This document shows positions 1 to 39,670 of a DNA stretch of 39,670 nt, one piece after another. The stretch is from UHGV virus genome UHGV-0120812. One strand, written 5' to 3'. The translations under genes were made by a program, and so were the position numbers. This stretch comes from a virus. The notes under the pieces were generated by a model. The model was not told where the DNA came from and searched no databases. It worked only from the letters and a program-made list of their open reading frames with translations. Position 1 is the first letter of the stretch. Every line of letters begins with the position of its first letter.

Positions 1-49
1 TTGATTGGAATGGTGTTTTTTAGATGTGAGAAATATTTTACCCGCTATT

Positions 50-250
50 TTACCCATTGGCGCGGCTTAAGAGCTTATTTTTAAATTCACAATGGTCACG
101 ATATAACCATCTTGCTCGTCCGTGGATAACTTTGGCTTTAGGAAGGTCGCCGGACTTAATCCGGTCATAGATGAAGGTTTTACCAAAGCCAGTATCGGCC
201 ATGATGAATTTCAAATCAACCAGTGAATCAGGCTGTAGTTCGTGTTGCAT
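50..250 (-). CDS. torI: AlpA/TorI-family excisionase (recombination directionality factor)
   Basis: 66 aa MQHELQPDSLVDLKFIMADTGFGKTFIYDRIKSGDLPKAKV...; winged-helix AlpA-like pattern; recognised from memory as TorI-like of the E. coli KplE1 (CPS-53) prophage. Confidence 0.85.
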   Translation of the reverse strand: MQHELQPDSLVDLKFIMADTGFGKTFIYDRIKSGDLPKAKVIHGRARWLYRDHCEFKNKLLSRANG

Positions 251-824
251 GAGTGCTATCTCCGAATAGGGAATCGAACCTGCAAATCAGGCAATAAAAA
301 ACCGCCATCAGGCGTCTTGGTGTTCTTTCAGTTCTTCAATTCGAATATTGGTTACGTCTGCATGCGCTATCTGCGCCCATATCATCCAGTGGTTATAGCA
401 GTCGTTGATGTCCTCTGCTTCGATAACCCTGTCGAATGGCTCTCCATTCCATTCACCAGTGACTCGGAAGTGCATTTATCATCTCCATAAAACAAAACCC
501 GCCGTAGCGAGTTCAGATAAAAGAAATCCCCGCGAGTGCGAGGATGTTATTCATTGCCGATATTCACCTTTATCGCGAACACCTTTACCGGTTTATCACC
601 GAAGTGTGGATGTATGATTGTCTTGATTTCATACCCGTCATACGGGACGTCAATTCTACGGCTGGAATCGTCGCGCTTCGGATATCCCTTTGTGATAATC
701 AGACGGTCATATTCCCGGAACATAATTCGCTTATTCCAGTAGTCATTGCACAGGCGATACTCTTCCGTTTTCTCCCCCGCGAATCATGGCATCGAAGTAT
801 TCACCTTTGACGGCAAGTTGCAGG

Positions 825-1112
825 TTAGCCACGACCTTCCTCCTTTGGCTTGTGAATTTGTATCGTCATGCCGCTTTGAGTGGTGACTACAATGACAGAA
901 CCAGGCTGAAGGCTGTTAAGATTGAATGCTTCGTAAAACGAATCCAATGCCAGTGCTTTTTTATTCTTTCGGTTCCACCAACGCCATCCCTTGCTACAGG
1001 CTACACTGACAATCCACTGTCCACTCCTGTAAGCCATATAAAACCAGATGAGCAAAACCTGAAGAAATGCTATCCAGTCAATAATCGTATATTTCGCGAA
1101 GGAGTCCATCAC
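825..1112 (-). CDS. Hypothetical small membrane protein
   Basis: 95 aa with hydrophobic N-terminal segment (IIDWIAFLQVLLIWFYMAY); start overlaps the stop of the upstream gene (ATGA), suggesting translational coupling. Confidence 0.4.
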   Translation of the reverse strand: MMDSFAKYTIIDWIAFLQVLLIWFYMAYRSGQWIVSVACSKGWRWWNRKNKKALALDSFYEAFNLNSLQPGSVIVVTTQSGMTIQIHKPKEEGRG

Positions 1113-1606
1113 TTCACCTCCTGCGGCGGCTCCGGTAGCAGCATCCAGTGGGTTACACCGCCAATTGGCTCATCGTCGTCGTACTCCAATGCGGCTATAT
1201 AGAACCCGTCACGACGAGAATAAGAAATCCCTGACATTACAATGCCATCCGAAACAACAATAATGTCACCCGTTTCTTCCGGCATTCGCTCACTACAGCT
1301 TATCCAACCATCCGGAGTTACCGGCACTGGCTTGGCGGTATAAAGCGGTGTTATATCTGCCCGAAAATTACATGCTTTATGCAGCCGCACCCACCGTTCG
1401 ACTTCTGCTTTGTCAGAATACATACCAGTGAACGTGTTATATTCACGGTCAATTTGCGTGAATGTTACCTTCCACGCCACCGGCTCTGCTTCCAGCGATG
1501 CCAGTGCGATTTCATAAGCCCGACGCTCAATATTGTCTCGCACGTCCAGGCTGCCGATTCGCTCTTTGATTTCTTTAATCAGTTCTTTGTCGGTTAAAGT
1601 GGTCAT
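1109..1606 (-). CDS. DUF551-like phage protein
   Basis: 165 aa; C-terminal GGVTHWMLLPEPPQ matches the WMPLPEPP signature I associate with DUF551 proteins of lambdoid early-left regions. Confidence 0.7.
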   Translation of the reverse strand: MTTLTDKELIKEIKERIGSLDVRDNIERRAYEIALASLEAEPVAWKVTFTQIDREYNTFTGMYSDKAEVERWVRLHKACNFRADITPLYTAKPVPVTPDGWISCSERMPEETGDIIVVSDGIVMSGISYSRRDGFYIAALEYDDDEPIGGVTHWMLLPEPPQEVK

Positions 1607-1812
1607 TTGTTAATCCTCAAAACTTTATGCCCGGGCGCAAAAGCACGCGTTTTGTCTTTGCTTATTCGCCAGCCATCTTTGCGCGCCTCTTTTGCACAGC
1701 CAGCCCATGACGTACCGATATACTCACCGAAGTCTGGCGTTTGATATTTACCATTTGTACACTGGCGACAATCACAGTAGAGATGCATGGTGTAACTTGC
1801 GGCAATAGCCAT
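1603..1812 (-). CDS. Hypothetical Cys-rich small protein
   Basis: ORF-track ORF 1603..1863; internal start MAIAASYTMHLYCDCRQC... at 1812 preferred because the upstream ORF stops 1 nt before it. Start uncertain. Confidence 0.45.
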   Translation of the reverse strand: MAIAASYTMHLYCDCRQCTNGKYQTPDFGEYIGTSWAGCAKEARKDGWRISKDKTRAFAPGHKVLRINK

Positions 1813-1813
1813 A

Positions 1814-2002
1814 TCAGGCTCCTTTAGTGCGTAAGTGGTTTTTCCAGCGGTTTTGCGCCGCACTGGGCTTTTTGCAACAACTGTGCCCCATAACCCCGCA
1901 ACACCCCGTCAACCTCACTCGTCTGTTACTAATCCTCAACCATCGCCAGACCCCAACACCGTTTCTGCGAGCTAACAGAATCTTTGCCTTACGGTTTTTC
2001 AT
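1814..2002 (-). CDS. Hypothetical small basic protein (doubtful)
   Basis: 62 aa R/W-rich ORF, stop abutting the next start; composition looks atypical and it may be non-coding. Confidence 0.2.
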   Translation of the reverse strand: MKNRKAKILLARRNGVGVWRWLRISNRRVRLTGCCGVMGHSCCKKPSAAQNRWKNHLRTKGA

Positions 2003-2174
2003 CGCTTTGCTCTCCTGCGTTTCTTTGCTGCTCGTCGTGCCGCTGCAATACCAGTATGGCGGCGCTTTGGTGCCGGGATGATGTTGTCAGCCATCAGGAC
2101 ATGTGGCTTTGCAATTAGCGCAGAAGCCCAAAAACGAGTCGGGTACGGTAACAAGCCGATACATGCCACACGCA

Positions 2175-2729
2175 CTACTCACCTCCGTTGATGCGAATGC
2201 CTGTTGCAATGCTGTTTATGATGCTGTCAGTGCATGGGGTAGAAAGCTGGGCATCTCCAGCAATTTTCATGACATCAACATCTGCATATCGAATACCGAG
2301 GTGTATCAGACCGGCTATACCTGACTTAAGCCGAGCATTTTCCATAAACAGATCCTTTGCCCGCTGTTTTTCTGCCTCAAGCTCAACGCGCAGCTTCCCT
2401 ACCGTTAGCGCAATATCCTCGTTCTCCTGGTCGCGGGATTTGATGTATTGCTGGTTTCTTTCCCGTTCATCCAGCAGTGCCAGCACGGTAGCCGGATTGG
2501 CTGCAGCGATGAATTCAGCATTGGCCTGCTGTTCCATTTGGAAATCTTCATCGAAACCGCTTTCAGGATGCGCTCCTTCAATTCTGCAAATAGGAATATA
2601 TCCAGCAACTTCACGATGAATTAGCGCATCATCACCATCAAATCGGCTTTCTCCATATTCGAGCGACCACTCACCACACGTTGCTTTTTCTGCCGCTTCA
2701 CGCAGTGCCTGATAGTTAATTTTGGTCAT
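2175..2729 (-). CDS. Ead/Ea22-like early protein
   Basis: 184 aa MTKINYQALREAAEKAT...; N-terminal pattern and coiled-coil middle typical of Ead/Ea22-like proteins in lambdoid early-left operons (from memory). Confidence 0.6.
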   Translation of the reverse strand: MTKINYQALREAAEKATCGEWSLEYGESRFDGDDALIHREVAGYIPICRIEGAHPESGFDEDFQMEQQANAEFIAAANPATVLALLDERERNQQYIKSRDQENEDIALTVGKLRVELEAEKQRAKDLFMENARLKSGIAGLIHLGIRYADVDVMKIAGDAQLSTPCTDSIINSIATGIRINGGE

Positions 2730-2730
2730 A

Positions 2731-3030
2731 TCACATCACCCTGAAGCCGTTGCATTTACGTAAGAAATCGCAGATATAGCCCTTCATTTTTTCATGCCAA
2801 TCTCGATCATTCCCATTGCACCAACCATCAGGTGGAGTCCAGTTTTCTATCAGAGCAGCCATTTTCTTTGCTTTCGCCGGAGTAGCTGTTGCGGTATCGC
2901 AGTAATGACGAGTTTCAACCAACGCATCCATACCATCGATATCAAGTACGCAAAACCATGTGTGATTCGGCATTCCAACAGATGGTATTTGTTGCCCACG
3001 TCGACGTTTATCAATAAGACATACAGTCAT
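2731..3030 (-). CDS. Hypothetical protein
   Basis: 99 aa ORF, tightly packed in the leftward operon (2-nt gap to upstream gene). Confidence 0.55.
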   Translation of the reverse strand: MTVCLIDKRRRGQQIPSVGMPNHTWFCVLDIDGMDALVETRHYCDTATATPAKAKKMAALIENWTPPDGWCNGNDRDWHEKMKGYICDFLRKCNGFRVM

Positions 3031-3572
3031 GGTTCCACCTTCTCTATTTGCTTAAGACCGTCTCTCACTGCATTAAGTACGCGTTCCAGATACTGGTATT
3101 TCGGGTTTGGTGCCGTTGGCCAGTCGGCATACCATGGATCATCACCAAAGAGATTCAGCAGTTTGTTACCGACGCCGAAACAACAGCAGCTTTCTTTTAC
3201 GTCATCGGCGTTTTCCGCCTCGTCCCACATTTCGCGAGCCTGTACCGCGTCGATTTCTCTCTCTCTTCGTAATTTTATGATTTCTGACTTCACGAAAAGC
3301 AGATTTGCATCGTTGTCATCGTCGACCGTGCTTCGCAGTTGAGGGTCGAAATAGCCGATTAGATACTCGTTGCTGACCCGCTTAATGAACGTCTGCACAT
3401 CATCACCGCCCATAGCAAACCAAGCCGCAGTCCACGCTTTTCCGTAGCAGGTGATGGTGATTCTTCCCTTACCAGGTTCGTAGTTTTCAATCATCACTCG
3501 AACCGGATCTAGTCGCTCTGCACCGGTTATAACGAATGACAACACATCAATCTTTTCAACCGTTACACTCAC
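3027..3572 (-). CDS. Hypothetical protein
   Basis: 181 aa ORF starting with GTG that overlaps the stop of the upstream small ORF (GTGA). Confidence 0.6.
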
Positions 3573-3736
3573 TGGTTGCCTCCTTTGCGCAACATCGCAT
3601 TCAGATATTTGTTGTCGTTAACAGAACCGAAACTCTTTCTTTTAAGCAATTCCTCTCTCGATGGCATTGGCTTTACGCGTTGGCGAATAATCATTTCTGC
3701 CGGAAGAATGCCGGGATTGTATGCAAGTCCTCTCAT
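3569..3736 (-). CDS. Hypothetical small protein (55 aa, below the ORF-track cutoff)
   Basis: Hand translation: [55 protein letters not shown]; stop overlaps downstream GTG start. Confidence 0.35.
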
Positions 3737-3752
3737 GATTAATTCCTCTTTG

Positions 3753-4067
3753 TTAATTTATTTGTATGCCTGCTCTTTCTTCATCGAGTTTTTTTAGCTT
3801 GTATCGCATAGCCCTTACTGAATAAATTGAGCGGCAGGTTGCAATTGCTATTTCTTCTGCGGAGAACTTACCGAAAAGTGATACTTCGGCTCTTGTCCAG
3901 CGTCTTCCACGAAGTCGGCTAACAATGTCAGCGCCAATCCTTGTTGCTTTCGCCATAACTGCTTTTTCAGTCCTTTCCAGTTTTTCAGCGATAACTTCAA
4001 CTGGCATTGTCGCCGCCACTTCGCGCAAGAAATCGACTTCCCATTTCTCCCATGGAGTCTTTTTCAT
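3753..4067 (-). CDS. Hypothetical protein, possible duplicated helix-turn-helix
   Basis: 104 aa; two similar segments ([13 protein letters not shown]... and [20 protein letters not shown]...) suggesting a DNA-binding fold. Confidence 0.55.
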
Positions 4068-4078
4068 AGGCGATACCG

Positions 4079-4567
4079 TTATTTGATAAGAAGTGAAGGT
4101 TTCCCAACTTTGAGTTGAGCGCCGGGGATATTTATTCCTGCTTTTAGTTGGTGTTTGATTGCCAGTTTGTCGGCTTTAATTGTCGTTTCAAACTCAACGT
4201 ATTCAGGAGGAAGGGCGCTTGAGTCGATGATTTCTACAGTTTCTGACGGTTTGCGGATTGTTACCTGGTGAATACCTGCTCGAATCTTTTTCTTGCCAAC
4301 CATTTCAAGCGATGACGCTATATACGCCATAATGCTGTCAATCTTGTTTTGAATTACTGCGGCTCGCTCATTTAGTGACTTTGCCTCTTCCTTGAGGCGT
4401 TCAGCATAACCAGATTCATTTTTAATAATGGCAAGAAGTTGCTCTATTTTATCGGTAAATTCTCCTTCCATGCCTTCTATTGTGTCAGCAATCATCTCTG
4501 GTTCTAAATCTGAATCCATCAATTTTGCGTATTCATTGGCAATTTCATACAGTTTGCTCACTGGCAA
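4079..4567 (-). CDS. Gp157-like protein (tentative)
   Basis: 162 aa, acidic/coiled-coil, immediately downstream of the RecT-like gene, where siphovirus Gp157-family genes are commonly found. Confidence 0.5.
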   Translation of the reverse strand: MPVSKLYEIANEYAKLMDSDLEPEMIADTIEGMEGEFTDKIEQLLAIIKNESGYAERLKEEAKSLNERAAVIQNKIDSIMAYIASSLEMVGKKKIRAGIHQVTIRKPSETVEIIDSSALPPEYVEFETTIKADKLAIKHQLKAGINIPGAQLKVGKPSLLIK

Positions 4568-5447
4568 CCTCCAGTTTCGCTTTGCATTCTATGTAAATGG
4601 CTTGTACGTTCTGCTGCAATTTCATTCCAGATGTCAGGCGATATGCTTCTGCAAAATATCGCTTCAAATCGTCCATGTTTTCTGCCTGAGCCATTTCATC
4701 GCAAAGAAGTTGTGCTTTATCCATTATTTCCTGCTGGCGTTTCCGTTCATCTTCGCGGATATCTTCCTCTGATTTGTGCGGCATAACTGGTTCCTGATGC
4801 ATACCTTCATCTTCGTTAAGAAGGTGAATGGCATTATCCAGTCTCTGGGCTTTAGGCCAGTATTTGCTGGCGCGTTTAACTATTGTTTTACGCGCCATCT
4901 CTTCCCAGAATGTTTTCCACGGTCCATTCTTTGCCTTGCTCGTTGCTTCCACAGCTTTAATTTCTGCCAGACTCATTTCTTCAGTCAGGTAGTCACCATC
5001 TGCTGTTTTAACCGTGCAATAACCTCCAACAATAGAGCCTCGCTCACCAAATGCGTTGTATTTGTGGGTTGGTGCTGAATCAAGGCCATTTGATTCATAG
5101 GTGTCGTTTGAGTACACCAGTTTGCATTGCCCCCACTTAATTGATCCTGTCGATTGCGCAAGATGAAGTAATCCCATGTAACTGATATCAAGGCACACCA
5201 TGCCGTCGCGAGGAACCAGATAAGCCAGTTTGCTGGCCGGGTTTAAGGTGATGCCGATCGCCGCAACATTGATGATGGCGTTCTGTGCGCTGGTTGGATT
5301 TGCCAGTGCTGTTTTAGCCAGGTAATCGTTTTTCTGGAAATACTGAATTGCAAACTGGCTTTCCTTAGCCCATGTCACCGTCTGTTCAGTCAATGCTCCG
5401 CAGAATAACTGCTCCTGCTGTTTAACGAATTCAACGATATTGCTCAT
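4545..5447 (-). CDS. recT: RecT-family single-strand annealing protein
   Basis: 300 aa; GPWKTFWEEMARKTIVKRASKYWP resembles the RecT motif GPWVTHWEEMAKKTAIRRLFKYLP. Confidence 0.8.
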   Translation of the reverse strand: MSNIVEFVKQQEQLFCGALTEQTVTWAKESQFAIQYFQKNDYLAKTALANPTSAQNAIINVAAIGITLNPASKLAYLVPRDGMVCLDISYMGLLHLAQSTGSIKWGQCKLVYSNDTYESNGLDSAPTHKYNAFGERGSIVGGYCTVKTADGDYLTEEMSLAEIKAVEATSKAKNGPWKTFWEEMARKTIVKRASKYWPKAQRLDNAIHLLNEDEGMHQEPVMPHKSEEDIREDERKRQQEIMDKAQLLCDEMAQAENMDDLKRYFAEAYRLTSGMKLQQNVQAIYIECKAKLEVASEQTV

Positions 5448-5755
5448 GCAGCTTCTCCAAAAATGTGTCTGCGTTTGAATATTGCGAAGGCATATTCAGC
5501 CTTAACTCTTTCGGTTATTGCATCCCAGAACCATTCAGCGGCTTTTTCCTGATAGTTACAGTCATCATCTTCCAGCCAGTCGATAGCGTCCTTAGTGTGT
5601 TCATCTGGTTTATATGAGCGAAGCATTTCGCTTATTGGGTCGCAACGTTTGCAGAGGCGATCAACTTCACTGTTGATTCGTTCGTAATCTTCATCAGTAA
5701 AACTTGCGATTATTTGCGATATTTCACGCTTATCATTCAGAGTCAGAATCATCAT
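5444..5755 (-). CDS. Hypothetical acidic protein upstream of RecT
   Basis: 103 aa ORF overlapping the RecT start by 4 nt; occupies the position where lambdoid phages carry Gam/Kil/Abc-type genes, but no similarity recognised. Confidence 0.55.
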   Translation of the reverse strand: MMILTLNDKREISQIIASFTDEDYERINSEVDRLCKRCDPISEMLRSYKPDEHTKDAIDWLEDDDCNYQEKAAEWFWDAITERVKAEYAFAIFKRRHIFGEAA

Positions 5756-5836
5756 CTTTCTCCTGTTCTTTGTGCTGATTGAGCATTTTGTTCATCTGAC
5801 GAATGAATTCTTCGTCTGACCAGTTATCTGTAAAAC

Positions 5837-6007
5837 TCATGGACGGCCTTGTTGTTTCAAAATATCCCAAAGCTTTTCGAGCAAACTTTTCATTCTTGGT
5901 TGTTTAAAGTCTGCTCCGGTTAAAATATTTTTTCGTGAATGCTGTACCGATAAAATCGGGTTGAAAGGGCGAACCGATGCCGCCCCTGCAATAGCGAACT
6001 GTTGCAT
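5837..6007 (-). CDS. cIII: CIII-like protein (FtsH inhibitor)
   Basis: 56 aa from internal ATG with AAGGAG RBS 7 nt upstream: MQQFAIAG...MKSLLEKLWDILKQQGRP, resembling lambda CIII (MQYAIAG...LLERITRKLRDGWKRLIDILNQPG). Confidence 0.6.
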   Translation of the reverse strand: MQQFAIAGAASVRPFNPILSVQHSRKNILTGADFKQPRMKSLLEKLWDILKQQGRP

Positions 6008-6190
6008 AGGATGCTCCTTCTGTTTGATTGCATAACGAAAACGCCTCGAGTGAAGCGTTATTGGTATGCATATAAAAAGGCCCTCACACTGGAGGGCAAA
6101 GAAGATTTCCAATAATCAGAACAAGTCGGCTCCTGTTTAGTTACGAGCGACATTGCTCACATAGCAGACTCGTAAATCTGCTATAGGCGC

Positions 6191-6349
6191 TTATTCGCAT
6201 CGCATGACAACATCAAATTTTTCGAGATTACTTTGTCGCAACAATCCTTCTTCTACGCGGTCAGCTTTTCTATAATTATCAAATTCGAAATGTTTAATTA
6301 CTTCTTTTGTTCCTCGCTCTATAACTTCAACAATGTATTTCTTATTCAT
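6191..6349 (-). CDS. Hypothetical small protein (52 aa, below the ORF-track cutoff)
   Basis: Hand translation MNKKYIVEVIERGTKEVIKHFEFDNYRKADRVEEGLLRQSNLEKFDVVMRCE; ATG overlaps the stop of the upstream gene (ATGA); AT-rich. Confidence 0.4.
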   Translation of the reverse strand: MNKKYIVEVIERGTKEVIKHFEFDNYRKADRVEEGLLRQSNLEKFDVVMRCE

Positions 6350-6645
6350 CATTCTTCCCCAAGAGCTTTTCTGATTGCTGCAAGACCTTTATTAACAGCT
6401 CCATACCATTCTGGATATGTTGTCGTTGTTCTATTTTTGGTTTGCTTAAGTAATAACTGAAGTGCTTCGAGAAGGTCAGGTGCTGCCGCTATTAGATTGG
6501 CATCTTCAATGCATTGAACTTCCTCACAGATTGCAATATACGAACGCCAGCCTGTGCCATTTTCAAGTGAGTCTGCCTGGATGATTTTAATCTCATCGCC
6601 ATCCATCATTATTTCCCACTTACCTTCAGTACCTTTAAATTCCAT
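6349..6645 (-). CDS. Hypothetical protein
   Basis: 98 aa ORF in the AT-rich block between N and cIII-like. Confidence 0.55.
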   Translation of the reverse strand: MEFKGTEGKWEIMMDGDEIKIIQADSLENGTGWRSYIAICEEVQCIEDANLIAAAPDLLEALQLLLKQTKNRTTTTYPEWYGAVNKGLAAIRKALGEE

Positions 6646-6682
6646 GTTAGCCTCTGTTGTTTATGCCAAAAATAAAGGCCGA

Positions 6683-7306
6683 CTATGCGGCCTCGGAAGG
6701 AAGTCCAATCATCTTATTCAAATCTTCTACCCGTAAAGCAGGAAGTGCTGTACTTGCTTTATCTGCTTCTTTTGGTAGCAACTCTTTGCTTTCAGGCCAA
6801 ACCTCAATAAGTCGCTTAACTGTTGTGACTGAGTTTAAAGCAGCCCATACATTTGATTCGATATCCTTTTTCTTTGCTTCAAGTTTTTGTTGTAATGAGC
6901 AGATTTCATCAAACCTTTTTGTTATTTCGTGCTCTGCGTCAAACATGCATTTATCTTTTGTCGGAGTAGGGAGCAATATATCTTCGCCGTTGCCGTCTTT
7001 CCCATATGAATGCCAGCCAACCCTTCTTCCAGATACAGTCAGATAAATCGAAGTAGAACGAACATCGCATGAGTAAAATGAACATCCCATCTTCTCAAGT
7101 TCTTCACTTATAGCTGCTAACTTGGATGATAACCGATCCACTTCCTCAGTTTTCTTTTTACCGCCAAACGCAATAACTCTGGCGTCAAGTGCAAGCTGGT
7201 TCTTTAACTTTGTTACTTCTTCAAGCTCAGTGAAAACCCCAGACTTAATTAAAGCGTTACGAGCGATTTCCTCTTTCATTCTCGTAGTTAAGCGGATTGA
7301 TGACAT
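6683..7306 (-). CDS. Hypothetical protein (207 aa)
   Basis: Start chosen at MSSIRLTTRMKEEI... (GAGG RBS about 8 nt upstream) rather than the ORF-track start at 7321; coiled-coil-rich; AT-rich. Confidence 0.55.
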   Translation of the reverse strand: MSSIRLTTRMKEEIARNALIKSGVFTELEEVTKLKNQLALDARVIAFGGKKKTEEVDRLSSKLAAISEELEKMGCSFYSCDVRSTSIYLTVSGRRVGWHSYGKDGNGEDILLPTPTKDKCMFDAEHEITKRFDEICSLQQKLEAKKKDIESNVWAALNSVTTVKRLIEVWPESKELLPKEADKASTALPALRVEDLNKMIGLPSEAA

Positions 7307-7342
7307 ATTAATTCCTCTCAAATAAGAAAATAAAGGCCACCA

Positions 7343-7594
7343 TCAGGCAGCCTTGTTGTAAATGTTGCAGGTATCAAGTAAGTAATTAGATGGAGCGCCA
7401 TAAATTATGAATTCATCGTTTGTCGGGTCCATCTCCATCTCTTGGCCTATTGCCATTCTTGCGTCAGTGTCATCAGAGGCGAAGCATAAAACAGCCCACG
7501 CACCCATTGTTTTAAAAAGAACTGCAATTGGCTGTGGTTTTACTGAATTTGCGTTAGCGCGAAAATCATAAATCGCACTTTCATGAAACTCCAT
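7343..7594 (-). CDS. Hypothetical protein
   Basis: 83 aa ORF immediately downstream of N in the leftward operon. Confidence 0.55.
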   Translation of the reverse strand: MEFHESAIYDFRANANSVKPQPIAVLFKTMGAWAVLCFASDDTDARMAIGQEMEMDPTNDEFIIYGAPSNYLLDTCNIYNKAA

Positions 7595-7602
7595 ATCTCA
7601 CC

Positions 7603-7929
7603 TCAAATAAGTGGTTTGCTGCCTAATTTCATTTTCTGGCGACCAACACAAGTCACACCCATTTCACTACGTGGCTTGCTGTACCATGTGCGCTGATTCT
7701 TGCGCTCAATACGTTGCAGGTTGCTTTCAATCTGTTCGTGGTATTCAGCCAGCACCGTAAGGTCTATCGGATTCAGTGCGCTTTCTACTCGTGATTTCGG
7801 TTTGCGATTCAGCGAGAGAATAGGGCGGTTAACTGGTTTTGCGCTTACCCCAACCAACAGGGGATTTGCTGCTTTCCATTGAGCCTGTTTCTCTGCGCGA
7901 CGTTCGCGGCGGCGTGTTTGTGCATCCAT
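7603..7929 (-). CDS. N: Antitermination protein N
   Basis: MDAQTRRRERRAEKQAQWKAANPLLVGVSAKPVNRPILSLNRKPKSRVESALNPIDLTVLAEYH... matches lambda N (arginine-rich motif), with a divergent C-terminus. Confidence 0.92.
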   Translation of the reverse strand: MDAQTRRRERRAEKQAQWKAANPLLVGVSAKPVNRPILSLNRKPKSRVESALNPIDLTVLAEYHEQIESNLQRIERKNQRTWYSKPRSEMGVTCVGRQKMKLGSKPLI

Positions 7930-8125
7930 CTGGATTCTCCTGTCAGTTAGCTTTGGTGATTGGATGGCCGGCGCTGAACCCCGGCTTACTGGTTAGAGCG
8001 CCCGCACTACCAGTGACGCTGTCTTGAGGCGCAGATTGGTTACTGCTTGCCATGAGCGCTGTTTATACATTGGTCGAGCATCAGCCTGCTCATTCATCCA
8101 ATCCCAAAGCCTTCTGCTTTGAATG

Positions 8126-8158
8126 CTGCCCTTCTTCAGGGCTTAATTTTTAAGAGCC
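8126..8158 (-). promoter_or_regulatory. nutL (boxA plus boxB hairpin)
   Basis: Minus-strand reading gives GCTCTTAAAAATTAA followed by GCCCTGAAGAAGGGC, the lambda nutL boxA/boxB arrangement. Confidence 0.8.
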
Positions 8159-8197
8159 TCACCTTCATGGTGGTCAGTGCGTCCTGCTGATGTGCTT

Positions 8198-8260
8198 AGT
8201 ATCACCGCCAGTGGTATTTATGTCAACACCGCCAGAGATAATTTATCACCGCAGATGGTT
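8198..8260 (-). promoter_or_regulatory. pL promoter with oL1-oL2-oL3 operators
   Basis: 17-mers TATCACCGCCAGTGGTA, CAACACCGCCAGAGATA, TATCACCGCAGATGGTT; minus-strand -35 TTGACA and -10 GATACT. Confidence 0.85.
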
Positions 8261-8418
8261 ATCTGTATGTTTTTTATATAGATTTATTTTTTGCAGGGTT
8301 GTGTGGATTGAAGGTGATCGAGAGATCTGAATTGCGATGTTTAGTGAGTTGTATCTATTAATTTTGAAATAAATACAATTGGTTATGCGTTTTTTGGGGG
8401 GGGGCGTTAGGCAAAGAA

Positions 8419-8443
8419 AACCCGGCGCTGAGGCCGGGTTGTG
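8419..8443. terminator. Bidirectional hairpin terminator downstream of the cI operon
   Basis: AAAACCCGGCGCTGAGGCCGGGTT: GC stem flanked by A-run and T-run; lies 9 nt past the stop at 8453. Confidence 0.7.
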
Positions 8444-8452
8444 AGGAATTAA

Positions 8453-8638
8453 TTACAGAGCAAAGAGATCATGCATTAGGTTGCTGTTCATCTGGTGGTT
8501 GAATTGATACGGCTCCAATTCCTTCTTGATCTCGTTCAGGTGTTGTTCCGCTTTTTTTGCCAGATCGTGACCTTCTTGGATCTGGCTTTCCAACATCTTG
8601 TTGAGAATTTCCATCTCCGGTTGCAGATTCTTCGGCAT
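8453..8638 (-). CDS. Hypothetical small helical protein, overlapping the 3' end of the peptidase-like ORF in another frame
   Basis: 61 aa from internal ATG (AGGA RBS about 8 nt upstream): MPKNLQPEMEILNKMLESQIQEGHDLAKKAEQHLNEIKKELEPYQFNHQMNSNLMHDLFAL; composition more protein-like than the overlapping frame. Confidence 0.4.
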   Translation of the reverse strand: MPKNLQPEMEILNKMLESQIQEGHDLAKKAEQHLNEIKKELEPYQFNHQMNSNLMHDLFAL

Positions 8639-9470
8639 TAGCTTTTTCCTCTTTTTGTAGATACGTTGTACAATCAATAACCCTCGGCTTTCCAAATGTT
8701 GGAATGTCACCATTATGAATTTTGTCACAGAAAAGATTATAGAGTATTTCTGTTATACCTTTAGGATGCTCAACACACTTGAAAAGTTCCTTGGCTTCTT
8801 TTCTGTCGATAACAAATCCATGTGAAGGATATGAGGCTATTAGTTTGCCTAACGCCCCTTCTTTTAGGCTGCTTGGTTTGTCTGCTAATCGTTGGCCATA
8901 AGTGATAGCTATACTCATTGCGCGCTGATGTTCACCAAGCTTTATTGGATCTATCTGTGCGGCCATAGGTGCTATCAACGCTTCTGTAAGTCTGGTCGCG
9001 ATATCAGCAGACATTTTGGTACTTATCTGATTTTCGTATCTTATCTTAACAAGGTGTGAGTTAAACGCTGAAATAGAGCGTTCCTTTAGAGCATCAAGAG
9101 CTGTCATGATAGCTAAACCAGAACTCATCTCACCTATTTCATCGTTTTTTTTCAGTTGGATATCTAATGGCCCAAGCTCCCCCATGTCACCAATAACAAG
9201 TTTATTGGCTGCTATAGCTATTAGTGTACCAGCACTTTTGCATGGTCCAACAACTAAAAGTGTTACCGTTTCATAATGGTGCTGTAGAGCTCTACCTATA
9301 CGATAACCTGCATTTGGATCACCGCCATAAGTAGCAACACAGAAGATAACATTCTCTTTTAATCCATGTTGTGACTTACGTTTCTTGATTTCATTGGTGA
9401 GATCAAGATAACCATCACGATGAATATCGCCTGTATACACATAAACATCATGATTTTCAATAGAATTCAT
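8469..9470 (-). CDS. Clp-fold (ClpP/SppA/SDH-like) serine peptidase-like protein in the rexAB position; 3' end uncertain
   Basis: 333 aa ORF co-oriented with cI, 115 nt downstream of it; motifs VIFCVATYGGDPNAGYRIGRAL and VVGPCKSAGTLIAIAANKLVIGDMGELGPLD resemble the Clp-protease fold; last ~55 residues are low-complexity. Confidence 0.65.
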   Translation of the reverse strand: MNSIENHDVYVYTGDIHRDGYLDLTNEIKKRKSQHGLKENVIFCVATYGGDPNAGYRIGRALQHHYETVTLLVVGPCKSAGTLIAIAANKLVIGDMGELGPLDIQLKKNDEIGEMSSGLAIMTALDALKERSISAFNSHLVKIRYENQISTKMSADIATRLTEALIAPMAAQIDPIKLGEHQRAMSIAITYGQRLADKPSSLKEGALGKLIASYPSHGFVIDRKEAKELFKCVEHPKGITEILYNLFCDKIHNGDIPTFGKPRVIDCTTYLQKEEKANAEESATGDGNSQQDVGKPDPRRSRSGKKSGTTPERDQEGIGAVSIQPPDEQQPNA

Positions 9471-9585
9471 TCGTTAAACTCCCTGCTGTGGTTACGATGA
9501 ATGTATTCATGTTGAAGCTAAGCCATAGCGGCTTGTCATCATCACCAATCTGGCGGAATTGACTGTTCATAAATCACAATTGGAA

Positions 9586-10302
<717 letters not shown>

Positions 10303-10309
10303 TTAAATC

Positions 10310-10380
10310 TATCACCGCAAGGGATAAATATCTAACACCGTGCGTGTTGACTATTTTACCTCTAGCGGTGATAATAGTTG
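10310..10380. promoter_or_regulatory. oR3-oR2-oR1 operators with divergent pRM and pR
   Basis: TATCACCGCAAGGGATA (oR3), TAACACCGTGCGTGTTG (oR2), TACCTCTAGCGGTGATA (oR1); -35 TTGACT and -10 GATAAT of pR. Confidence 0.85.
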
Positions 10381-10390
10381 CATGTACTAA

Positions 10391-10600
<210 letters not shown>

Positions 10601-10606
10601 ATAACC

Positions 10607-10639
10607 CCGCTCTTACACATCCAAGCCCTGAAAAAGGGC
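10607..10639 (+). promoter_or_regulatory. nutR (boxA plus boxB hairpin)
   Basis: CGCTCTTACACATCCA followed by GCCCTGAAAAAGGGC downstream of cro. Confidence 0.8.
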
Positions 10640-10718
10640 ATCAAATTAAACCACACCTATGGTGTATGCATTTATTTGCATACATTCAATCAATTGTTAT
10701 CTAAGGAAATACTTACAT

Positions 10719-11012
10719 ATGGTTCGTGCAAACAAACGCAACGAGGCTCTACGAATCGAGAGTGCGTTGCTTAACAAAATCGCAATGCTTGGAACTGAGA
10801 AGACAGCGGAAGCTGTGGGAGTTGATAAGTCGCAGATAAGCAGGTGGAAGAGAGACTGGATTCCAAAGTTCTCAATGCTGCTTGCTGTTCTTGAATGGGG
10901 GGTCGTTGACGACGACATGGCTCGATTGGCGCGACAAGTTGCTTCGATTCTCACCAATAAAAAACGCCCGGCGGCAACCGAGCGTTCTGATCAAATACAA
11001 ATGGAATTTTAA
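10719..11012 (+). CDS. cII: CII transcriptional activator
   Basis: 97 aa MVRANKRNEALRIESALLNKIAMLGTEKTAEAVGVDKSQISRWKRDW..., matching lambda CII; start at internal ATG of the ORF-track ORF. Confidence 0.93.
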   Translation: MVRANKRNEALRIESALLNKIAMLGTEKTAEAVGVDKSQISRWKRDWIPKFSMLLAVLEWGVVDDDMARLARQVASILTNKKRPAATERSDQIQMEF

Positions 11013-11034
11013 CAACATCCAACGAGGTAATTAT

Positions 11035-11307
11035 ATGCGAAACAAAGGCTTTAATCCACCTGATACACACAAAGAAGCTAAGCGTTTGCGCTTCCTTCGT
11101 TCCATTGATGAAAGAACTCAAATCTCTTTTGTGAAAGTTGCCAGAACTGAGCTTCTGAAGGCTGAGGCGAGGGCGTTGCTCTCGTCTCTACCAAAAGAGG
11201 AGGGATATACGTTCATTCCAAACGCATTTCTGGAAAAACTTCTCAAAGAAGACATATCCGTAAGTCAGTTTAACGATGTTCTTAAGGTCTTTCGTCAAGG
11301 CAGGTAG
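11035..11307 (+). CDS. Hypothetical protein between cII and the replication initiator
   Basis: 90 aa from ATG with GAGGT RBS: MRNKGFNPPDTHKEAKRLRFLRSIDERTQ... Confidence 0.55.
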   Translation: MRNKGFNPPDTHKEAKRLRFLRSIDERTQISFVKVARTELLKAEARALLSSLPKEEGYTFIPNAFLEKLLKEDISVSQFNDVLKVFRQGR

Positions 11308-11309
11308 TT

Positions 11310-12257
11310 ATGAGCAATACAGCAAAAATCTACGATTTCAGCGCCGCACACGAGCGCAGGAGCAACAGGATGGAGAACCAGAAAACTGGTTACATTCCGT
11401 TGTACCGGAGCATTCTGAAACAGTCATGGGCGAAAGATGTTTATCTTCGCACCCTGTGGGAAAACCTTCTCCTGAATGCCGCCAGAAAGCCATACAAAGC
11501 GAATTTCAAAGGTCATGAATGGCATCTGCAACCCGGTCAACTGGTTGTGACAGCAGCTGATTTAGGTCTTCAGTTATGCGACAGACATGGCAAGCCAGCA
11601 AGCCGTGATCAGGTTGAGCGGATGCTTCAGGTTTTTGTGAAAGAGGGGATGATCTCCATTGATGGAGAGAAGCAAAAAGGTCGTGTGATAACCATCACAA
11701 ATTACCATGAATATGCTCAAAAAATGGACGATTTACCCGCACATGAAGCCGCACAAACAACCGCACATGATGCCGCACATGATGAAGCCAGCAATGGCGC
11801 GGCTTTCAGCGTACATGCCGCACATGAAAGCGCACATGAAGCCGCACAAACAACCGCACATCATGAACAAGAAGGTATTAACAAGAATATAAATAATACC
11901 CCCCTACCCCCCAATGGGGGAGGCGATGGGCAGGTTAAACCTGAACGTCGCAAGGCAGAACGAATCGACTACGAATCCTTCCTGAACGCCTACAACACCG
12001 AAGTCGGTGACAGACTGCCACACGCTGTTGCGGTCAACGAGAAACGCAAACGCCGCCTGAAGAAAATCATCCCGCAACTGAAAACGCCAAACGTGGACGG
12101 TTTCAGGGCGTATGTCAGGGCGTTTGTGCATCAGGCCAAGCCGTTTTACTTCGGAGACAACGACACGGGCTGGACGGCAGATTTTGATTACCTGCTGAGG
12201 GAAGATTCGTTAACGGGAGTTCGGGAAGGGAAGTTTGCAGACAGGGGGATTGCATGA
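11310..12257 (+). CDS. Replication initiator (O-like / P22 gene 18-like)
   Basis: 315 aa at the O position, followed by the helicase gene; central repetitive [10 protein letters not shown] segments encoded by iteron-like DNA repeats. Confidence 0.75.
11737..11865. repeat. Iteron-like direct repeats inside the initiator gene (candidate replication origin)
   Basis: At least five copies of CGCACATGA(A/T) within about 130 bp, plus GCCGCACAAACAACCGCACAT twice. Confidence 0.6.
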
Positions 12258-13630
12258 GACAGGATATCGAAGCTAGCGTTATCGGTGGCCTGCTGATTGG
12301 TGGATTAACTCCAACCGCCAGTGACGTTCTGGCAACGCTGGAGCCGGAAGCGTTTTCAATTCCGCTCTACCGGAAAGCCTTCGAGGTTATTCGCAAGCAG
12401 GCGAGAAACAGAAACCTAATCGATGCGCTGATGGTTGCCGAGGCGTGCGGAGAGGAGCATTTCACGTCAATCCTGATGACCAGCAAAAACTGCCCGAGTG
12501 CCGCAAACCTGAAGGGATATGCCGGAATGGTCGCGGATAACTATCACCGCCGTCTGGTGCTGGAAATCATGGATGAAATGCGTGAACCAATTCAGAGCGG
12601 AACCATCGACGCATCGAGTCAGGCGATGGACGAGCTTGTAAAGCGTCTTTCAGCCATCAGAAAGCCCCGTGACGAGGTTAAACCTGTACGGTTAGGGGAA
12701 ATCATTACTGACTACACTGACACGCTTGACAGGCGTCTGAGGAACGGAGAAGAGTCCGATACCCTGAAGACCGGAATCGAAGAACTTGATGCCATCACCG
12801 GAGGGATGAACGCAGAAGACCTGGTGATTATCGCCGCTCGTCCTGGTATGGGGAAAACCGAACTGGCTCTGAAGATTGCCGAAGGCGTGGCAAGCCGCGT
12901 TATTCCTGGTTCTGACGTCCGGCGCGGGGTATTGATTTTCTCGATGGAAATGAGCGCATTGCAGATTGCAGAGCGAAGCATTGCCAACGCCGGGAGGATG
13001 TCGGTTAGCGTACTGCGAAATCCTGCATCGATGGATGACGAAGGCTGGGCGCGTGTTGCTAACGGCATGAGTCAGCTTGCAGATTTGGATGTATGGGTAG
13101 TCGATGCCTCGCGGTTATCGGTCGAAGAAATACGCTCAATCGCAGAACGGCACAAACAGGAAAATCCAAACCTGTCACTCATCATGGCGGATTATCTTGG
13201 CCTGATTGAGAAGCCGAAAGCAGATCGCAACGACCTCGCAATTGCTCACATCTCAGGAAGCCTGAAGGCGATGGCGAAAGACCTGAAAACACCGGTTATC
13301 TCCCTGAGTCAGCTTTCACGCGATGTTGAGAAGCGACCAAACAAACGCCCGACAAACGCAGATTTGCGTGATTCAGGAAGCATTGAACAGGACGCAGACT
13401 CAATCATCATGCTCTATCGGGAAGCGGTATATGACGAGAACAGTAGCGCCGCGCCATTTGCTGAAATCATCGTGACGAAAAACCGTTTTGGCTCGCTTGG
13501 TACGGTTTACCAGCGGTTCTGCAACGGACACTTTGTTGCATGTGACCAGGATGAAGCCAGACAGATTTGCACAACATCAAATGCACCCGCTGCACGTGGC
13601 AGACGATATGCACAAGGGGCTGACGTATGA
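12254..13630 (+). CDS. DnaB-family replicative helicase (P22 gene 12-like)
   Basis: 458 aa; Walker [18 protein letters not shown] and DnaB-like C-terminal domain; start overlaps the initiator stop. Confidence 0.88.
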
Positions 13631-13655
13631 CCATCTACATCACTGAGCTAATAAC

Positions 13656-13687
13656 AGGCCTGCTGGTAATCGCAGGCCTTTTTATTT
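13656..13687 (+). terminator. Rho-independent terminator downstream of the helicase gene (tR2-like position)
   Basis: AGGCCTGCTGGTAATCGCAGGCCT hairpin followed by TTTTATTT. Confidence 0.65.
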
Positions 13688-13702
13688 GGGGGATGGTAAA
13701 TC

Positions 13703-13909
13703 GTGGTTGAGTTGATTTTTTCTGCATTGAGGATTCTCGGTGCTATGTGGATGGTGGCGACGTTCATTGTGGTTGCCAGCAGTTTTGTCCGGCTGGTAGG
13801 CGAAGGTAAAGACCTGGTTGGTGTGCTTTTCGGTAGCATTTTCCTGTGGGTGATTATCGGTGTTGCGCCTGTCGCTGTAGCAAAAATGGCGTGGCGTTTT
13901 GTGAGTTGA
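13703..13909 (+). CDS. Hypothetical small membrane protein (two predicted TM helices)
   Basis: 68 aa GTG-start ORF, highly hydrophobic (MWMVATFIVVASSF...; FLWVIIGVAPVAVA). Confidence 0.4.
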   Translation: MVELIFSALRILGAMWMVATFIVVASSFVRLVGEGKDLVGVLFGSIFLWVIIGVAPVAVAKMAWRFVS

Positions 13910-13916
13910 GGTGACA

Positions 13917-14363
13917 ATGAAGCAAATATACATGCTTCGCAACGAAGCAATCAGAAACAACGCCATAGACGCAATACTCTCACTTCCGATCGACGACAAG
14001 TCACCTCACGAAGTCCACATTAAAGAACCAAAGCGGAGCAATCCTCAAAACCGCCTTATGTGGGCGTTATTGCAGGACGTATCACGTCAGGTGCTTTGGC
14101 ATGGACAGAGACTTGCGCCGGAGGACTGGAAAGACCTGTTCACTGCCCTGTGGCTTAAGACCAAAAAACTGGAGCAACGAAGTGTGCCTGGTATCGATGG
14201 TGGCGTTGTCATGCTTGGCGTGCGTACCAGCAAAATGCGAAAGGCCAGCATGACTGAGCTTATCGAAATCATGTTTTGGTTCGGCTCAGAGCGCAACGTG
14301 CGGTGGAGTGATGACTCCCGGCGAGAGTATGAATGGTCACAACGAAAAGGTAGGGCTGCATGA
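13917..14363 (+). CDS. ninB: NinB (Orf-family recombination mediator)
   Basis: 148 aa; NPQNRLMWALLQDVSRQVLWHGQRL and C-terminal WSDDSRREYEW align with lambda NinB; GAGGTG RBS 5 nt upstream of ATG. Confidence 0.82.
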   Translation: MKQIYMLRNEAIRNNAIDAILSLPIDDKSPHEVHIKEPKRSNPQNRLMWALLQDVSRQVLWHGQRLAPEDWKDLFTALWLKTKKLEQRSVPGIDGGVVMLGVRTSKMRKASMTELIEIMFWFGSERNVRWSDDSRREYEWSQRKGRAA

Positions 14364-14887
14364 CTATCAAATCAAATACGCCAGCACACGACAAGGACTG
14401 CTGGCAAACGCCGCTTTGGCTTTTTGATGCACTGGATATTGAGTTTGGATTCTGGCTGGATTCGGCAGCGAGCGACAAAAATGCTCTGTGTGCTCACTGG
14501 CTAACTGAGGCCGACGACGCGCTCAATTCTGAGTGGGTAAGCCACGGTGCAATCTGGAATAACCCACCGTACAGCAATATCAGGCCGTGGGTGGAAAAAG
14601 CCGCTGAGCAGTGCATACAACAGCGACAGACGGTAGTTATGCTTGTGCCAGAGGATATGTCAGTCGGATGGTTCAGCAAGGCTCTGGAGAGCGTTGACGA
14701 AGTTCGCATCATCACTGATGGACGGATTAATTTTATCGAACCATCGACGGGGCTGGAGAAGAAGGGAAACAGCAAAGGTTCCATGCTGCTGATTTGGCGA
14801 CCGTTCATCAGTCCTCGACGGATGTTTACTACCGTATCCAAATCGGCATTGATGGCGATCGGACAGGGCGCCAGGAGGGCGGCATGA
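14360..14887 (+). CDS. DNA N6-adenine methyltransferase (phage Dam-type, orphan)
   Basis: 175 aa with NPPYS motif (motif IV of N6-adenine MTases); no adjacent restriction endonuclease gene. Confidence 0.78.
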
Positions 14888-15066
14888 GACGACAGCGACG
14901 AAGTATCACCGACATAATCTGCGAAAACTGCAAATACCTTCCAACGAAACGCTCCAGAAATAAACGCAAGCCAATCCCAAAAGAATCTGACGTAAAAACC
15001 TTCAACTACACGGCTCACCTGTGGGATATCCGGTGGCTTAGAGAACGTGCGAGGAAAACAAGGTGA
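14884..15066 (+). CDS. ninE: NinE
   Basis: 60 aa [60 protein letters not shown], near-identical to lambda NinE as recalled. Confidence 0.85.
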
Positions 15067-15233
15067 TTGACCCAAATCGAAGTTACGAACAAGAAAGCGT
15101 CGAGCGGGCTTTAACGTGCGCTAACTGCGGTCAGAAGCTGCATATGCTGGAAGTTCACGTGTGCTCCGATTGCTGCGCAGAGCTGATGAGCGATCCGAAT
15201 AGCTCAATGTACGAGGAAGAAGACGATGAATGA
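15063..15233 (+). CDS. ninF: NinF
   Basis: 56 aa GTG-start hand translation [56 protein letters not shown], resembling lambda NinF; below the ORF-track cutoff. Confidence 0.7.
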
Positions 15234-15951
15234 GTTAATAAATGGCAACGCCATCAAAATGACAAGCATTGAAATCGCTGAGTTGGTAGAAAGCCGCCAT
15301 AGCAATGTAAAAGTATCCATAGATAGATTGGTGAAACGTGGCGTTATCAAGCCTCCTGCATTGCAGCACACTAACATAATCAATGATTTAGGTGTTATTA
15401 CCGGGAAGCGTTATTTCTACGTCTTCGAGGGCGAACAAGGAAAGCGAGACAGCATTATTGTCGTCGCCCAATTGTCGCCAGAGTTCACCGCTCGCCTTGT
15501 TGACCGTTGGCGAGAGCTTGAAGAAGCTGCGGTTAATATCCCAAAAACGCTACCGGAAGCGTTGCGCCTTGCTGCTGATCTTGCTGAGCAGAAAATGCAG
15601 CTGGAAAACCAGCTCGCAATTACCGCACCTAAAGTTGAGTTTGCCGATCGCGTTGGCGAGGCCAGCGGAATTTTGATTGGAAACTTTGCAAAGGTTGTTG
15701 GAATTGGTCCAAACAAACTGTTTGCGTGGATGCGAGATCACAAAATCCTTATTGCTTCAGGTTCCCGGCGAAATGTGCCAATGCAGGAATATATGGATCG
15801 CGGCTATTTCACAGTGAAAGAAACAGCGGTCAACACAAATCACGGAATACAGATATCGTTCACCACAAAAATCACCGGGCGTGGTCAACAGTGGCTGACC
15901 AGAAAGCTGCTCGATAACGGAATGCTGAAAGTAACAGGTGAGGCTGCTTAA
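15226..15951 (+). CDS. Rha-family regulatory protein with KilA-C/ANT antirepressor-like C-terminal domain
   Basis: 241 aa; N-terminal region typical of phage Rha proteins, C-terminal region resembling the antirepressor KilAC domain (from memory). Confidence 0.65.
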   Translation: MNELINGNAIKMTSIEIAELVESRHSNVKVSIDRLVKRGVIKPPALQHTNIINDLGVITGKRYFYVFEGEQGKRDSIIVVAQLSPEFTARLVDRWRELEEAAVNIPKTLPEALRLAADLAEQKMQLENQLAITAPKVEFADRVGEASGILIGNFAKVVGIGPNKLFAWMRDHKILIASGSRRNVPMQEYMDRGYFTVKETAVNTNHGIQISFTTKITGRGQQWLTRKLLDNGMLKVTGEAA

Positions 15952-16241
15952 TGGCTAATCTACGCAAAGAAGCACGCGGCAGAGAATGCCAGGTACGTAT
16001 TTACGGCGTATGCAATGGCAACCCTGAAACTACAGTTCTGGCACATTATCGGATGGCTGGAATTTGCGGAACGGGAATGAAGCCTGACGACCTGATCGGC
16101 GCATGGGCTTGTAGCGCGTGTCACGATGAAATCGACCGACGCACCCATAATCTCGACAACAAAGACGCCAGACTTTACCACCTCGAAGGCGTGATCAGGA
16201 CGCAGGCGATACTGCTGAAGGAGGGGAAGATTAAGTCATGA
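15951..16241 (+). CDS. ybcO: YbcO-like DUF1364 zinc-binding protein
   Basis: 96 aa MANLRKEARGRECQVRIYGVCNGNPETTVLAH...CSACHDEIDRRTH; closely resembles E. coli DLP12 YbcO as recalled. Confidence 0.72.
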   Translation: MANLRKEARGRECQVRIYGVCNGNPETTVLAHYRMAGICGTGMKPDDLIGAWACSACHDEIDRRTHNLDNKDARLYHLEGVIRTQAILLKEGKIKS

Positions 16242-16600
16242 ACGAATATCAGTTTGTGCTTCCATACCCGCCGTCGGTGAACACCTACTGGCGAAGACGG
16301 GGAAGCCAATACTACATCAGCGATAAAGGCCAGAAATACCGAAAAGACGTTCAGCAAATCATCCGCCAACTCAAGTTAGACATTTTCACCAAATCACGAC
16401 TCCGCATCAAAGTCATCGCAGACGTTCCAGACTCCCGCCGCCGCGACCTCGACAACATCCTGAAAGGTTTACTCGATTCCCTTATCCACGCCGGATTTGC
16501 GGAAGACGACGAGCAATTCGATGACATTCGCGTAATTCGTGGTGTGAAAGTACCAGGCGGACGGCTTGGAATAAAAATCACCGAACTGGAGAACGCATGA
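16238..16600 (+). CDS. rusA: RusA Holliday junction resolvase
   Basis: 120 aa; LPYPPSVNTYWRRRG and DSRRRDLDNILKGLLDSL match RusA motifs, including the catalytic aspartates region. Confidence 0.88.
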   Translation: MNEYQFVLPYPPSVNTYWRRRGSQYYISDKGQKYRKDVQQIIRQLKLDIFTKSRLRIKVIADVPDSRRRDLDNILKGLLDSLIHAGFAEDDEQFDDIRVIRGVKVPGGRLGIKITELENA

Positions 16601-16785
16601 ACGCCACAATTCAAACGATACCAGAGCTTCTTATCCAGACACGAGGCAATCAGACCGAAGTGGCAAGGATGCTTTCCTGCGCAAGAGGAACAGTGCTCAA
16701 GTACAACCGAGACAGCAAAGGCGAGCGTCACGCAATAGTTAACGGCGTCCTGATGGTCAAACAGGGCAAGAGGGGAAGACGATGA
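16597..16785 (+). CDS. ninH: NinH
   Basis: 62 aa; YGNQTEVARMLSCARGTVLKY...HAIVNGVLMV resembles lambda NinH. Confidence 0.78.
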   Translation: MNATIQTIPELLIQTRGNQTEVARMLSCARGTVLKYNRDSKGERHAIVNGVLMVKQGKRGRR

Positions 16786-17405
16786 GACTCGAAAGCGTAG
16801 CTAAATTTCATTCGCCAAAAAGCCCAATGATGAGCGACTCACCACGGGCTACGGCTTCTGACTCTCTTTCCGGTACTGATGTGATGGCTGCTATGGGGAT
16901 GGCGCAATCACAAGCCGGATTCGGTATGGCTGCATTCTGCGGTAAGCACGAACTCAGCCAGAACGACAAACAAAAGGCTATCAACTATCTGATGCAATTT
17001 GCACACAAGGTATCGGGGAAATACCGTGGTGTGGCAAAGCTTGAAGGAAATACTAAGGCAAAGGTACTGCAAGTGCTCGCAACATTCGCTTATGCGGATT
17101 ATTGCCGTAGTGCCGCGACGCCGGGCGCAAGATGCAGAGATTGCCACGGTACAGGTCGTGCGGTTGATATAGCAAAAACAGAGCAGTGGGGGAGAGTTGT
17201 TGAGAAAGAGTGCGGAAGATGCAAAGGCGTCGGCTATTCCAGGATGCCAGCAAGCGCCGCATATCGCGCTGTAACGATGCTAATCCCAAACCTTACCCAA
17301 CCCACCTGGTCACGCACTGTTAAGCCGCTGTATGACGCTCTGGTGGTGCAATGCCACAAGGAAGAGTCAATCGCAGACAACATTTTGAATGCGGTCACAC
17401 GTTAG
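16782..17405 (+). CDS. Q: Late-gene antiterminator Q
   Basis: 207 aa MRLESVAKFHSPKSPMMSDSPRATASDSLSGTDVMAAMGMAQSQ..., near-identical to lambda Q as recalled. Confidence 0.95.
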   Translation: MRLESVAKFHSPKSPMMSDSPRATASDSLSGTDVMAAMGMAQSQAGFGMAAFCGKHELSQNDKQKAINYLMQFAHKVSGKYRGVAKLEGNTKAKVLQVLATFAYADYCRSAATPGARCRDCHGTGRAVDIAKTEQWGRVVEKECGRCKGVGYSRMPASAAYRAVTMLIPNLTQPTWSRTVKPLYDALVVQCHKEESIADNILNAVTR

Positions 17406-17446
17406 CAGCATGATTTCCACGGATGGCAACATATTAACGGCATGAT

Positions 17447-17476
17447 ATTGACTTTTTGAATAAACTTGGGTAAATT
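17447..17476 (+). promoter_or_regulatory. Late promoter pR' (with overlapping qut region)
   Basis: -35 TTGACT, 17-bp spacer, -10 TAAATT; same arrangement as lambda pR' downstream of Q. Confidence 0.75.
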
Positions 17477-17482
17477 TGACCC

Positions 17483-17677
17483 AACGATGGGTTAATTCGC
17501 TCGTTGTGGTAGTGAGATGAAAAGAGGCGGCGCTTACTACCGATTCCGCCTAGTTGGTCACTTCGACGTATCGTCTGGAACTCCAACCATCGCAGGCTGA
17601 GAGGTCTGTAAAATGCAATCCCGAAACAGTTCGCAGGCAATAGTTAGAGCCTGCATAACGGTTTCGGGATTTTTTAT
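17483..17677 (+). ncRNA. 6S late leader RNA ending at tR' (approximate ends)
   Basis: Sequence from pR' to hairpin AATCCCGAAAC...GTTTCGGGATTTTTTAT matches the lambda pR'-tR' segment as recalled; ends not determined. Confidence 0.5.
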
Positions 17678-18073
17678 ATCTGTGTAACAGGTAAGAGCAT
17701 TCTCCCTTATGGAGCTTGTCTTAAATGCACCGAGTGCTCTTTCCGTTGTGCTGAATTAAGCGAATGCCGGAAGCAGAACCGGATCACCAAATGCGTACAG
17801 GCGTCATCGCCGCCCAGCAACAGCACAACCCAAACTGAGCCGTAGCCACTGGCTATCCTGAATTCATCAGTGATAGTTACGCTGCGGCCTTCTACACATG
17901 ACCTTCGTGAAAGCGGGTGGCAAGAGGCTGCGCTAACAACCTCATGCCGCTTTGCCCGTGCATATCGGTCACGAACAAATCTGATTACTAAACACAGTAG
18001 CCTGGATTTGTTCTATCAGTAATCGACCTTATTCCTAATTAAATAGAGCAAATCCCCTTATTGGGGGTAAGAC

Positions 18074-18397
18074 ATGAAGATGCCAGAAAAACATGACCTG
18101 TTAGCCGCCATTCTCGCGGCAAAGGAACAAGGCATCGGGGCAATCCTTGCGTTTGCAATGGCGTACCTTCGCGGCAGATATAATGGCGGTGCGTTTACAA
18201 AAACAGTAATCGACGCAACGATGTGCGCCATTATCGCCTGGTTCATTCGTGACCTTCTCGACTTCGCCGGACTAAGTAGCAATCTCGCTTATATAACGAG
18301 CGTGTTCATCGGCTACATCGGTACTGACTCGATTGGTTCGCTTATCAAACGCTTCGCTGCTAAAAAAGCCGGAGTAGAAGATGGTGGAAATCAATAA
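18074..18397 (+). CDS. S: Holin S (dual-start S107/S105 motif)
   Basis: 107 aa [41 protein letters not shown]..., matching lambda S. Confidence 0.95.
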
Positions 18398-18857
18398 TCA
18401 ACGTAAGGCGTTCCTCGATATGCTGGCGTGGTCAGAGGGAACTGATAACGGACGACAGAAAACCAGAAATCATGGTTATGACGTCATTGTAGGAGGAGAG
18501 CTATTCACTGATTACTCCGATCACCCTCGCAAACTTGTCACGCTAAACCCAAAACTCAAATCAACAGCCGCCGGGCGTTACCAGCTTCTTTCCCGTTGGT
18601 GGGATGCCTATTGTAAGCAGCTTGGCCTGAAAGACTTCTCTCCGAAAAGCCAGGACGCTGTGGCACTGCAACAGATTAAAGAACGTGGCGCTTTACCGAT
18701 GATTGATCGCGGTGATATTCGTCAGGCAATTGACCGTTGCAGCAATATCTGGGCTTCACTTCCGGGCGCTGGTTATGGTCAGTTCGAGCATAAGGCTGAT
18801 AGCCTGATTGCAAAATTCAAAGAAGCGGGCGGAACGGTCAGAGAGATTGAGGTATGA
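18381..18857 (+). CDS. R: Endolysin R (lytic transglycosylase)
   Basis: 158 aa [42 protein letters not shown]..., matching lambda R. Confidence 0.95.
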
Positions 18858-19291
18858 GCAGAGTCACCGCGATTATCTCCGCTCTGGTTATCTGCATCAT
18901 CGTCTGCCTGTTATGGTCTGTTAATCATTACCGTGATAACGCCATCGCCTACAAAGAGCAGCGAGATAAAGCCACATCCACAATCGCTGACATGCAGAAG
19001 CGTCAACGTGATGTAGCAGAACTCGACGCCAGATACACAAAGGAGCTTGCTGATGCTAACGCGACTATCGAAAGTCTCCGTGCTGATGTTTCTGCTGGTC
19101 GTAAGCGCCTGCAAGTCTCCGCCACCTGTGCAAAGTCAACGACCGGAGCCAGCAGCATGGGCGATGGAGAAATCCCAAGACTTACAGCAGATGCTGAACT
19201 CAATTATTACCGTCTCCGAAGTGGAATCGACAGGATAACCGCGCAGGTTAACTACTTGCAGGAGTACATCAGGACGCAATGCCTTCGATGA
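18854..19291 (+). CDS. Rz: Spanin inner-membrane subunit Rz
   Basis: 145 aa [31 protein letters not shown]...; N-terminal TM plus coiled coil; lambda Rz-like with a divergent C-terminal half. Confidence 0.9.
19047..19238 (+). CDS. Rz1: Spanin outer-membrane lipoprotein Rz1 (embedded in Rz, +1 frame)
   Basis: 63 aa [30 protein letters not shown]...: signal peptide, lipobox VSAC and proline-rich segment, wholly inside Rz. Confidence 0.75.
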
Positions 19292-19669
19292 TAGCGATAA
19301 TTTTACTCATCATCCTTCACATCTGGCTCTGTAGACAGGGTGGTGATCACTTCTGGAGTGAATCCAGATTAAACATCTCATTGCTGATGCTTGAAGTTGA
19401 GCATCTGGCGCGCGGTAAGGGGCTGCGTTGAGATAAGAGCCAGTTCATTACAAAGCCTATCTACGGGTGGGCTTGATAATGAAACCGGAATTTATTCTGG
19501 GCAACCAGTTACGGCAGTACCGCGAAACAACCCAAGCCAGTAAGTGGGGAAATAACACTGGCAGCCACTGAAAGATGAACCTCCTGCCTGATGGCAAAAA
19601 AGATTCTTTGTGGTGGCGGACTGATGGAAAGACATCCTAATCAAGCAACCACTCCACAGGGTCATAATT

Positions 19670-20050
19670 ATGAACGACCAGCAAATCGAAAAAGAAATCG
19701 TTGAGAAAGGCAAAACGGCACCGCGAATCACTCCGCAGCACATCGAAGACGTGATTAAAAGCGAGCATTACTTTACTGCTTATGATGGACGTAATGGTGC
19801 CATTTCCAGCAACGAATATTGTGGCAGGGAAAAACCAGAAGAAGGCGATCGTGATTTATCACCATTGAAGTTGCTCACTTTCTGCGTACTGGTGCTGAAG
19901 AATGGCTTCACCGTCACCGGAGAGAGTGCCTGTGCAAGCACGGAAAACTTTGATGCAGAAATTGGTCGGAAGATTGCCCGGCAAAATGCTGTAAACAAAA
20001 TCTGGATGCTCGAAGGTTACTTGCTGAAGCAGAAGCTAAGCGAACAGTAG
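19670..20050 (+). CDS. Hypothetical conserved phage protein
   Basis: 126 aa ORF between the lysis cassette and the terminase genes; no function recognised. Confidence 0.55.
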   Translation: MNDQQIEKEIVEKGKTAPRITPQHIEDVIKSEHYFTAYDGRNGAISSNEYCGREKPEEGDRDLSPLKLLTFCVLVLKNGFTVTGESACASTENFDAEIGRKIARQNAVNKIWMLEGYLLKQKLSEQ

Positions 20051-20153
20051 TTATTACAAAAGCCATTCCCTACAGAGTGGCTTTGATAATGGCTTATACC
20101 CTACACGGGATAACTTAACTGATATCCCTTTTAACGGATAAACGGAGCCAACA

Positions 20154-20396
20154 ATGGCAGAGATTATTCCCATGACTGAAGAACAGAAATTCCAGTTAGA
20201 GATTTACAAACTGGTCATGAACCAGAACGCAGCCGCAGAGGAAGCATTTCAGTTCATTGGCACTGACGAACTGAAGCTTGAGCTATTCAAAATTCACTTC
20301 CAGTCAGGCGGCGCTAATTCGGATATCACGATCCGCACATTCGAAGCGGTGCGTAAATCTAAGGAAGCGTTAGACCTGTTCACTACCGGAGCATGA
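20154..20396 (+). CDS. Hypothetical protein
   Basis: 80 aa ORF directly upstream of the small terminase gene. Confidence 0.5.
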   Translation: MAEIIPMTEEQKFQLEIYKLVMNQNAAAEEAFQFIGTDELKLELFKIHFQSGGANSDITIRTFEAVRKSKEALDLFTTGA

Positions 20397-20431
20397 TGCT
20401 CAACCTGAAATAACAACTAAGTGAGATGAAT

Positions 20432-20920
20432 ATGGCAGCACCAAAGGGCAACCGATTTTGGGAGGCCCGCAGTAGTCATGGGCGAAACCCTAAATTCGAA
20501 TCGCCTGAGGCGCTGTGGGCTGCTTGTTGTGAATACTTCGAGTGGGCTGATGATAACCCGCTATGGGAGGGTAAGGTATTTTCATATCAGGGAGAAATAA
20601 TTAAGGCTAATGTCCCTAAGATGCGAGCCATGACTATTTCAGGATTGTGTACCTTCCTTGATATCACCAGGCAAACATGGGGGACCTTCCGGTCAATGGA
20701 AGGTTTTTCTGACGTCACATCACGAGCGGAAGACATCATCTACGACCAGAAATTCTCTGGCGCAGCCGCTGACCTTCTCAACGCTAACATCATCGCCCGT
20801 GATTTGGGCCTCAAAGAGCAGTCGCAAGTTGAAGACGTGACACCTGATAAGGGAGATCGCGATAAGCGACGCTCTCGTATCAAGGAGCTATTCAACCGTG
20901 GAACTGGACGCGATTCTTGA
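20432..20920 (+). CDS. Terminase small subunit (P22 gp3-like)
   Basis: [40 protein letters not shown]... and C-terminal [24 protein letters not shown] match P22 gp3 as recalled; start taken at the third Met. Confidence 0.9.
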
Positions 20921-22394
20921 TAACCTGAGCGACGAAGAGCAAATCGAATTGCTCGAGCTACTCGAAGAAGAAGAGAACTACCGTAACACACACCTGCTAT
21001 ATGAATTTACGCCATACAGCAAACAGCGTGAGTTCATCGACGCCGGGCATGACTATCCAGAGCGATGTTTTATGGCTGGTAACCAGCTTGGTAAGTCATT
21101 TACTGGTGCTGCTGAAGTCGCGTTTCACCTTACAGGGCGTTATCCGGGCACAAAAGGCTATCCTGCTGATGGTAAATATGGCGGTGAGTGGAAAGGTAAG
21201 CGTTTCTATGAGCCTGTTGTCTTCTGGATTGGCGGCGAGACAAACGAGACGGTAACCAAAACGACTCAACGCATCCTGTGCGGTCGTATTGAAGAGAATG
21301 ATGAACCGGGCTACGGTTCAATACCGAAAGAGGACATCATTAGCTGGAAGAAGTCTCCTTTCTTTCCGAACCTTGTTGATCATCTTCTGGTTAAGCATCA
21401 CACGGCTGATGGCGTTGAAGATGGCATTTCAATCTGCTACTTCAAGCCATACTCGCAAGGCCGTGCTCGCTGGCAGGGTGACACAATCCACGGCGTGTGG
21501 TTTGACGAAGAGCCACCATACAGCATTTATGGCGAAGGTCTTACCCGTACCAACAAATACGGGCAATTCTCAATTCTGACGTTTACCCCGCTGATGGGGA
21601 TGTCTGACGTTGTTACCAAGTTCCTGAAGAATCCAAGCAAGTCGCAGAAAGTGGTCAACATGACCATCTACGACGCTGAGCACTACACAGACGAACAGAA
21701 AGAGCAAATCATCGCATCCTATCCTGAGCATGAGAGAGAGGCGCGTGCTCGCGGTATTCCTACGATGGGTAGTGGTCGAATCTTCCAGATACCGGAAGAG
21801 ACGATTAAGTGTCAGCCGTTCGAGTGTCCTGATCACTTCTACGTCATCAATGCAATGGACTTCGGATGGGATCACCCACAGGCACACATCCAGCTTTGGT
21901 GGGATAAAGACGAGGACGTGATTTATCTTTCTCGCGTCTGGAAGGCCAAACAGAAGAAGGCGACAGAGGCATGGGGTGCTGTTAAAGCATGGAGCAAAAA
22001 CACCCCTACGGCTTGGCCTCATGACGGGCATCAGCACGAAAAGGGAGGTGGCGCTCAGCTCAAGGAACAATACGCCGACGCTGGGTTCGACATGTTGCCA
22101 GATCATGCAACATGGCCTGATGGAGGTAATGCGGTCGAACCCGGGATAGCAGAGATACGCGACATGATGCTCGACGGTCGTTTCAAGGTATTTAACACCT
22201 GCGAGCCATTCTTTGAAGAGTTTCGCCTGTATCACCGCGATGAGAACGGGAAGATCGTCAAGCTAAATGACGACATCCTTTCTGCTGTTCGCTATGGCTA
22301 CATGATGAGGCGTTTTGCAATACAGATGCGAGACATCAAAGATCCTAAAGAGATTGATTACTCAAGCTACAACATACCTTGCGGAGTTGGATGA
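20898..22394 (+). CDS. Terminase large subunit (P22 gp2-like)
   Basis: 498 aa [30 protein letters not shown]...; P22 gp2-like; overlaps the terS 3' end. Confidence 0.92.
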
Positions 22395-24595
22395 TGGCTG
22401 ATGATAGAAAGATGACTGACTGGCATCGCAAGGTGCTGTGCAACTTTGATAATGCCTGGTCAGCAACGCAGGATATGCGTGAGCAGATTATTGAGGCTCA
22501 ACGTTTCGTCCGGGTATCCGGCGCACAGTGGGAAGGCAGCACAAACGCTGGTTACTCATTTGATGAAGGCAGGTTTGAGCATTATCCGCGTTTTGAACTG
22601 AATAAGATTGCCCGTGAATGTGATCGCATCATTGGCGAGTATCGACAGAATCGCATCAGCGTTAAATTCAGGCCGAAGGATGACAAGGCATCGGAAGCGT
22701 TAGCCGAAAAGATGAACGGCAAATTCCGCGCTGACTATCAGGAAACATCCGGTGGCGAAGCGTGTGATAACGCATTTGATGATGCTGTAACGGGCGGATT
22801 CGGTTGTTTCCGCATGTGTGCCGATTACGAAGATGAAATGGATCCGAGTAACGAGCAACGCCGTATAAGCCTTCTCCCGGTTTACGACCCAGCGACATGC
22901 GTCTTCTTCGATCAGGACAGCAAGCAATATGACCGCTCTGATGCTATGTGGGCTATGGAAATGTTCTCCATGACGCCTAAAGCGTTCGAGGCTGAATACC
23001 CTGATTCCATCGCGGCAAGTCTTTCTCGTGATGACACTGGCACTCAATATGACTGGTCAACTCCTGATGCTATCTATGTTGGTCGCTACTACGAAGTTCG
23101 CATAGAGAAGGTGAAGCTCACAGCATGGCGTAACCCTGTTAGCGGAGAAACGGCAATCTATGATGAAGAGCAAATCAAAGATATTGTCGACGAGCTGACC
23201 GATGGTGCATTCGAACTGATTGGTGAGCGGACAGTGAAGAAACGCCGAGTTTATTGCGGTCTTCTGTCTGGCGCTGAATGGCTGGAAGAACCGAAGCGTA
23301 TTCCGGGCGAACATATTCCTCTCATCCCGGTATATGGGCGTCGTTCATTTGTTGATAATCAGGAGCGAATCGAAGGCCACGCAGCAAAAGCGATGGATGC
23401 ACAGCGTCTTGAGAACCTGATGGTTTCCATGATTGCAGATAACGCTACTCAGGCTGGCGGTGATGGCATTCCTGTAGTTGATGTTGACATGATTCCTGGT
23501 CCTCTCGCCACTCATTGGGCGGAGCGCAACAAAAAGCGCCCGGCGTTCCTGCCGATGGTCAGTCTGAAAAACAAAAACGGAGATATTACTGCGCAGGCTC
23601 AGGTCAGCAGTTATACGCCTCCGACACAAATGCCTCCAGCTCTTGCCGGGCTATTGCAGTACACCGGAACGGCTATTCAGCAAATTACAGGTGCGTCGCA
23701 GCTTGAGAACATGCCGAGCAACGTCGCCACCGATACCGTTGATAGCATCTTTAACCGGATGGACACGCAGTCCTATATCTACATGGACAACATGGCTAAA
23801 TCCATGCGCCGCGCTGGCGTCGTGTGGCTTTCTATGGCGCGTGAGGTCTATGGCAGCGATACGCCAATGCGCATCGTTAACGAGGACGGCAGCGATGACG
23901 TGGCGCTGATGACTGGTGAAGTGGTTGACCGTCAGACAGGGCAGGTTATCGCGCTTAACGACCTTTCGCAGGGAAACTATGAAGTGACTGTCGATGTCGG
24001 TCAGTCGTTCGCTACTCGCCGTGATGCAACGGTTAAGTCGTTACTTTCCATGCTGGCACTTATCCCACCAGGAACGCCGAAGCACGACCTTGTATCGTCG
24101 ATGATTCTCGACAATATGGACGGCGAAGGGATGGACGACCTTAAAGAATACAACCGCAATCAGTTGCTTCTGTCTGGGGTTATCAAGCCGAGAACACCAG
24201 AAGAACAGCAGATGGTTGAGCAGGCGAAACAACAACAGGCCAGTCAGCCGGATCCGGCTATGGTTGCTGCGCAAGGTCAGCTTCTTGCTGGTCAGGCTGA
24301 ATTGCAGAAAGCGCAGAACGAACAAGCAGCCATTCAGGTTAAAGCATTCCAGGCACAGACGGATGCTCAGGTTGCTGCGGCAAATGTTGTGAAAATCCTC
24401 GCATCTGCCGATAGCCAGCAAAAATCTGATATCCGTGAGGCGCTGAAACTGCTCGGACAGTTCCAGCAACAGCAAGGAGACAATGCCCGTGCTGATGCAG
24501 AGCTTGTCCTTAAGAGTCAGGCGCAGGGCCATGCGCAGCGCATGGACATCAACAGCATCCTGCAAAAATCAACCCGGCAACAACCACAGCAGTAA
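22391..24595 (+). CDS. Portal protein (P22 gp1-like)
   Basis: About 734 aa; GEHIPLIPVYG and the Q-rich C-terminal barrel region resemble P22/Sf6 portal; start overlaps the terL stop (ATGA). Confidence 0.88.
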   Translation: MMADDRKMTDWHRKVLCNFDNAWSATQDMREQIIEAQRFVRVSGAQWEGSTNAGYSFDEGRFEHYPRFELNKIARECDRIIGEYRQNRISVKFRPKDDKASEALAEKMNGKFRADYQETSGGEACDNAFDDAVTGGFGCFRMCADYEDEMDPSNEQRRISLLPVYDPATCVFFDQDSKQYDRSDAMWAMEMFSMTPKAFEAEYPDSIAASLSRDDTGTQYDWSTPDAIYVGRYYEVRIEKVKLTAWRNPVSGETAIYDEEQIKDIVDELTDGAFELIGERTVKKRRVYCGLLSGAEWLEEPKRIPGEHIPLIPVYGRRSFVDNQERIEGHAAKAMDAQRLENLMVSMIADNATQAGGDGIPVVDVDMIPGPLATHWAERNKKRPAFLPMVSLKNKNGDITAQAQVSSYTPPTQMPPALAGLLQYTGTAIQQITGASQLENMPSNVATDTVDSIFNRMDTQSYIYMDNMAKSMRRAGVVWLSMAREVYGSDTPMRIVNEDGSDDVALMTGEVVDRQTGQVIALNDLSQGNYEVTVDVGQSFATRRDATVKSLLSMLALIPPGTPKHDLVSSMILDNMDGEGMDDLKEYNRNQLLLSGVIKPRTPEEQQMVEQAKQQQASQPDPAMVAAQGQLLAGQAELQKAQNEQAAIQVKAFQAQTDAQVAAANVVKILASADSQQKSDIREALKLLGQFQQQQGDNARADAELVLKSQAQGHAQRMDINSILQKSTRQQPQQ

Positions 24596-24685
24596 TTAAC
24601 CCATAACGTGCAATGGCTGTCTTTATGAGGCCTGGCACCCTATTGCCTTCCGATGGGCTGAACATCGAGTAAACAGGGGTAACAA

Positions 24686-25579
24686 ATGGACCAGATGGCA
24701 GAAAACACACCAGAAGTTGAAATCGAAACCGATGCGTCAGAGCAGATTCCTGATGATGTCGAACTGGCTGAAGAAGTCGAAACAGAAGATGGTAGTGAGT
24801 CCTCCGGCAATGATGCAAAGGAAGCTACTGAAACTGATGACGACGAATCAGAACAGGAATTCTACTTTGGTGACGAAAAGCTGGATTCGCCAACCAGCGA
24901 AGATGGCGCAGAGCATGGACTGGTAAAGCACCTGCGCAAGACGATTAAAGAGAAAGACCGCGAGCTGAAAGAGATGATGCGTCAGTCTCAGAAACCCGTC
25001 GAGCAGCAGCCGGTAATCACTCAACCACCGCGAATGCCAAAACTGGATGATGAGGACATCGGTTTCGATGAAGAAATCTACCAGCAACGCATGACTAAGT
25101 GGGCAGAGGATAACGGCAAGTACCAGCAACAGGAGATGGCTCGCAAGCAGAAGGAACAGGAGCTTCATGCTGCCTATCAAGAGCGATTATCCAAATATCA
25201 ACAACGTGTTAAGGCTCTCAAGGTCCCTGGCTATCAGGAAGCAGAACAGGCCGTACTCGAGGAAATCCCCATCGAGACACAAAACGCGATCCTGTTTGAG
25301 TCAGAGAAGCCGGAAATCGTTGTTCTGGCACTCGGTCGCAACGCTGAACTGCGCAAGCAACTGGCAGAAGCTACCAACCCCGTAGCAATTGGTCGTCTGC
25401 TGGAACGTATCGAATCGAAGGCCAGAATCATGCCAAAAGCAAAAACCACGGCAGCCACAACCCCGACAGTTAAGGGGAGCAACGGCGCAGTAATCAACAA
25501 CCTCGACAAATTGAAAGCCAAGGCGCTGGAAACTGGTGACTGGACGCCGTATTTCGCCGCTAAAAAGGCAAAAAAATAA
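24686..25579 (+). CDS. Scaffolding protein (by position and composition)
   Basis: 297 aa, acidic N-terminus, helical K/E-rich body and basic C-terminus; sits between portal and coat as in P22. Confidence 0.7.
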   Translation: MDQMAENTPEVEIETDASEQIPDDVELAEEVETEDGSESSGNDAKEATETDDDESEQEFYFGDEKLDSPTSEDGAEHGLVKHLRKTIKEKDRELKEMMRQSQKPVEQQPVITQPPRMPKLDDEDIGFDEEIYQQRMTKWAEDNGKYQQQEMARKQKEQELHAAYQERLSKYQQRVKALKVPGYQEAEQAVLEEIPIETQNAILFESEKPEIVVLALGRNAELRKQLAEATNPVAIGRLLERIESKARIMPKAKTTAATTPTVKGSNGAVINNLDKLKAKALETGDWTPYFAAKKAKK

Positions 25580-25597
25580 CCTATCGGAGCATTAAGC

Positions 25598-26851
25598 ATG
25601 GCTAACCAATTAGCAAAAGACCTTGAAATCATGTTCGAAAACTACGTTGAAGGCTTTGAGGCCGCCTGCGTAGTTTCCCGTAACGCTAAAAAATTCCGTC
25701 CCGGTGATACAGCAATGCAGCGAGCAGGTGATGTTCTGTATCGTCCGCAGCATTACCACATGAACATTGAGGAAGGCCTCGACCTCAGCAGCAAAACGCC
25801 AACAGCACTGGTTCAGCGCCTTGTTCCTTCTGTGTTCAAGGAGCCTAAAAACATTCTGTACACTCTGGATGCGCGTGAAATGCGTGACCCGGAACATAAA
25901 ACTGAAGCTGGTCGCGCCGCAGGTATGCGCCTTGCTGCACAGATTGACTCTGACCTGATTTCCATGGTCACGCAGCGTGCTACTAACGTGATCACAATGG
26001 CTGACTCAACCACTGGTTCACAGGGCCGTGATTTGTGGAACTGTGCGGCAGGTATTGATGCCACCATGACGGCGATTGGTGTACCGCAGGGTATCAACCG
26101 TCGCTCTTTCTGGAACCCCTTCAACTACAAAGATCTTGCTGGCGAGCTTGGTCACCGTGCCTATGCTCAGGGCGCAACCCTGACAGCATACGAAAAAGCG
26201 CAGATCCCTCCGGTTGCTTCCTTTGATAGCTACAAGACCGATATTTCTGGTCGTGTTCCGAAGGGTACAGCAACTTCCATTACGCTGGCAGCAGCACCTG
26301 CGCACAAGGTTGAAGCGAAAGATGCTAACGATATGCCAGTGGATAACCGACAGGGGACCATTACGGTATCTACTGAAGGTTTGCAGGTTGGCGATGCGTT
26401 TACCATCGCAGGGGTGAATTCTGTACACCAGATTACCAAAGATACCACCGGGCAGCCGCAGGTATTCCGCGTTCTGGCAGTAAGCGGAACGACAGTAACT
26501 ATCTCCCCGAAAATTCTGCCGCCTGACAACGCGGATGTCGCCAGCCGACCATATGCAAACGTTGATGCTAATGCGGCAAGTAGCGCAGCAATCACCATTC
26601 TCAACAAAAATGCCGCACCGGCTAACCTGTTCTGGGCTGATGGTTCTGTTGAACTGATGTACGGCAAGCTGGCGTTCCCAACTGGTCAGGGTCCACAGGT
26701 AATGACGGCAACCACCGAGCAGGGCGCTACGCTGATCATGTCTTACGCCTTCGACCACATCAAAGGCGTAACTACTGCTCGTTTCACCACTCTGTATGGT
26801 TGCTCTGTACTTGTTCCTGAATATACGGGCATCGTTATTGCCGGGCAGTAA
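25598..26851 (+). CDS. Major capsid (coat) protein, P22 gp5-type
   Basis: 417 aa; partial similarity to P22 coat (NLFWADGS vs NVFWADDA); AGGAG-like RBS; followed by a terminator hairpin. Confidence 0.88.
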   Translation: MANQLAKDLEIMFENYVEGFEAACVVSRNAKKFRPGDTAMQRAGDVLYRPQHYHMNIEEGLDLSSKTPTALVQRLVPSVFKEPKNILYTLDAREMRDPEHKTEAGRAAGMRLAAQIDSDLISMVTQRATNVITMADSTTGSQGRDLWNCAAGIDATMTAIGVPQGINRRSFWNPFNYKDLAGELGHRAYAQGATLTAYEKAQIPPVASFDSYKTDISGRVPKGTATSITLAAAPAHKVEAKDANDMPVDNRQGTITVSTEGLQVGDAFTIAGVNSVHQITKDTTGQPQVFRVLAVSGTTVTISPKILPPDNADVASRPYANVDANAASSAAITILNKNAAPANLFWADGSVELMYGKLAFPTGQGPQVMTATTEQGATLIMSYAFDHIKGVTTARFTTLYGCSVLVPEYTGIVIAGQ

Positions 26852-26858
26852 TTTTGGT

Positions 26859-26878
26859 GGGGCTTCGGCCCCATTTTT
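26859..26878 (+). terminator. Hairpin plus T-run downstream of the coat gene
   Basis: GGGGCTTCGGCCCC followed by ATTTTTATT. Confidence 0.6.
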
Positions 26879-26892
26879 ATTGGGAGAAGACA

Positions 26893-27081
26893 ATGGCACG
26901 AACAATGCTCTATAAGCCGGGCAACATGATCACCTGTGGTCAGTTTGCTGTCGATTACATCATTGTTGATGACGAAGAAGTTAAATCTCACCTGAAAAAA
27001 GGCTGGGTAAAAACTCCTGAAGAAACCGCAACGAAGCATAAAGTGGCTAAGGCGGAAGAAGATGGCGAAAACGAAGGGTGA
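26893..27081 (+). CDS. Hypothetical small protein after coat gene
   Basis: 62 aa MARTMLYKPGNMITCGQFAVDYIIVDDEE...; GGGAGAAG RBS; ORF-track start at 26854 would overlap the terminator. Confidence 0.55.
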   Translation: MARTMLYKPGNMITCGQFAVDYIIVDDEEVKSHLKKGWVKTPEETATKHKVAKAEEDGENEG

Positions 27082-27523
27082 TCTCGTTCTTAAGGCCTTA
27101 CGAAAAGCCGGGCTGTATTCCAATGCCACGTTGACAGATGCTGACCCTCAGGCAATTGAAGATGCCATTAATGACCTCGAAGACATGATGGCAGCATGGC
27201 AGGCTAAAGGTATCGAGCTTGGATATCAGTTTGCTGATACAGAAAACGGCATCATGCCGTTACCTGACGATGATTCAGGTATCCCTGCATGGGCAAATGA
27301 TGGCGTCGCCTTGAAACTCGCTGTGCAAGTGTGCATGGATAACGTCATTCAGCCGTCAGACGCTCTCCTTACCGCTGCTGACAGTGCATACCAGACAATT
27401 TGCATCGCTTTAACCAAAATACCACCACTTGAGCGGCGAAATGACATGCCTCGCGGTAGTGGTAACAAAAGCGCGTTTACGTGGAATCGGTTTTACATCG
27501 AGAAAGATGATCCGAGTACGTGA
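27062..27523 (+). CDS. Head completion / tail adaptor protein (P22 gp4-like)
   Basis: 153 aa; KGDLVLKALRKAGL...ATLTDADPQAIEDAINDLEDMMAAW resembles P22 gp4. Confidence 0.82.
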   Translation: MAKTKGDLVLKALRKAGLYSNATLTDADPQAIEDAINDLEDMMAAWQAKGIELGYQFADTENGIMPLPDDDSGIPAWANDGVALKLAVQVCMDNVIQPSDALLTAADSAYQTICIALTKIPPLERRNDMPRGSGNKSAFTWNRFYIEKDDPST

Positions 27524-27532
27524 GGTGAATAA

Positions 27533-28951
27533 ATGCCGATTCAGCAACTTCCGCTTATGAAAGGTGTCGGCAAAGACTTTCGAAACGCCGACTATATCGA
27601 CTATCTGCCAGTGAATATGCTGGCCACACCCAAAGAAATCCTGAACAGCAGCGGATATCTTCGCTCATTCCCGGGCATTGCCAAACGTTCTGATGTGAAC
27701 GGTGTATCTCGCGGCGTCGAGTACAACATGGCGCAGGGTGCTGTTTATCGCGTGTGTGGTGGCAAGCTGTACAAAGGAGAAAGTGAAGTCGGTGATGTTG
27801 CCGGAAGTGGTCGCGTATCAATGGCGCATGGTCGAACATCACAGGCGGTAGGCGTTAACGGGCAACTGGTCGAATACCGCTATGATGGCACGGTTAAAAC
27901 CGTCTCAAACTGGCCTGCAGACAGCGGGTTTACGCAGTATGAGTTAGGTTCGGTTCGTGATATTACGCGCTTACGTGGGCGTTATGCGTGGTCAAAAGAC
28001 GGTACTGATTCATGGTTTATCACTGACCTTGAAGACGAATCGCACCCTGACCGATACAGTGCACAATATCGGGCAGAATCACAGCCTGACGGCATCATCG
28101 GCATCGGCACATGGCGAGACTTCATCGTCTGCTTTGGTTCATCGACGATTGAATATTTCTCCCTGACTGGCGCAACCACTGTTGGTGCCGCTTTGTATGT
28201 CGCACAGCCATCGCTGATGGTGCAGAAAGGTATTGCCGGAACCTATTGCAAAACGCCATTCGCTGATTCCTATGCGTTCATCAGCAATCCGGCAACAGGT
28301 GCGCCGTCTGTATACATCATCGGCTCCGGTCAGGTGTCACCAATCTCCAGCGCGAGCATTGAGAAAATACTCCGCTCCTACACTGCTGATGAACTGGCTG
28401 ATGGCGTGATGGAATCGCTGCGATTTGATGCGCATGAGTTGCTGATTATCCACCTTCCGCGCCATGTTCTCGTGTACGACGCATCTTCAAGCGCTAATGG
28501 TCCGCAATGGTGTGTGCTGAAAACAGGCCTGTATGACGATGTGTACCGCGCTATCGACTTCATTTACGAAGGCAATCAGATAACGTGCGGAGATAAGCTG
28601 GAATCGGTTACCGGCAAATTGCAGTTCGATATCAGCAGCCAGTACGACAAGCAGCAGGAACACCTGCTGTTTACTCCGTTGTTCAAAGCGGATAACGCCA
28701 GATGCTTCGATCTGGAGGTGGAATCATCCACTGGCGTAGCTCAGTACGCCGATCGACTGTTCCTCTCTGCAACCACTGACGGAATCAATTACGGGCGTGA
28801 GCAGATGATTGAGCAGAATGAACCGTTCGTTTACGACAAACGCGTTTTGTGGAAGAAAGTAGGGCGCATCAGGAAAAACATTGGTTTCAAATTGCGCGTT
28901 ATCACGAAGTCACCTGTCACTCTGTCTGGCTGCCAGATAAGGATCGAGTAA
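27533..28951 (+). CDS. Tail accessory protein (P22 gp10-like)
   Basis: 472 aa, the same length as P22 gp10 and in the same position. Confidence 0.85.
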
Positions 28952-29904
28952 TGGCTGATTCGAATCTCAATGAGCCGGTAATCATTCAGGCTACACGACT
29001 CGACACATCAGTCCTTCCACGCAATATCTTCTCGCAGTCATATCTGCTGTACGTTATCGCACAGGGTACTGATGTTGGTAACGTGGCTAACAAGGCCAAC
29101 GAAGCAGGGAAGGGAGCTTATGATGCACAGGTGAAGAATGATGAGCAGGATGTCACCCTTGCAGACCATGAATCCAGAATTGCTGCTGCTGAAGCAACTC
29201 TCGTCAATCATGAACATAGAATCGCAGCAGCGGAAAGCACTCTTGCAGATCATGAAACAAGGATTACGGCTGCCGAAACAGAGCTGGCTGATCACGAGAC
29301 GCGAATTGCTGCCAATGAATCTGAGTTAGCAAACCATGATGCGCGAATAACTCAGAATACAACCGATATCAACGCACTTGATACCAGGCTCACAGCGGCA
29401 GAGGGAAGTATTTCGACGCTACAAAGCACAGTTGGTGATCACTCAACAAGAATATCTGCGCTTGAGTATGCCACCACGCGCAAGAAATCAGAGGTTGTTT
29501 ACTCAGGAGTATCGGTAACCATTCCAACAGCGCCGACCAACCTTGTTAGCCTGCTGAAAACGCTCACGCCGTCATCCGGGACGTTGGCACCATTCTTCGA
29601 TACTGATAACAACAAGATGGTTGTTTTCAACGAGAACAAAACCCTGTTCTTCAAGCTGTCGATTGTCGGGACGTGGCCCAGCGGAACCGCAAACAGGTCA
29701 ATGCAGCTAACCTTTTCCGGATCTGTTCCTGACACACTGGTAAGCAGTCGCAACTCGGCGACAACAACCGATAACATCCTGTTAGCTACGTTCTTCAGCG
29801 TGGATAAAGACGGCTTTCTTGCCACAAATGGCAGTACGTTAACCATCCAGTCAAATGTGGCGGCGTTTACTGCCACAACCATCAAGATAATCGCGGAGCA
29901 GTGA
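28951..29904 (+). CDS. Tail needle (P22 gp26-like) with C-terminal knob extension
   Basis: 317 aa from [43 protein letters not shown] (gp26 N-terminus), then heptad-like ADHETRI repeats and a roughly 120-aa non-helical C-terminal domain. Confidence 0.85.
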
Positions 29905-30359
29905 TGATTCAGTTCAACCCAACGCGAAACATCGACCTGATCGAAGCAGTCGGAAATCACCCTGACATTATTGCCGGGAGCAACAACGGTGATGGATACG
30001 ACTACAAGCCTGAATGCCGTTACTTCGAGGTGAACGTGCACGGGCAGTTCGGCGGCATTGTTTACTATCAGGAGATTCAGCCTTTGACCTTTGATTGCCA
30101 CGCCATGTACCTGCCAGAGGTTCGTGGATTCAGCAAGGAAATCGGGCTGGCGTTCTGGCGATACATTCTGACTAACACCACTGTTCAGTGTGTCACATCG
30201 TTCGCTGCACGCAAATTCCGCCACGGGCAGATGTACTGCGCAATGATTGGCCTTAATCGTGTAGGAACCATCAAGAAATACTTTAAAGGCGTGGATGACG
30301 TGACGTTTTACAGCGCCACACGCGAAGAACTAATCGACTTCCTGAATCACGGGAGATAG
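29901..30359 (+). CDS. gp14-like head/ejection-associated protein (positional call)
   Basis: 152 aa ORF between the tail needle and gp7-like genes, as P22 gene 14. Confidence 0.6.
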
Positions 30360-30361
30360 CC

Positions 30362-31057
30362 ATGTTATATGCATTTAAGCTGGGCAGAAAACTGCGCGGC
30401 GAGGAACCTTATTGCCCTGAAAAAGGCGGGAAAGGTGGCAGTTCTGATAAAAGCGCAAAGTATGCAGCAGAAGCCCAGAAGTATGCTGCAGACCTGCAAA
30501 ATCAGCAGTGGCAGACGATCATGAAAAACCTTGCTCAGTTCACGCCTCTTGCGGAGCAGTATGTTAACCAGCTTCAGAGCCTTTCCAGTTTAGAAGGTCA
30601 GGGGCAGGCACTTAATCAGTATTACAACTCTCAGCAGTATAAAGACCTTGCAGGGCAGGCTCGTTACCAGAGTCTTGCTGCTGCGGAGGCGACGGGTGGA
30701 CTTGGTTCGACAGCCACAAGCAATCAACTGGCTACGATCGCGCCGACACTCGGTCAGTCTTGGTTATCAAATCAGATGAGCAATTACAACAATCTGGCAA
30801 ACGTTGGGCTTGGTGCTCTGCAAGGTCAGGCAAACGCCGGGCAGACGTACGCCAACAACATGAGCAGCATTGCACAGCAAAGCGCAGCTCTTGCCGCTGC
30901 TAATGCCAATAAACCATCAGGCCTTCAGACAGCAATTAGCGGAGGAGCTTCAGGGGCTATGACTGGCGCTGCTCTTGGCTCTATTGTTCCAGGACTTGGC
31001 ACTGGATTAGGTGCGGCAATTGGCGGCGGACTTGGCCTGCTTGGATCGTTGTTTTAA
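30362..31057 (+). CDS. Ejection protein (P22 gp7-like)
   Basis: 231 aa MLYAFKLGRKLRGEEPYCPEKGGKGGSSDKSAKYAAEAQKYAADLQNQQ..., closely matching P22 gp7 as recalled. Confidence 0.88.
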   Translation: MLYAFKLGRKLRGEEPYCPEKGGKGGSSDKSAKYAAEAQKYAADLQNQQWQTIMKNLAQFTPLAEQYVNQLQSLSSLEGQGQALNQYYNSQQYKDLAGQARYQSLAAAEATGGLGSTATSNQLATIAPTLGQSWLSNQMSNYNNLANVGLGALQGQANAGQTYANNMSSIAQQSAALAAANANKPSGLQTAISGGASGAMTGAALGSIVPGLGTGLGAAIGGGLGLLGSLF

Positions 31058-31066
31058 GGGGTAATC

Positions 31067-32473
31067 ATGGCTACTTGGCAAGGAACAAATGGCGGATTGT
31101 TGGCTGGTATCGGTGGTGTCAACTCAAACGCTCCGAGCGTAAATGACATCGGCAACACGCTTCAGCTTATCAGGCAGAACAATGATATTGAGCGTTCAGG
31201 CGCTAACAATGTTGGGCTGACAGCTTTGCAAGGTCTTTCTGGTATTGCGGGGGTGTTTCAGCAGGAAAAGCAGGCTCAGCGGCAGAAAGAATTTCAGCAG
31301 GCGTACGCTAATGCTTATGCGTCTGGTGATCGCGGTGCTTTGCGTAAGTTGGCTACTCAATATCCAGACCAGATTGAATCCGTTCGTAAAGGCATGGGAT
31401 TCATTGATGAAGAGCAGCGTAATTCTATCGGCACCTTAGCGGCTGGCGCACGCCTTGCGTCATCGTCTCCAGAAGCAATGCAATCATGGCTGCAAAACAA
31501 CGCCAAGGAACTGACTCGCGTCGGTGTTGACCCTAACAGCGTTGCTCAGATGTATCAGCAGAATCCTTCAGGATTTGGTGAGTTTGTTGATCACCTTGGA
31601 ATGGCTGCTCTTGGTCCGATTGATTACTTCAATGTTCAGGACAAGATGGCTGGTCGTGAGATTGACCGAGGCGGGCTGGCAGAGACAATCCGCAGCAATC
31701 AGGCTGGTGAAGCACTTCAGGCGAGAGGGCAAAACCTTTCCTATCAGTCAGCAATGACTGGGCACAATATCGCAGCACAACGCTTGGCTCTGGATCAGCA
31801 AGAGTTCGGGTTTAAGATGCAGCAAGCGCAGGAAAAGGCTCAGCAGTTGATTAGCGAAGCACCTAAGCTGTCAGTAAACATGGAAAAAGGCATCGAGACG
31901 GCTGTAAACAATGCCACAGCATCATCAAACTCAGCCAATTCCATGAGTGCGCTTGCTCAACAGTTCAGAGCAGAAAAACCAACGACCGGCTTGTTCGGTA
32001 ACGCACAGAACATGTTCGCAAAACTTACCGGAAGCGATACGACATTGCGTGATTTGCGCATTCGCCAAAATGCCCTTGTTAACAGTCAGGTTCTTAAATT
32101 CCTACCTCCCGGCCCAGCAACGGATAAAGACGTTGAGATCGTTCGACAGGGTGCGCCAACTGACATGGATAACCCTGAGACGGTCGCAAGATGGCTTGAT
32201 GCAATGGCAAACCTTGAGCGACGAAACGCGCAGTTTAATGAGTTTAAAGCTGAGTGGATGAGCGCGAATGGCAACCCTGGACAATCGCGTAATGGCGGTC
32301 AGATATTGGGGTTGGATGTTAAAAAAGGTGAATCATTGGGGAGTGCCGTTAAGCGGTATATGTCAATGAATACTGACGCAGCGCCAGCACAAGATTCGAC
32401 ACCTTCAGGAGAACCACGGAATCAGGTTGGATCATATACCTCAAAATCAGGCATTCAATTTACGGTGGAATGA
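31067..32473 (+). CDS. Ejection protein (P22 gp20-like)
   Basis: 468 aa ORF at the gp20 position and of similar length. Confidence 0.8.
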
Positions 32474-34317
32474 TGAAAGTAACTGCAAACGGTAAGACAT
32501 TTACCTTTCCTGATGGTACGAGCACCGAAGATATTGGCACCGCCATTGATGAGTATTTTGCTGGTCAGGCTGTTCAGCAACAAACAGTTAATCAGGCCAA
32601 TAATGCACCAACACGGGAAGAACCATCATTGATGCAACAAGCTGGCGATTGGCTCACTGGTGGTCAAAGTGCAGGGCAAATTGCGGAACAGGCTGGTCGT
32701 GGTCTGGTAAACATACCATTTGACGTATTGCAGGGCGGCGCAAGTCTGATTAATGCAATCAGCCAGGGGCTTGGTGGCCCCAAGGTTTTGGACGATGTCT
32801 ATCGTCCAGTCGATCGACCAACAGACCCTTATGCGCAAGCTGGAGAAACAATTGGCGGGTATTTAGTTCCAGGAGTTGGAACGGCAGGAAGCATGGCTAT
32901 TGGATCACTGGCAGAGGCCGCAAATCAGAAAGGCGATTTCGCACAAAATGCAGCTAAAAATGCCGGAGTTAACCTTGCCGCTCAGGGGGTTCTTTCCGCA
33001 GCAGCAAAGGGAATATGGCGTGGAATAACGGCTATAAAAGGTGATATTGCGCCAGAAGTGGCGAAGAAAATTGCCACATCAGAATCGATGGGCGTGACAC
33101 CAATGACATCTGATGTTATCCCGCCGAAAAATGCTTTCACTCGCGGCCTAACTCAGGATGCCGAGGGGGCTTTGCTCGGGACAGGCTCAAAGCGAGCGGA
33201 GCAATATGCAACGCGTAGTAAGCTGGTAAGTAATTATTTTGACCGTTTTGGTGAGTACAACCCTGATGATGTGGTGAAATCTCTTACCACCACGTTAAGG
33301 GGGCGGAAGGATGCCGCTGGCGCTGTTATCAATGACGTCACCAATAAAATGGGTAATGCCGCAGTTGATACCACAAATACCATGAATGCTCTGAATACAG
33401 CGATCGCAAGACAGGAACGGCTTGGGACGTCTGCCAATCAAAGCCTGCTTACATCCTTGCGTAACCTACGTGAAGAATTAGCAAACCCTGCAACTGATTT
33501 GGATGTTACGTTTGATCTCTTGCGTCAGCACAGAACAGCATTTAGATCTAATGTTCAGGGAGATGCTATGGTCTTCCCAAACCAGGCAAAAGCAGCTACC
33601 AATATGGTAGAGAATGCAATGTCAAAAGATCTTCGTAACGCAGTTGCAAAAAACCTCGGTGCATCAGACGCAGCAAAATACCTTAAAGCAAATTCCGATT
33701 ATGCAAACGTTTATAATAAGGTGCTTAATAAAAACATTGCTAACAAGCTCAACAAGGCAAGCAGTGAAGCCAGTCCTGAACTTATAAATACCGTTGTATT
33801 AAGCAGAAAACCATCTGACGTGAAACGAATCTGGAGCGCATTGGATAATAAAGGGAAAGATGCTATGCGTGCAGCTTATGTCAGCAAAATAGCGGAAAAG
33901 GCCGGTGACTCTCCAGCCAAGTTCATCACTGAAGTTAATAAGCTGAAATCTCAGTCAGGCGGTGAAATTTACAACACTATTTTTTCTGGAAAGCACATGA
34001 AAGAGCTTGATTCTCTTCATGAAGTTCTACAGCAAACAGCAAGGTCAGACACCGCAAATGTAGTAACTCAGACGGGGCAATCGCAAGCCAACAGGATAAG
34101 GACGATTGGCGCAACTGCGACTCTTGGCGTATCAATGGGGCTTGAGGCTGGTTTCGGTGCAATGATGCGCTTGTATGAGTCAAAAGCAGCAAGGAATGCT
34201 CTCTTACGTTTGGCAAACACCAAAGCAGGAACACCAGCCTATGAAAGAGCGCTAAATAATGCTGCAAATGCGATACGCCCTATACTTTCAAGCCAAATTA
34301 CAGCAGAACAGCAATAA
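32470..34317 (+). CDS. Ejection protein (P22 gp16-like)
   Basis: 615 aa ORF at the gp16 position and of similar length. Confidence 0.8.
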
Positions 34318-34330
34318 AAATAAGATATAA

Positions 34331-34816
34331 CTATCTGATATTACTGCTACTGTTGCATGTTACCGTGTTTCCAAATCCTGAATTGCAGTTTGTATATGTG
34401 TCAACGCGTGTTGGGTAAGGTTGAGTTATAACAGGCTGGCGCGCTTTTTGCTCGATCGCTTGCATTGTGTTTACAGCCTGATAATTCAATAAAGCCTGCT
34501 GGAATGCTTGGCTTTGTGCTATTTGTTGTGCTTGTTCTTGGCTTTGTAATTGAACATAAAGATTCTGAAGTTCAAGTCTTGCCTGTGTGTCACTTATCTT
34601 GCCTTCATCGACACCTTGCCCGAGCATCTTCGCAGCAAGGACATACAGCTTAGGTGTTGGTGCTGATGCCATGCGAGAGTCGTTCTTCAAGCTGGCATCA
34701 AGGCAATTAGCCATATCGCTAAGCTTTGGATAGCGTTGCTCGCAACTTGCCTGATAGTCGCTTACTTTTGCGCACCCAGCCAGCAGAAGCGGGATAATTA
34801 ACAGTGATTTTTTCAT
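34331..34816 (-). CDS. Lipoprotein, accessory gene (candidate superinfection-exclusion or conversion factor)
   Basis: 161 aa from MKKSLLIIPLLLAGC (signal peptide plus LAGC lipobox); Q-rich helical middle; convergent with gp16. Confidence 0.65.
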   Translation of the reverse strand: MKKSLLIIPLLLAGCAKVSDYQASCEQRYPKLSDMANCLDASLKNDSRMASAPTPKLYVLAAKMLGQGVDEGKISDTQARLELQNLYVQLQSQEQAQQIAQSQAFQQALLNYQAVNTMQAIEQKARQPVITQPYPTRVDTYTNCNSGFGNTVTCNSSSNIR

Positions 34817-34850
34817 ATAATTAACTCTCCTTAGTTTTGCGCAGGATACC

Positions 34851-35216
34851 ATGAAAAAAGTTAACATTGGAAACGTACCAAAGATGCTCGTTCCGCTCTT
34901 TGAGAGCGGTACAATTGTGTTTTGTAGAGACTTTCCAGAATGGCAACGCCTGCATCAAAAACTTGGCGTTGACGTGCATGACTCGGACGCCAACGGAGCG
35001 TCTCATACAATGAGTAGCGAGAATGGTGTTTTGCATGTGATAGGCGTGTTCAATGGCAAACTATCTACTATTGCCCATGAGTGCGCTCACATGGCATTCG
35101 ATATCTGCTCAAGGGTAGGTGTTGATGTTGAACCAGGAAGAGCCAACGAGACTTACTGCTACTTAATGAGCAGGCTTGTTGAGTTCTGCGAGCGACATAT
35201 CAAAAAGCCGGAGTGA
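34851..35216 (+). CDS. Hypothetical protein with HExxH motif (possible small zinc metallopeptidase)
   Basis: 121 aa; AHECAHMAFD contains HExxH; divergent from the lipoprotein gene across a 34-bp gap. Confidence 0.55.
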   Translation: MKKVNIGNVPKMLVPLFESGTIVFCRDFPEWQRLHQKLGVDVHDSDANGASHTMSSENGVLHVIGVFNGKLSTIAHECAHMAFDICSRVGVDVEPGRANETYCYLMSRLVEFCERHIKKPE

Positions 35217-35229
35217 CCCGGCTTGATTA

Positions 35230-35409
35230 TTACTTTTTGCTGTCTGGAGTTCGCTTATCCAATACCCAGCCATGACCTGGCTTTGTTGTTGGTGGAAGCC
35301 TTTCGTTGTCCTTGACGGTTGCAAAATTGTCTTTCTTACCGCCGCGTGGGCCAACTTCTTGGTATATTCCGCCGTTTTTTCCTGTGTTTTCACCTGGTTT
35401 TTTCGCCAT
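35230..35409 (-). CDS. Hypothetical small Gly/Lys-rich protein
   Basis: 59 aa MAKKPGENTGKNGGIYQEVGPRGGKKDNFATVKDNERLPPTTKPGHGWVLDKRTPDSKK; GAGGT RBS 7 nt upstream; hairpin plus T-run downstream. Confidence 0.45.
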   Translation of the reverse strand: MAKKPGENTGKNGGIYQEVGPRGGKKDNFATVKDNERLPPTTKPGHGWVLDKRTPDSKK

Positions 35410-35508
35410 GATATACCTCAACATACACCCGTTATTGGGCGATTAAATATTGATCTCATTTTATAAGTAGTCAATATGGCCCAGGTAAATGCAAAAATTA
35501 ACCCACCT

Positions 35509-35760
35509 TCAGGTGGGTTTTTTGTACAAATCCTTCAGCGTATCAAACACCATCTTCTTAACAAGCTCTGACTGCTCATCAGCGATGCGTTCCGCATCGT
35601 CTCGATAGCCTGAAATTTTGGATGGCTTTGATACAGCATCAGTCACTATCTGAACTAATTCTGAATTAAGAGAGCGGCCATTGGATTTGGCTCGCTGTTT
35701 TAGTTTTTCCTTTAATTCGTAAGGTAGCCGCAGATTAAATTGCGGGTCATCTCTTCCCAT
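35509..35760 (-). CDS. mnt: Mnt repressor (ribbon-helix-helix, Arc/MetJ family)
   Basis: 83 aa; DDPQFNLRLPYELKEKLKQRAKSNGRSLNSEL...YRDDAERIADEQSELVKKMVFDTLKDLYKK resembles P22 Mnt. Confidence 0.85.
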   Translation of the reverse strand: MGRDDPQFNLRLPYELKEKLKQRAKSNGRSLNSELVQIVTDAVSKPSKISGYRDDAERIADEQSELVKKMVFDTLKDLYKKPT

Positions 35761-35820
35761 TCTTGATGCCTCGCTTTTGTGAGTGGATCGGCATCTTATT
35801 ATCTGCTGATTGCATCCTCA

Positions 35821-35841
35821 ATAAGACCACGGTGGTCGTAT
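35821..35841. promoter_or_regulatory. Mnt-operator-like palindrome
   Basis: ATAAGACCACGGTGGTCGTAT, a near-perfect 21-bp palindrome with the CACGGTG centre, between mnt and the tailspike gene. Confidence 0.65.
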
Positions 35842-35907
35842 TTTTTTGATTAATAATGCATCACTGCGGCAATGCTGCGGCGATTCCTTGTATCTGGAGC
35901 AAATTAA

Positions 35908-38046
35908 ATGACAGACATTACAGCCAATGTTGTAGTGAGCATGCCTTCGCAACTCTTCACTATGGCGCGTTCTTTTAAAGCCGTAGCTAATGGCAAAATT
36001 TATATCGGTAAAATTGACACTGACCCGGTAAATCCTGATAACCAGATTCAGGTCTATGTTGAGAACGAAGATGGTTCTCACGTTCCTGTTGCACAGCCAA
36101 TCGTCATCAATGCCGCTGGGTATCCAGTATATAACGGACAGATTGCCAAGTTCGTAACTGTGCAAGGCCATTCTATGGCTGTTTATGATGCGTATGGTAC
36201 ACAGCAGTTCTATTTTCCGAATGTGCTGAAGTATGACCCTGATCAACTACGGCAGCAATTAGAAGACCCGGATGGAGCTAAAAAATATCCTGAATTGCAG
36301 ATATCTCGGTGGAGGGACGATTGTGATGTAAGAGGGTGGGGGGCAAAAGGCGATGGTATAACAGATGATACATCTGCATTGATCTTGGCTGCAGAATATG
36401 CACGAGAATCATCCAGAACATTACGAGCGGAAGGTAATTTTATTATTACGGAGACATTAAATCTTCGTAATGTCAGCCTCGAAATGACCAATGCTGTTTT
36501 TACCATATCCCACTCAGGAATAGGGGTATTGCTTGGCGGGAATGCATCAAACCCTAACAACCCAAGACAAAACTTCGGAACGATTATCAGAAATTCTGGT
36601 ATTTCATCTGAAACGACACCGGATATTCGTATTATCGGGGCAAAAGGGCAGCATATAAACATTGAGCGTTGCGACTACTTACAGTTATATGCAAATTATA
36701 ATGCTTCGGTGGCATCGACGGATTATTCAATAGCATACTCAACCTTTAACCTGAAAAAGGTCGATACAATTCATTTTCTTGGAGTTGAGAAAGGATGGAT
36801 AAATGAAAACTATTTTTATCTGAATCGTACGAATAATATCATTTTCGCTGATAATCCATATCATCATAACCACAATAAGTTTTATGGTGGAACTATGGAG
36901 GGGGCAGGTAAAATTGATATTCAAAGAGGTGATAACAATTACTTCTACGGGTTTCGTTTTGAACGATATCCATCATCCCCAACTAACCAACAGTTGATAA
37001 TTAACTTTGGTGAATATACGTGGAATAACTCAATTGAAGCTACATGGCTTTCATCTCCTGCGTATACAAATGAGCCATACAATCCATCGCCTTACACTTA
37101 TGTCGAGGTAACTGATAATGGCAAGGGGAATGCAGTATTTCATATTCAGGAAAATATATCCGATGAAGTAACATTGTTTTCTTTAAATGCTAACACCCCA
37201 TTTATATCCAGTGCTAACAATGGAGAAGTTGGTGCATTAGCATATCAAACAGATGTTGATGGTTTATATAATATCCGTCACCTGGTTTCTTCTAAGTTTG
37301 CTTTTATGCGGAATTTTGGGTTGTTATGGGAATCTGGAGATGTACCAGTAAGAAATGGTGATATGTTTACATTCTCAGCAGATACGGCATCGTTTCGCAT
37401 TTACCTGTATGCATTAGATAGAGATGGGAATGTCATAACCTCACAAACAGAAGCCATAACTTCTTCTATGCAATGGGATTCTGCCAACCATAGGTATGTC
37501 ACTGCTGTTAATATTTCTTCCATTAAGATCAGGATTAATAATGAAGGGGTTCCAGTTAGTGCAATTCGTTTAGCTGTGTATTCTGGTGGTAATGTAGTGA
37601 ATACTGCATTTTCATGGCTATGCTTTACTGGTAGATATTACAAAAATAGCACATCCTTACCAAGGAAAAGTAAAAATACTTTTACTTTAAAACAAGGGAA
37701 AGCACTTACTTATTATAGTGATACTGATATTAGTATGGCTAACATTGGTTCAGGAATTACCTGTTATAAAACCGATTTATCTGAACTCAAAATTAATCTT
37801 GTAAGGGGCAGGTATGTAGTGAAATCGATTTCAGGTAGTGAAATATATGTATACCAAGGAACAATCACTTATTACCCTCCACTCAGTGATATCAAATTGG
37901 TATATACGGATGGGATTGAAAATAAATTATTAGATGTGCAAAGCATCTCTTCAGGAAAGATTACTCTTGCAGATACAGTACCATCAGCTATATCTGCAGG
38001 CGATTTTGTAGATGTTATTGTTACAAAGACGAAATCTATTTTATGA
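35908..38046 (+). CDS. Tailspike: P22-type head-binding domain plus divergent beta-helix-like receptor-binding domain (candidate polysaccharide depolymerase)
   Basis: 712 aa; first ~113 residues [43 protein letters not shown]...NVLKYDPDQ match P22/HK620 tailspike N-termini; remainder unrelated to P22 and AT-rich. Confidence 0.9.
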
Positions 38047-38080
38047 TGTGTTTATTTATCCTTATGTTAAAGGAGCGATA

Positions 38081-38368
38081 ATGGATATAACACCTTTCCT
38101 TCATGCGTTTTGTGCTGTGGCTGCGCAGGTACTGATTGGTCTTTTTACCGGAAACTGGGCTTACGGTGCGATAGCCGGTTGTACGTTCTTCATTGCGCGT
38201 GAACACACCCAGGCAGAATATCGCTGGACAGAAAGGTTTGGGAAAGGGAAACGTATCAACATGCCGTGGTGGGGCGGTTTTGATCCGCGCGTGTGGGATG
38301 TGGGAAGTCTGTTGGATTTTTCTTTCCCAATTATCGGATGCTTATTGGTATGGATTCTTGCATCGTAG
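38081..38368 (+). CDS. Hypothetical small membrane protein between tailspike and integrase
   Basis: 95 aa from MDITPFLHAFCAVAAQVLIGLFTGNWAYGAIAGCTFFIA...; AAGGAG RBS 7 nt upstream; two predicted TM helices. Confidence 0.6.
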   Translation: MDITPFLHAFCAVAAQVLIGLFTGNWAYGAIAGCTFFIAREHTQAEYRWTERFGKGKRINMPWWGGFDPRVWDVGSLLDFSFPIIGCLLVWILAS

Positions 38369-38462
38369 CGAACACATAATTACCGATGAAACAAAACTGA
38401 GACACACAAAGCTTTGCACTGGATTGCAAGGCTTTGTTCTCTTCGATAGTGGTTAAGGTGGA

Positions 38463-39620
38463 TTACTCCACCTTTTCATCAATCCAGTCAGCCCACCACT
38501 GCATCATTTCTCTGCGCTTATCGAGATACTGAGCATGGTTGTAAATTCCGCGCACAGATCCGCCGTTGGCATGTGCCAGTTGCACTTCAATAGCATCAGC
38601 GGGCCATTCGTGCTCGTTCATAATCGTGCTGAATTCATGCCTGAATCCGTGACCGCTTTCCAGACCCTCATAGCCTATTTGTTTGATCACAAGCAATACC
38701 GCGTTCTCGCAGATTGGCTTCTTCTTATCGTTGCGCCCGGCAAAAACAAACTCTGATACTGGTTTGGTGATGGAGCTTAGCGTAGTGAGAAGTTCAATAA
38801 CCTGGTCCGACATCGGAACCACATGAATCTTGCGTCCCTTCATCACATTGGCGTCGATGGTGATAATCCCGTTTTCAAAATCGACGTTCTTCCATAGCAT
38901 GGAACGAAGCTCTTTTGTTCTGAGGGCTGTGTAGCGTAAAACTTTGGTCGCAATGAGCGATACGATACTTCCTGAAAATGTTGCCAGTGCTTTGTTGAAT
39001 GCCGGGATCTGGTCTGCTGGAAGAAACGGGAAGTTCTTCTTGCGGTATCCCTTCATGGCGTCAGCAAGGTCAGGTGCCGGGTTGTATTTAGCCCTTCCGG
39101 TGACAATAGCGTAACGGAAAACTTCGCCGCATCTTCTGCGGGCTTTGTTGGCTCGCTCCATTGCACCGCGATCTTCAAACCTGCGGATTACTTCCAGCAG
39201 TTGCATCGGCTCAATATCCTGAATCTCAAGACCGCCGATGATGGGTAAAATGTCGTCATCAAACATTTTGGCAAGTTCAGTCGCATACCCTACTGACCAT
39301 ACTTGCTTCTTGTGCTCGTACCATTCTTTGTAAATCGCACTAAAGGAATTGTTGTTAGACGAAGCCTTTTTCGCCTTTACCGGATCGATGCCAACCGAGA
39401 TGTCTTTCCTCGCAGTCCATGCCTTATCCCTTGCCTCCTGCAAAGTCATTAGCGGATATTTTCCTACGGTCAGGACTTTCTCCTTACCGTCAATCTTGTA
39501 GCGAAGCTGCCATACCTTTTTCCCTGATACAGGGACATAAAGGTACAGGCCATTACCATCGAGTAGGCGGTATGGTTTTTCTTTCGGCTTAGCTGCTTCA
39601 ATCTGCTTAACGGTGAGCAT
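38463..39620 (-). CDS. intS: Tyrosine integrase, P4 family (N-terminal arm-binding domain)
   Basis: About 385 aa from MLTVKQIEAAKPKEKPYRLLDGNGLYLYV...; C-terminal HGFRHEF and VQLAHANGGSVRGIYNH catalytic motifs; resembles KplE1 IntS as recalled. ORF-track GTG at 39656 is an alternative start. Confidence 0.9.
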   Translation of the reverse strand: MLTVKQIEAAKPKEKPYRLLDGNGLYLYVPVSGKKVWQLRYKIDGKEKVLTVGKYPLMTLQEARDKAWTARKDISVGIDPVKAKKASSNNNSFSAIYKEWYEHKKQVWSVGYATELAKMFDDDILPIIGGLEIQDIEPMQLLEVIRRFEDRGAMERANKARRRCGEVFRYAIVTGRAKYNPAPDLADAMKGYRKKNFPFLPADQIPAFNKALATFSGSIVSLIATKVLRYTALRTKELRSMLWKNVDFENGIITIDANVMKGRKIHVVPMSDQVIELLTTLSSITKPVSEFVFAGRNDKKKPICENAVLLVIKQIGYEGLESGHGFRHEFSTIMNEHEWPADAIEVQLAHANGGSVRGIYNHAQYLDKRREMMQWWADWIDEKVE

Positions 39621-39665
39621 GGGTAAAAATCCGGTGGGTAAAATTATTTTATCCACTTTTTACCC
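39621..39665. promoter_or_regulatory. Clustered GGGTAAAA/TTTTACCC motifs upstream of int (candidate Int/RDF binding sites of the att region)
   Basis: GGGTAAAAA at 39621..39629, GGGTAAAA at 39636..39643, inverted TTTTTACCC at 39657..39665; TTTTACCC recurs at 36..43 and 48..55. Confidence 0.5.
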
Positions 39666-39670
39666 GTCAT

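Follow-up and report, generated by a model that had tools for sequence, protein, structure and literature searches.

The window, by which we mean the whole stretch of 39,670 nucleotides analysed here, encodes 65 intact ORFs in canonical lambdoid gene order, with a coding fraction of 92% and ORF lengths that agree with those of their homologues. It was compared by blastn and tblastn with lambda, P22, Sf6, HK620, HK97, CUS-3, the K-12 KplE1 region, Kapi1, JEP4, Gally, and two E. coli prophages, and the matches, with E = 0 for alignments of kilobase length, lie far beyond chance. Because the window was cut about 50 nt beyond its first and last genes, it lacks the att cores.

At the left prophage end we identified a 66-aa xis/TorI recombination directionality factor (50-250, minus strand) that matches K-12 KplE1 TorI at 66/66 residues and HK620 HkaC and Sf6 gp18 at 100% amino acid identity; nucleotides 1-300 are 97.7% identical to KplE1. 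The right end carries an IntS tyrosine integrase (38463-39620, minus strand), 380/385 (99%) identical to K-12 IntS of KplE1 and 97-99% identical to those of HK620, Sf6, and CUS-3. Via these two proteins the prophage would be excised.

The early-left genes lie on the minus strand. The 'ea' region (308-3736), whose small ORFs were characterized by tblastn, Pfam, and PHROGs, is the finest mosaic in the window. It contains a lambda p35 homologue, orf58, DUF4752, DUF551, three small ORFs, Ead/Ea22, orf99, orf181, and DUF2737, and its segment 1600-2200 is bridged by phiV10, among others. A recombination module (3753-5755) comprises orf104, a Gp157-family protein, RecT (4545-5447), and orf103, with Pfam matches to PF05565 (E 1e-36) and PF03837 (E 2.5e-33) and 92-94% nucleotide identity to Kapi1, Gally, and MB1159; Erf, Abc, Bet, Exo, and Gam were not found in this module. 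Comparison of translations with lambda CIII identified a divergent cIII-like gene (5837-6007; 56 aa, starting MQQFAIAG), the coordinates of which coincide with a PGAP gene in WWCOL-236. We identified no kil gene in the window. Accessory early-left genes with PHROG matches follow (6191-7594): orf53, orf98, an Nmad5-family protein (6683-7321; PF18757, E 7.7e-71), and orf83.

Seven proteins, N, cI, Cro, CII, Q, S, and R, have 91-100% identity to their phage lambda counterparts. The N antiterminator (7603-7929, minus strand) is 91% identical to lambda N, 93% to Sf6 gp37, and 99% to CL707, and has the same N-terminal arginine-rich motif as lambda. The nutL boxB (8127-8143) and then OL1, OL2, and OL3 with PL (8200-8260; hexamers TTGACA-17-GATACT), also on the minus strand, are all identical to lambda. 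The cI repressor (9586-10299, minus strand) is of lambda immunity, with four substitutions (233/237, 98%) and 99% identity to HK97 and CL707; it keeps the catalytic Ser and Lys as well as the Ala-Gly cleavage site. OR3-OR2-OR1, with PRM and PR (10310-10373; PR hexamers TTGACT-17-GATAAT), is identical to HK97 throughout. OR2, OR3, OL1-3, and the nutL and nutR boxB sequences match lambda exactly, whereas OR1 carries a single G to A change, an allele in common with HK97. Rightward on the plus strand are cro (10400-10600; 66/66, 100% identical to lambda), nutR boxB (10624-10640), and cII (10719-11012), whose product is 95/97 (98%) identical to lambda CII and 100% to CUS-3, with the pRE CII site at 10728-10741 and an oop-type terminator on the minus strand (10961-10988). 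The Q antiterminator (16782-17405, plus strand) differs from lambda Q by one substitution (206/207, 99.5%) and is 98% identical to P22 gp23. The paQ CII site (17069), like pRE, is identical to lambda, and the PR'/qut region (17457-17516) matches at 58/60 bases.

Between cI and OL, in place of lambda rexAB, is a minus-strand gene (8469-9470) whose 333-aa product is an 'SDH-family' serine protease of the ClpP/SppA fold; the Timm terminator (8419-8440) comes next. The protease matches PF01972 and phrog_21683, and the best fold matches to its AF2 model are SppA and ClpP. Homology to lambda, HK97, MB1159, and CL707 breaks on either side, at 8438-8443 and 9582-9590. Between cI and N lies a recognized hotspot that holds rexAB or bstA (PMC8585504). 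Proteases of this family are found repeatedly just downstream of unrelated prophage repressors.

Lambda homology stops at 11008, shortly before orf90 (11035-11307, plus strand; phrog_2519), an accessory ORF between cII and O that is 99% identical to CUS-3 and also present in Kapi1, JEP4, Gally, MB1159, and WWCOL-236. The O-type replication initiator (11310-12257, plus strand) is 99% identical to CUS-3 O at the amino acid level. Within its gene is a predicted origin (11737-11900) with CCGCACATGAAG-like iterons of 12 nt, arranged as two sets of four, and an AT-rich tract; lambda iterons are absent. Over its C-terminal 42%, O shares 94% identity with HK97 O and 58% with P22 gp18. The adjacent DnaB-type replicative helicase (12254-13630, plus strand), of the P22 gp12/HK97 gp55 type, is 100% identical to CUS-3, 99% to HK97, and 90% to P22 gp12, and gave no tblastn match to lambda P. 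We suggest that the CUS-3-type O would bind the 12-nt iterons within its own gene, and that its HK97/P22-type C-terminal domain would recruit the phage helicase. The nin region (13703-16785, plus strand) encodes orf68, a divergent allele of ninB, a Dam-like methyltransferase that matches PADLOC orphan methyltransferase models, ninE, ninF, roi, DUF1364, rusA, and ninH. It is of the HK97/HK620 type: positions 14353-17505, including roi-DUF1364-rusA-ninH, are 96.9% identical to HK97 DNA, and likeness to lambda is limited to ninE and ninF (91-95% identical). Across the ninB/Dam part, the bridging relatives are Stx phages and mEp213.

The lysis cassette (18074-19291, plus strand) encodes an S holin, an R transglycosylase, and Rz with embedded Rz1. 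S and R are 99% and 98% identical to lambda, and P22 gp19 has no match in the cassette. Rz is of the P22/Sf6/HK97 type, being 96% identical to Sf6 and HK97 and 88% to P22, versus 57% to lambda. Lysis would pair lambda-type S and R with Sf6/HK97-type Rz and Rz1. The accessory ORFs between lysis and packaging (19279-20396, plus strand) are orf50, a PF13876 gene, and DUF2560. The PF13876 (N4 gp49/Sf6 gp66) gene lies on a 413-nt insertion (19637-20049) common only to Sf6; the remaining references are contiguous across the site.

The virion genes follow in P22-like order. For packaging, terS and terL (20426-22394, plus strand) are of the P22 type, with 88% DNA identity to P22 and 92% amino acid identity of TerL to P22 gp2. 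No match to the P22 pac sequence was found in the window at up to 5 mismatches. Inside terL, at 22351/22356, P22 homology gives way to CUS-3 homology, and the last 12 terL codons (22356-22391) belong to the CUS-3 portal module. Across IMG/VR, the last 12 TerL residues agree with portal type in 232/232 contigs, two unrelated TerL families included. P22 TerL without residues 483-499 is unable to bind the procapsid portal (PMC5290284). A headful terminase of P22-type TerS and TerL would dock on the CUS-3-type portal via its 12-residue tail. The procapsid and head-completion genes (22394-27523, plus strand; portal, scaffold, coat, orf62, and gp4) are of the CUS-3 subtype, at 95-100% amino acid identity, and are contiguous with CUS-3, Kapi1, JEP4, and MB1159 at 94-96% nucleotide identity. 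Against P22, by contrast, the portal is 35%, the coat 29%, and gp4 41% identical, and the scaffold protein gave no tblastn match; against Sf6, these proteins are 32-56% identical or unmatched.

The tail and ejection genes (27533-34317, plus strand) encode gp10, a gp26 tail needle of the Sf6 type with knob, gp14, and the ejection proteins gp7, gp20, and gp16. Identity to P22 is 93% for gp10, 91% for gp14, 83% for gp7, and 74% for gp16, as well as 76% for Mnt; gp10 is 98-99% identical to Sf6 and HK620, and the needle is 80% identical to Sf6 over its full length. The hypervariable 'ant moron' slot (PMC2629481) is occupied here (34331-35760) by a predicted lipoprotein (34331-34816, minus strand), hkcC (plus), orf59a (minus), and mnt (minus), with bidirectional terminators at 35205-35224 and 35500-35519; sieA, arc, and ant were not found in it. 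The tailspike (35908-38046, plus strand) has a head-binding domain (aa 1-113; PF09008, E 4.5e-67), with homology to the solved Sf6 and P22 structures in PDB over residues 1-118 only, and a swapped receptor-binding domain. The latter starts at about 36246, has 38% G+C, matches phrog_18162, and occurs in 10 IMG/VR contigs at 95-99.5%, but is absent from isolated phage records. It may have been acquired horizontally and joined to the conserved head-binding domain. Between the tailspike and int (38081-38425) are orf95 (plus strand; phrog_1443), a small membrane protein whose homologues in Gally, JEP4, and siphoviruses follow tail-fibre or tailspike genes, and a hairpin terminator downstream of int (about 38392-38425), with a 14-mer in common with lambda 27484. 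The virion would combine CUS-3-type scaffold and coat, Sf6/HK620-type gp10, needle, gp14, and gp7, mixed gp20 and gp16, and the tailspike.

The first-pass annotation had described a mosaic of lambda-type control and lysis modules, P22-type virion modules, and TorI/IntS-like recombination genes. The modules it named are indeed combined in this element, as borne out by the gene-by-gene identities to lambda, P22, and KplE1. Judged by sequence, however, several of its 'lambda-type' labels fit HK97-, CUS-3-, or Sf6-type equally or better. The label holds for N, cI, Cro, CII, Q, S, R, and the operators, but not for nin or Rz. P22 likeness of the virion extends to gene order, terS/terL, gp10, gp14, gp7, gp16, and the tailspike head-binding domain, but portal and coat, with scaffold and gp4, are of the CUS-3 subtype. 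'P22-like' replication is apt for the helicase, yet the cII-orf90-O-P block as a whole is 99-100% CUS-3.

Alignment ends from blastn against 12 non-independent references, which partly reflect local conservation rather than true crossovers, form 85 breakpoint clusters, 56 of them intergenic or within 40 nt of a gene end (expected 18.6 ± 3.8). The other clusters coincide with known joints between domains of O, gp26, gp20, gp16, and the tailspike. Module boundaries had been noted to coincide with accessory ORFs, and they do so before orf90 and in the clusters at 19283-20398 and 34332-35760. Linker islands are conserved in nearly all phage references: ninE/ninF (14891-15228) in 11/11, and 19511-19636 and 6101-6158 each in 10/11. 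Recombination among co-infecting or resident lambdoid phages would account for the mosaic, with exchange partly at such short islands and selection retaining joints that fall between genes or domains. As a result, cognate partners would remain together: repressor/operators, N/nut, Q/qut, O N-domain/iterons, O C-domain/helicase, TerL tail/portal, and integrase/excisionase.

The window very probably holds the inner part of a temperate lambdoid prophage that looks complete, is P22-like (Lederbergvirus), and belongs to the E. coli argW-integrating class. Integration at argW is taken solely from IntS/TorI identity and the xis-left, int-right layout, since the window contains neither the att sites nor the host flanks. 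We consider it unlikely that the element is instead a cryptic prophage in decay, defective like K-12 KplE1/CPS-53 and kept for a few host-beneficial genes. It has the IntS/TorI module of cryptic KplE1, but just 1.7 kb is common to the two. Missing from the window are rexAB, sieA, arc, and ant, as well as kil, but these genes are non-essential and likewise absent in viable HK620 and Sf6. All essential lambdoid and P22-like functions are full length, with lengths as in functional homologues; all 65 ORFs are open at the high coding density given above, there are no IS elements, and 39.7 kb is typical of P22-like phages (HK620 38.3 kb, Sf6 39.0 kb, CUS-3 40.2 kb).

It is very unlikely that the window is a phage already sequenced and described, such as CUS-3, HK620, Sf6, Kapi1, or JEP4. 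Relatives at ≥90% nucleotide identity exist in public records for every segment, and the overall architecture is that of the argW prophage of MB1159, yet the comparisons, which include the whole-window alignment proposed in the first-pass annotation, did not show the element to be a known sequenced phage, and no phage record, complete E. coli genome, or IMG/VR contig reproduces the whole genome. No phage record searched covers ≥80% of either half; in a set of 5,426 complete E. coli genomes, coverage of the left half never reaches 80%, and just one genome covers the right half to 89%. Identical bases amount to 73% of the window in MB1159, the closest record, 51% in Kapi1, 48% in JEP4, and 45% in CUS-3, and the best IMG/VR contig (98.3% identity) matches over the terS-gp4 region only.

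Least likely of all is an assembly artefact, in which reads of several resident lambdoid prophages collapsed into a chimeric contig: E. coli genomes hold a median of 2-3 window-matching places (maximum 16), a known source of misassembly, and many junctions lie in repeats common to several prophages, but gene order is canonical, no function is duplicated or missing, and every junction is spanned by an extended collinear match to one or more independent finished genomes or phages, namely WWCOL-236 (2363-13693; 11.3 kb with 99.6% identity, covering ea, rec, N, protease, cI, cro, cII, O, and P), CUS-3/JEP4/Gally (10702-13658), HK97 (14353-17505; 3.2 kb, nin-Q), lambda (16772-19102), Sf6 (17833-20398; lysis, gp66, and DUF2560), JEP4 (20432-31272; 10.8 kb, terS-gp20), MB1159 (20399-36245; 15.8 kb at 96.3%, terS to the tailspike head-binding domain), and IMG/VR L017 (35872-38523).

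For the intact-looking temperate prophage that we favour, a standard lambdoid circuit should operate, each step of which is read from homology. In lysogeny, cI of lambda specificity would shut PL and PR from OL1-3 and OR1-3, and the PRM transcript would carry cI together with the ClpP/SppA-fold protease gene in the rexAB slot. SOS-induced autocleavage of cI would free PL and PR, lambda-type N acting at lambda-identical boxB nut sites would extend early transcripts, CII would act on pRE and paQ in the choice of lysogeny, and lambda-type Q at lambda-type qut would turn on the late operon.

Among the lambdoids, the P22-like phages form a mosaic branch, that of P22 (PMC2629481), and what the sequence indicates here, lambda-identical control genes and P22/CUS-3-type virion genes, is shuffled as lambdoid phages predict. 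The distinctiveness implied by the first-pass annotation is not supported. IntS/TorI is the standard recombination module of Sf6, HK620, and CUS-3, and argW (pro)phages including KplE1, HK620, and Sf6 have a common module with 100% identical excisionases (PMC3509656). Moreover, the prophage of E. coli ST131 MB1159 already joins an IntS/TorI module at argW to lambda immunity, a terminase of the P22 type, and procapsid genes of the CUS-3 type. The element is a new combination of known parts, which is textbook lambdoid modularity and not a novel kind of element.

The first-pass annotation had described this DNA as a mosaic in which lambda-type immunity, N, Q, nin and lysis modules are joined to P22-type virion modules and a KplE1-type int/xis pair, and had proposed whole-genome alignment as a check. 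We ran that alignment, comparing lambda, P22, Sf6, HK620, CUS-3, K-12 KplE1, Kapi1, JEP4, Gally, the E. coli prophages of MB1159 and WWCOL-236, and the right arm of HK97 locally with the window at both the nucleotide and the protein level. The mosaic reading is right: the window combines known modules in a new way. Its 65 open, tightly packed ORFs (92% coding; 47.3% G+C) follow the canonical lambdoid order, the ORF map reading int-xis...rec...N-cI-cro-cII-O-P-nin-Q-lysis-virion. The early-left operon runs on the minus strand from N (7603-7929) down to xis (50-250), the cI-cro switch occupies 9586-10600, and the plus strand carries the early-right, late, lysis and virion genes as far as 38046. 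A tRNA scan of the window detected no tRNA, and an Rfam search of it at gathering thresholds returned no family.

One rival reading is that the window is an already described phage with this exact architecture. Megablast searches with the left and the right half separately, run against 50,697 phage records and 5,426 complete E. coli genomes, gave partial matches to lambdoid and P22-like (Lederbergvirus) phages that numbered from hundreds to thousands. No single phage record among the 50,697 covers at least 80% of either half, and no genome among the 5,426 covers at least 80% of the left half; the right half is covered to 89% by one E. coli genome, that of ST131 strain MB1159. The fraction of window bases identical, a rough blastn measure rather than VIRIDIC, is 73% for MB1159, 51% for Kapi1, 48% for JEP4, 45% for CUS-3, 28% for HK620, 27% for Sf6, 26% for P22, and 13% for lambda. 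Phage genera are set at about 70% or more nucleotide identity over the genome, and mosaic Lederbergvirus members often fall below 70% pairwise. On the rough blastn fraction, the 73% match is to an unclassified prophage, and the named phages reach at most 51%. Every segment of the window nevertheless has relatives at 90% nucleotide identity or more: 2363-13693 recurs at 99.6% identity in a WWCOL-236 prophage whose integrase is a different one, and 1600-2200 is present in phiV10 and Stx phages. With 73% as the highest fraction and no such record in the collections searched, the known-phage reading is not supported.

The integration module lies at the two ends of the window. The integrase gene (IntS, 38463-39620, minus strand) is at the right and the excisionase gene xis (TorI) at the left end, and their products are identical to the K-12 KplE1 proteins at 380/385 and 66/66 residues. 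The KplE1-type label is thus correct as to identity. It is not specific, since the module is the standard one of Sf6, HK620, CUS-3, and Kapi1; argW-integrating (pro)phages have one recombination module in common, with excisionases that are 100% identical (PMC3509656). Base 1 of the window aligns with Sf6 18139 and base 39670 with Sf6 17988, so that the Sf6 attP core (18099-18114) falls between them, giving the layout of KplE1, HK620, and Sf6, with attP between int and xis. The position of int and xis at opposite ends, flanking this core, indicates a prophage in integrated orientation. The window is cut about 50 nt beyond its first and last genes and ends 24 nt and 110 nt before the att core on its two sides, leaving the att cores and host flanks outside.

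A hairpin terminator directly downstream of int (38392-38425) includes TTGCACTGGATTGC (at 38414), which resembles the CII-binding site TTGC-N6-TTGC. We rejected this site as a CII-activated promoter: it forms the stem of the terminator, and lambda has an identical 14-mer at 27484, on the downstream side of its attP. Because the hairpin and int are on one side of the attachment site, the hairpin stays linked to int in the prophage, and lambda-style sib retroregulation dependent on integration state therefore cannot apply.

The lambda-type assignments of N, cI, Cro, CII, Q, S, R, and the operators were borne out by the alignment. N is 91% identical to lambda N, with an identical arginine-rich motif. 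Identities to lambda are 233/237 for cI (9586-10299, minus strand), 66/66 for Cro (10400-10600, plus strand), 95/97 for CII, and 206/207 (99.5%) for Q, and among lysis proteins 106/107 for S and 155/158 for R. The operators lie at 10310-10373 (OR3, OR2, OR1) and 8200-8260 (OL1-3); OR3, OR2, OL1, OL2, OL3, and both boxB sites match lambda exactly. OR1 (10357-10373) differs from lambda by one central base, G to A (TACCTCTAGCGGTGATA versus TACCTCTGGCGGTGATA), and the whole of OR is identical to that of HK97. This shared allele places the immunity region in the HK97/CL707 lineage of lambda immunity, not in lambda's own; nucleotide identity to the CL707 immunity region is 99%. PL, PR, Timm, and the oop terminator are at lambda positions, the pRE and paQ CII sites are those of lambda, and PR'/qut agrees with lambda at 58 of 60 bases. 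The window thus has both lambdoid hallmarks, a divergent cI/cro switch with tripartite OL and OR, and N/nut early plus Q/qut late antitermination. With lambda cI and Cro and lambda operators (five of six identical, OR1 being the HK97 allele), it is placed by sequence in the lambda immunity group. Tracts at 94-98% nucleotide identity to lambda total 5.3 kb, which, judged by sequence, would permit homologous exchange with lambda. Lambda immunity occurs on many chassis (HK97, SfI, mEp332, HK542, HK544, and CL707), each with a different gene in the rex slot between cI and OL/Timm; the window is a well-resolved example of this specificity on a podovirus chassis.

The resemblance to the lambda immunity region does not extend to rexAB. 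Neither tblastn nor blastn found a match to lambda rexAB (lambda 35825-37114) in the window, and the interval between cI and Timm holds a single gene on the minus strand (8469-9470; 8419-9470 with the Timm terminator) for a 333-aa serine protease of ClpP/SppA fold. It matches phrog_21683 over its full length and gives weak Pfam matches to PF01972 and ClpP, one marginal match among PDB sequences, no PADLOC match, and NCBIfam scores far under the cut-offs; the fold search alone was informative. In fold, the AlphaFold model (pLDDT 75, core over 90) most resembles SppA, the 1510-N stomatin protease, and ClpP. The family, made up of proteins about 330 aa long, counts over 1,500 homologues, in Enterobacterales, Bartonella, Neisseria, Pasteurellaceae, and others. 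An alignment of 30 contains invariant CKSAGT (Ser79), GEHQR (His181), and PSHGFVIDRKEA (His217, Asp222), and the aligned proteins carry a disordered charged tail.

A search of 5,426 complete E. coli genomes for the exact order OL-protease-cI-OR turned it up in 10. Homologues in Bartonella and in Rac-like prophages of Klebsiella are codirectional with a prophage repressor and lie 79-99 nt downstream of it; those of Mannheimia and Neisseria are solitary chromosomal genes. The neighboring repressors are unrelated: lambda cI in the window, RacR-type in Klebsiella, and S24-type in Bartonella. The cI-N interval is a recognized hotspot that carries rexAB in lambda and bstA in BTP1 (PMC8585504). Recurrence downstream of unrelated repressors, in the same direction, therefore makes an exclusion or lysogeny-control function possible, by analogy of position with RexAB and BstA, and a prophage-expressed role in exclusion/defence or lysogeny control is plausible on that basis. 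More tentatively, and with the odds against it in our judgment, the gene may represent a new module, a repressor-co-transcribed function in anti-phage defence (abortive infection or exclusion) or in lysogeny control.

Assignments in the replication, nin, and lysis regions needed revision. The replication genes had been called P22-like. The helicase is indeed 90% identical to P22 gp12, but it is better named CUS-3/HK97-type (100% to CUS-3 and 99% to HK97), and O is 99% identical to CUS-3. The stretch cII-orf90-O-P, in which orf90 is a small window ORF, is unbroken at 97-99.6% nucleotide identity in CUS-3, JEP4, Gally, Kapi1 (from 10950), MB1159, and WWCOL-236, so the cII/initiator junction is old and widely shared. 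The replication origin lies within the O gene (11737-11900), where 12-nt iterons (CCGCACATGAAG-like) in two sets of four, read in translation as PHM-type peptide repeats, precede an AT-rich tract. Its position coincides exactly with the mosaic joint of O, at which an N-terminal domain of CUS-3 type meets a C-terminal domain of HK97/P22 type. The nin region proved not to be lambda-type: 14353-17505, with genes for Dam methyltransferase, ninE, ninF, roi, DUF1364, rusA, ninH, and Q, is instead 96.9% identical to HK97 at the nucleotide level. Lambda resemblance within nin is limited to ninE and ninF; blastn and tblastn against lambda found no ninC, ninD, ninG, or ninI in the window. The segment 13600-14950 is also present in Stx phages and mEp213. 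For lysis, S and R are of lambda type as claimed, but Rz/Rz1 are of Sf6/HK97/P22 type (57% to lambda), and lambda homology stops within Rz, at 19102.

The Lederbergvirus virion cluster is complete (20426-38046), running terS-terL-portal-scaffold-coat-gp4-gp10-gp26-gp14-gp7-gp20-gp16...tailspike, and all thirteen virion genes have homologues in P22, Sf6, HK620, and CUS-3. The description of the virion as P22-like therefore stands at family level, with 13 genes in P22 order, and needs refining for the procapsid genes, which by sequence are assigned to the CUS-3 subtype. Relative to P22, the portal is 35%, coat 29%, and gp4 41% identical, and the scaffold has no P22 match; relative to CUS-3, the portal is 99%, scaffold 98%, and coat 95% identical, and with gp4 all four fall at 95-100%. 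Relative to Sf6, identities are 56% for the portal and 32% for the scaffold, with no match for the coat. The terminase is P22-family, unrelated to that of CUS-3, and TerL is 92% identical to P22 gp2. No P22 pac sequence was found in the window within 5 mismatches.

Homology switches from P22 to CUS-3 at 22351/22356, 38 nt ahead of the terL stop, so that the P22-family TerL of the window ends with the tail of the unrelated Sf6-family TerL of CUS-3 and Kapi1. P22 TerL ends in IPAPIRPVRRGR and that of Sf6 in ETEIYVPSSSGW. Across 232 IMG/VR contigs (loci L037-L276) retrieved by three portal types, the last 12 TerL residues track portal type, not TerL family, in 232/232. A DYSSY[NS]IPCGVG-like tail accompanies the CUS-3 portal in 80/80 contigs (16 with P22-family and 64 with Sf6-family TerL), a IPAPIRPVRRGR-like tail the P22 portal in 73/73 (59 P22-family, 14 Sf6-family), and an EIYVPSSSGW-like tail the Sf6 portal in 79/79 (all 79 Sf6-family); the contigs are not independent, and physical linkage by itself favors co-inheritance of tail and portal. 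Because P22 TerL from which residues 483-499 have been removed does not bind the procapsid portal (PMC5290284), we infer that the exchanged tail is a portal-docking peptide that moves with the portal gene. The same study described the basic, proline-rich TerL tail as conserved in all P22-like phages (PMC5290284), a statement to which phages with CUS-3-type or Sf6-type portals are exceptions. The window appears to illustrate how a P22-family terminase can be fitted to a CUS-3-type portal by swapping just a 12-residue portal-docking tail.

The tailspike has the P22-type N-terminal head-binding domain characteristic of Lederbergvirus: residues 1-113 match PF09008 (E 4.5e-67), and the solved Sf6 and P22 head-binding domains match residues 1-118. 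Its receptor-binding domain is 38% G+C versus 47% for the prophage. This domain and the downstream gene for a 95-aa membrane protein (orf95, 38081-38368, phrog_1443) move as a unit (36246-38368); three IMG/VR contigs (L010, L012, and L018) have 36340-38320 only, without the P22-type head-binding domain. Together they occur in ten IMG/VR contigs at 95-99.5%, none identical. At megablast level no isolated phage record matched the receptor-binding domain; a sequence search found no solved homologue, and an exact 42-mer from it had no match in GTDB representative genomes.

In the region that follows gp16, the "ant moron", sieA, arc, and ant are absent and mnt alone is left. The ant moron is known to be hypervariable, and other variants are likewise reduced (PMC2629481). 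The window is unlikely to be a decayed cryptic prophage: all essential genes are full length, there are no IS elements, and the genes that are missing are dispensable and absent also from viable relatives. The sieA slot at the start of this region holds a gene on the minus strand (34331-34867) that, from Met18, encodes a 161-aa predicted lipoprotein with a MKKSLLIIPLLLAGC lipobox (phrog_6067); phage Gally (94.7% nucleotide identity) and the MB1159 prophage have it as well. SieA is defined as a multi-pass inner-membrane protein with the motif FxRYPxEAxxFNK and homology to types A to C (PMC10883804). We considered SieA type B or C for this gene and rejected both, as BLASTP with the product finds no match to P22 SieA, and the product lacks both the motif and hydrophobic segments. 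Expressed from the prophage, the predicted lipoprotein might act at the surface or in exclusion.

Other accessory genes were also identified. A clean 413-nt insertion (19637-20049) carries one gene (19670-20050) of the N4 gp49/Sf6 gp66 family (PF13876). Among 12 references only Sf6 has it (97.8% nucleotide identity), the others being contiguous with a single base between the flanks, and it looks like a moron-type insertion. The early-left operon encodes an Nmad5-family protein (6683-7321, minus strand; PF18757, E 7.7e-71), also present in Kapi1 and WWCOL-236, with no partner modification genes seen nearby. Of ten accessory proteins submitted to PADLOC, the Dam-like methyltransferase alone was matched, to orphan methyltransferase models; the lipoprotein, Nmad5, orf95, and gp66-family proteins had no match. 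All 20 small or unannotated ORFs scanned fit existing PHROGs families. Three prophage-expressed accessory slots, namely the rex slot, the sieA slot, and the position downstream of the tailspike, hold candidate exclusion/defence genes.

Breakpoints were taken as the ends of blastn alignments (at least 85% identity over at least 150 nt) to 12 references; such ends differ from crossover points, and the references are related to each other. The 229 ends fall in 85 clusters, 56 of which are intergenic or within 40 nt of a gene end (18.6 +/- 3.8 by random placement). The remaining clusters fall at recognizable domain joints: the origin iterons of O (11738-11883), the transition from N-terminal part to knob in the needle gp26, sites in gp20 and gp16, and the border of the head-binding and receptor-binding domains of the tailspike (36245-36374). 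Cognate partners always lie in one exchanged block, as expected from selection on random recombinants.

The claim that module boundaries coincide with accessory ORFs was confirmed at all three sites named. Between cII and the initiator, lambda homology ends at 11008 and orf90 follows; between Rz and terS, breakpoints pile up at 19283, 19454, 19636, 20050, and 20398 around orf50, the gp66-family gene, and DUF2560; and between gp16 and mnt they lie at 34332, 34827, 35520, and 35760 around the lipoprotein gene, hkcC, orf59a, and mnt. For every junction an independent finished genome offers a long collinear alignment that runs across it, which makes it unlikely that the window is an assembly chimera.

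Short islands are common to nearly all relatives: ninE/ninF (14891-15228) in 11/11, 19511-19636 in 10/11, 6101-6158 in 10/11, and DUF2737 in 8/11. The islands at 14891-15228, 19511-19636, 6101-6158, and 3588-3740 are 58-340 nt long and kept at 85% identity or more, with non-homologous DNA on both sides. Alignments end there more often than anywhere else (as many as 13 at 15057), and the islands behave as do the "boundary sequences" of the annotated Sf6 and CUS-3 records. Such islands are plausible substrates for homologous exchange.

By homology, the modules most likely work together as follows. In a lysogen, cI made from PRM would repress PL and PR and be co-transcribed with the rex-slot gene to Timm; RecA-stimulated autocleavage of cI would lift repression, and the protein keeps the Ala-Gly site and Ser/Lys dyad. 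N, acting at the lambda-identical boxB sites, would then extend transcription, and TorI and IntS would excise the prophage. O is predicted to bind the two sets of four 12-nt iterons in its own gene, by the AT-rich tract, and to recruit the phage DnaB-type helicase. Q at qut would open the late operon, and lysis would be by S, R, Rz, and Rz1. The P22-family terminase probably carries out headful packaging into a CUS-3-type procapsid, the head being closed by gp4, gp10, and an Sf6-type knobbed needle, with gp7, gp20, and gp16 ejected on infection. The low-G+C (38%) receptor-binding domain would set the polysaccharide receptor.

Lambdoid modular evolution is already documented for P22, HK620, Sf6, CUS-3, HK97, and epsilon34. 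As a mosaic genome the window is a further case of it and of little importance; discovery potential is confined to the accessory genes at module junctions.

With lambda, HK97, and CL707 the window shares cI, Cro, all operators, N/nut, CII and its sites, Q/qut, S, and R. HK97 further shares the OR1 allele, the O C-terminus plus helicase (97.5% nucleotide identity), and nin to Q (96.9%), and CL707 the N-OL and cI-OR-cro segments (96.5-99%). The window differs from these phages in lacking siphovirus head and tail genes, lambda int/xis, red, gam, and rexAB, the lambda O N-domain and iterons, P, ninC, ninD, ninG, and ninI. P22 shares the virion gene order one-to-one (TerL 92%, gp10 93%, gp14 91%, gp7 83%, and gp16 74%), hkcC and orf59a (98-99%), Mnt (76%), helicase (90%), and Q (98%). 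It differs in its c2 immunity, gene 24 in place of N, Erf/Abc, immI arc and ant, sieA, gtrABC, int/xis and att site, and gp19 lysozyme.

HK620 and Sf6, Lederbergvirus members that integrate at argW, have IntS/TorI 97-100% identical to those of the window, attP between int and xis, and similar gp10, gp14, gp7, Sf6-type needle, and head-binding domain. Sf6 also shares N (93%), the lysis-to-DUF2560 region with its gp66 insertion (97-98% nucleotide identity), and the Dam gene, and HK620 shares roi to Q (94.6%). Their immunity is unlike that of the window (434-like in Sf6, its own type in HK620), as are O/P (22-31%), the Sf6-type terminase, portal, scaffold, and coat, and the receptor-binding domains. 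CUS-3 (CP000711), a K1-specific P22-like coliphage, is similar in cII, orf90, O, and P (99-100% at the amino acid level), portal, scaffold, coat, orf62, and gp4 (95-100%), gp10 (98%), IntS (99%), S, R, and Rz (95-100%), and the TerL C-terminal tail. However, it has a P22 c2-like repressor and Cro, a different N, an Sf6-family TerS/TerL unrelated to the P22-family pair of the window, Erf in place of RecT, a phage-21-type Q, an antirepressor, and an endosialidase tailspike.

The MB1159 prophage (O25b:H4-ST131, NZ_CP174273.1, ~1556966-1599102, at argW) has the same overall architecture as the window. TorI is at one end and IntS at the other beside tRNA-Arg, and between them are lambda-type cI, cro, and cII (98.5% nucleotide identity), orf90, O, and a DnaB-type helicase. 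From terS/terL through a CUS-3-type procapsid to the tailspike head-binding domain, a contiguous 15.8 kb is 96.3% identical to the window. Unlike the window, it has a disrupted N, IS1 and IS3 insertions, a P63C-domain gene in the rex slot where the window has the protease, and a different nin, phage-21-like Q, receptor-binding domain, and much of the ea region. This prophage already joins lambda immunity, a P22-family terminase, a CUS-3-type procapsid, and IntS/TorI at argW.

Follow-up and report, generated by a model that had tools for sequence, protein, structure and literature searches.

Organization of the locus

The DNA considered here (referred to below as the window) is a 39,670-nucleotide stretch of a virus genome, and the element that it represents is a P22-like E. 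coli prophage with a lambda immunity region. Between the gene for the antiterminator N and a cIII homologue, the window harbors, as described in the initial annotation, four open reading frames (ORFs) of 83, 207, 98 and 52 amino acids. The minus strand encodes all four, and a Shine-Dalgarno-like sequence was found for each of them. In the direction of transcription, the features of this interval are:

8198..8226, minus strand: pL-type promoter (TTGACA-17-GATACT; 10/12 in a consensus scan), which drives the operon
7603..7929, minus strand: N, a lambda-type antiterminator (Pfam N36, E 1.5e-26), the upstream neighbor of the block
7343..7594, minus strand: orf83, 83 amino acids, acidic (pI 4.2), VT2-Sakai orf20 family (phrog_2471, E 3e-60)
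7320..7354, minus strand: joint J, a terminator-like hairpin of 9 bp whose loop contains the stop codon of orf83, then a T-run; core GGCCTTTATTTT at 7327-7338
6683..7306, minus strand: orf207, 207 amino acids from ATG (212 from an upstream TTG), a stand-alone Nmad5-family protein
6660..6694, minus strand: joint J', a 7-bp hairpin with the orf207 stop codon in its loop, and a T-run; core GGCCTTTATTTT at 6669-6680
6349..6645, minus strand: orf98, 98 amino acids, probable member of the Phage_P22_Y8K6 family (in PGAP also XkdD/Y8K6; phrog_1273, E 2e-32)
6191..6352, minus strand: orf52/53, the start of which overlaps the orf98 stop codon (ATGA) (phrog_6949, E 6e-40)
6008..6190, minus strand: structured untranslated spacer with hairpins at 6160-6185, 6080-6097 (then a T-run) and 6040-6059
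5837..6007, minus strand: cIII homologue (phrog_550 'CIII', E 1e-22), the downstream border of the variable slot

The upstream end of the operon is closely related to that of lambda, i.e., positions 8103-8298 are 98% identical to the lambda pL/nutL region and the DNA of N is 94% identical to that of lambda N. RecT, kil and cIII are encoded in the same operon as the four ORFs. At the downstream end, the spacer is predicted to fold with z-scores of -3.0 and -3.6, and its hairpins were also found in a terminator scan. Positions 6070-6158 are 96.6% identical to lambda 33923-34011, which is found between ea10 and ral, and positions 5984-6069 are 79% identical to the 5' region of lambda cIII; to judge from these alignments, the spacer corresponds to a homologue of the lambda ea10-ral intergenic region together with the cIII leader. 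Because the right end of the array carries this lambda ea10-ral DNA, the original placement of the block at the ral/sieB/ea10 position, i.e., in the "ral slot", is correct, and the hairpins within the block are the sequence that ends ral in lambda and BTP1. The stretch 6113-6190, which had been counted as part of the ORF block, belongs to the untranslated structured spacer and is non-coding. A search of Rfam with the whole window, and a permissive one with positions 5600-8300, gave no credible match.

Compared with the corresponding intervals of lambda (N-ral-ea10-cIII) and of P22 and BTP1 (24-ral-orf78-orf87-17-c3), the operon, strand and flanks are the same, the joints that follow orf83 and the Nmad5 gene are the sequence that ends ral, and orf98 with orf52/53 has the layout of P22 orf78-orf87, in which a small ORF is coupled to a gene of the Y8K6 family. 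In contrast to these relatives, the window has no ral, sieB, ea10 or gp17 homologue in this interval; orf83 replaces the N-proximal ral, and an Nmad5 cassette is found between two copies of the joint. Related prophages carry Ral, Nun, members of the P22 gp17 family and many alternative small genes in the same interval, and in lambda and P22 it also holds sieB, which is on the opposite strand and has its own promoter. According to its annotation, P22 gp17 permits growth on a Fels-2 lysogen. In the phage L genome paper, most early-left genes are listed as being without known function.

The block had been described as AT-rich relative to its flanks. The GC content of 6113-7594 is 0.401, compared with 0.473 for the window (4.5th percentile of equal-sized windows), 0.495 for N and 0.456 for RecT; the description applies to these comparisons but not to the adjacent cIII, kil and 103-amino-acid genes, at 0.41-0.42. 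Similarly, tight packing with translational coupling is seen for orf98 and orf52/53, the only two that overlap, but not for orf207, because the spacers of 36 and 37 nt on its two sides hold terminator-like hairpins.

For each of the four ORFs, a PHROG family is matched over the entire length (E 2e-32 to 9e-84). Diverged homologues of orf83, orf207 and orf98 retain conserved cores and these three are therefore real genes; orf52/53 is the least secure, being represented by its PHROG family and 7 phage records and skipped by PGAP in an identical E. coli genome. The earlier term "unrecognised" does not apply to orf207 (Pfam PF18757, Nmad5) or to orf98, the homologues of which carry PF27050 (Phage_P22_Y8K6).

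Joints and cassettes

The window contains two exact copies of the 12-mer GGCCTTTATTTT and no more; they flank the Nmad5 cassette and share its strand (minus). Joint J was identified by the terminator scan, its RNA is predicted to fold with -13.9 kcal/mol (z -4.2), and the same sequence is annotated as a rho-independent terminator in phage mEp234. An alignment shows that the joint (about 45 nt) is the 3' end of lambda ral, BTP1 ral and Sakai orf20. In 52 of 72 related loci the core is found exactly +3 nt past the Nmad5 stop codon, and it is never found on the opposite strand. ORFs of at least eight unrelated families end within the joint, including Ral (46), Nmad5 (13), an acidic 107-amino-acid protein (8) and orf83 (8), such that a joint-encoded in-frame ending, K-A-A-stop, is reused by unrelated genes.

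The breakpoints were determined using blastn against lambda, P22, BTP1, mEp235, mEp043, Sakai, Kapi1 and APC_JM3.2. The cassette borders coincide with the conserved joint of about 45 nt, and the neighbors on either side vary freely among related prophages. The block is thus composed of three independently assorting cassettes, i.e., orf83, orf207, and orf98 together with orf52/53, rather than of one coupled four-gene unit as assumed earlier. The exchangeable Nmad5 cassette, defined as the segment common to mEp235 and Kapi1, spans 6653-7326. Some part of the block is present in 2,234 of 5,426 complete E. coli genomes (about 40%) and at least 80% of it in only 3; phage APC_JM3.2 and 3 of the 5,426 genomes were the only ones in which the four-gene combination was found. 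Each component is common in E. coli and only the present combination is rare, and the region as a whole is a typical, not an exceptional, accessory region made up of three swappable cassettes of common, uncharacterized phage accessory genes.

The sequences suggest that the joints act both as terminators and as recombination sites. Morons and mosaic joints were reportedly described in lambdoid phages by Juhala and co-workers in 2000. Like these, the present cassettes are AT-rich accessory genes with terminator-like hairpins and short conserved sequences at their borders, and they are found in phages that encode RecT, Erf or Red recombinases. Unlike known mosaic joints, the joint described here reaches into the coding 3' end of the genes, where it is reused in frame, and unlike morons, the cassettes have no dedicated promoter: a consensus scan revealed no promoter-like site between J and the Nmad5 start, nor between a joint and the next start codon ahead of any cassette, and the region as a whole contains 5 promoter-like sites compared to a mean of 6.5 in shuffled sequences. 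Consequently, the cassettes are not classical prophage-expressed morons.

These data also bear on the possibility that the prophage expresses the ORFs for lysogenic conversion or superinfection exclusion and thereby protects its host against other phages, in the manner of sieB and rex in this region of lambda and P22. The occurrence of sieB in this interval in lambda and P22, the moron-like low GC content and cassette behavior, and a weak promoter-like site inside orf83 (see below) are in line with such a role. However, the four ORFs are on the pL strand behind the repressor-controlled pL, while sieB, encoded on the other strand, has a promoter of its own; the sole promoter-like site matches at 9/12 positions and is upstream of J, in a region with fewer such sites than shuffled sequences, and there are no PADLOC matches. 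We therefore regard prophage expression of this kind as very improbable.

orf83 and the position of ral

The start codon of orf83 is found 8 nt past the N stop codon, and the gene is upstream of the first terminator-like hairpin. The protein is 97.6% identical to Sakai orf20 and to mEp234 gp34, and its family is narrow and enterobacterial (16 clusters, all at least 70% identical). A weak promoter-like site (9/12 match) is seen inside orf83 at 7431-7404, upstream of the J hairpin.

The ral gene of lambda serves to alleviate type I restriction. As is the case for ral in BTP1, orf83 is the N-proximal gene and has the joint, with its in-frame K-A-A-stop, as its 3' end, but in contrast to Ral, which has 66 amino acids, the orf83 product has 83 and is acidic, albeit only moderately (net charge about -7). 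No similarity to Ral was found for any of the four ORFs using BLASTP at E values up to 10, nor was there a match to Ral in Pfam, and BLASTP also finds none to Ea10 or SieB, in agreement with the initial annotation. That orf83 is a diverged Ral was rejected by profile comparison (hhalign probability 0.1%). Among 199 related loci, orf83 and ral are never found together, while Nmad5 and ral are found together in 12; the sample of loci is biased, and a rough hypergeometric estimate for zero co-occurrence of orf83 and ral is about 0.01.

orf207, a member of the Nmad5 family

The orf207 product matches Pfam PF18757 (Nmad5) over its full length, with 239 bits (cut-off 27), E 7e-71 and coverage of profile positions 1-206 of 206, and its fold matches in BFVD are Nmad5 proteins. 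The model is a helical bundle without an enzyme fold. In an alignment of 26 sequences, T162, K164, R165, L166, W170, P171, E172, L196, N197, I200, G201 and P203 are invariant or nearly so, and these residues contain no obvious catalytic set. The tail (residues 184-207) is conserved, yet modelled with low confidence. The family is broad (2,284 clusters at 50% identity), and its members are nearly always stand-alone proteins of about 200 amino acids. The 80 lambdoid Nmad5 loci display more than 55 neighbor arrangements, always between N/Nun/Ral and cIII.

A locus search with the Nmad5 alignment gave only near-identical lambdoid loci, and the more distant contexts were taken from individual annotated phage records. 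In M6/MW2-like phages the homologue is found within the thymidine-hypermodification cluster, adjoining the dU hydroxymethylase; in N4-like phages it adjoins ThyA or ThyX, with a PD-(D/E)XK nuclease and primase on the other side; in SPN3UB it is two genes from a tRNA-guanine transglycosylase-like gene, and in eiAU-183 it follows the helicase-primase. An association with modification genes is thus present in MW2, Jack, N4-like phages and SPN3UB. The profile match of orf207 extends over the full length, and its motif TxK[KR]LIxxWPE and its C-terminal LPALxVxxLNxxIGLP are also those of Nmad5 proteins from Dhillonvirus and from the hypermodifying phages M6, SN1 and MW2. Unlike the copies in hypermodifying phages, the lambdoid ones stand alone in the pL operon, where their neighbors include no aGPT-pyrophosphorylase, kinase, hydroxymethylase or DpdA.

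One explanation of these contexts is that orf207 takes part in nucleotide or DNA modification, e.g., as a non-catalytic specificity or scaffold subunit, so that the block would serve in part for self-protection. The full-length Nmad5 match, the homologues beside dU hydroxymethylase, ThyA/ThyX and the transglycosylase-like gene, and a Dam-type methyltransferase encoded in the window at 14360-14887 are all compatible with this idea. However, orf207 has neither an enzyme fold nor conserved catalytic residues, its family almost always consists of stand-alone proteins, and the methyltransferase, which is the only modification enzyme of the window, is found 7 kb away in another operon. No modification gene is present within 7 kb of orf207 (the neighbors being N, orf83, orf98 and cIII) or beside Nmad5 in the 80 lambdoid loci (N, Ral, Nun, cIII, kil), Kapi1 carries Nmad5 without an annotated methyltransferase, and the association is one of neighborhood only. 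A modification role is therefore clearly unlikely, and the widely spread label "nucleotide modification protein", which has gene neighborhood as its only basis, is unfit for the lambdoid copies.

In virulent phages, Nmad5 is found in replication and nucleotide-metabolism modules (thymidylate synthase or dU-hydroxymethylase, DNA polymerase, primase), and these neighborhoods point to a role in DNA metabolism rather than in counter-defence. The genes of the block, Nmad5 above all, could accordingly be accessory factors of replication or recombination, i.e., helpers of RecT/Erf/Red or of the replisome, unrelated to immunity. The positions between thymidylate synthase and nuclease/primase (N4-like) and after the helicase-primase (eiAU-183), the operon shared with RecT, kil and cIII, and a breadth of 2,284 clusters, as expected of a general DNA-metabolism helper, speak in favor of such a function. 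On the other hand, the presence of lambdoid Nmad5 is independent of the recombination module (Red/Gam, RecT, Erf or Rad52-like), many well-studied lambdoid phages including lambda and P22 have no Nmad5, and the gene behaves as a joint-bounded exchangeable cassette rather than as part of a conserved core; we regard this explanation as unlikely.

In the literature we found no biochemical role for Nmad5, and a single study links the family to an experiment: Dhillonvirus phages escape the Tmn defence via nmad5 missense mutations (K216E/K296E), and deletion of nmad5 does not abolish sensitivity to Tmn (PMC11846954, 2025). The TxK[KR]LIxxWPE ... LNxxIGLP core of orf207 is also found in the 254-amino-acid homologue of Dhillonvirus BF9, K216 of which aligns with orf207 R165 in the most conserved motif of the family, assuming that the numbering of phage SMA8 is that of BF9. 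The alignment with BF9 thus suggests that Tmn-escape substitutions fall within the common motif. Unlike orf207, the Dhillonvirus protein has at least 254 amino acids, only its C-terminal half is common to the two (33% identity), and its gene is found among head genes on the opposite strand. As evidence for the function of orf207, the Dhillonvirus result is in our assessment ambiguous.

orf98 and the small ORF behind it

The orf98 product is a homologue of BTP1 gp34 (44% identity), and its C-terminal half is similar to P22 orf78 (E 5e-5 using BLASTP in a small database of 27 sequences). Nearly all of its homologues, including all full-length ones, have precomputed PF27050 matches, the exceptions being five fragments; in another genome with a 98%-similar region, PGAP names the gene XkdD/Y8K6. 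The N-terminal half of the protein is conserved, as is the C-terminus, and the LIAAAPDLLEAL motif is invariant. By contrast, residues 63-88 are hypervariable, with a majority-residue fraction of 0.36 compared to about 0.9 in the flanking segments. AlphaFold2 predicts confident helices at residues 44-70 and 77-94 (the N-terminal half is poor, with pLDDT 43-60), and in this model the hypervariable segment is the tip of a helical hairpin. With a pI of 4.6 and a net charge of about -7, orf98 is only moderately acidic. A relationship to P22 gp17, which has a similar size and the same position, was rejected using BLASTP, hhalign and the missing PF17420 match. We also did not accept orf52/53 as a gp17 relative; the E value of 0.018 was obtained in the tiny 27-sequence database, and there is no Pfam match.

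The window, mEp043, mEp213, P22 and six enterobacterial prophages carry a Y8K6 gene and its coupled small ORF between N/ral and cIII. Behind each Y8K6-family gene that was examined there is a small ORF (41-77 amino acids) that overlaps or abuts it, as in P22 orf78-orf87; in BTP1, the gene after gp34 is about 60 nt away and does not abut. At least five unrelated families of small ORFs occupy this position, orf52/53 being one of them, and the pairing of orf98 with orf52/53 is also found in mEp043, mEp213 and APC_JM3.2.

The pairing raises the possibility that orf98 and orf52/53 form a cognate toxin-immunity or inhibitor-partner module in which the small protein binds the hypervariable tip, consistent with the adjoining small ORFs and with the high diversity of both the hairpin tip and the small ORF. 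However, the orf52/53 family is found behind three tip alleles (window, mEp213 and P0125) and therefore tip and partner do not co-vary one to one, so that the idea of a cognate pair is not supported. Furthermore, neither ORF matched a toxin or antitoxin family in Pfam, NCBIfam or PADLOC, and a repressed operon is unfit for an addiction module. We consider a module of this type improbable.

A possible role in early infection

The four ORFs had been put forward as candidate anti-defence or host-takeover genes. The positional argument stands, and on positional grounds an anti-defence or host-interaction role is plausible. In searches with the four ORFs, neither solved structures nor known families of anti-restriction or defence proteins were matched: there were no matches to PADLOC-DB defence families or to PF17420, the Pfam family of P22 gp17, at E values up to 0.1 (P22 gp17 itself scores 196 bits), none in NCBIfam, and nothing significant in sequence and profile searches of the PDB, including the solved anti-restriction proteins (Ocr/ArdA-type mimics). 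In the literature on lambdoid anti-defence hotspots or on the joint we found nothing that describes these genes. Because homology assigns no housekeeping functions to the ORFs, the proposal survives in this respect.

In the reading that we favor, with a probability of roughly 0.45, three exchangeable cassettes occupy the ral-to-ea10 slot of the pL operon, and their products are non-enzymatic early binding proteins that counter immunity or exclusion. During infection or induction, pL would be the sole source of transcripts of all four genes. orf83 would be made together with N, ahead of the first terminator-like joint, and would therefore be immediate-early; its position and 3' joint are those of ral in BTP1. 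Expression of Nmad5, orf98 and orf52/53 would require N-mediated read-through. The joints are probably weak terminators as well as short patches of homology for cassette shuffling by phage RecT, Erf or Red; Red promotes recombination between diverged or short homologies (Martinsohn et al. 2008, PMC2327257). In the weakest step of the proposal, the products would be small non-enzymatic proteins that bind to proteins of the host or of competitors during early lytic growth; most likely they would counter exclusion or the immunity of the host and would not serve core replication. In Nmad5, the acting parts would be the invariant TxK[KR]LIxxWPE motif and the conserved, poorly modelled C-terminal tail, and in orf98 the hypervariable tip of the helical hairpin. 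A non-enzymatic binder agrees with the lack of an obvious catalytic set among the invariant Nmad5 residues and with the conserved tail. An arms race is suggested by the variability of the orf98 tip, the mutual exclusion of orf83 and ral, the presence of Ral and the P22 gp17 family in the slot of relatives, and the Tmn-escape mutations in Dhillonvirus nmad5; the missing similarity to known anti-restriction proteins and the DNA-metabolism neighborhoods of Nmad5 in virulent phages speak against this reading.

A bolder version, speculative and in our view unlikely, is that the joint is a portable, orientation-fixed recombination joint for stacking or swapping counter-defence cassettes behind N. 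The array would then resemble an integron-like cassette array that is light on recombinase (RecT/Erf/Red), with built-in insulation that is suppressible by N. In such an array, orf83 would be the immediate-early counterpart of Ral in function, Nmad5 would engage immune sensors of the host (Tmn, for example) without being an enzyme, and the hypervariable tip of the Y8K6 protein would determine specificity in an arms race.

The N-to-cIII interval is among the most variable parts of lambdoid phages, and parts of the block are also found in Stx-converting prophages. Should one of the four proteins turn out to block restriction, Tmn or some other defence, this would be relevant to engineering for phage therapy and to Stx phage biology. 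The joint also provides a rule for harvesting candidate early accessory genes, i.e., to take any gene that ends in it, and for each cassette there is a tractable laboratory phage: mEp234 for orf83, mEp235 for Nmad5, and mEp043 for orf98 with orf52/53.

Layout of the early-left interval

The window is a complete P22-like (Lederbergvirus-type) prophage of ~39.7 kb with the integrase at one end, and its nearest relatives are Kapi1, CUS-3 and APC_JM3.2. It harbors the pL, nutL, N and cI of lambda, and E. coli WWCOL-236 (NZ_CP178552) matches it with 100% identity over positions 6100-7600. No tRNA genes were detected across the whole window; the close relative Kapi1 has tRNA-Asn and tRNA-Thr downstream of Q. 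Four open reading frames (ORFs), each matched end to end by a PHROG family labelled "unknown function", are found between N and cIII:

8226-8198 (-), pL, upstream of N and the four ORFs
7603-7929 (-), N, upstream neighbor of orf83
7343-7594 (-), orf83
6683-7306 (-), orf207, Nmad5 (PF18757)
6349-6645 (-), orf98
6191-6352 (-), orf52/53
6008-6190 (-), structured untranslated spacer of 183 nt between orf52/53 and cIII
5837-6007 (-), cIII, followed by kil, a 103-aa ORF and RecT

The initial annotation, which gave the ORF sizes correctly, described an AT-rich, tightly packed and coupled block at the position of ral. This observation is real, with corrections. The GC content is indeed low (0.401 vs 0.473 for the window, i.e., the 4.5th percentile of equal-sized windows), but the adjacent cIII/kil region is similarly AT-rich. 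Tight packing holds for N and orf83, which are 8 nt apart, and for orf98 and orf52, the only overlapping pair (ATGA), but not for orf207, which lies between hairpin-bearing spacers of 36 and 37 nt. Placement in the ral/ea10 slot was right; positions 6070-6158 are 96.6% identical (blastn) to the lambda DNA that separates ea10 from ral (33923-34011).

The spacer at 6008-6190 (-) contains three or four stable predicted hairpins (z about -3), shares homology with the region between ea10 and ral of lambda and with the cIII leader, and has no Rfam family match. The lambda terminator tL2a presumably lies in the region matching this spacer.

Three cassettes and a shared joint

Sequence comparison resolves the block of four ORFs into three cassettes linked by one common sequence. 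Sharp borders emerged from local blastn searches against eight annotated relatives:

Cassettes and the phages with which they are shared (blastn)
7327-7655, orf83 and the end of N, common to VT2-Sakai
6653-7326, Nmad5, common to mEp235 and Kapi1
6074-6692, orf98 and orf52, common to mEp043

A ~45-nt sequence, CAAGGCTGCCTGATGGTGGCCTTTATTTTTGGCATAAACAACAGA, referred to as the joint, forms in two versions the hairpins that follow orf83 (7354-7333) and orf207 (6694-6675). In an alignment, lambda ral, BTP1 ral and Sakai orf20 also have this sequence as their 3' end. Here, the stop codon lies inside the hairpin loop and is followed by a T-run. The orf83 copy (predicted fold -13.9 kcal/mol, z -4.2) is annotated as a rho-independent terminator in mEp234. 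The window has exactly two copies of a 12-nt core, GGCCTTTATTTT; both are on the minus strand, one on either side of the Nmad5 cassette.

This arrangement recurs in other prophages. In 80/80 prophage loci from IMG/VR that carry a near-identical Nmad5, this gene lies in the interval bounded by cIII and an N-type gene, Nun or Ral, with more than 55 different neighbor arrangements. The distance from the Nmad5 stop to the core is exactly 3 nt in 52 of 72 IMG/VR Nmad5 loci, and the core is on the opposite strand in none of the 72. An exact-match scan of viral contigs yielded at least 120 further stretches, where ORFs of at least eight unrelated families end inside the hairpin (Ral at least 46, Nmad5 at least 13, an acidic 107-aa protein at least 8, orf83 at least 8, and others), several of which share the joint-encoded K-A-A-stop. 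The strongly acidic, unstudied 107-aa protein ends in ...VDKAA at the joint (e.g., in locus L207).

Some part of the block is found in 2,234 of 5,426 complete E. coli genomes, but at least 80% of it in only 3, i.e., ordinary components in a rare combination; the same four genes were found only in phage APC_JM3.2. We assign a probability of about 0.9 to this organization, i.e., three cassettes with a shared joint in the ral slot. The most interesting by-products are the in-frame terminator joint and the hypervariable tip of the orf98 (Y8K6) family, neither of which was found described in a non-exhaustive literature search.

Predicted expression of the four genes

No promoter-like sites were found in the stretch from a joint to the start codon that follows it; such sites are also fewer in the region than in its shuffles. 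The four genes are therefore expected to be transcribed from pL and to be silent in a lysogen. Because orf83 precedes the first terminator-like structure, it would be made alongside N, prior to antitermination, while orf207, orf98 and orf52 would require read-through.

orf83 is found directly behind four different N types and never together with ral (0/199 loci in a biased sample; the chance of zero co-occurrence is estimated at ~0.01), while Nmad5 and ral co-occur in 12 loci. Thus, orf83 is a positional alternative to ral, not a homologue.

Identity of the four ORFs

None of the ORFs resembles Ral, Ea10 or SieB of lambda, as stated initially, or Ral, gp17 or SieB of P22. The description "unrecognised" fits neither orf207, a full-length Nmad5 domain (PF18757, E 7e-71) whose homologues are named "Nmad5 family putative nucleotide modification protein" by NCBI, nor orf98, for which nearly all listed homologues, including every full-length one, carry PF27050 (Phage_P22_Y8K6); PGAP calls one an "XkdD/Y8K6 family phage-associated protein". 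The C-terminal half of orf98 matches P22 orf78, which we take to be the 8.6-kDa ORF that gave Phage_P22_Y8K6 its name. orf83 corresponds to VT2-Sakai orf20 and mEp234 gp34; its family is enterobacterial and narrow (16 clusters, none below 70% identity). orf52/53 was found in only seven phage records, each time directly behind a Y8K6-family gene. The four ORFs are new members of known, uncharacterised families in a well-known variable region.

The anti-defense role proposed initially is a reasonable hypothesis as a candidate role. Searches of NCBIfam, PADLOC and PDB sequences returned no match for any ORF. Our tentative guess, at somewhat less than even odds, is that the products are binding proteins without enzymatic activity that act early and counteract host immunity or exclusion.

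Nmad5

For Nmad5, the main rivals to such a role are functions in DNA replication or recombination and in nucleotide modification. The "modification enzyme" label is based on gene neighborhood. In virulent phages (Jack, KpCHEMY26, UTK0002, MW2) Nmad5 adjoins thymidylate synthase or dU-hydroxymethylase and replication genes, in Dhillonvirus it sits among head genes, and in the window no modification genes lie beside it. The only DNA-modifying enzyme among the scanned ORFs is encoded in the nin region (14360-14887 (+)), not adjacent to Nmad5; it is a DNA N6-adenine methyltransferase of the Dam type (PF05869, E 6e-65). Kapi1 has Nmad5 and no annotated methyltransferase. The family (2,284 clusters at 50% identity) almost always comprises stand-alone proteins of ~200 aa.

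The AlphaFold2 model of orf207 (26-sequence alignment, pLDDT 85.5) displays long helices at 8-72 and 127-158, with a beta-hairpin at 86-100; the C-terminal part has short helices and a tail modelled with low confidence (184-207). Invariant residues are concentrated in 162-TVKRLIEVWPES-173 and 188-LPALxVxDLNxxIGLP-203, with no obvious catalytic set among them.

The family is genetically linked to a defense system, Tmn: escape mutants of two Dhillonvirus phages carried K216E or K296E in nmad5, reversion restored sensitivity, deletion gave no escape, and the gene could not be cloned (PMC11846954). In the BF9 homologue (254 aa), residue 216 is the second K of DKKLIKAWPE and aligns with orf207 R165, which would be the counterpart of K216 if BF9 numbering equals that of phage SMA8.

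The lambdoid siphovirus SPN3UB of Salmonella has an Nmad5 homologue of 35% identity in its pR/nin region (L006, 2049-4621), and a DpdA-like, tgt-like gene annotated "queuine tRNA-ribosyltransferase" is found two genes ahead of it; this is the only lambdoid context seen with a modification-associated neighborhood.

The orf98-orf52 pair

Among 22 orf98 homologues sharing the same N-terminal domain, the majority-residue fraction is ~0.9 at residues 1-62 and 89-98 and 0.36 at 63-88, where indels also occur. The model is confident for a helical hairpin (helices 44-70 and 77-94), whose tip is the variable segment, and poor for the N-terminal half. Every Y8K6-family gene examined is overlapped or abutted downstream by a small ORF (41-77 aa), and these small ORFs represent at least five unrelated families; P22 orf78-orf87 (DUF551) has the same layout. 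Strict cognate pairing of tip and small ORF is not supported, because the orf53 family is found behind three tip alleles.

In mEp213 (L100, 1147-2904), two different N-type antiterminator genes are annotated in the early-left region, flanking a Y8K6-like gene and an orf53 homologue. This suggests that the N-proximal segment is duplicated or recombinant.

A gene at the rex position

Between cI and pL, where lambda has rexA/rexB, lies an ORF of 333 aa named "SDH family Clp-fold serine proteinase" (8469-9470 (-), GC 0.398), accompanied by a terminator-like hairpin (8440-8419). It matches phrog_21683 (unknown function), has weak Pfam and NCBIfam matches and has no PADLOC match. Given its position, the gene probably shares a transcript with the repressor in the lysogen, which makes it a candidate for exclusion or abortive infection exerted by the prophage.

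Follow-up and report, generated by a model that had tools for sequence, protein, structure and literature searches.

A protease gene and an overlapping small gene occupy the rexAB slot of a lambda-type immunity region and may form a lysogen-expressed exclusion module

In bacteriophage lambda, the rexA-rexB gene pair lies between the cI stop codon and the tIMM terminator and constitutes the textbook example of an exclusion locus expressed by the lysogen. RexB resides in the membrane, and RexA is a sensor that binds DNA. Prophages carry other defenses downstream of their repressors as well, among which the BstA type has experimental support. A further relevant system is ietAS, in which, as summarized in PMC13069673, a subtilisin-like protease is paired with an AAA ATPase.

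Here we analyze the virus genome UHGV-0120812, a stretch of 39,670 nucleotides that we refer to as the window, in which the rexAB slot has undergone a clean natural cargo swap for an unrelated protease module. This cassette resembles RexA-RexB in its slot (cI stop to tIMM, within flanks of 92-98% DNA identity), in having two genes on the cI strand, and in its presumed expression in the lysogen from PRM. However, its predicted products, a soluble Clp-fold protease and a hydrophilic protein of 61 residues, share no sequence or fold relationship with RexA or RexB. Like the BstA-type defenses, the cassette is prophage-borne and situated downstream of a repressor; it has no homology to BstA, and the experimental support belongs to BstA, whereas the cassette is known from sequence alone. 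The presence of a serine protease as presumed effector together with a controlling second protein recalls ietAS (PMC13069673), but the protease fold and the partner are different, and PADLOC detected no sequence match to the cassette. An adjacent, overlapping gene pair would also be compatible with a type II toxin-antitoxin module, and the purifying selection detected in an alternative frame across homologues of the cassette likens it to overprinted gene pairs.

Comparison by blastn with lambda, HK542 and ev099 delimits the cassette on both sides. The cI/OR/cro side (9585/9590-10700) is 98% identical in DNA to these phages and the pL/oL/terminator side (8103-8440/8451) is 92-96% identical, while the interval between the two flanks has no blastn match to any of the three. 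Because the homology stops precisely where cI ends and where the stem of the terminator lies, positions 8441-9589 represent cargo that has exactly taken the place of rexAB in its slot. A sequence-only reading of this DNA had proposed that the region is of the lambda immunity type, that the rex position is a variable accessory slot and that its 333-residue ORF is unrelated to RexA and RexB, and the flank identities bear out the first of these proposals. As for the second, the same imm-lambda flanks enclose rexA-rexB in lambda and SfI, two hypothetical genes in HK542 and an NYN-domain gene in ev099. Regarding the third, PADLOC models recover lambda RexA (9e-110) and RexB (9e-61) and give no significant match to the window proteins. 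The features of the region, all on the minus strand, are as follows.

7603..7929, minus strand: antitermination protein N, which borders the slot on its downstream side (PGAP annotation of an identical locus)
8198..8226, minus strand: pL promoter and oL operators (TTGACA, 17 nt, GATACT), where the N operon begins; not part of the cassette
8419..8440, minus strand: intrinsic terminator at the position of lambda tIMM, the left boundary of the swapped cargo (hairpin scan)
8441..9589, minus strand: swapped cargo segment, equivalent to lambda rexA-rexB (boundaries from blastn; annotation of lambda, HK542 and ev099)
8453..8638, minus strand: small partner gene, 61 codons, hydrophilic product, in the +1 frame relative to the protease and overlapping its codons 278-333
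8647..8651, minus strand: Shine-Dalgarno sequence of the small gene, GAGGA, 8 nt upstream of its ATG and within the protease coding sequence
8469..9470, minus strand: SDH-type Clp-fold serine protease, 333 codons, predicted folded core approximately residues 1-283
9236-9234, 9164-9162 and 8822-8820, minus strand: candidate catalytic triad Ser79, Asp103 and His217 (conservation in 142 homologues)
9471..9585, minus strand: spacer of 115 nt between cI and the protease gene, which moves together with the cassette
9483-9479, minus strand: Shine-Dalgarno sequence of the protease gene, GGGAG, inside the spacer
9586..10299, minus strand: cI repressor of the lambda immunity type, 237 residues, with HTH_3 and Peptidase_S24 domains, the first gene of the presumed PRM transcript

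The arrangement of these features bears on how the cassette is expressed. The protease gene lies on the cI strand after a gap of 115 nt, and this spacer is conserved behind three unrelated repressors. Scans of the spacer returned neither a terminator-like nor a promoter-like site, and its RNA fold is unremarkable (z = -0.44); no Rfam family matches anywhere in the window. On these grounds we rejected the idea of a promoter or riboswitch-like element belonging to the spacer itself. The hairpin at 8440-8419, on the other hand, folds better than shuffled sequences (z = -2.8) and was also caught by the terminator scan. Given a spacer with no terminator-like site or unusual structure and a significant terminator after the cassette, it is reasonable to presume from position that the cassette is co-transcribed with cI from PRM. 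We also considered a 37-codon ORF in the spacer (9457-9570) as a third gene and rejected it, as the differences between 90%-identical copies, read by eye from an alignment of the window with the copy L003, are mostly non-synonymous. An identical locus is present in E. coli WWCOL-236, where PGAP annotates, in order, N, an SDH family Clp fold serine proteinase (WP_001084325.1), a LexA-family protein (cI), Cro and CII; the small ORF is absent from that annotation.

Family searches with the protease yielded weak yet consistent signals. The Pfam family SDH_protease (PF01972) matches at 4.4e-7 (29.6 bits, cut-off 31.3), CLP_protease at 1.3e-3 (19.0 bits, below its cut-off of 20.2) and NfeD1b_N at 1.1e-3. 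NCBIfam NF047768 (Clp_like_SDH) matches at 3e-9 (36.7 bits) over residues 43-114 only, well under its equivalog cut-off of 250. A full-length match was obtained to phrog_21683 (8e-185), a group of unknown function, and most homologues of the protease carry a precomputed PF01972 match. Since the window protein itself falls under the Pfam and NCBIfam cut-offs, we regard it as a divergent branch of the SDH family. The structural signal is strong by comparison: an AlphaFold model built with 45 homologues has a mean pLDDT of 79 (residues 284-332 are below 50), and Foldseek searches of viral models with it rank giant-virus 'serine dehydrogenase proteinases' first, with 230-285 columns aligned. The predicted nucleophile lies where a helix begins after a beta-strand, as in a Clp-type alpha/beta fold. 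The Clp fold claimed by the sequence-only reading is thus supported by model, structural search and weak family matches alike.

The same reading had nominated Ser79 as nucleophile and had anticipated that it would pair with Lys or His in a dyad. In a profile alignment, Ser79 falls on the ClpP nucleophile, and among 142 non-identical homologues this residue is invariant, as are Asp103 and Cys77 (100% each); Lys78 and His217 are conserved in 99%, His64 in 72% and His181 in 37%. ClpP has its histidine approximately 25 residues after the serine, by our own residue count. The invariant Asp103 of the window protease is found 24 residues after Ser79, where ClpP has its histidine, and the protease's own His217 comes later. 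The SDH-type family PF01972, which we take from its Pfam/InterPro description to use catalytic Ser, Asp and His in that sequence order, agrees in both order and name with Ser79, Asp103 and His217. An aspartate near the position of the ClpP histidine together with a nearly invariant later histidine therefore points to Ser79, Asp103 and His217 as the most likely catalytic triad. The serine nucleophile accordingly stands, and conservation favors a triad over either dyad. As judged from these alignments, the active-site residues of the protease are intact and conserved.

Neither the CLP_protease score nor the residue 24 positions after Ser79 places the protein among the ClpP (S14) peptidases. Membership in the SppA/S49 group is not indicated either: in contrast to SppA and the NfeD protease 1510-N, the window protease has no S49 Pfam match and no evident membrane anchor. 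Nor does any family among the PADLOC-DB 2.0.0 models match it. A head-maturation protease that sabotages capsid assembly was another candidate. Head-protease PHROGs match at best weakly (4e-7), NF045542 reaches only 34.4 bits (cut-off 120), and the gene is placed in the immunity region rather than in a head-assembly cluster; we dropped the idea because the best viral structural matches are the giant-virus SDH proteinases. These SDH-type proteinases (PF01972; NF047768) are the closest relatives by sequence family, by PGAP name and by structural matches, although the window protease is divergent, and a small downstream partner and a location in an immunity slot are undescribed in the literature we found. 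The sequence-only reading did not recognize a described defense system here, but the protein itself is not new to annotation: PGAP lists it under the name 'SDH family Clp fold serine proteinase'. It belongs to a very large family, with 1574 homologous proteins at E<=1e-3.

Comparison among E. coli loci shows that the cassette moves between immunity regions. At eight loci, protease genes that are 89-100% identical lie behind three repressor types whose identity to lambda cI is only 24-26%. Where the resident repressor is not of the lambda type, its stop codon is still followed by the final 27 nt of lambda cI (CAGTGGCCTGAAGAGACGTTTGGGTAA). This remnant is a recombination scar and shows that the cassette, 115-nt leader included, has left an imm-lambda setting. 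Sequence comparison thus establishes the structure of the cassette, its conservation and its mobility between immunity regions. Its distribution is sparse in E. coli, where it occurs in 28 of 5426 complete genomes (0.5%). A protein search found it in only two GenBank phage records, and matches were present in 91 stretches of IMG/VR. Relatives of the protease are encoded in 99 stretches of species-representative genomes from many phyla.

The genomic neighborhoods of these homologues differ between viral and cellular sources. Among 75 distinct upstream ORFs in IMG/VR, 31 carry Peptidase_S24 and 22 carry HTH_3; these repressor ORFs are usually co-oriented with the protease gene at gaps of 50-170 nt, and they include the neighbors of proteases only 41-55% identical to that of the window. 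The same repressor-protease arrangement is seen in Bartonella. In Klebsiella Rac-like prophages, the protease gene directly follows a small CI-type repressor and precedes YdaE/RecE/RecT genes, and in a P2-like Burkholderia phage it adjoins the integrase. By contrast, only 7 of 95 upstream ORFs (75 loci) in species-representative genomes carry Peptidase_S24, and most of the other neighbors there are ordinary metabolic or housekeeping genes. In Neisseria and Mannheimia, the protease is a lone chromosomal gene or insertion. Six loci of heterocystous cyanobacteria share a tRNA synthetase neighbor, a conserved place that makes the gene look vertically inherited in these organisms rather than carried as defense cargo. 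The expectation that homologues would be linked to prophage cI genes consequently often holds in viral contigs (31/75 with S24) and fails for most species representatives (7/95), with the cyanobacterial position being conserved.

Some of the neighbors are recognized defense genes. In Gilliamella, an S24 repressor, the protease module and, 0.9 kb downstream, BstA (E 6.7e-117) follow one another on one strand, and a BstA-like gene lies directly downstream of the protease module in a Pseudomonas genome. Strong PADLOC matches among 125 large neighbors included BstA (two), ZorD/DpdE, BilD, capP and PDC-S02. As this enrichment is modest and has no matched control, we count it as weak, suggestive support for a role in defense.

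The most solid novelty of the locus is a conserved partner gene hidden at the 3' end of the protease gene. The ORF begins with an ATG at 8638 and ends 16 nt past the protease stop codon. We located the protease in 178 loci from E. coli genomes, GTDB species representatives and IMG/VR contigs, of which 142, non-identical and of at least 250 codons, were retained. In 134 of these 142 homologues, which come from several bacterial phyla, the +1 frame encodes a Met-initiated peptide no shorter than 40 residues (median 62.5). Almost all have a stop-free +1 stretch over the protease 3' end, in which an ATG gives approximately 55-75 codons; the +2 frame, which has no ATG, usually stays open for no more than approximately 5-30 codons. 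In most homologues the +1 ORF ends between just before the protease stop and approximately 250 nt beyond it. Its position varies, from nearly full overlap in some to a location mostly past a shorter protease of approximately 290 residues in others.

The length of an open frame is an uncertain guide here, as codon-shuffled tails alone give approximately 30 stop-free +1 codons, against an observed median of 59.5, and only 26% of genes are individually significant. Codon shuffling thus explains part of the open frame, and we therefore did not rely on ORF length. Because the composition of the tail already disfavors +1 stops, the shuffle test was replaced by substitution periodicity, measured as mean pairwise differences per protease codon position in an unguided DNA alignment of 11 genes (77-100% protein identity). 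The protease core shows the normal pattern, with differences of 0.119, 0.067 and 0.486 at positions 1, 2 and 3. In the overlap the corresponding values are 0.344, 0.196 and 0.170, such that the wobble position of the +1 frame varies most and that of the protease least. Five other clades (cyanobacteria, a Proteus/Rahnella group and three mixed groups), aligned under the guidance of the +1 peptides and hence with some bias, again show the +1-frame wobble as the most variable and the protease wobble as the lowest or nearly so.

The peptides themselves are related across these genomes. A jackhmmer search from the window's small protein retrieved only 24 relatives; small proteins diverge too fast for this approach, and all-against-all peptide clustering was used for that reason. 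The +1 peptides gave 787 significant pairwise matches, compared with 3 to reversed decoys and 456 among frame-0 tails, and the Bartonella peptide falls in the window's cluster. Shine-Dalgarno-like motifs precede 49% of small-gene starts versus 16% of background sites, even though the choice of start codons was imperfect, and an AGAGGA-like motif recurs at the same distance from the start in divergent lineages. The patterns of substitution and conservation show that the small ORF at 8453-8638 is a real gene under purifying selection in its own +1 frame. What had been offered as a possible small helical partner thus has far stronger backing than was claimed for it, namely conservation in 134 of 142 homologues, own-frame selection and a Shine-Dalgarno sequence. 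Pfam finds no recognizable domain in its product, DNA-binding and antitoxin domains included, and PADLOC finds only PDC-M64B at E 0.023.

The overlap also changes the view of the protease. Its residues 284-333 are disordered in the model, lie within the overlap with the small gene and are without selection in their own frame. We read this tail as overprinted read-on sequence; the 333-residue reading overstates the protease, its last ~50 residues being overlap.

How the pair might act can be proposed in outline. In the lysogen, the protease and small genes would be read through from PRM along with cI, with transcription ending at the tIMM-like terminator, and the cassette would act as an exclusion or abortive-infection module. 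The small protein would restrain the protease or direct it as a specificity factor. In the version we prefer, it is a labile inhibitor or pseudo-substrate that needs continuous synthesis, and infection by a second phage would release the protease, which would then cut a protein of the phage or of the host and so halt the infection. A lysogen-expressed exclusion module of protease and partner, borne on a mobile two-gene cassette in the rexAB slot, is our preferred interpretation, held tentatively and at a little short of even probability. More broadly, the cassette would benefit the lysogen, with exclusion of other phages the likeliest benefit, to which its position and neighbors point. The inhibitor arrangement is speculation and rather improbable in its specifics. 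It is suggested by the slightly hydrophobic C-terminus of the small protein (hydrophobic residues make up 0.46-0.56 of its last four positions versus 0.35 overall), and there is a precedent in SppA, which holds its own C-terminus in its own active site (PDB 4kwb).

Several other explanations of the locus have to be weighed against this one. The simplest is that the 333-residue protein is the whole system and the small ORF a by-product of a purine-rich tail, a composition that by itself yields some 30 stop-free +1 codons on shuffling; PGAP, too, annotates the protease alone. We consider this very improbable in view of the wobble pattern in the overlap (0.170 versus 0.344), which favors the +1 frame and with which five other clades agree. 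It is also at odds with a +1 ORF that is present in 134 of 142 homologues and in some lies mostly downstream of the protease stop, with the excess of +1-peptide pairs (787) over decoy (3) and frame-0 tail (456) pairs, and with the conserved Shine-Dalgarno sequence of the small gene. If both genes count, they could instead stabilize their carrier in the manner of an addiction or toxin-antitoxin module, the protease and its partner penalizing loss of the prophage or island with no anti-phage role. A tight two-gene architecture with translational overlap, a small hydrophilic partner, a sparse, horizontally moved distribution and isolated insertions outside prophages would all suit such a module. 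Yet the small protein has no recognizable DNA-binding or antitoxin domain, gene order and sizes are atypical of type II systems, and the conserved location in cyanobacteria speaks against an element that is selfish and nothing more, so that we judge this explanation unlikely. It also overlaps with lysogen-expressed exclusion, as many toxin-antitoxin modules act in defense as well.

A role in the lysogeny decision has a similarly low probability. Here the protease would tune maintenance or induction by targeting regulators of its own phage or related ones (CII, Cro, N, O or fragments of cleaved repressor), which would fit its presumed co-transcription with cI. It would also fit the fact that temperate phages of very different kinds repeatedly carry the gene immediately after an S24 repressor. 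Such a role would parallel that of RexA, which usually occupies the slot and is reported to tilt the lambda switch in the lytic direction (PMC11077077). However, the cassette has been swapped among three unrelated immunity types without co-variation, occurs without a nearby repressor as well and is absent from most imm-lambda phages. Finally, the protease may be an ordinary cellular enzyme that serves regulation or quality control, has a small protein as its cofactor or substrate and rides in prophages as an occasional passenger. Cyanobacterial synteny and the many non-phage contexts keep this explanation alive: the family spans many phyla (1574 matches, 99 species-representative genomes), and its neighbors are mostly housekeeping genes. 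The very patchy occurrence in E. coli (0.5% of genomes), the 91 viral-contig matches, the repeated presence in lysogen-expressed cargo slots and the adjacency to BstA argue otherwise, and we regard it as improbable, too. An exclusion module thus remains the interpretation that we carry forward.

A lysogen-expressed cargo module in an immunity slot is a kind of element already known, and the protein family is known by name only. We found neither a report of this family as a defense system nor a functional study of it in the full-text literature; a published description may exist. Should the module defend its lysogen, it would represent a defense family without a model in PADLOC-DB 2.0.0, and a Clp-fold Ser-Asp-His effector type would be new there. 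Whatever its function, a large family of protease genes, each annotated as standing alone, proves to be a conserved gene pair, whose second member is hidden in an alternative frame; it was missed in every annotation of the loci we inspected, and the exact 61-residue sequence appears in public records only as an occasional 'hypothetical protein'. The gene pair and its hidden frame bear on genome annotation and on studies of PF01972 proteins. More broadly, the protease and its partner of approximately 60 residues could represent an undescribed, phylum-spanning two-component conflict system, in which a small labile protein checks a protease effector of abortive infection or exclusion and which temperate phages have repeatedly placed behind their repressor genes. 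We consider this somewhat unlikely, but if true, it would provide the first biological role for part of the uncharacterized PF01972 family.

Comparison of homologous loci shows where the cassette, the SDH-type Clp-fold serine protease gene with its overlapping 61-aa small ORF, came from. A 27-nt piece of the 3' end of lambda cI, CAGTGGCCTGAAGAGACGTTTGGGTAA, travels with it behind unrelated repressors in five E. coli loci (L002, L003, L100, L101 and L102), where it is placed as follows.

Lambda cI remnant: directly 3' of the non-lambda repressor stop codons; counterpart of window 9586-9612, from locus comparison.

This remnant is a recombination scar, and it traces the cassette back to a phage of the imm-lambda type.

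Two further features lie on either side of the gene pair, the first of them in the spacer between cI and the protease gene.

9457-9570, minus strand: 37-codon ORF in the cI-protease spacer, overlapping the protease start.

Copies of this ORF that are 90% identical differ mostly by non-synonymous changes, and it is therefore probably non-coding; a 71-aa ORF is annotated at the corresponding place in a Klebsiella phage. The second, just past the terminator, is a C-run/A-run (window 8405-8418, gcccccccccaaaaaa) whose length and sequence are not constant between loci that are almost identical in other respects; it may mark a junction left by recombination or be a hypervariable homopolymer.

Elsewhere, the cassette's neighbors include BstA. 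In Gilliamella sp. Pas-s25 (L021, 3660-7729), an S24 repressor gene is followed on its own strand by the protease module and then by BstA at full length (match E 6.7e-117), and in Pseudomonas sp. TH15 (L045) a BstA-like gene directly follows the protease. The position of the protease and small-ORF pair is also conserved in eight loci of heterocystous cyanobacteria (L063, L064, L066, L072, L075, L079, L080 and L087), with a class II tRNA synthetase gene upstream in six and a ~320-aa gene downstream in five; Mastigocoleus testarum carries the pair twice, on different contigs.

Beyond the immunity region, two further features characterize the prophage.

6683-7321, minus strand: 212-aa ORF, flanked by N and the recombination genes.
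11310-13630, plus strand: replication module, encoding a replication protein and a DnaB-type replicative helicase (458 aa).

Where the identical locus occurs in E. coli, PGAP names the product of the 212-aa ORF "Nmad5 family putative nucleotide modification protein"; the ORF is a further accessory gene carried by the prophage. The replication module stands in place of lambda O/P, and the nin region holds a PAPS-reductase-family gene; with its mosaic genome, the phage is lambdoid but distinct from lambda itself. An Rfam scan of the whole 39.7-kb window returned no family at gathering score.

Other imm-lambda phages carry different cargo in the slot that the cassette occupies, the rexAB position.

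ev099 (L105) 1039-1896, minus strand: NYN-domain protein gene.
HK542 (L104) 1064-2115, minus strand: two hypothetical protein genes.

The ev099 protein weakly matches the PADLOC defence model HEC-09 (2e-4), and the two HK542 proteins, of 206 and 144 aa, match none of the PADLOC models. These NYN and hypothetical proteins are further candidates for lysogen-expressed functions.

Follow-up and report, generated by a model that had tools for sequence, protein, structure and literature searches.

The 3′ end of the ClpP-fold protease gene in the 39,670-nt virus genome analysed here (the window) is very probably a true and old dual-coding overlap, in which a second protein of 61 aa is encoded in the +1 frame and is most likely translated from a start of its own. 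Decisive evidence for dual coding comes from the pattern of substitutions among homologues: the +1 frame evolves under purifying selection on its amino acids, and both frames are maintained across the family. The features of the locus are as follows.

9470 to 8469, minus strand: ClpP-fold ('SDH family') serine protease gene, 333 aa (ORF; RefSeq WP_001084325.1)
8638 to 8453, minus strand: overlapping gene in frame +1, coding for a helical (coiled-coil-like) protein of 61 aa, recognised from the ORF and from purifying selection in the +1 phase
8472 to 8638, minus strand: dual-coding stretch read in frame 0 and frame +1, ∼56 protease codons, 167 nt in common
8651 to 8647, minus strand: Shine-Dalgarno (SD)-like GAGGA, 8 nt 5′ of the internal ATG, from the sequence
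8453 to 8468, minus strand: part of the +1 gene that extends past the protease stop, coding for the C-terminal ...DLFAL and the stop codon
8419 to 8440, minus strand: intrinsic terminator closing the repressor-protease operon (stem 8440-8419), in the position of lambda tImm
9586 to 10299, minus strand: lambda-type cI repressor gene (ORF and annotation), immediately upstream of the protease, given for context only

On the minus strand, the protease ORF ends with a TGA at 8471-8469, and the +1-frame ORF runs from an ATG at 8638-8636 to a TAA at 8455-8453, ending 16 nt past the protease stop. A first-pass annotation, made from the sequence alone, had placed both frames at exactly these coordinates. 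It was also right about the ribosome binding site and the location of the +1 stop, although the terminator stem begins 12 nt past that stop and not 9 nt, a trivial difference; a hairpin followed by a T-run is found at the equivalent place in relatives. Its upper boundary at 8728 did not hold up, in that the 91-aa version starting from GTG 8728 is not conserved and other alleles have +1 stops upstream of the ATG. The protease tail reads NAEESATGDGNSQQDVGKPDPRRSRSGKKSG..., and the 61-aa product of the +1 frame is MPKNLQPEMEILNKMLESQIQEGHDLAKKAEQHLNEIKKELEPYQFNHQMNSNLMHDLFAL. The extension past the protease stop is conserved in DNA that would be intergenic if it were not coding.

A contig scan with a single protein gave one locus; IMG/VR and metagenome scans, with alignments, were used for the family. 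In 12 clade-A homologues, the Fitch steps at the three protease codon positions number 106/42/660 in the protease body and 48/38/135 in the 45-codon linker before the internal ATG, but 92/40/43 in the overlap. The fastest-changing position turns into the wobble position of the +1 frame exactly at the codon that contains the ATG, and the distribution of substitutions over codon positions differs between tail and linker with a chi-square p of 4.5e-13. The same switch of phase is seen in clade B (57–62% identity) and in clade C (49%). Similarly, 29 phylogenetically independent pairs, taken from IMG/VR and metagenomes, differ at the three codon positions by 0.148/0.074/0.497 in the body and by 0.322/0.182/0.190 in the tail; tail alignments are usable for 27 of these pairs, and in 21 of them position 1 is ahead of position 3 (sign test p = 0.006). 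A few distant pairs (e.g. L172/L188) lack the switch, and tail alignments are poor there.

The two frames differ accordingly in their dN/dS (NG86) within the overlap, which is 0.05–0.4 in the +1 frame, indicative of purifying selection, but mostly 0.8–3.2 in frame 0, with two close pairs at ∼0.3. Indeed, these values bear out the impression recorded at first pass, that the helical frame resembles real coding sequence more closely than the peptidase tail does. The C-terminal extension beyond the protease stop ends ELFAL, ELLAL or ELFSF... in relatives, with synonymous changes (CTC/CTA, GCT/GCC, CTG/CTC). In one homologue, L029, an early frame-0 stop (CAA to TAA) is silent in the +1 frame. Distant clades have conserved +1 motifs of their own, ILQELNRxQ...KEIEVLQxVF and QxQMDKAYEFARMV, over divergent frame-0 tails. 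The outcome set beforehand as counting against two genes was conservation of the peptidase frame only, with the +1 frame interrupted or unselected; what we found was a selected +1 frame that is open in the homologues examined down to ∼44–49% protease identity. Thus, a genuine two-gene overlap, one of three explanations offered at first pass, is supported by substitution phase and by dN/dS.

An open +1 frame is not evidence in itself, because it is expected from a hydrophobic-poor tail: +1 stops need a T at position 2 of a protease codon and therefore hydrophobic residues, and the tail has few (10% hydrophobic, with 21% D/E and 12% K/R, versus 34% hydrophobic in the body). In 70 of 79 distinct family loci, the +1 frame has at least 40 open codons before the protease stop. 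When protease codons were synonymously reshuffled, the +1 frame of the window remained open back to the ATG in 45% of trials (P = 0.45), and across the 79 family members the open length of 63 codons compares with a reshuffled median of 53. We therefore rejected ORF openness as evidence, since these synonymous-shuffle nulls show it to be expected. The same values are what would be seen if the +1 ORF were a by-product of tail composition, or arose from a sequencing or assembly indel, and there were no second gene, and gene callers do call the +1 ORF almost never. This explanation is already refuted by the comparative data and strikes us as exceedingly improbable: the substitution phase, the dN/dS, the post-stop extension and the clade-specific +1 motifs are impossible without selection on the +1 frame. 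The indel, which had also been proposed at first pass, is contradicted by at least 13 complete E. coli genomes, sequenced independently, in which the locus is identical or near-identical, and by an architecture that holds family-wide. Other sources of the constraint were considered as well. Only sense frames 0 and +1 are consistently open, and the stops carried by sense frame +2 and all three antisense frames exclude an antisense gene; an RNA structure was rejected since it would give no 3-nt periodicity.

Because composition accounts for most of the +1 openness, a test for two open frames is informative only as regards frame 0. Given the +1 peptide, frame 0 would be expected to meet a stop at a median of 12 codons, but the actual run is ∼55, and frame-0 openness reaches p ≤ 0.05 in 54 of 77 loci. 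The frame-0 tail is actively kept open, and its composition is kept. Nevertheless, it could be argued that only the +1 gene matters and that the tail is sequence-indifferent read-through, needing openness and a lack of structure and nothing else, which could serve as a passive spacer or bring protease-translating ribosomes as far as the operon end. Such a reading agrees with a frame-0 dN/dS of ∼1–3 in the overlap, with predicted disorder, with the tolerance of L029 for the loss of its last 4 tail residues, and with tails that cannot be aligned across distant clades. We consider it unlikely, since a disordered tail of similar length, acidic and then basic, is present in every family member, K305 is invariant in clade A, and openness is itself strongly selected. 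In addition, +1-synonymous changes, which alter frame 0, occur at ∼60% of the body synonymous rate in five of six comparable pairs, a hint of some constraint on tail residues. One point of the first pass needs correcting, in that the low-complexity tail, as a family-wide feature that is kept open, is not bogus.

We next consider how the +1 frame would be translated under dual coding. In clade A, every member has an ATG at the equivalent position or within 2 codons of it, with GAGGA or GGAG 7–8 nt upstream of the conserved ATG; in clades B and C, ATGs occur close to the beginning of the open +1 stretch. Among 12 clade-A representatives, the glutamate codon within the SD reads GAG in 11 and GGG in one (L022); its third position does not change, whereas its neighbouring codons show 3–5 changes at position 3. 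Of 79 loci, 55 have an ATG with an SD in the +1 frame, compared to 32.8 ± 3.9 expected; the sequences in this and the other enrichment tests share ancestry, which makes the p-values optimistic. Since an acidic, hydrophobic-poor tail accounts in part for the open +1 frame, the ATGs and the SD-like GAGGA strings, we infer from these sequence signals, taken with the onset of constraint, that the internal ATG at 8638 probably initiates independently.

If the helical frame were instead reached by programmed +1 frameshifting near the start of the tail, the product would be a protease-helix fusion and the 61-aa ORF would be no separate gene. The helical frame does lie +1 relative to the protease, with the SD-like GAGGA just 5′ of the ATG, and SD elements stimulate +1 shifting in prfB. 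Moreover, a metagenome protein (P0128) is a chimera of both frames joined at an A7 run, which is prone to indels or slippage. However, +1 constraint begins at the ATG and not upstream of it, with the two codons preceding the ATG changing 5 and 3 times at protease position 3. Relatives have +1-frame stops 12–25 codons 5′ of the ATG, and the interval from the last upstream +1 stop to the ATG contains no conserved element, be it a slippery site, a shifty stop or a hungry codon. The A7 run itself (8557-8551) was rejected as a programmed slippery site, as it is confined to the window's allele and reads AAG AAA elsewhere. A fusion also gives no reason for frame 0 to stay open for ∼55 further codons, nor does it fit with the ATG that is kept at or near the equivalent position in all clade-A members and the ATGs of clades B and C. 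The frameshift fusion put forward at first pass is thus very unlikely.

The protease has a folded body (approximately residues 1–270) followed by the disordered tail (approximately residues 273–333). Its best Pfam and NCBIfam matches are to the SDH-type family, in line with its RefSeq name, 'SDH family Clp fold serine proteinase', although both fall below threshold (PF01972, 29.6 bits versus a cut-off of 31.3; NF047768, 36.7 versus a cut-off of 250); the match to phrog_21683 is at 8e-185. Most protease homologues carry a precomputed PF01972 hit while the window protease stays below the cut-off, and it therefore belongs to a divergent subfamily. An alignment of 26 close sequences yielded a poor AlphaFold2 model of low confidence (pLDDT 56, and below 35 in the tail), and the fold matches are therefore weak: Foldseek with the N-terminal alpha/beta part of this model gave hits to ClpP and SppA at E ∼2e-4, the SppA match being B. 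subtilis 4kwb, with its own C-termini bound in its active sites. A search by protease sequence for a solved structure found none. S79 in GPCKSAGT, H181 and D222 are invariant, and a catalytic role for them, with the serine as nucleophile, is putative. PADLOC-DB v2 defence models matched neither the protease, nor the 61-aa protein, nor a 37-aa upstream ORF. That ORF was rejected as a third component of the module, being conserved only among E. coli alleles.

AlphaFold2 predicts the 61-aa protein as a single helix spanning residues 3–60 (pLDDT 86), and the last five residues are 58% hydrophobic versus 35% in the rest. The gene is unannotated in all 13 public records examined, and gene calls for the ORF exist only at loci whose protease is broken or interrupted by the end of a contig. 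Protein databases hold only 8 clusters or 4 representatives of the protein, and a profile search of 1.84 billion representatives gave 4 matches, all of them the same ORF. Searches of Pfam, PHROGs, NCBIfam and PADLOC with the 61-aa protein gave nothing meaningful, and a search for stand-alone, non-overlapping homologues found none. Among sequenced phages, a nucleotide search matched the terminator region only, and a search in protein mode matched one phage of Klebsiella and one of Burkholderia, with the small ORF annotated in neither. The literature searched held no description of the protease subfamily, the overlap or the 61-aa protein.

The protease module sits in the rexAB position, and an S24/HTH repressor is the upstream neighbour on the same strand in 14 of 36 related loci. 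A search of the minus strand between cI and the protease found no terminator. Because the module directly follows cI with no intervening terminator, the repressor (pRM-type) transcript would yield both products, and we expect, from this gene order, that both are expressed in the lysogen, like lambda rexAB. Ribosomes starting at the protease ATG (9470) would read frame 0 through the disordered acidic-then-basic tail to the stop at 8469, while others would start at the internal ATG 8638 with its own GAGGA and read the +1 frame. The latter would produce a separate protein of 61 residues, a coiled-coil-like single helix whose C-terminus is hydrophobic, with translation ending shortly before the operon terminator. 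Since they overlap physically, the two genes are bound to be inherited and expressed together, as in lambda Rz/Rz1, and the 61-aa protein may cooperate with the protease, as its regulator, inhibitor or adaptor. More tentatively, and at somewhat less than even odds in our judgement, the +1 protein is the obligate partner of a widespread, lysogen-expressed prophage ClpP-fold protease, the two forming an unrecognised two-component module in the rexAB slot of many temperate phages. As such a partner it could be an inhibitor, antitoxin or adaptor, its hydrophobic C-terminus could be a docking or degradation signal, and the module would plausibly serve phage exclusion or switch control. If this is the case, the location of the second component inside the gene for the first has kept it hidden, and the dual coding is ancient and family-defining instead of a local curiosity.

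The overlap adds a conserved protein-coding gene, missed by annotation in every record examined, to a repressor-adjacent module found in many temperate phages of Enterobacterales and beyond. Any knockout, truncation or functional study of the protease 3′ end would hit two genes unknowingly, and if the pair is a lysogen-expressed module, domain-based screens would all have overlooked its second component. The locus is also a clean natural example of an ordered helix and a disordered tail encoded by shared nucleotides, with both frames maintained. It carries a warning for method, in that an open alternative frame over a disordered tail is to be expected, and substitution phase alone separates a real overlap from a by-product.

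The arrangement resembles several known systems and differs from each. In lambda, Rz1 is embedded in the +1 frame of Rz, and the products of these spanin genes act together. As in Rz/Rz1, we find a gene within a gene on the same strand, in the +1 frame of a lambdoid phage gene, with a small protein that has its own start signals inside a larger ORF and products that are co-inherited. However, the small ORF described here is not fully embedded but runs 5 codons beyond the host stop, its host gene encodes a ClpP-fold protease in the immunity region and is not a lysis gene, its product looks like a soluble helix and not a lipoprotein, and cooperation of the two products is something that we infer. 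Lambda C is an S49 ClpP-fold head protease, and the scaffold Nu3 is made from an internal start in the 3′ part of its gene. Here too, the 3′ part of a phage gene for a ClpP/SppA-fold protease codes for a second, largely helical protein, but Nu3 is in frame with C, with no dual coding, whereas the second frame here is +1; furthermore, C/Nu3 belongs to the head-assembly module, while the present gene adjoins the repressor. The SppA/ClpP/SDH family (PF01972, S49 relatives) is linked to the protease by its RefSeq name, best profile matches and Foldseek matches, but the disordered tail and the overlapping gene are specific to the present family and are not described there. The module shares with lambda rexA-rexB, the accessory exclusion genes on the cI transcript, the slot directly downstream of cI and upstream of a tImm-type terminator and pL/N, but has no sequence or fold relationship to these genes and no known defence phenotype. 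Finally, overprinted viral genes show the classical dual-coding signature, in which constraint on one frame inflates the dN/dS of a disordered overlap partner. In the present overlap, one partner is likewise intrinsically disordered with inflated dN/dS, but the disorder lies in the tail of the long, annotated gene, and it is the ordered helix that has been hidden.

The window is a lambda-immunity prophage with the protease locus on the minus strand, arranged as follows.

10659, plus strand, start of cII
10400-10600, plus strand, cro
10299-9586, minus strand, lambda-type cI
9470-8469, minus strand, protease ORF of 333 aa, with its stop TGA at 8471-8469
8651-8647, minus strand, GAGGA, 8 nt 5' of the internal ATG
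8638 (ATG) to 8455-8453 (TAA), minus strand, +1-frame ORF of 61 aa
8440-8419, intrinsic terminator stem, beginning 12 nt past the +1 stop
8226-8198, pL (TTGACA-17-GATACT)
7929-7603, N

The +1 ORF reaches 16 nt past the protease stop. The ORF coordinates, the length of 61 aa and the ribosome binding site upstream of the ATG at 8638 that were described in the first-pass annotation are all present in the sequence. A terminator does lie just 3' of the +1 stop, at a distance of 12 nt rather than the 9 nt reported, and a longer, GTG-started version of the ORF (8728) is not conserved.

The 333-aa protein is named in RefSeq as an ‘SDH family Clp fold serine proteinase’ (WP_001084325.1), and the families that it matches best are PF01972 (29.6 bits, slightly below the cut-off), NfeD1b_N, ClpP and phrog_21683, a family of unknown function (8e-185); within the SDH/SppA/ClpP fold group it is divergent. 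The protease family is large (1574 matches), with members of 320-340 aa, every one of which has a disordered C-terminal tail that is acidic and polar, then basic. The locus is found in 28 complete Escherichia coli genomes as three alleles (100%, 96% and 90% nucleotide identity), adjoining at least two different repressors. From IMG/VR and metagenome scans, we obtained homologue DNA for ∼200 loci, of which 79 differ from one another in the 3' region. In every homologue down to about 44-49% identity, the +1 frame has no stop across the tail and terminates at a median of 7 codons beyond the end of the protease frame; stops are abundant in the +2 frame.

An open second frame, however, is by itself without meaning as evidence here. 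A stop in the +1 frame requires a T at position 2 of a protease codon, which specifies a hydrophobic residue, and thus few +1 stops are expected in a tail with only 10% hydrophobic residues, compared to 34% in the folded body. Indeed, when the protease codons of the window were reshuffled synonymously, 45% of trials produced no +1 stop as far back as the ATG, and across the 79 distinct loci we observed 63 open +1 codons compared to a reshuffled median of 53. ATGs in the +1 frame (from NAT+G) and GAGGA (from Glu-Glu) are also easily produced by such a tail, and the helical look of the +1 peptide follows partly from composition.

We therefore rely on the phase of substitution. For 12 clade-A representatives (≥70% identity), we inferred a tree from the gene body and counted on it the parsimony steps at each protease codon position.

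Parsimony steps at protease codon positions 1/2/3 in the 12 clade-A representatives
Body: 106/42/660
45-codon variable linker before the internal ATG: 48/38/135
Overlap: 92/40/43

In the overlap, change at position 3 falls four-fold and the fastest position is protease position 1, which is the wobble position of the +1 frame. The switch is located at the codon that contains the ATG, and the two preceding codons change 5 and 3 times at position 3. The linker provides an internal control, in that it also evolves rapidly in the protease frame but retains the normal codon pattern (tail versus linker, chi-square P = 4.5e-13). A wrong tree caused by recombination would raise all three positions equally and so cannot produce a switch of phase. 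Similarly, NG86 dN/dS in the overlap is 0.05-0.4 for the +1 frame and mostly 0.8-3.2 for the protease frame (about 0.3 in two close pairs); such high protease-frame values are the inflation typical of regions in which another gene constrains synonymous sites.

Clades B (L012, L035-L039) and C (L041-L050), with 57-62% and 49% identity to the window protein, respectively, each show the phase switch independently. We also compared 29 phylogenetically independent nearest-neighbour pairs drawn from across the whole sample. Their differences at positions 1/2/3 amount to 0.148/0.074/0.497 for the body and 0.322/0.182/0.190 for the tail; of the 27 pairs whose tails could be usefully aligned, 21 differ more at position 1 than at position 3 (sign test P = 0.006). 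In more distant clades, conserved +1 motifs lie over seemingly unrelated protease tails, ILQELNRxQ...KEIEVLQxVF in L149, L153, L154 and L156, and QxQMDKAYEFARMV in L107, L128, L194, L211 and L220. Moreover, in the five codons past the protease stop, which without a second gene would count as intergenic, (D/E)LFAL-type residues are held through synonymous changes (CTC/CTA, GCT/GCC, CTG/CTC). In L029 (IMGVR_UViG_2563367136_000003), the protease stops four codons early, by a CAA to TAA substitution that leaves the +1 residue unaltered (AGC to AGT), a natural ‘frame-specific’ mutation.

Other sources of these patterns were considered. An antisense gene would meet stops in all three antisense frames in most homologues, and the wobble of the lone antisense ORF in the window would fall on the slowest position. 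RNA structure would give no 3-nt periodicity, and an Rfam search found no match. The indel or assembly error raised in the first-pass annotation is excluded by the identity of the sequence among many independent complete genomes. The genuine two-gene overlap, also proposed there, is borne out by substitution phase, dN/dS and the replication in clades B and C; on these sequence comparisons, the +1 frame is very likely a selected protein-coding gene.

Is this gene read from its own start, or by a programmed +1 frameshift that fuses it to the protease? The only homopolymer at which a shift might occur, A7 at 8557-8551 (minus strand; GGC AAA AAA AGC in the protease frame, GCA AAA AAA GCG in the +1 frame), is unique to the allele of the window. 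One metagenome contig has a 2-nt deletion at this run, resulting in a chimeric 55-aa protein (P0128) with the +1 N-terminus joined to the protease-frame tail; this shows that the run is prone to indels or slippage and able to swap frames, but is no proof of programmed shifting. The +1-phase constraint begins at the ATG, and relatives have +1 stops 12-25 codons 5' of it. Within clade A, all members carry an ATG either at this position or two codons off it, preceded by GAGGA or GGAG at a distance of 7-8 nt. The Shine-Dalgarno core is formed by a Glu codon, which reads GAG in 11 of the 12 representatives and GGG in L022, with no third-position change, while neighbouring codons vary freely. A correctly placed ATG and Shine-Dalgarno sequence occur in 55 of 79 loci, compared to 32.8 ± 3.9 after synonymous shuffling, although this excess is inflated by relatedness. 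The sequence evidence thus favours an independent start over a frameshift.

The protease tail is real too. If the +1 peptide is fixed and its synonymous codons are reshuffled, the protease frame stops after a median of 12 codons, compared to the observed median of 55, and its openness is significant (P ≤ 0.05) in 54 of 77 loci. Tail length and the acidic-then-basic character are common to the whole family, and K305 is invariant in clade A. Substitutions that are synonymous in the +1 frame, and hence alter tail residues, occur at ∼60% of the body synonymous rate in five of the six pairs with an unsaturated body rate, which hints at weak constraint on tail residues. Since the tail is kept open and the +1 frame is selected, the same nucleotides would encode both an ordered helix and a disordered tail; AlphaFold2 predicts residues 273-333 of the protease to be disordered (pLDDT below 35), and the small protein to be one helix (residues 3-60, pLDDT 86). 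Taken jointly, separate initiation of the +1 gene and true dual coding of the region are likely.

In the small protein, hydrophobic residues, read by eye, follow a 3-4 heptad pattern between Met9 and Tyr44, suggestive of a coiled coil, and the C-terminal end is hydrophobic, with 58% such residues among the last five versus 35% elsewhere. The protein has no family match in Pfam, PHROGs, NCBIfam or PADLOC, and is rare in protein databases, with 8 clusters among 5.8 billion and 4 among 1.84 billion representatives. The small ORF is absent from the annotation in 13 of 13 records inspected, and our literature search found no description of the protein; gene callers list the ORF only at loci whose protease gene has become a pseudogene or is truncated at the edge of a contig. 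The 61-aa ORF is intact in two loci with a protease pseudogene, L057 and L058 (GCA_041363605.1 contig JBFNRF010000027.1; Logan SRR15097944_52); one of these pseudogenes results from a frameshift, the other from replacement of Arg by a stop in the GEHQR motif.

The module behaves as a mobile cassette. In E. coli prophages (L001-L011; window 7603-10600), the same allele (≥99% identity) is found behind the lambda-type cI or a different LexA-family repressor, with homology extending from ∼120 nt 5' of the protease ATG to the terminator; N genes and other downstream neighbours differ between sites. Among 36 related loci, 14 have an S24/HTH repressor ahead of the module on the same strand. A 37-aa ORF (MNSQFRQIGDDDKPLWLSFNMNTFIVTTAGSLTNEFY; 9457-9570, minus strand), not annotated in RefSeq, sits between cI and the protease, whose start it overlaps by 14 nt; it is kept in the three E. 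coli alleles, and other family members have unrelated leaders. Of the sequenced phages in INPHARED, only Klebsiella phage ST13-OXA48phi12.4 (L221; MK422450.1, 30886-32083) has a close homologue (80%); it carries the module after a divergently transcribed XRE/ImmA-IrrE pair, and its 71-aa upstream ORF, which is unrelated to the 37-aa ORF of the window, overlaps the protease start by the same 14 nt. Six loci (L030-L033, L036, L048) share a leader element, GCCGAAAA..ACAxAxAGCACGAA-hairpin-CGTT...CAGGGAAA, about 40-110 nt 5' of the protease start, with seemingly compensatory changes in the hairpin stem; it may act as a regulatory RNA or bind a protein, and is absent from the allele of the window.

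The overlap forces co-inheritance and co-expression of protease and helix. The most economical reading is that the two act together, with the helix as a regulator, inhibitor, adaptor or substrate of the protease, and its hydrophobic C-terminus may serve as a signal for docking or degradation. PADLOC found no match among known defence systems for either protein. This same-strand overlapping gene pair in a phage merits attention because it is family-wide and unannotated, and both frames are demonstrably maintained.

The order cI, 333-aa ORF, terminator, pL, N places the protease gene in the slot of rexA-rexB in lambda. With no terminator ahead of the module and a strong one behind it, the module is, like rexAB, probably co-transcribed with cI in the lysogen. 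In the lambda C/Nu3 locus, the 3' part of a ClpP-fold protease gene likewise specifies a second, helical protein, but Nu3 is in-frame and part of head assembly, unlike the +1 gene of the window. In its +1-frame gene within a gene, probably with its own start, the pair resembles lambda Rz/Rz1.

Follow-up and report, generated by a model that had tools for sequence, protein, structure and literature searches.

A twelve-base-pair direct-repeat array inside the O-type initiator gene of a P22-like phage is its probable replication origin

Where does a lambdoid phage whose replication gene is annotated only as 'replication protein O' begin to copy its DNA? The O protein of phage lambda binds iterons that lie in the middle of its own gene, beside an AT-rich tract (PMC7466680, PMC8022706), and a repeat array in the initiator gene studied here raises the question of whether it plays the same part. 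The window, i.e. the whole 39.67-kb stretch of DNA that was analyzed, comes from a P22-like (Lederbergvirus) lambdoid phage, with an early-right operon in the standard lambdoid order (cI, cro, cII, a small ORF, O, helicase and nin genes). The product of the initiator gene matches a single Pfam family, PF04492 (Phage_rep_O; E 3.2e-15, 56.9 bits against a cut-off of 28.7), and Pfam detects no Rep_3 domain in it. At the DNA level, the gene shares 99.2% identity with gene O of phage CUS-3, and the same O gene is present, at 95–99% identity, in the records of phages Gally, HF4s, JEP4, Kapi1 and TL-2011a and in 48 Stx2a-converting prophage records. Judging from the sequence, the helicase encoded immediately downstream is the partner of the initiator C-terminal domain, an arrangement like that of P22 genes 18 and 12. 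The coordinates of these genes and of the elements discussed below are collected in Table 1.

Table 1. Position and content of the elements of the replication module (window coordinates, except for the motif copies located in other loci)
Feature	Position	Strand	Remarks
O-type replication initiator gene	11310–12257	+	315-aa ORF; Pfam PF04492 match
N-terminal winged-helix DNA-binding domain, predicted	11367–11705	+	aa 20–132; Pfam and AlphaFold2 model
Predicted recognition helix	11604–11642	+	aa 99–111; Asp100 codon 11607–11609
Left iteron cluster	11737–11784	+	four 12-bp direct units: CCGCACATGAAG, CCGCACAAACAA, CCGCACATGATG, CCGCACATGATG
Spacer	11785–11817	+	33 bp; central motif CCAGCAATGGCGCGGCTT at 11788–11805
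Right iteron cluster	11818–11865	+	four 12-bp direct units: CCGCACATGAAA, GCGCACATGAAG, CCGCACAAACAA, CCGCACATCATG
AT-rich tract, candidate DNA-unwinding element	11866–11897	.	81% A+T, directly right of the array
C-run / C-run / AAT / G-run	11899–11920	.	inverted repeat CCCCC (11908–11912) / GGGGG (11916–11920), right of the AT tract
DnaB-type replicative helicase gene	12254–13630	+	458 aa; Pfam DnaB_C (E 9.5e-78) and DnaB N-domain
Spacer motif copies elsewhere	L234 ~1594–1611; L235 ~887–904; L236 ~3686–3703		

Several features of the neighborhood deserve mention. The 90-aa ORF between cII and O (11035–11307, plus strand) is without a Pfam match; the corresponding stretch is unannotated in the CUS-3 record, and prophage loci L099–L102 have a 90-aa gene called there. 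A strong terminator-like hairpin on the minus strand (10961–10988, a 12-bp stem followed by a T-run) lies antisense to the 3' end of cII (10659–11012), at the position where the P22 record annotates the oop terminator. The repressor and cro ORFs, which we take to resemble lambda cI and Cro, are 237 and 66 aa long, against 216 and 61 aa in CUS-3 (9586–10600 in the window, 1385–2301 in L001); since these lengths differ in spite of 99% identical O genes, the window phage is a mosaic with a different immunity module. A promoter scan of positions 10900–12400 returned nothing, nor did Rfam searched with the whole window. Finally, the cumulative GC skew reaches its minimum at about 10–12 kb, which is also the point where leftward and rightward genes diverge; because the minimum coincides with this switch in gene orientation, it does not constitute independent evidence, and we rejected it as an indication of the origin.

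The array (11737–11865) occupies the linker-coding part of the initiator gene (gene nt 428–556 of 948) and is composed of eight 12-bp direct units in strict register, starting at 11737/49/61/73 in the left cluster and at 11818/30/42/54 in the right one, with an 8-bp core that reads (C/G)CGCACA(T/A). The initial annotation had noticed here at least five copies of CGCACATGA(A/T) and two copies of GCCGCACAAACAACCGCACAT, translated into a repetitive segment of the initiator. Both motifs are where it placed them and the translation is correct: CGCACATGA occurs exactly five times in the window, both strands included (11738, 11762, 11774, 11819 and 11831, followed by A, T, T, A and A, respectively), and GCCGCACAAACAACCGCACAT is found at 11748 and 11841, within an identity that extends to 31 nt (11738–11768 and 11831–11861, 93 bp apart). 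A count of five, however, is too low for an array of eight units. Tandem Repeats Finder independently called two period-12 arrays. When the whole window was scanned on both strands with SCGCACAW, 13 matches were obtained, eight of which are the array units, all on the plus strand, for an expected background of 0.008 matches per 125 nt. Two other candidates were set aside, namely a minus-strand terminator-like match inside the array, which has a weak 5-bp stem and is regarded as a chance match, and a partial inverted copy of two units at 12112–12129. The latter was left outside the iteron system because it belongs to the C-terminal module and because the peptide repeat that it encodes, RAYVRAFV, is also present in HK446 and P22 despite their different iterons.

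An array that is translated may owe its regularity to the protein rather than to the DNA. According to this explanation, the repeats are a by-product of a repetitive Ala/His-rich linker, shaped by peptide selection or neutral slippage and devoid of function at the DNA level; the in-frame translation, (x-Ala-His-x)n, and the fact that all length variants are multiples of 12 bp fit it. The relatives point the other way. The locus was taken from two phages, from 13 diverged bacterial genomes and from about 130 viral contigs. About 110 distinct arrays were obtained, every one of which has a 12-bp period, two clusters (with the single-cluster exception of L233) and an AT-rich tract after them. The units conform to the consensus C-C-G-C-R-C-A-T plus four bases of weak conservation, read in the frame xCC-GCR-CAT-nnn. 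The constraint was measured in 107 units drawn from 16 lineages with N-domains 69–85% identical in protein (the larger set comprises 779 units). Unit position 2, a third codon position, is C in 107 of 107 units, while at the first position of that codon the base is close to random (0.21 bits), so that the residue can be Pro, Ala, Thr, Ser, Gly, Tyr or Asn. For comparison, the average at four-fold degenerate third positions of the N-domain is 0.53 bits, and the non-core third position of the unit has 0.06 bits. Synonymous positions of the core are therefore fixed where the encoded residues vary, which is the reverse of what selection on the protein would produce and argues for selection on the DNA. 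Moreover, recoding the peptide 20,000 times with the codon usage of the gene yielded at most four cores against the eight observed, with the reservation that codons are inherited when units duplicate, and the subfamilies with other cores encode unrelated peptides at this place (SPDEPCDKPSD, VEGSDEPPVE, CPTDVQRMSN) while keeping the period and the layout. We thus consider it most improbable that the repeats merely follow from the linker.

If the array is an origin, a DNA-unwinding element is expected beside it in the lambda scheme, and the initial annotation had proposed looking for one. Such an AT-rich element is present next to the right cluster: the tract ranks among the lowest-GC 0.2% of 32-nt windows, and P22, HK446 and lambda-type relatives have AT-rich blocks that align with it. 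The C-run/G-run element on its right is common to the C-modules of P22 and HK446, whereas relatives with a lambda-type C-module carry at this place TCGTCAGAGAATTCTGGCGAATCC, the sequence found right of the AT tract of lambda. The change of module occurs inside the AT tract itself, at about 11883–11893 (homology breakpoints, query positions 574–584). On the left of this junction, the first ~580 nt of the gene, which comprise the N-domain, the array and the AT tract, are 75–80% identical in DNA to Klebsiella and Yersinia phages in which the C-terminal half and the downstream gene are of the lambda O/P type. On the right, identity over the last 375 nt is 96% with HK446, ST104, Nil2 and others, the N-terminal halves of which are unrelated to that of the window; so are the iterons of HK446, ST104 and Nil2. 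Altogether, the N-domain, the array and the AT tract travel as one module, to which at least three different C-terminal/helicase-partner modules are attached. The Klebsiella, Yersinia and Trabulsiella loci can be aligned with lambda ori: what follows the array on its right corresponds to the right half of ori, TCGTCAGAGAATTCTGGCGAATCCTCTGAC being nearly identical, and the last unit coincides with iteron 4. These origins are thus lambda-like apart from the array, which stands where lambda has its iterons. Note that the window also contains 32-nt segments of still lower GC content (12.5–15.6%, the lowest of all), at 8258–8349 and 6266–6272, in the leftward region near the ORF 8469–9470.

The comparison of repeat number among relatives, another check suggested by the initial annotation, gave 3 to 11 units and no homologue without repeats. 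The commonest arrays are 3+3 and 4+4, and 4+3, 5+4 and 6+5 forms are also seen. A strict rule of equal numbers in the two clusters, true in the first 16 loci, was broken by these last three forms and by single-cluster ones, and equality is a tendency only. Coverage of at least 80% of a 341-nt query that spans the array was obtained with 55 phage records, and every one of them aligns over the full length of the query and ungapped, in agreement with the full 4+4 array. The smallest form results from a natural in-frame deletion of 93 bp between the 31-nt direct repeats, which leaves one three-unit cluster. It is represented by many protein clusters (P0020, P0024–P0052) and by no fewer than four prophage regions of different mosaic composition (L099–L102, e.g. 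10001–10855 in L099), in which the gene complement appears intact across the 20 kb examined. From these sequences, three units would seem to suffice; the existence of this form implies either that most of the array is dispensable or that those prophages are impaired.

This variability bears on a second explanation, in which the repeats do bind the initiator but chiefly regulate it, through titration, handcuffing or autoregulation, with opening and initiation taking place at another site. Iterons in plasmids and copies of lambda ori supplied in trans can indeed titrate initiators and inhibit replication (PMC3349717, PMC4488673), and a variable unit number together with a persisting three-unit form suggests that extra units tune initiation rather than enable it. 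Nevertheless, the AT-rich tract abuts the array in every relative, the array replaces the iterons in the lambda-like ori of some of them, and the SCGCACAW scan disclosed no second core cluster elsewhere in the window. A chiefly regulatory role is therefore unlikely in our opinion, even if it seems to us the least improbable of the alternatives considered here.

If the array is read by the protein in whose gene it lies, the DNA-binding part of the initiator should vary with the unit. The AlphaFold2 model, of moderate confidence (mean pLDDT 61, and 64–82 over aa 42–140), comprises in the N-terminal domain a helix at 82–88, a helix at 99–111 and a β-hairpin at 115–129. Its best Foldseek matches in the PDB are winged-helix DNA binders (CRP, CodY, MarR, ArsR and TubR), with weak E-values of 0.009–0.06, and a sequence search of the PDB with the N-domain gave no relative. 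Base 5 of the core is A in all 53 unique loci that encode Asp at position 100 (SR-D-xVxRML) and G in all 61 that encode His there (SR-H-xVxRML), so that base and residue agree in all 114 unique loci. An alignment of 81 unique N-domains contains three columns that follow core base 5 without exception: residue 82, at the N-terminus of helix 82–88 (helix 2 of the winged helix); residue 100, at the start of the predicted recognition helix; and residue 118, in the wing. The A/G state switches at least twice in 96 of 100 bootstrap trees. Since less than 250 bp separates the sites, which makes for tight linkage, co-transfer and co-adaptation are inseparable here; linkage could produce the association of Asp/His with A/G, and residues 82 and 118 are associated with the base just as well as residue 100.

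More distant initiators keep the same scaffold with other helix residues and other units: (i) a contig labelled Staphylococcus phage SA 1298 Kay, at 45% identity, has the core C[C/G]CGAT; (ii) Enterobacter phage ENT1, at 47% identity, has GTCGAA/GACGAG; (iii) Salmonella phage L, at 21% identity, has TGTCCAACGGA at an 11-bp period. The first of these (L235, GenBank OR850084.1) is a 2.7-kb contig that encodes an enterobacterial lambdoid O gene, with a C-terminal half nearly identical to that of the window; the contig is probably misattributed or a contaminant.

The spacer between the clusters is constrained as well. It was parsed as 33 bp in 98 of 111 two-cluster arrays and as 31 bp in the other 13, a difference that we attribute to a 2-nt mis-registration by the looser parser (L003 gave 33 bp in another parse). 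Its motif, CCAGYAATGRCGCGGCT, is common to four initiator subfamilies with unrelated iteron cores, phage L among them, and the third codon positions of the motif are more conserved than the neighboring first and second positions. The form AGYRMTGRCGCKGC has one match each in the window (11790–11803), L234, L235 and L236, always at the center of the spacer, and none in the P22 and HK446 origins. The motif does not match the DnaA or IHF consensus. Since it is conserved across unrelated iterons, we suspect that it is a binding site in its own right, recognized by a host factor or by a conserved surface of the initiator. A spacer hairpin, AAGCC/GGCTT, was considered and abandoned: the apparent compensatory change in one Klebsiella phage did not stand, and there is no covariation, the middle pair being mostly mismatched across the 98 spacers. 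Within the spacer, GCGTACAT at 11809–11816 forms a degenerate extra core, out of register, placed 9 bp rather than 12 ahead of the right cluster; some near-identical relatives have GCGCACAT here, which is a perfect core, likewise out of register.

These observations also allow a third explanation to be weighed, namely that the array is bound by another protein, from the host or the phage, or serves chiefly as a recombination junction for the exchange of modules. A spacer motif kept whatever the iteron type would suit a factor other than the specificity-determining domain, and a mosaic breakpoint just right of the array would suit a junction. Yet the core changes with the adjacent N-domain and not with the host genus or the C-module, the breakpoint falls in the AT tract and not in the units, and neither DnaA boxes nor IHF sites are found at consensus near the array. 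Both versions appear to us highly improbable, about as much as a by-product of the linker.

We conclude that the array is very probably the initiator-binding part of a replication origin, lying inside the gene of the initiator that would read it. Sequence comparison thus supports the initial annotation, which had taken the array for the origin of this phage, and initiator binding and origin activity are what we infer from it. The conclusion draws on units that all face the AT tract in one orientation, within the inter-domain linker of a PF04492 protein; on the constraint acting at the DNA level; on the joint inheritance of domain, array and AT tract; on the association between protein and DNA; and on a position equivalent to that of the lambda iterons. 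In the mechanism that we propose, the O-type winged-helix N-terminal domain would read the eight 12-bp units, of core CCGCACA(T/A), in its own gene; the bound initiator would assemble on both clusters and, as in lambda, destabilize the AT tract; its C-terminal domain would then bring the phage DnaB-type helicase to the opened DNA. Physical binding, unwinding, helicase loading and origin firing are inferred steps of this mechanism. The analogy with lambda has a limit, since dyad symmetry, which the iterons of lambda, P22 and HK446 possess, is missing from the units (the inverted-repeat search detected no inverted arms within the array, and the same test gives arms of 6–8 bp in these three phages), and the lambda mode of one dimer per iteron is not simply transferable. 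A tentative view, which we hold to be somewhat less than an even bet, is that the lambda-O family has two origin architectures: dyad iterons each bound by a dimer, and head-to-tail winged-helix domains on 11–12-bp direct units in two clusters, with an apparently fixed 33-bp spacer, a conserved central motif and residue 100 reading core base 5. In that case, the second architecture may be common to the window, phage L, Enterobacter phage ENT1 and many enterobacterial prophages.

The practical interest of these results is that a probable origin can now be placed in a replication module that has been annotated only by its O protein and that is carried by the P22-like coliphages CUS-3, Kapi1, HF4s, JEP4 and Gally and by the 48 E. 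coli Stx2a-converting prophage records, with related modules in Klebsiella, Yersinia and Enterobacter phages and prophages. As Stx toxin production depends on phage replication (PMC7466680), the origin and the determinants of its specificity are useful to know. Besides, the natural variants (A and G cores with Asp or His at position 100, forms of 3–11 units, the single-cluster deletion and different cores on one scaffold) offer a way to investigate how short direct repeats are recognized by a winged-helix initiator, and the same variants allow the role of the conserved spacer motif to be tested.

How does this module compare with known origins? In lambda, four 18-bp dyad iterons in the middle of gene O are followed by an AT tract (PMC7466680, PMC3349717). 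The two systems share a PF04492 initiator, repeats in the linker-coding part of its own gene, an AT tract immediately to their right, an N-terminal domain that sets specificity and a C-terminal domain that matches the partner; the lambda iterons, at gene nt 349–433 of 900, occupy an equivalent place. They differ in the partner, which is the P loader for host DnaB in lambda and a phage DnaB-type helicase here, and in the repeats, the lambda iterons having 6-bp dyad arms and a spacing of 20–24 bp, in contrast to eight 12-bp direct units and a 33-bp spacer. The likeness to lambda ori invoked by the initial annotation therefore holds for repeats inside an O-family gene and does not extend to dyad-symmetric 18-bp iterons. 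In sequence, the similarity of the initiator to lambda O is marginal (blastp E 0.005). The P22 type (gene 18, helicase gene 12) and the HK97/HK446 type are like the window in genome position, in the kind of helicase partner, and in the AT tract with its C5-AAT-G5 palindrome; the P22 record annotates a rep_origin inside gene 18, at the place equivalent to the array. The C-terminal module of the window is 67% identical in DNA to that of P22 and 96–97% to that of HK446. The N-domains of P22 and HK446, on the other hand, are unrelated in sequence to that of the window, and their origins have four 18–20-bp dyad iterons (TTTACC-N5-GGTAAA; TTAGC..GCTAA) and lack the spacer motif.

The closest parallel in layout is gene 18 of phage L, for which an origin with six 11-bp repeats has been predicted (PMC8022706, GenBank MW013502). 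Like the window, phage L has two clusters of short direct units without dyad symmetry, separated by a 33-bp spacer with the central motif ACCAGTAATGACGCGGCT and followed by an AT-rich tract, and the two initiators are distantly homologous (E 2e-9). The clusters of phage L are made of 3+3 units of 11 bp, TGTCCAACGGA, instead of 4+4 units of 12 bp, CCGCACATGAAG; TGTCCAACGGA is absent from the first 235 loci fetched, the window units reading CCGCACAW, and the different unit sequence means that the two origins differ in specificity. The origins of Stx phages 933W and P27 are of the lambda type, with six iterons, and their O and P are of that type as well; there too, as in the present type, the number of iterons varies (PMC7466680). 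In iteron plasmids (F RepE, pPS10 RepA, R6K pi), winged-helix domains sit on direct repeats beside an AT-rich unwinding element (PMC4081077, PMC5043065), the iterons being about 19–22 bp long and outside the rep gene, as opposed to 12 bp and inside the gene. The literature searched with the core sequences, in which older papers are largely uncovered, gave unrelated primer matches only and no description, and the paper on Stx 'Eru' replication regions does not discuss origins. As regards the short period, OmpR/PhoB-type winged helices bind direct repeats at a spacing of about 11 bp. In conclusion, this kind of array is already known from lambda, from P22 and from the predicted origin of phage L; what is new is the iteron specificity, together with a modestly new architectural detail, namely short direct units without dyad symmetry arranged in two clusters around a conserved spacer motif.

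Follow-up and report, generated by a model that had tools for sequence, protein, structure and literature searches.

What are the two additional genes that lie among the nin genes of the virus genome UHGV-0120812, and is one of them an antirepressor that was moved there from immI? The window, by which we mean the whole DNA sequence that was analysed (39,670 nucleotides), belongs to a P22-like (Lederbergvirus) E. coli phage with HK97-type CI and Cro and lambda-type operators. A preliminary description had noted a Dam-type methyltransferase gene and a gene for a protein with pRha and KilAC domains between ninB and the ybcO-like gene, had assigned anti-restriction to the former, and had regarded the latter as an antirepressor relocated from immI that might be connected to an orphan mnt. 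Our analysis indicated that both of these "cargo" genes are already known, one as a GATC methyltransferase of the M.EcoVT2Dam type and the other as roi of phage HK022, and that the region that holds them is ordinary. The stretch is very probably the nin region of a lambdoid phage in its standard HK97 form, with two already described accessory genes at their usual place.

Table 1. Coordinates of the features discussed in the text, as positions of the window
Feature	Position	Strand	Evidence or description
N gene	7603-7929	-	
tR2-like intrinsic terminator	13656-13679	+	8-bp stem, 6 G-C pairs, then TTTTATTT
ninB (Orf-family recombination mediator)	13911-14363	+	PF05772, E 8e-49; phrog_72
dam, orphan N6-adenine DNA methyltransferase, 175 aa	14360-14887	+	PF05869 'Dam', E 6e-65
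ninE	14884-15066	+	PF05322, E 3e-43
ninF	15063-15233	+	PF05810, E 3e-13; phrog_672, E 2e-35
roi, 241 aa	15226-15951	+	ANT/KilAC PF03374, E 1.5e-32, residues 127-229
IHF core consensus AATCAATGATTTA inside roi, codons 51-55	15378-15390	+	
ybcO-like (NinX-type) putative nuclease	15951-16241	+	PF07102, E 2e-44
rusA, ninH and Q, the end of the overlapping gene chain	16238-17405	+	RusA PF05866, NinH PF06322, Q antiterminator PF03589
mnt	35509-35760	-	Arc and Repressor_Mnt domains

The gene content given earlier for the interval from ninB to the ybcO-like gene was borne out, as every gene was recovered at its coordinates with strong family matches, and profile matches supported the domain labels of dam, ninE, ninF and the pRha and KilAC protein. 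The genes follow the order P ... ninB-dam-ninE-ninF-roi-ybcO-rusA-ninH-Q, which places roi between P and Q, and the annotation of HK97 gives an identical order (gp61(NinB)-gp62-gp63-gp64-Roi-gp66-gp67-gp68-Q). The ninE protein is 100% identical to that of HK022 and 98% identical to HK97 gp63, the ninF protein is 96% identical to HK97 gp64, and the RusA, NinH and Q proteins are 97.5-99% identical to their counterparts in HK97 and HK022. The ybcO-like protein shows 97-98% identity in HK97 and in HK022, and it is also present in Kapi1 (Kapi1_033). The NinB allele is only 46-48% identical to the NinB proteins of HK97 and HK022, and the DNA match to Stx phages such as phi367 and AU5Stx1 begins within ninB, at query position 18, and stands at 92.6-93.3% over the aligned region. 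DNA matching the stretch was found in 2192 of the 5426 complete E. coli genomes and in 428 phage records, and in 561 complete E. coli genomes at least 80% of the stretch was present in one place. A search of Rfam (13000-18500) and a tRNA scan found nothing.

The architecture of the region suggests how these genes would be expressed. All eight junctions from ninB to Q overlap, by 1-8 nt; dam overlaps each of its neighbours, ninB and ninE, by 4 nt, and the overlap of roi with ninF is 8 nt. No credible promoter was found in the stretch, which contains only two weak promoter-like sites compared with 4.4 expected by chance, and no LexA box was found between 12733 and 18917, with fewer matches overall than by chance. 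A terminator lies just 3' of the P (DnaB-like) gene and 5' of the nin genes, and its lambda-like position suggests that it functions as tR2. Because this tR2-like terminator stands ahead of the nin genes, their expression would need N antitermination. The genes dam and roi would belong to one translationally coupled chain that runs from ninB to Q downstream of this terminator, and they would be expressed in the delayed-early phase, from pR and with the help of N, and be silent in the lysogen. Judging from the architecture, control of dam and roi by CI would be only indirect. In addition, since roi overlaps ninF and has no promoter of its own, Roi would be made only once CI is already off.

The assignment of dam was supported by both profile and pairwise comparisons. 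The protein scored 218.5 bits against PF05869 (cutoff 28.1), covering profile positions 1-167 of 169, and 265.2 bits against TIGR01712, 'phage N-6-adenine-methyltransferase' (equivalog cutoff 97.05), and its NPPYS motif (residues 68-72, with NPPY at 68-71) is intact. It is identical to the Dam of VT2-Sakai (BAA94133) at 173 of 175 positions (98.9%), with differences at residues 162 and 171 alone, outside the NPPY motif, and its identity to HK97 gp62 is also 173/175. M.EcoVT2Dam is an orphan methyltransferase known to target GATC (PMC6602927, citing Radlinska and Bujnicki 2001), and the 98.9% identity to this cloned enzyme leads us to predict that the Dam described here targets the adenine of GATC (G-m6A-TC). 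The cloned Bibersteinia enzyme M.Btr190III, a relative of M.EcoT1Dam at 35% identity, methylates GATC but is also active off target (PMC4996451); therefore, GATC specificity within the T1/HP1 Dam family is not absolute. That the methyltransferase is an orphan, as had been claimed, was supported by the surroundings of the gene, which is flanked by ninB and ninE and by no restriction endonuclease gene, and by the PADLOC search, in which the best matches were 'orphan methyltransferase' (oMTase) models. The ybcO-like putative nuclease, 1 kb downstream, was ruled out as the cognate nuclease of Dam because HK022 and Kapi1, which lack dam, carry its gene as well. We noted that dam makes up a single-gene cassette between the boundary repeats GGGCTGCATGA and GGGCGGCATGA, and that HK022, which has no dam, carries the same GGGCGGCATGA at its ninB/ninE junction. 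An antisense open reading frame of 193 aa (14494-15075, minus strand), which matched phrog_37455 with an E value of 2e-117, was rejected as a gene. The differences from VT2 and HK97 fall mostly at third positions of the dam frame, with 2-3 changes in the sense protein and 9 in the antisense one, and the VT2 copy of the antisense frame carries a stop.

During lytic growth, Dam would methylate the adenine in GATC on the phage DNA. The benefit may be that fast-replicating phage DNA is kept fully methylated and is thereby protected against nicking of the MutH type and against restriction systems that cleave GATC, and the anti-restriction role proposed earlier is a plausible candidate. E. coli hosts already possess a Dam of their own, and, because the usual host already methylates GATC, protection against restriction would matter in special hosts only. 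A possible alternative, of which we are doubtful, is that the phage enzyme serves mainly the DNA transactions of the phage itself and not anti-restriction. The enzyme might, for instance, keep MutH from cutting freshly replicated DNA at GATC sites that are unmethylated or hemimethylated, or set the timing of gene expression or of packaging. Among the 4-bp palindromes of the window, GATC ranks second in avoidance (94 observed, compared with 206 expected under a Markov model and 163 +/- 10 in shuffles), which fits this alternative, as does the work of Deschavanne and Radman, who in 1991 reportedly attributed the counter-selection of GATC in enterobacterial phages to methyl-directed mismatch repair. 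The GATC methylation already provided by the usual host and the GATC-free regions noted in prophages (PMC6602927) point in the same direction. However, a comparison of four phages gave no correlation between GATC content and the presence of dam, the avoidance of GATC being no weaker with dam (observed/expected 0.46 and 0.62) than without it (0.60 and 0.38). Many relatives, such as HK022 and Kapi1, manage without dam, and in one type of Stx phage IS629 is inserted in a gene for a putative adenine methyltransferase (PMC4587872), both of which also argue against a function in the phage's own DNA transactions. The same is true of the lambda-type operators read here, which contain no GATC. An action of Dam on the immunity operators was rejected, as oL and oR are both of this lambda type and without GATC.

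The other accessory gene was identified in the same manner. By sequence comparison, the 241-aa protein with pRha and KilAC domains is the Roi protein of HK022 and HK97, which the preliminary description had not recognised. It is identical to the product of the HK022 open reading frame at the roi position at 239 of 241 residues, with Y65 for D and T134 for A, and to the annotated Roi of HK97 (gp65) at 236 of 241. Nothing that we found spoke against this identity or that of dam. In the literature, Roi is a product of the nin region that binds DNA and is implicated in the lytic growth of HK022, and its position is conserved among Stx phages (PMC4587872, PMC3430580); it is not described there as an antirepressor. 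Its KilAC/ANT domain scored 112.6 bits against PF03374 (cutoff 25.3). Residues 12-100 matched the full profile (1-91/91) of Phage_pRha, PF09669, at 25.1 bits, under the Pfam cutoff of 29.9; the Roi allele of Kapi1 scored 36.7 bits against pRha, and Roi relatives at 46-50% identity carry a precomputed PF09669 call. In the Roi alignment, this allele shows RHSNV at a place where nearly all relatives show RHDNV. An AlphaFold2 model based on an alignment of 105 diverse pRha and KilAC proteins reached a mean pLDDT of 72, and the model from a shallow alignment of close Roi relatives, with a pLDDT of 36.8, was unusable. The former displays a beta-alpha-alpha-beta-beta-alpha-alpha succession at residues 11-102, a helix at 109-146 and a second alpha/beta domain at 151-230, which suggests that a winged helix of the pRha type at the N terminus is followed by a long helix in the centre and a KilAC/ANT domain at the C terminus. 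No solved relative of Dam or Roi turned up in PDB, whether searched by sequence or by profile.

Roi would be a site-specific DNA-binding regulator, as described for HK022 and HK97. Clerget and Boccard reportedly found in 1996 that HK022 Roi binds sequence-specifically within its own gene beside an IHF site and that IHF stabilises this binding, and Roi is said in the same work to block the lytic growth of HK022 when IHF is missing. We found that the pattern WATCAANNNNTTR has a single sequence match in the 39.7-kb window, at 15378-15390, inside roi, and that this predicted IHF site is identical to the HK022 and HK97 copies. When WATCAANNNNTTR was scanned in other genomes, HK97 and HK022 gave the attP region and the roi site only, and Kapi1 gave the roi site only; the recovery of the attP-region sites of HK97 and HK022 served as the positive control. 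The only strict IHF consensus in the window therefore lies inside roi, an arrangement that was reportedly also found in HK022. The site is kept across three roi alleles that are strongly divergent around it (alignment columns 190-206). Because the variable N-terminal segment contains this conserved IHF site, roi alleles might be self-contained specificity cassettes, each with its own matching site for binding, although we consider this quite unlikely. A search for short repeats inside roi gave only weak pairs of 9-15 nt, none of which was convincing as a Roi operator.

The C-terminal domain of Roi allows a second activity to be considered by analogy. Roi might be a dual-function regulator like AriS, with a pRha domain that tunes the phage's own genes via DNA binding and a KilAC domain that damps SOS in the host, probably via RecA, and we regard this as unlikely. 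In the work of Azulay et al. 2022 (PMC9043618) on Listeria phage proteins, SOS-driven lysis was blocked by the KilAC domain of AriS and by whole A118 Gp42 and Lin2418, and pRha plus KilAC is one of the architectures listed there in the AriS group, into which Roi, with its pRha-like and KilAC domains, fits. Moreover, residues 121-230 of Roi are 32% identical to A118 Gp42 (E 1e-16), a protein composed of AntA and KilAC. However, at 32% identity and between phyla, the function of Gp42 cannot be transferred to Roi, and AriS at its native level showed no measurable SOS inhibition (PMC9043618). An activity of this kind is compatible with the DNA-binding account of Roi and not opposed to it. In a combined form, which we consider quite unlikely, Roi would be a two-headed commitment factor, with a MerR-like winged-helix head on an intragenic site by 15378-15390 and a KilAC head damping RecA/SOS in the manner of AriS; if this were true, the phage would tune its own late development together with the induction of co-resident prophages. 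The only domain-level experiment on KilAC that we found points to inhibition of SOS, more or less the reverse of induction.

It is very improbable that Roi is an antirepressor displaced from immI, possibly still controlled by Mnt, that would induce the prophage by inactivating CI once it is expressed. Its C-terminal domain does belong to the Pfam family ANT/KilAC (E 1.5e-32), named after P1 Ant1 and KilA, the databases do label the protein 'anti-repressor', and the orphan state of mnt is real, as neither arc nor ant lies between mnt and the tailspike gene. However, the function of the KilAC domain has been described as unclear (PMC9043618), and the proposed relocation was not supported by the distribution of the gene. 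The same roi occupies the same place in HK97, HK022 and Kapi1; the annotated records of HK97 and HK022 have no mnt-arc-ant region, and Kapi1 has a full mnt-arc-ant in addition to roi. In the window, roi lies in the nin region, 20 kb from the immI position between arc and the tailspike gene. The immI Ant of Kapi1 consists of Bro-N and P22_AR_C, whereas Roi consists of pRha and KilAC, and a global alignment of the two proteins gave 54 identical positions over 320 columns. Furthermore, Roi keeps 99% identity in HK022 despite an unrelated repressor (HK022 DNA gave no tblastn match to the CI of the window), and 88% identity in Kapi1, whose CI is 34% identical; in this comparison, Roi does not co-vary with immunity type. 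The suggested link to mnt was not supported either, as the palindromic candidate Mnt operator at 35824-35838 is the sole copy in the window at up to 3 mismatches, and the overlap of roi with ninF, together with the lack of a promoter of its own, is further evidence against an antirepressor. The layout with mnt next to the tailspike gene recurs in ST160, SE1, Gally and 720R6. The mnt in the window is distant from that of Kapi1 (31 of 84 residues identical), and a match to the sequence that directly follows Kapi1 ant spans the 61 nt immediately ahead of the tailspike gene. A simple deletion of arc and ant relative to Kapi1 was rejected, since the match is confined to these 61 nt.

The database label 'anti-repressor' is therefore corrected: the gene is roi, and its published activity is DNA binding linked to IHF. 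The methyltransferase is likewise annotated as the GATC enzyme already known from HK97 and Stx phages. As a caution, function should not be read from the Pfam name 'ANT'. With its presence in about 40% of complete E. coli genomes, Roi is a reasonable, modest experimental target.

Compared with known systems, the Dam described here agrees with M.EcoVT2Dam and HK97 gp62 in length, in its NPPY motif and in lying between ninB and ninE, and it differs from each by two conservative C-terminal substitutions; those enzymes are carried by an Stx phage and HK97, whereas the carrier here is P22-like. It also matches the family of T1 Dam and HP1 Dam (PF05869, TIGR01712) over the full length of the profiles and above the curated cutoffs; the VT2-Sakai record notes similarity to HP1 Orf13 and T1 M.T1, and T1 Dam and HP1 Dam are distant members of this family. 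The P22-type immI Ant shares with Roi the database label 'antirepressor', but it differs in domains (Bro-N and P22_AR_C in Kapi1), in locus and in its control by Mnt and Arc, and there is no meaningful sequence similarity between them. AriS and A118 Gp42 of Listeria phages have the same C-terminal KilAC domain, the same two-domain plan and an exchangeable N-terminal regulator domain, whereas Gp42 carries an AntA domain at its N terminus and comes from a different host phylum. With Rha of phi80 and P22 (PF09669), the N-terminal domain of Roi aligns over the whole pRha profile, although below the Pfam cutoff. Henthorn and Friedman are said to have found Rha in 1995 as a product that blocks phage growth in IHF-defective hosts, and Roi would resemble it in this respect, to the extent that the title of the 1996 paper describes Roi. 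In HK022 and HK97, roi has the same neighbours as here, ninF upstream and the ybcO-like gene downstream, and its IHF consensus is identical and falls on the same codons.

The ORF list and family matches placed ninB, a Dam-type methyltransferase gene, ninE, ninF, a 241-aa gene and a ybcO-like gene where the preliminary description had put them, and profile searches showed that the matches behind all of the gene calls of this stretch were far beyond chance; rusA, ninH and Q are the next genes in the ORF list. An antisense 193-aa ORF across dam and ninE (14494-15075, minus strand; phrog_37455, E 2e-117) is probably a shadow ORF, judging by its substitution pattern and a stop codon in the copy of phage VT2-Sakai. 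Some phage records list this ORF as a gene.

Genes of the stretch between ninB and the ybcO-like gene, with their family matches
Gene	Position	Strand	Family match
ninB	13911-14363	+	NinB profile, E 8e-49
dam (175-aa ORF)	14360-14887	+	PF05869, E 6e-65; NCBIfam equivalog TIGR01712, 265 bits (cutoff 97)
ninE	14884-15066	+	NinE, E 3e-43; start is an internal ATG
ninF	15063-15233	+	NinF, E 3e-13
roi (241-aa ORF)	15226-15951	+	ANT/KilAC, E 1.5e-32 (residues 127-229)
ybcO-like (96-aa ORF)	15951-16241	+	YbcO, E 2e-44

Both cargo genes are already known and lie at their normal place. Compared with the phage collection at the DNA level, the dam-to-rusA segment is 96.9% identical to phage HK97, whose annotated order is the same as that in the window: gp61 (NinB), gp62, gp63, gp64, Roi (gp65), gp66, gp67, gp68 and Q. 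Dam is identical at 173 of 175 residues to HK97 gp62 and equally to the annotated 'dam' of VT2-Sakai, and the 241-aa protein matches the ORF at the roi position of phage HK022 at 239 of 241 residues and HK97 Roi at 236. The VT2-Sakai enzyme, M.EcoVT2Dam, is regarded in the literature as an orphan enzyme 'known to target GATC', its cloning being cited to Radlinska & Bujnicki 2001 (PMC6602927), and Roi has been called a DNA-binding protein whose context is conserved in Stx phages (PMC4587872, PMC3430580). The two differences between Dam and M.EcoVT2Dam, at residues 162 and 171, are far from NPPY, which is intact (NPPYS, residues 68-72); therefore, the disabling motif substitutions that would have spoken against an active enzyme are not seen. 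Of the Rha plus KilA-C label given to Roi, the KilAC part was upheld, while the Rha part is weaker: the pRha alignment covers the full profile length at 25.1 bits, under the Pfam cutoff of 29.9, which sister Roi alleles pass (36.7 bits for the allele of phage Kapi1).

All eight gene junctions from ninB to Q overlap, with the start of roi lying 8 nt before the end of ninF; the region has fewer promoter-like sites than expected by chance, and a terminator and then a T-run stand just after gene P. Because of these three features, transcription of roi should start at pR and depend on N antitermination, so that it would occur only after CI is inactive. Expression of dam should accompany that of the other delayed-early genes.

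As had been described, dam is an orphan gene in the window, and an anti-restriction role for its product is plausible; protection from MutH, or a part in the phage's own DNA handling, is plausible as well. Avoidance of GATC in the window is strong: there are 94 sites, where shuffled sequences gave 163 +/- 10 and a Markov model predicted 206 (observed/expected 0.46), and only CTAG was rarer (4 sites, observed/expected 0.11). GATC avoidance was similar in phages with dam (0.46 in the window, 0.62 in HK97) and without it (0.60 in HK022, 0.38 in Kapi1), an anecdotal comparison of four genomes. Of the GATC sites in the window, twelve lie in 8001-10000, including six in 8316-8582, around where a 333-aa gene (8469-9470, minus strand) ends, and none was present in the lambda-type operator sequences that we read.

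This 333-aa gene occupies the interval from N to cI, in which lambda rexA/rexB would be expected and HK97 has different genes. Its family match is phrog_21683 (unknown function; E 8e-185), besides a sub-threshold one to a ClpP-like SDH protease, and PADLOC gave no match; the gene is a candidate for lysogen-expressed cargo. Downstream of N, the leftward early operon encodes a 212-aa protein (6683-7321, minus strand) that is a full-length match to Nmad5 ('nucleotide modification associated domain 5', E 8e-71), and the gene is also present in Kapi1.

HK022 Roi reportedly has a helix-turn-helix, a binding site inside roi near an IHF site, and a C-terminal half resembling P1 Ant1 and KilA. A search of the 39.7-kb window for the strict IHF core consensus WATCAANNNNTTR gave one match, within roi (15378-15390), which is not statistically notable alone (2.2 expected by chance). 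It is rendered informative by the three control phages: the pattern recovers the roi site in each of them, accompanied by three sites around the annotated att core in HK97, by two upstream of int in HK022 and by no other site in Kapi1. The motif is kept in three roi alleles despite strong divergence of the ~130 nt around it. The gene is itself mosaic; alleles diverge strongly in the part for residues 24-66 (15295-15425; alignment columns 101-235), which are predicted to form the recognition helix and wing, and the KilAC-coding 3' half hardly varies in nucleotides, VT2-Sakai included. An AlphaFold2 model from 105 diverse sequences (29-93% identical to Roi) was usable, with a mean pLDDT of 72, and predicts a beta-alpha-alpha-beta-beta-alpha-alpha arrangement in residues 11-102, a 38-residue helix (109-146) and a second small alpha/beta domain (151-230).

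That KilAC/ANT domains act as antirepressors had been taken as established knowledge. It is not, since Azulay et al. (2022, PMC9043618) describe their function as 'still unclear' and found that the overexpressed KilAC domain of Listeria AriS, whole A118 Gp42 and whole Lin2418 suppress the SOS response, probably via RecA. An AriS-like role for Roi is a live rival reading, if an unlikely one in our judgment, the points in its favor being the alignment of residues 121-230 with A118 Gp42 (32% identity, E 1e-16) and the listing of pRha + KilAC among the AriS-group architectures (PMC9043618).

The proposal that the 241-aa protein is an antirepressor relocated from immI, the mnt-arc-ant region, and tied to an orphan mnt is not supported, being opposed by co-occurrence, domains, operators, expression and immunity type. 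Its premise was correct: Mnt (35509-35760, minus strand; 83 aa, Arc and Repressor_Mnt domains) is present, and neither arc nor ant was found between mnt and the tailspike gene of the window. However, the close relative Kapi1 carries both a nin-region roi (Kapi1_032, 211 of 241 residues identical) and a complete mnt-arc-ant region, while HK97 and HK022 have roi and lack mnt, arc and ant in their annotated records. Kapi1 Ant consists of Bro-N + P22_AR_C, unrelated to pRha + KilAC. The perfect palindrome AGACCACGGTGGTCG (35824-35838), which we take to be the Mnt operator from its likeness to the P22 operator, lies in the interval that separates mnt from the tailspike gene, 70 nt before the start codon of the latter; it is unique in the window with up to 3 mismatches allowed, leaving no copy near roi, and a window search found no LexA box near roi. 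Moreover, roi is predicted to be read only once CI is already inactive, and an inducer made after induction makes little sense. Finally, Roi identity is 99% in HK022, a phage whose DNA shows no match to the window CI, and 88% in Kapi1, where the identity of CI is 34%. The mnt-beside-tailspike layout is recurrent and known from annotation (Salmonella phages ST160 and SE1; E. coli phages Gally and 720R6), and read-through into the tailspike gene is one possibility for the Mnt target in the window.

Of 5426 complete E. coli genomes, 2192 gave DNA matches to the 1.6-kb stretch, and 561 hold at least 80% of it in one place; the wider segment 13900-16300 matched 428 phage records, and Roi matched ~7700 protein clusters. 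Taken as a whole, the window combines known modules in a new mosaic. Its CI and Cro share 99% and 98.5% identity with the HK97 proteins, and the operators at 8190-8260 and 10310-10375, with sites such as TATCACCGCAAGGGATA and TAACACCGTGCGTGTTG, are read by us as lambda-type oL and oR, yet the virion genes are P22-like, with Kapi1 and CUS-3 as best relatives; the phage is therefore a hybrid in which a podovirus structural module is joined to HK97-type CI/Cro and lambda-type operators. The ninB allele is of the Stx-phage type. The dam cassette comprises exactly one gene, bounded by GGGCTGCATGA and GGGCGGCATGA, whereas in HK022, which is without dam, ninB directly joins ninE and the junction carries the same GGGCGGCATGA. 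This one-gene cassette is the usual lambdoid exchange at gene boundaries.

Follow-up and report, generated by a model that had tools for sequence, protein, structure and literature searches.

Genomic organization of the locus

The window analysed here is the whole 39,670-nt viral genome UHGV-0120812, which represents an E. coli prophage similar to P22. The interval examined is the known "ant moron", extending from gene 16 to mnt and the tailspike gene. As the earlier note had proposed, this interval corresponds to the P22 region between gene 16 and immI, which carries sieA (PMC2629481). It contains a lipoprotein gene, a divergently oriented homologue of hkcC encoding a protein with an HExxH motif, and a homologue of orf59a that converges on hkcC (Table 1); the earlier note had described these orientations correctly. 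All three were confirmed in the ORF list of the window, and the gene calls of NCBI PGAP agree, giving the same three ORFs, 100% identical to those here, in an E. coli chromosome. The homology searches returned 90 homologues of the lipoprotein, 32 of HkcC and 108 of the 59-aa product, and comparison with relatives from other genera gave dN values of only 0.12-0.34 while synonymous sites were saturated. On account of these homologue numbers and the low dN, the three are more than chance ORFs; they are real coding genes under purifying selection. All three proteins fall into PHROGs of unknown function, PADLOC and NCBIfam gave nothing significant for any of them, and literature searches on YjzC, hkcC and orf59a found no functional study.

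Downstream of mnt, the tailspike gene starts at 35908. Compared with P22, arc, ant and sar are absent, and mnt therefore directly faces the tailspike gene. The hairpin at the end of mnt is predicted to terminate strongly on the plus strand, where U6 follows, and less strongly on the minus strand.

Table 1. Genes and signals in the interval between gene 16 and the tailspike gene (positions in the window).
Feature	Coordinates	Strand	Remarks
Lipoprotein precursor, 161 aa	34331..34816	-	ATG 34814-34816, stop 34331-34333; "sieA slot" cassette
Slot-gene upstream region	34817..34901	-	Shared Shine-Dalgarno sequence; homologous to the 85 bp preceding sieA in P22
hkcC homologue, 121 aa	34851..35216	+	HECAH at residues 76-80; 97% DNA identity to P22
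GC-rich hairpin, equivalent to P22 "t mnt"	35205..35224	.	Minus strand: UUUUU follows; -12.6 kcal/mol, z -2.4
orf59a homologue, 59 aa	35230..35409	-	GAGG 7 nt upstream of ATG; YjzC-like; PHROG 3202
Promoter-like element and 5'-UTR hairpin	35428..35474	-	TTGACT, 17 nt, AATATT (35474-35446); CCC AATAAC GGG (35439-35428)
Second hairpin, bidirectional	35500..35519	.	Overlaps mnt stop codon; plus strand -16.8 kcal/mol, z -3.95
mnt	35509..35760	-	Arc/Mnt ribbon-helix-helix repressor; Pfam Arc 2.8e-22, Repressor_Mnt 2.2e-18

A lipoprotein gene in the sieA slot

The N-terminus of the first protein, MKKSLLIIPLLLAGC, combines the charged residues, the hydrophobic stretch and the lipobox with an invariant Cys that characterize bacterial lipoproteins, and a substrate of signal peptidase II is predicted (signal peptide MKK-SLLIIPLL-LAGC15; lipobox L-A-G-C15, followed by Ala at +2 and Lys at +3). 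The LAGC lipobox reported in the earlier note is borne out by an alignment of 23 homologues, in which G14, C15 and A16 are invariant, as are C25, C38 and C154, and at least 90% of them share L12. A reading of 178 aa from 34867 is simply the longest ORF, and the 161-aa start is preferred because both the homologues and the Shine-Dalgarno sequence indicate it. The mature protein (146 residues) has four conserved Cys, the C25/C38 pair in a helical domain and two more in a hairpin at the C-terminus, and also includes a Gln-rich helix; in the AF2 model, residues 18-96 are helical with a pLDDT of about 80, and the model is poor elsewhere. It contains neither transmembrane helices nor the FxRYPxEAxxFNK motif. 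According to the +2 rule, lipoproteins without Asp at position +2 are sorted to the outer membrane. Since the residue at +2 is an invariant Ala and not Asp, the protein is probably located in the outer membrane, most likely at its periplasmic face. Phrog_6067 (PHROG 6067) is the only PHROG that it matches, Pfam returned no family at E<=1, PADLOC and NCBIfam returned none, and no match to exclusion proteins, defence models or solved structures appeared in Pfam, PHROGs, PADLOC or the PDB sequence and profile searches.

The edges of homology place this gene at the position of sieA. Near-identity to P22 begins at about 34827 and continues with one mismatch as far as 34901, so that its edge falls between the lipoprotein start codon and the Shine-Dalgarno sequence (GGAG; CTCC on the plus strand at about 34828-34831); the upstream region thus delimited overlaps the first 51 nt of hkcC. 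At the other end, homology to phage Gally sets in one base past the first base of the lipoprotein stop codon (query position 133). Gally carries the same lipoprotein, and the 139-aa gene beside it there was rejected as a relative of hkcC. A promoter, PsieA, is annotated in P22-pbi at 13861-13891, corresponding to about 34850-34880 of the window; our consensus promoter scan did not flag this putative element. According to a previous study, sieA together with 85 bp of upstream DNA in a galK construct sufficed to exclude P22, and its authors likewise described the promoter as putative (PMC10883804).

Among 79 viral contigs encoding HkcC at 99-100% protein identity, the slot is filled by at least 13 unrelated minus-strand genes, nearly all of which encode signal peptides or membrane anchors. 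The lipoprotein occupies the slot in 18 contigs and SieA in 13, which makes the lipoprotein the commonest occupant among the contigs sampled, and at one locus the occupant is a Rap1a-family protein. In nine of ten representatives, the slot start codon lies 6 nt from the common Shine-Dalgarno sequence. As judged from these junctions, the slot gene is a cassette exchangeable with its ends exactly at the start and stop codons, and the lipoprotein gene is an exact replacement of sieA. The site of the P22 exclusion gene proves to be a precise plug-in slot, where one ribosome-binding site and upstream DNA with the putative sieA promoter serve at least 13 unrelated and mostly envelope-targeted proteins, of which SieA alone has a known function.

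The earlier note had proposed a superinfection-exclusion or envelope-modifying function for all three genes together. For the lipoprotein, a prophage-expressed function of this kind is reasonable because its gene stands at the sieA position, behind the Shine-Dalgarno sequence of sieA and upstream DNA identical to that of P22; for the three genes as one module it did not stand, as discussed below. The lipoprotein would be made in the lysogen and protect it at the envelope like the neighbouring slot alternatives, most likely by blocking the delivery of incoming phage DNA, or the use of a receptor, from the outer-membrane side. Alternatively, it might be a conversion factor that benefits host fitness or virulence, for instance through resistance to serum or envelope stress like lambda Bor/Iss or TraT, rather than a phage exclusion protein. 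Such a role would suit a prophage-borne outer-membrane lipoprotein gene widespread in Enterobacterales, including clinical E. coli, and the presence of Rap1a, whose family is named for type VI secretion immunity and not for phage exclusion, indicates that the slot also admits functions other than defence against phages. However, no similarity to the Bor, Iss or TraT families was found in Pfam or PHROGs, and both characterized occupants of the equivalent position exclude phages, namely SieA (PMC10883804) and, in BTP1, the STnc6030 RNA, an antisense transcript highly expressed in lysogens that excludes BTP1 itself (PMC7067206). We consider the conversion factor unlikely, and superinfection exclusion from the outer-membrane side is our best guess. 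The lipoprotein is a direct candidate for a new block of podovirus DNA delivery at the outer membrane, complementing the inner-membrane block by SieA.

HkcC, a candidate minimal zincin

The gene hkcC has been named in P22 and HK620 and listed as being of unknown function (PMC2629481, PMC4837284). A profile search collected a family of 517 clusters at 50% identity. The HECAH motif, pointed out in the earlier note with the proviso that it be conserved, holds throughout the comparisons: 20 close homologues all have H76, E77 and H80, and G49, H76, E77, H80 and E100 are the only invariant residues in 65 diverse relatives, down to 22% identity. E100 lies 20 residues past H80. The spacing equals that of H146 and E166 in thermolysin. 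The AF2 model of HkcC (pLDDT 89.3) has the order strand-strand-helix-strand-strand-helix-helix, in which helix 71-88 carries HExxH and helix 100-116 opens with E100; the topology so predicted may be called zincin-like. Structural and profile searches gave weak matches to solved zincins, those aligning most residues being gluzincins, SPRTN and astacins. SPRTN was also the top match, a weak one, in Foldseek, Pfam SprT-like was matched by two of the 65 relatives at 1e-4, and in the PDB profile search the matches did not go beyond myroilysin and astacins, below threshold and at the level of the HExxH motif.

The suggestion of the earlier note that the protein might be a minimal metallopeptidase is strengthened by the invariant Glu 20 residues downstream; against it, there is no match to a curated peptidase family, the HkcC of the window having no peptidase match in Pfam or NCBIfam and, in the curated libraries, only sub-threshold lantibiotic models. 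The HExxH motif and Glu might instead bind a metal for structural or regulatory purposes only, in a protein that is not a hydrolase, and the very small size (121 aa) together with the lack of a significant structural match to any peptidase would agree with this. Nevertheless, the general base E77 is invariant along with the three putative ligands, while nearly all else in the protein varies, and from this pattern catalysis is to be expected rather than a site with a structural role alone. Zincins as small as about 105-110 residues are active proteases. Wss1 and Spartan are active proteases as well (PMC4559962). A metal site without catalysis is quite unlikely in our estimation. An anti-repressor protease of the ImmA/IrrE type (M78) was also considered and rejected: PF06114 is not matched, most hkcC contexts are without an adjacent repressor, and the adjacent repressor here is of the Arc/Mnt ribbon-helix-helix type, which is absent from most of those contexts.

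In every context examined, covering several phage types, hkcC lies on the strand of the flanking late genes, and in other phages it is found beside genes for tail proteins, lysis, terminase or replication; the hkcC relative in Klebsiella is immediately preceded by an intrinsic terminator. No signal peptide was found. HkcC may be pictured as a soluble minimal zincin of 121 residues encoded on the late-operon strand, with too little space for the gene to have its own conserved promoter, and as a putative zinc-dependent peptidase made late in lytic growth and acting on some host or phage protein. For a P22 gene that has carried the label "function unknown" for two decades, the invariant HExxH and Glu over hundreds of clusters provide a concrete hypothesis, that of zinc binding.

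orf59a, a YjzC-like gene and probable moron

The 59-aa protein is characterized by the conserved residues PG, G, E, G-RGG and PPT. Its score for Pfam YjzC is 19.4 bits (E 1.3e-3), under the cut-off of 25. In the search that yielded its homologues, 11 proteins annotated as PF14168 were reached at E values of 1.4e-6 to 5e-4; these are 46-51% identical to it, with P5, G6, G14, E18, G20, R22-G24 and P39-T41 invariant, and UniRef names its close relatives "YjzC family protein". PDB searches with the YjzC-like profile gave nothing useful.

Both signals that the earlier note had read around this ORF, a strong ribosome-binding site and a terminator hairpin of its own, were recovered (Table 1). Upstream, the same promoter-like element precedes the 59-aa ORF in siphovirus-type prophages of Xenorhabdus and Klebsiella, and in an alignment of seven loci TTGA is invariant, as are A50, T52, A53 and T55 of the -10 hexamer. 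Downstream, the left arm of the GC-rich hairpin codes for the last codons of hkcC (KPE and stop). P22-pbi annotates a terminator at this position, and the hairpin is retained, with both arms changed, in seven loci from different genera and phage types; it is predicted to terminate the orf59a transcript. With its own predicted promoter and terminator, on the strand opposite to the late operon, orf59a has the make-up by which morons are recognized. It would be a classic one: between a sigma-70-type promoter and an intrinsic terminator come a 5' hairpin, a Shine-Dalgarno sequence and the coding sequence of the YjzC-like product. Its transcription would run counter to that of the late operon, its expression in the lysogen is probable, and its link to hkcC is frequent and not obligatory.

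Linkage of hkcC and orf59a

The linkage of hkcC and orf59a is kept over 57-63% protein identity, and for that reason these two units may not be functionally independent. They might form a functional pair of a late protease and a lysogen-expressed partner that inhibits it, regulates it or is cleaved by it, and the convergent layout with a shared terminator would give the two genes opposite expression in the phage life cycle. The two are convergent, with stop codons 5-16 nt apart, at all six loci carrying hkcC relatives of at least 46% identity, which belong to five genera and include podovirus as well as siphovirus contexts, and the last codons of hkcC lie within the terminator stem of orf59a. 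On the other hand, orf59a and mnt are replaced by other DNA directly past the hairpin in 10 of 80 contigs with near-identical hkcC, a YjzC-like neighbour is lacking in all seven hkcC relatives at about 40% identity, and other mobile elements carry YjzC-like genes on their own. Obligatory coupling is ruled out by these 10 contigs and by the distant hkcC relatives without orf59a; a functional pair is a tentative possibility, which we rate below its opposite.

A further and highly speculative extension, to which we attach little probability, is that hkcC founds a large unannotated family of phage zincins of about 120 residues, made late and cleaving a host protein such as an immune sensor or envelope factor, and that in one lineage it is paired with a YjzC-like antagonist or partner, expressed in the lysogen from its own promoter. 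If true, the two genes would make up a protease/anti-protease cassette, expressed at opposite stages of the life cycle and moving as a block between the late operons of podoviruses and siphoviruses.

Probably three exchangeable units rather than one module

Joint action of the lipoprotein, hkcC and orf59a as one superinfection-exclusion or envelope-modifying module was suggested by the adjacency of the three genes and by the position of the known exclusion gene of P22 within the interval, and a high-copy plasmid with sieA, orf59a and mnt has been cited as conferring resistance (PMC10883804). However, P22 itself has hkcC and orf59a next to SieA, and the slot gene changes among contigs in which hkcC is 99-100% identical. 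Moreover, the hkcC/orf59a pair occurs in tail-gene clusters of siphovirus-type prophages without the slot gene or mnt. Conversely, the lipoprotein, whose homologues span many Enterobacterales, is also encoded at this position by P22-like prophages in Serratia and Morganella, and in the Morganella prophages it is the sole gene between gene 16 and the tailspike gene. Furthermore, HkcC is predicted to be cytoplasmic and its gene is on the late strand, and a protein without a signal peptide encoded on this strand is a poor fit to an envelope-modifying lysogenic-conversion gene. A single joint module is therefore very unlikely.

The best explanation, which we hold to be probable with its assignment of roles to the units included, is that the locus is a mosaic "ant moron" made of three independently exchangeable units: the slot lipoprotein gene, hkcC and orf59a. 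Counting against this explanation, expression of mnt was undetectable in the related prophage Kapi1 (PMC12922286).

Comparison with known systems

The ant morons of P22, HK620 and epsilon34 are at the same position between gene 16 and the tailspike gene as the one described here. P22 DNA is 97% identical to hkcC, orf59a and the 3' part of mnt, and ST160 and SE1 share 95% identity with the present prophage, reaching through mnt. P22 and the prophage also have the t mnt hairpin and the sieA upstream DNA in common; what differs is the slot gene, sieA being swapped here for an unrelated lipoprotein gene.

P22 SieA is a polytopic inner-membrane protein with the FxRYPxEAxxFNK motif (PMC10883804), whereas the slot protein of the present prophage has a lipobox and is probably in the outer membrane. 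The two genes occupy one slot in one orientation, with the same Shine-Dalgarno sequence and upstream DNA, and both products are located in the envelope, that of the lipoprotein gene by prediction. There is no sequence similarity between the proteins and they belong to different PHROGs; the genomic slot is all they have in common.

The Cor lipoproteins of phages phi80, N15 and HK022 are outer-membrane proteins that block FhuA-dependent phages. Together with Llp of T5, also an outer-membrane lipoprotein blocking FhuA-dependent phages (PMC9586334), they offer a plausible model for the action of the slot lipoprotein. However, Pfam and PHROGs indicate no homology to Llp or Cor, the present protein, with 146 mature residues, exceeds them in size and includes a Gln-rich helix, and P22-like phages use O-antigen, not FhuA.

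HkcC resembles minimal gluzincins and the zincins of the SprT/Wss1/Spartan type in its size of about 110-120 residues and, by prediction, in an HExxH motif on a central helix after a beta-strand and a putative acidic third ligand on the next helix. The YjzC family (PF14168) agrees with orf59a in its length of about 60 residues and in the pattern PG...G.Y.E.GPRGG...LPPT; relative to that family, orf59a appears as a proteobacterial, phage-borne branch with its own putative promoter and terminator.

Genomic context of the interval

The window is a P22-like (Lederbergvirus-type) E. coli prophage, whose late region matches those of the E. coli phages JEP4, CUS-3, Kapi1, and others at ~94-96%, and whose 34200-35900 stretch shares 100% identity with a chromosomal prophage of E. 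coli IR53017 and 99.9% with a prophage of an ST131 strain. The interval between the gene 16 homologue and mnt corresponds to the "ant moron" of P22-like phages, which in P22 carries sieA, hkcC, orf59a, mnt, arc, and ant, with hkcC and 59a both catalogued as genes of unknown function (PMC2629481, PMC4837284). Here, it is an ordinary, known variable region with three uncharacterized genes, encoding a lipoprotein, the HExxH protein hkcC (named after the P22/HK620 gene), and the small YjzC-like protein orf59a.

The three ORFs and their features, as described in the earlier note, are indeed present, and PGAP calls the same three. Homology searches recovered 90 homologues of the lipoprotein, 32 of hkcC (517 clusters by profile search), and 108 of orf59a, with dN of 0.12-0.34 and saturated synonymous sites relative to other genera, marking all three as genuine protein-coding genes. 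The earlier note had taken them as one exclusion or envelope-modifying module. Instead, they are separate units, two of which are long-known P22 genes found alongside SieA, which on its own is enough for exclusion (PMC10883804). That interpretation is partly supported, in that the exclusion logic of the sieA slot (the position which sieA occupies in P22) applies to the lipoprotein, located exactly at the sieA position, but not to hkcC and orf59a.

Features of the interval and an example of an alternative slot gene
Feature	Position	Strand	Remarks
Gene 16 homologue (third ejection-protein gene)	32470-34317	+	Left border of the interval
Lipoprotein	34816 down to 34331	-	161 aa; N-terminus MKKSLLIIPLLLAGC
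hkcC (HExxH protein)	34851-35216	+	121 aa; HECAH at residues 76-80
GC-rich hairpin followed by UUUUU, downstream of orf59a	35205-35224	-	Sequence; annotated as 't mnt' in P22
orf59a	35409 down to 35230	-	59 aa; GAGG 7 nt before ATG
Short 5'-UTR hairpin of orf59a	35428-35439	-	Kept in seven-locus alignment
Promoter-like element of orf59a, TTGACT-17-AATATT	35474-35446	-	Sequence
Hairpin at mnt stop codon	35500-35519	both	Plus: strong terminator, -16.8 kcal/mol, z -3.95, six U; minus: weaker
mnt	35509-35760	-	Right border of the interval
Tailspike gene	35908-38046		Start at 35908; 712 aa
Slot cassette example	L026 3581-3970	-	Others in L018, L038, L032, L019, L017, L070, L072, L092

As in ST160/ST64T, arc, ant, and sar are absent while mnt is kept, and between mnt and tailspike (window 35761-35907) the Mnt-controlled promoter region therefore faces the tailspike gene directly; the target of Mnt regulation may here be tailspike expression instead of an antirepressor. 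The terminator at the mnt stop codon, which is without annotation in P22-pbi, would halt non-antiterminated rightward transcription ahead of the Pant/tailspike region. The tailspike of E. coli IR53017 is annotated with 663 aa (L010 4709-6700), against 712 aa in the window; evidently, the two differ by an exchange of the receptor-binding part, downstream of the head-binding domain that they share.

Predicted fold and contexts of hkcC

Twenty close homologues of hkcC share an S-T-x-A-H-E-C-A-H-x-A-F-D-I-C stretch and an A-N-E-T motif. Searched with a profile, 1.84 billion representatives yielded the 517 clusters, nearly all of 110-140 residues, and only G49, H76, E77, H80, and E100 are invariant in an alignment of 65 sequences (down to 22% identity); the HExxH motif pointed out in the earlier note is thus kept in all 65. 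These residues correspond to a putative gluzincin signature of two His ligands, a catalytic Glu, and a Glu ligand, and the H146-E166 spacing of thermolysin is 20, equal to that of H80-E100. The confident AF2 model (pLDDT 89.3, pTM 0.83) predicts two strand pairs, with the last one continuing into the HExxH helix and the next helix beginning at E100. The top Foldseek match was the SPRTN protease domain (E 0.2), the profile gave sub-threshold matches to myroilysin and BMP1/tolloid among PDB sequences at the strand-HExxH region, and Pfam SprT-like was touched by two of the 65 relatives; these comparisons are weak, yet they agree in direction, pointing to zincins. Wss1/Spartan have been grouped with minigluzincins (PMC4559962). 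Since the window hkcC itself matched no Pfam or NCBIfam family, its motif and predicted topology justify the term zincin-like, without placing it in a curated family. The invariant HExxH+E signature of this large family, absent from Pfam, is new here.

hkcC has no signal peptide and lies on the late-operon strand, ~34 nt from the divergent slot gene; given this gap and the variable slot-gene sequence, hkcC is unlikely to have its own conserved promoter. In siphovirus-type prophages of Klebsiella, Rosenbergiella, and Xenorhabdus, its relatives are located between the tail-tube/chaperone and tape-measure genes. In Proteus, a relative lies beside an immI-like region; in a Pasteurellaceae prophage it follows the replication genes, in Kluyvera and Citrobacter it separates the lysis genes from terminase, and in Moraxella it is found among head-tail genes. 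In the contexts examined, its strand is always that of the flanking genes. An intrinsic terminator directly upstream of the Klebsiella relative fits expression under late antitermination only. The same-strand contexts and this terminator speak against both a lysogenic-conversion and an ImmA-like anti-repressor role for hkcC.

Transcription and neighborhood of orf59a

orf59a scores 19.4 bits against Pfam YjzC, below the 25-bit threshold; its homology search reaches PF14168-annotated proteins, and close relatives bear the name 'YjzC family protein'. The residues P5, G6, G14, E18, G20, R22-G24, and P39-T41 are invariant in the alignment, while PDB searches gave no structure and the literature no functional study of orf59a/YjzC. 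In Xenorhabdus and Klebsiella, where the 59-aa ORF lies among tail genes without mnt, it is again preceded by the promoter-like element TTGACT-17-AATATT. Across seven aligned loci, the promoter hexamers, 5'-UTR hairpin, and terminator hairpin are all kept, and both hairpins vary on both arms, with CCC/GGG, CTC/GAG, TGCTC/GAGCA, and CTGCA/TGCAG as 5'-UTR stems; this hairpin may be an mRNA-stabilizing stem-loop or an operator. Because orf59a has a putative promoter of its own and the mnt-stop hairpin is weaker on the minus strand, it can be transcribed from that promoter and possibly also via Pmnt read-through.

That hkcC and orf59a form a functional pair seems rather doubtful. The convergent arrangement is kept in all six loci with hkcC relatives at least 46% identical, covering two virion types and five genera: 5-16 nt separate the stop codons, and the last hkcC codons fall within the orf59a terminator stem. 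However, 10 of 80 contigs with near-identical hkcC carry other DNA right past the hairpin (~window 35238), one with a convergently placed 74-aa membrane protein; moreover, the YjzC-like neighbor is missing from all seven hkcC relatives at ~40% identity, and YjzC-like genes are found alone in other elements. Judged from its sequence, orf59a is a self-contained moron, whose conserved promoter and terminator are new here.

In contigs with orf59a-mnt replaced (L057 4380-6892), the genes after hkcC are a convergent one for a 74-aa two-helix membrane protein, then a 178-aa ORF, and an mnt-arc-ant set of a different kind. In Salmonella bongori prophages (L106/L107 3001-3180), a lone YjzC-like gene lies beside GmrSD_N-, HEPN-domain, and lysis genes. 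The GmrSD_N and HEPN families are typically tied to anti-phage defense, and this locus may be an accessory or defense hotspot.

The sieA slot and its lipoprotein

Near-identity to P22 covers window 34823-35607, beginning in the alignment at ~34827, between the lipoprotein start codon and its Shine-Dalgarno, which is the one P22 sieA uses. On the other side, phages Gally and vB_EcoP-720R6 have this same lipoprotein, and homology to them sets in at 34332, one base past the first base of the stop codon. With breaks at both ORF ends, the exchanged unit is therefore essentially the ORF alone. The PsieA annotation of P22-pbi corresponds to window ~34850-34880, within the 5' end of hkcC. According to Leavitt et al., 85 bp of upstream DNA is enough for full sieA exclusion, with the promoter termed putative (PMC10883804); these 85 bp are kept in the window with one mismatch.

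In 79 IMG/VR contigs with hkcC protein identity of 99-100%, at least 13 unrelated genes of 62-164 aa occur on the minus strand between gene 16 and hkcC. The lipoprotein is the commonest in this sample (18 contigs); SieA accounts for 13 contigs and a secreted 129-aa protein for 12, besides further genes. Almost all of them encode a signal peptide or N-terminal membrane anchor, and nine of ten representatives start exactly 6 nt from the common Shine-Dalgarno, while only one of the ten matches Pfam (YobH-like). Such a cassette slot, precise to the start codon and with so many alternatives, is new here, as is the lead of the outer-membrane lipoprotein among its occupants in the sample. Upstream of an hkcC homologue in a P22-like prophage (L014 209-562, minus strand), a 117-aa Rap1a-family slot protein has a signal peptide; as Rap1a is named for type VI effector immunity, the slot may also carry defense against bacterial competitors. 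In BTP1, the equivalent antisense position yields a highly expressed RNA that excludes BTP1 (PMC7067206). In P22-like prophages of Serratia and Morganella, homologues of the lipoprotein are found at the same position; the Morganella one is the sole gene between gene 16 and tailspike.

G14, C15, and A16 of the lipoprotein are invariant among homologues. The residue after the lipid-modified Cys governs outer-membrane sorting (+2 rule), and the conserved lipobox and non-Asp +2 residue predict outer-membrane localization. The mature protein has an invariant Cys pair (C25/C38) in a helical domain (AF2 pLDDT ~80, residues 18-96), followed by a Gln-rich helix, a linker containing Pro, and a C-terminal hairpin with two conserved Cys, which is of three sequence types differing by homologue group; four Cys in an exported protein suggest two disulfides. 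Family-library (Pfam, PHROGs, NCBIfam, PADLOC) and structure searches gave no meaningful relative, and only five phage records carry the lipoprotein, of which one labels it 'putative lipoprotein' and the other four give no functional name. NCBI lists a Cronobacter dublinensis member as 'general secretion pathway protein GspK', which looks like a mis-annotation because no Pfam domain was found in the family.

From its position and by analogy, not homology, we infer that the lipoprotein is a lysogen-expressed outer-membrane protein guarding the cell at the envelope. Most likely, it would either disturb the outer-membrane end of the ejection-protein conduit or target a receptor in the outer membrane from the periplasm, as T5 Llp does with FhuA (PMC9586334).
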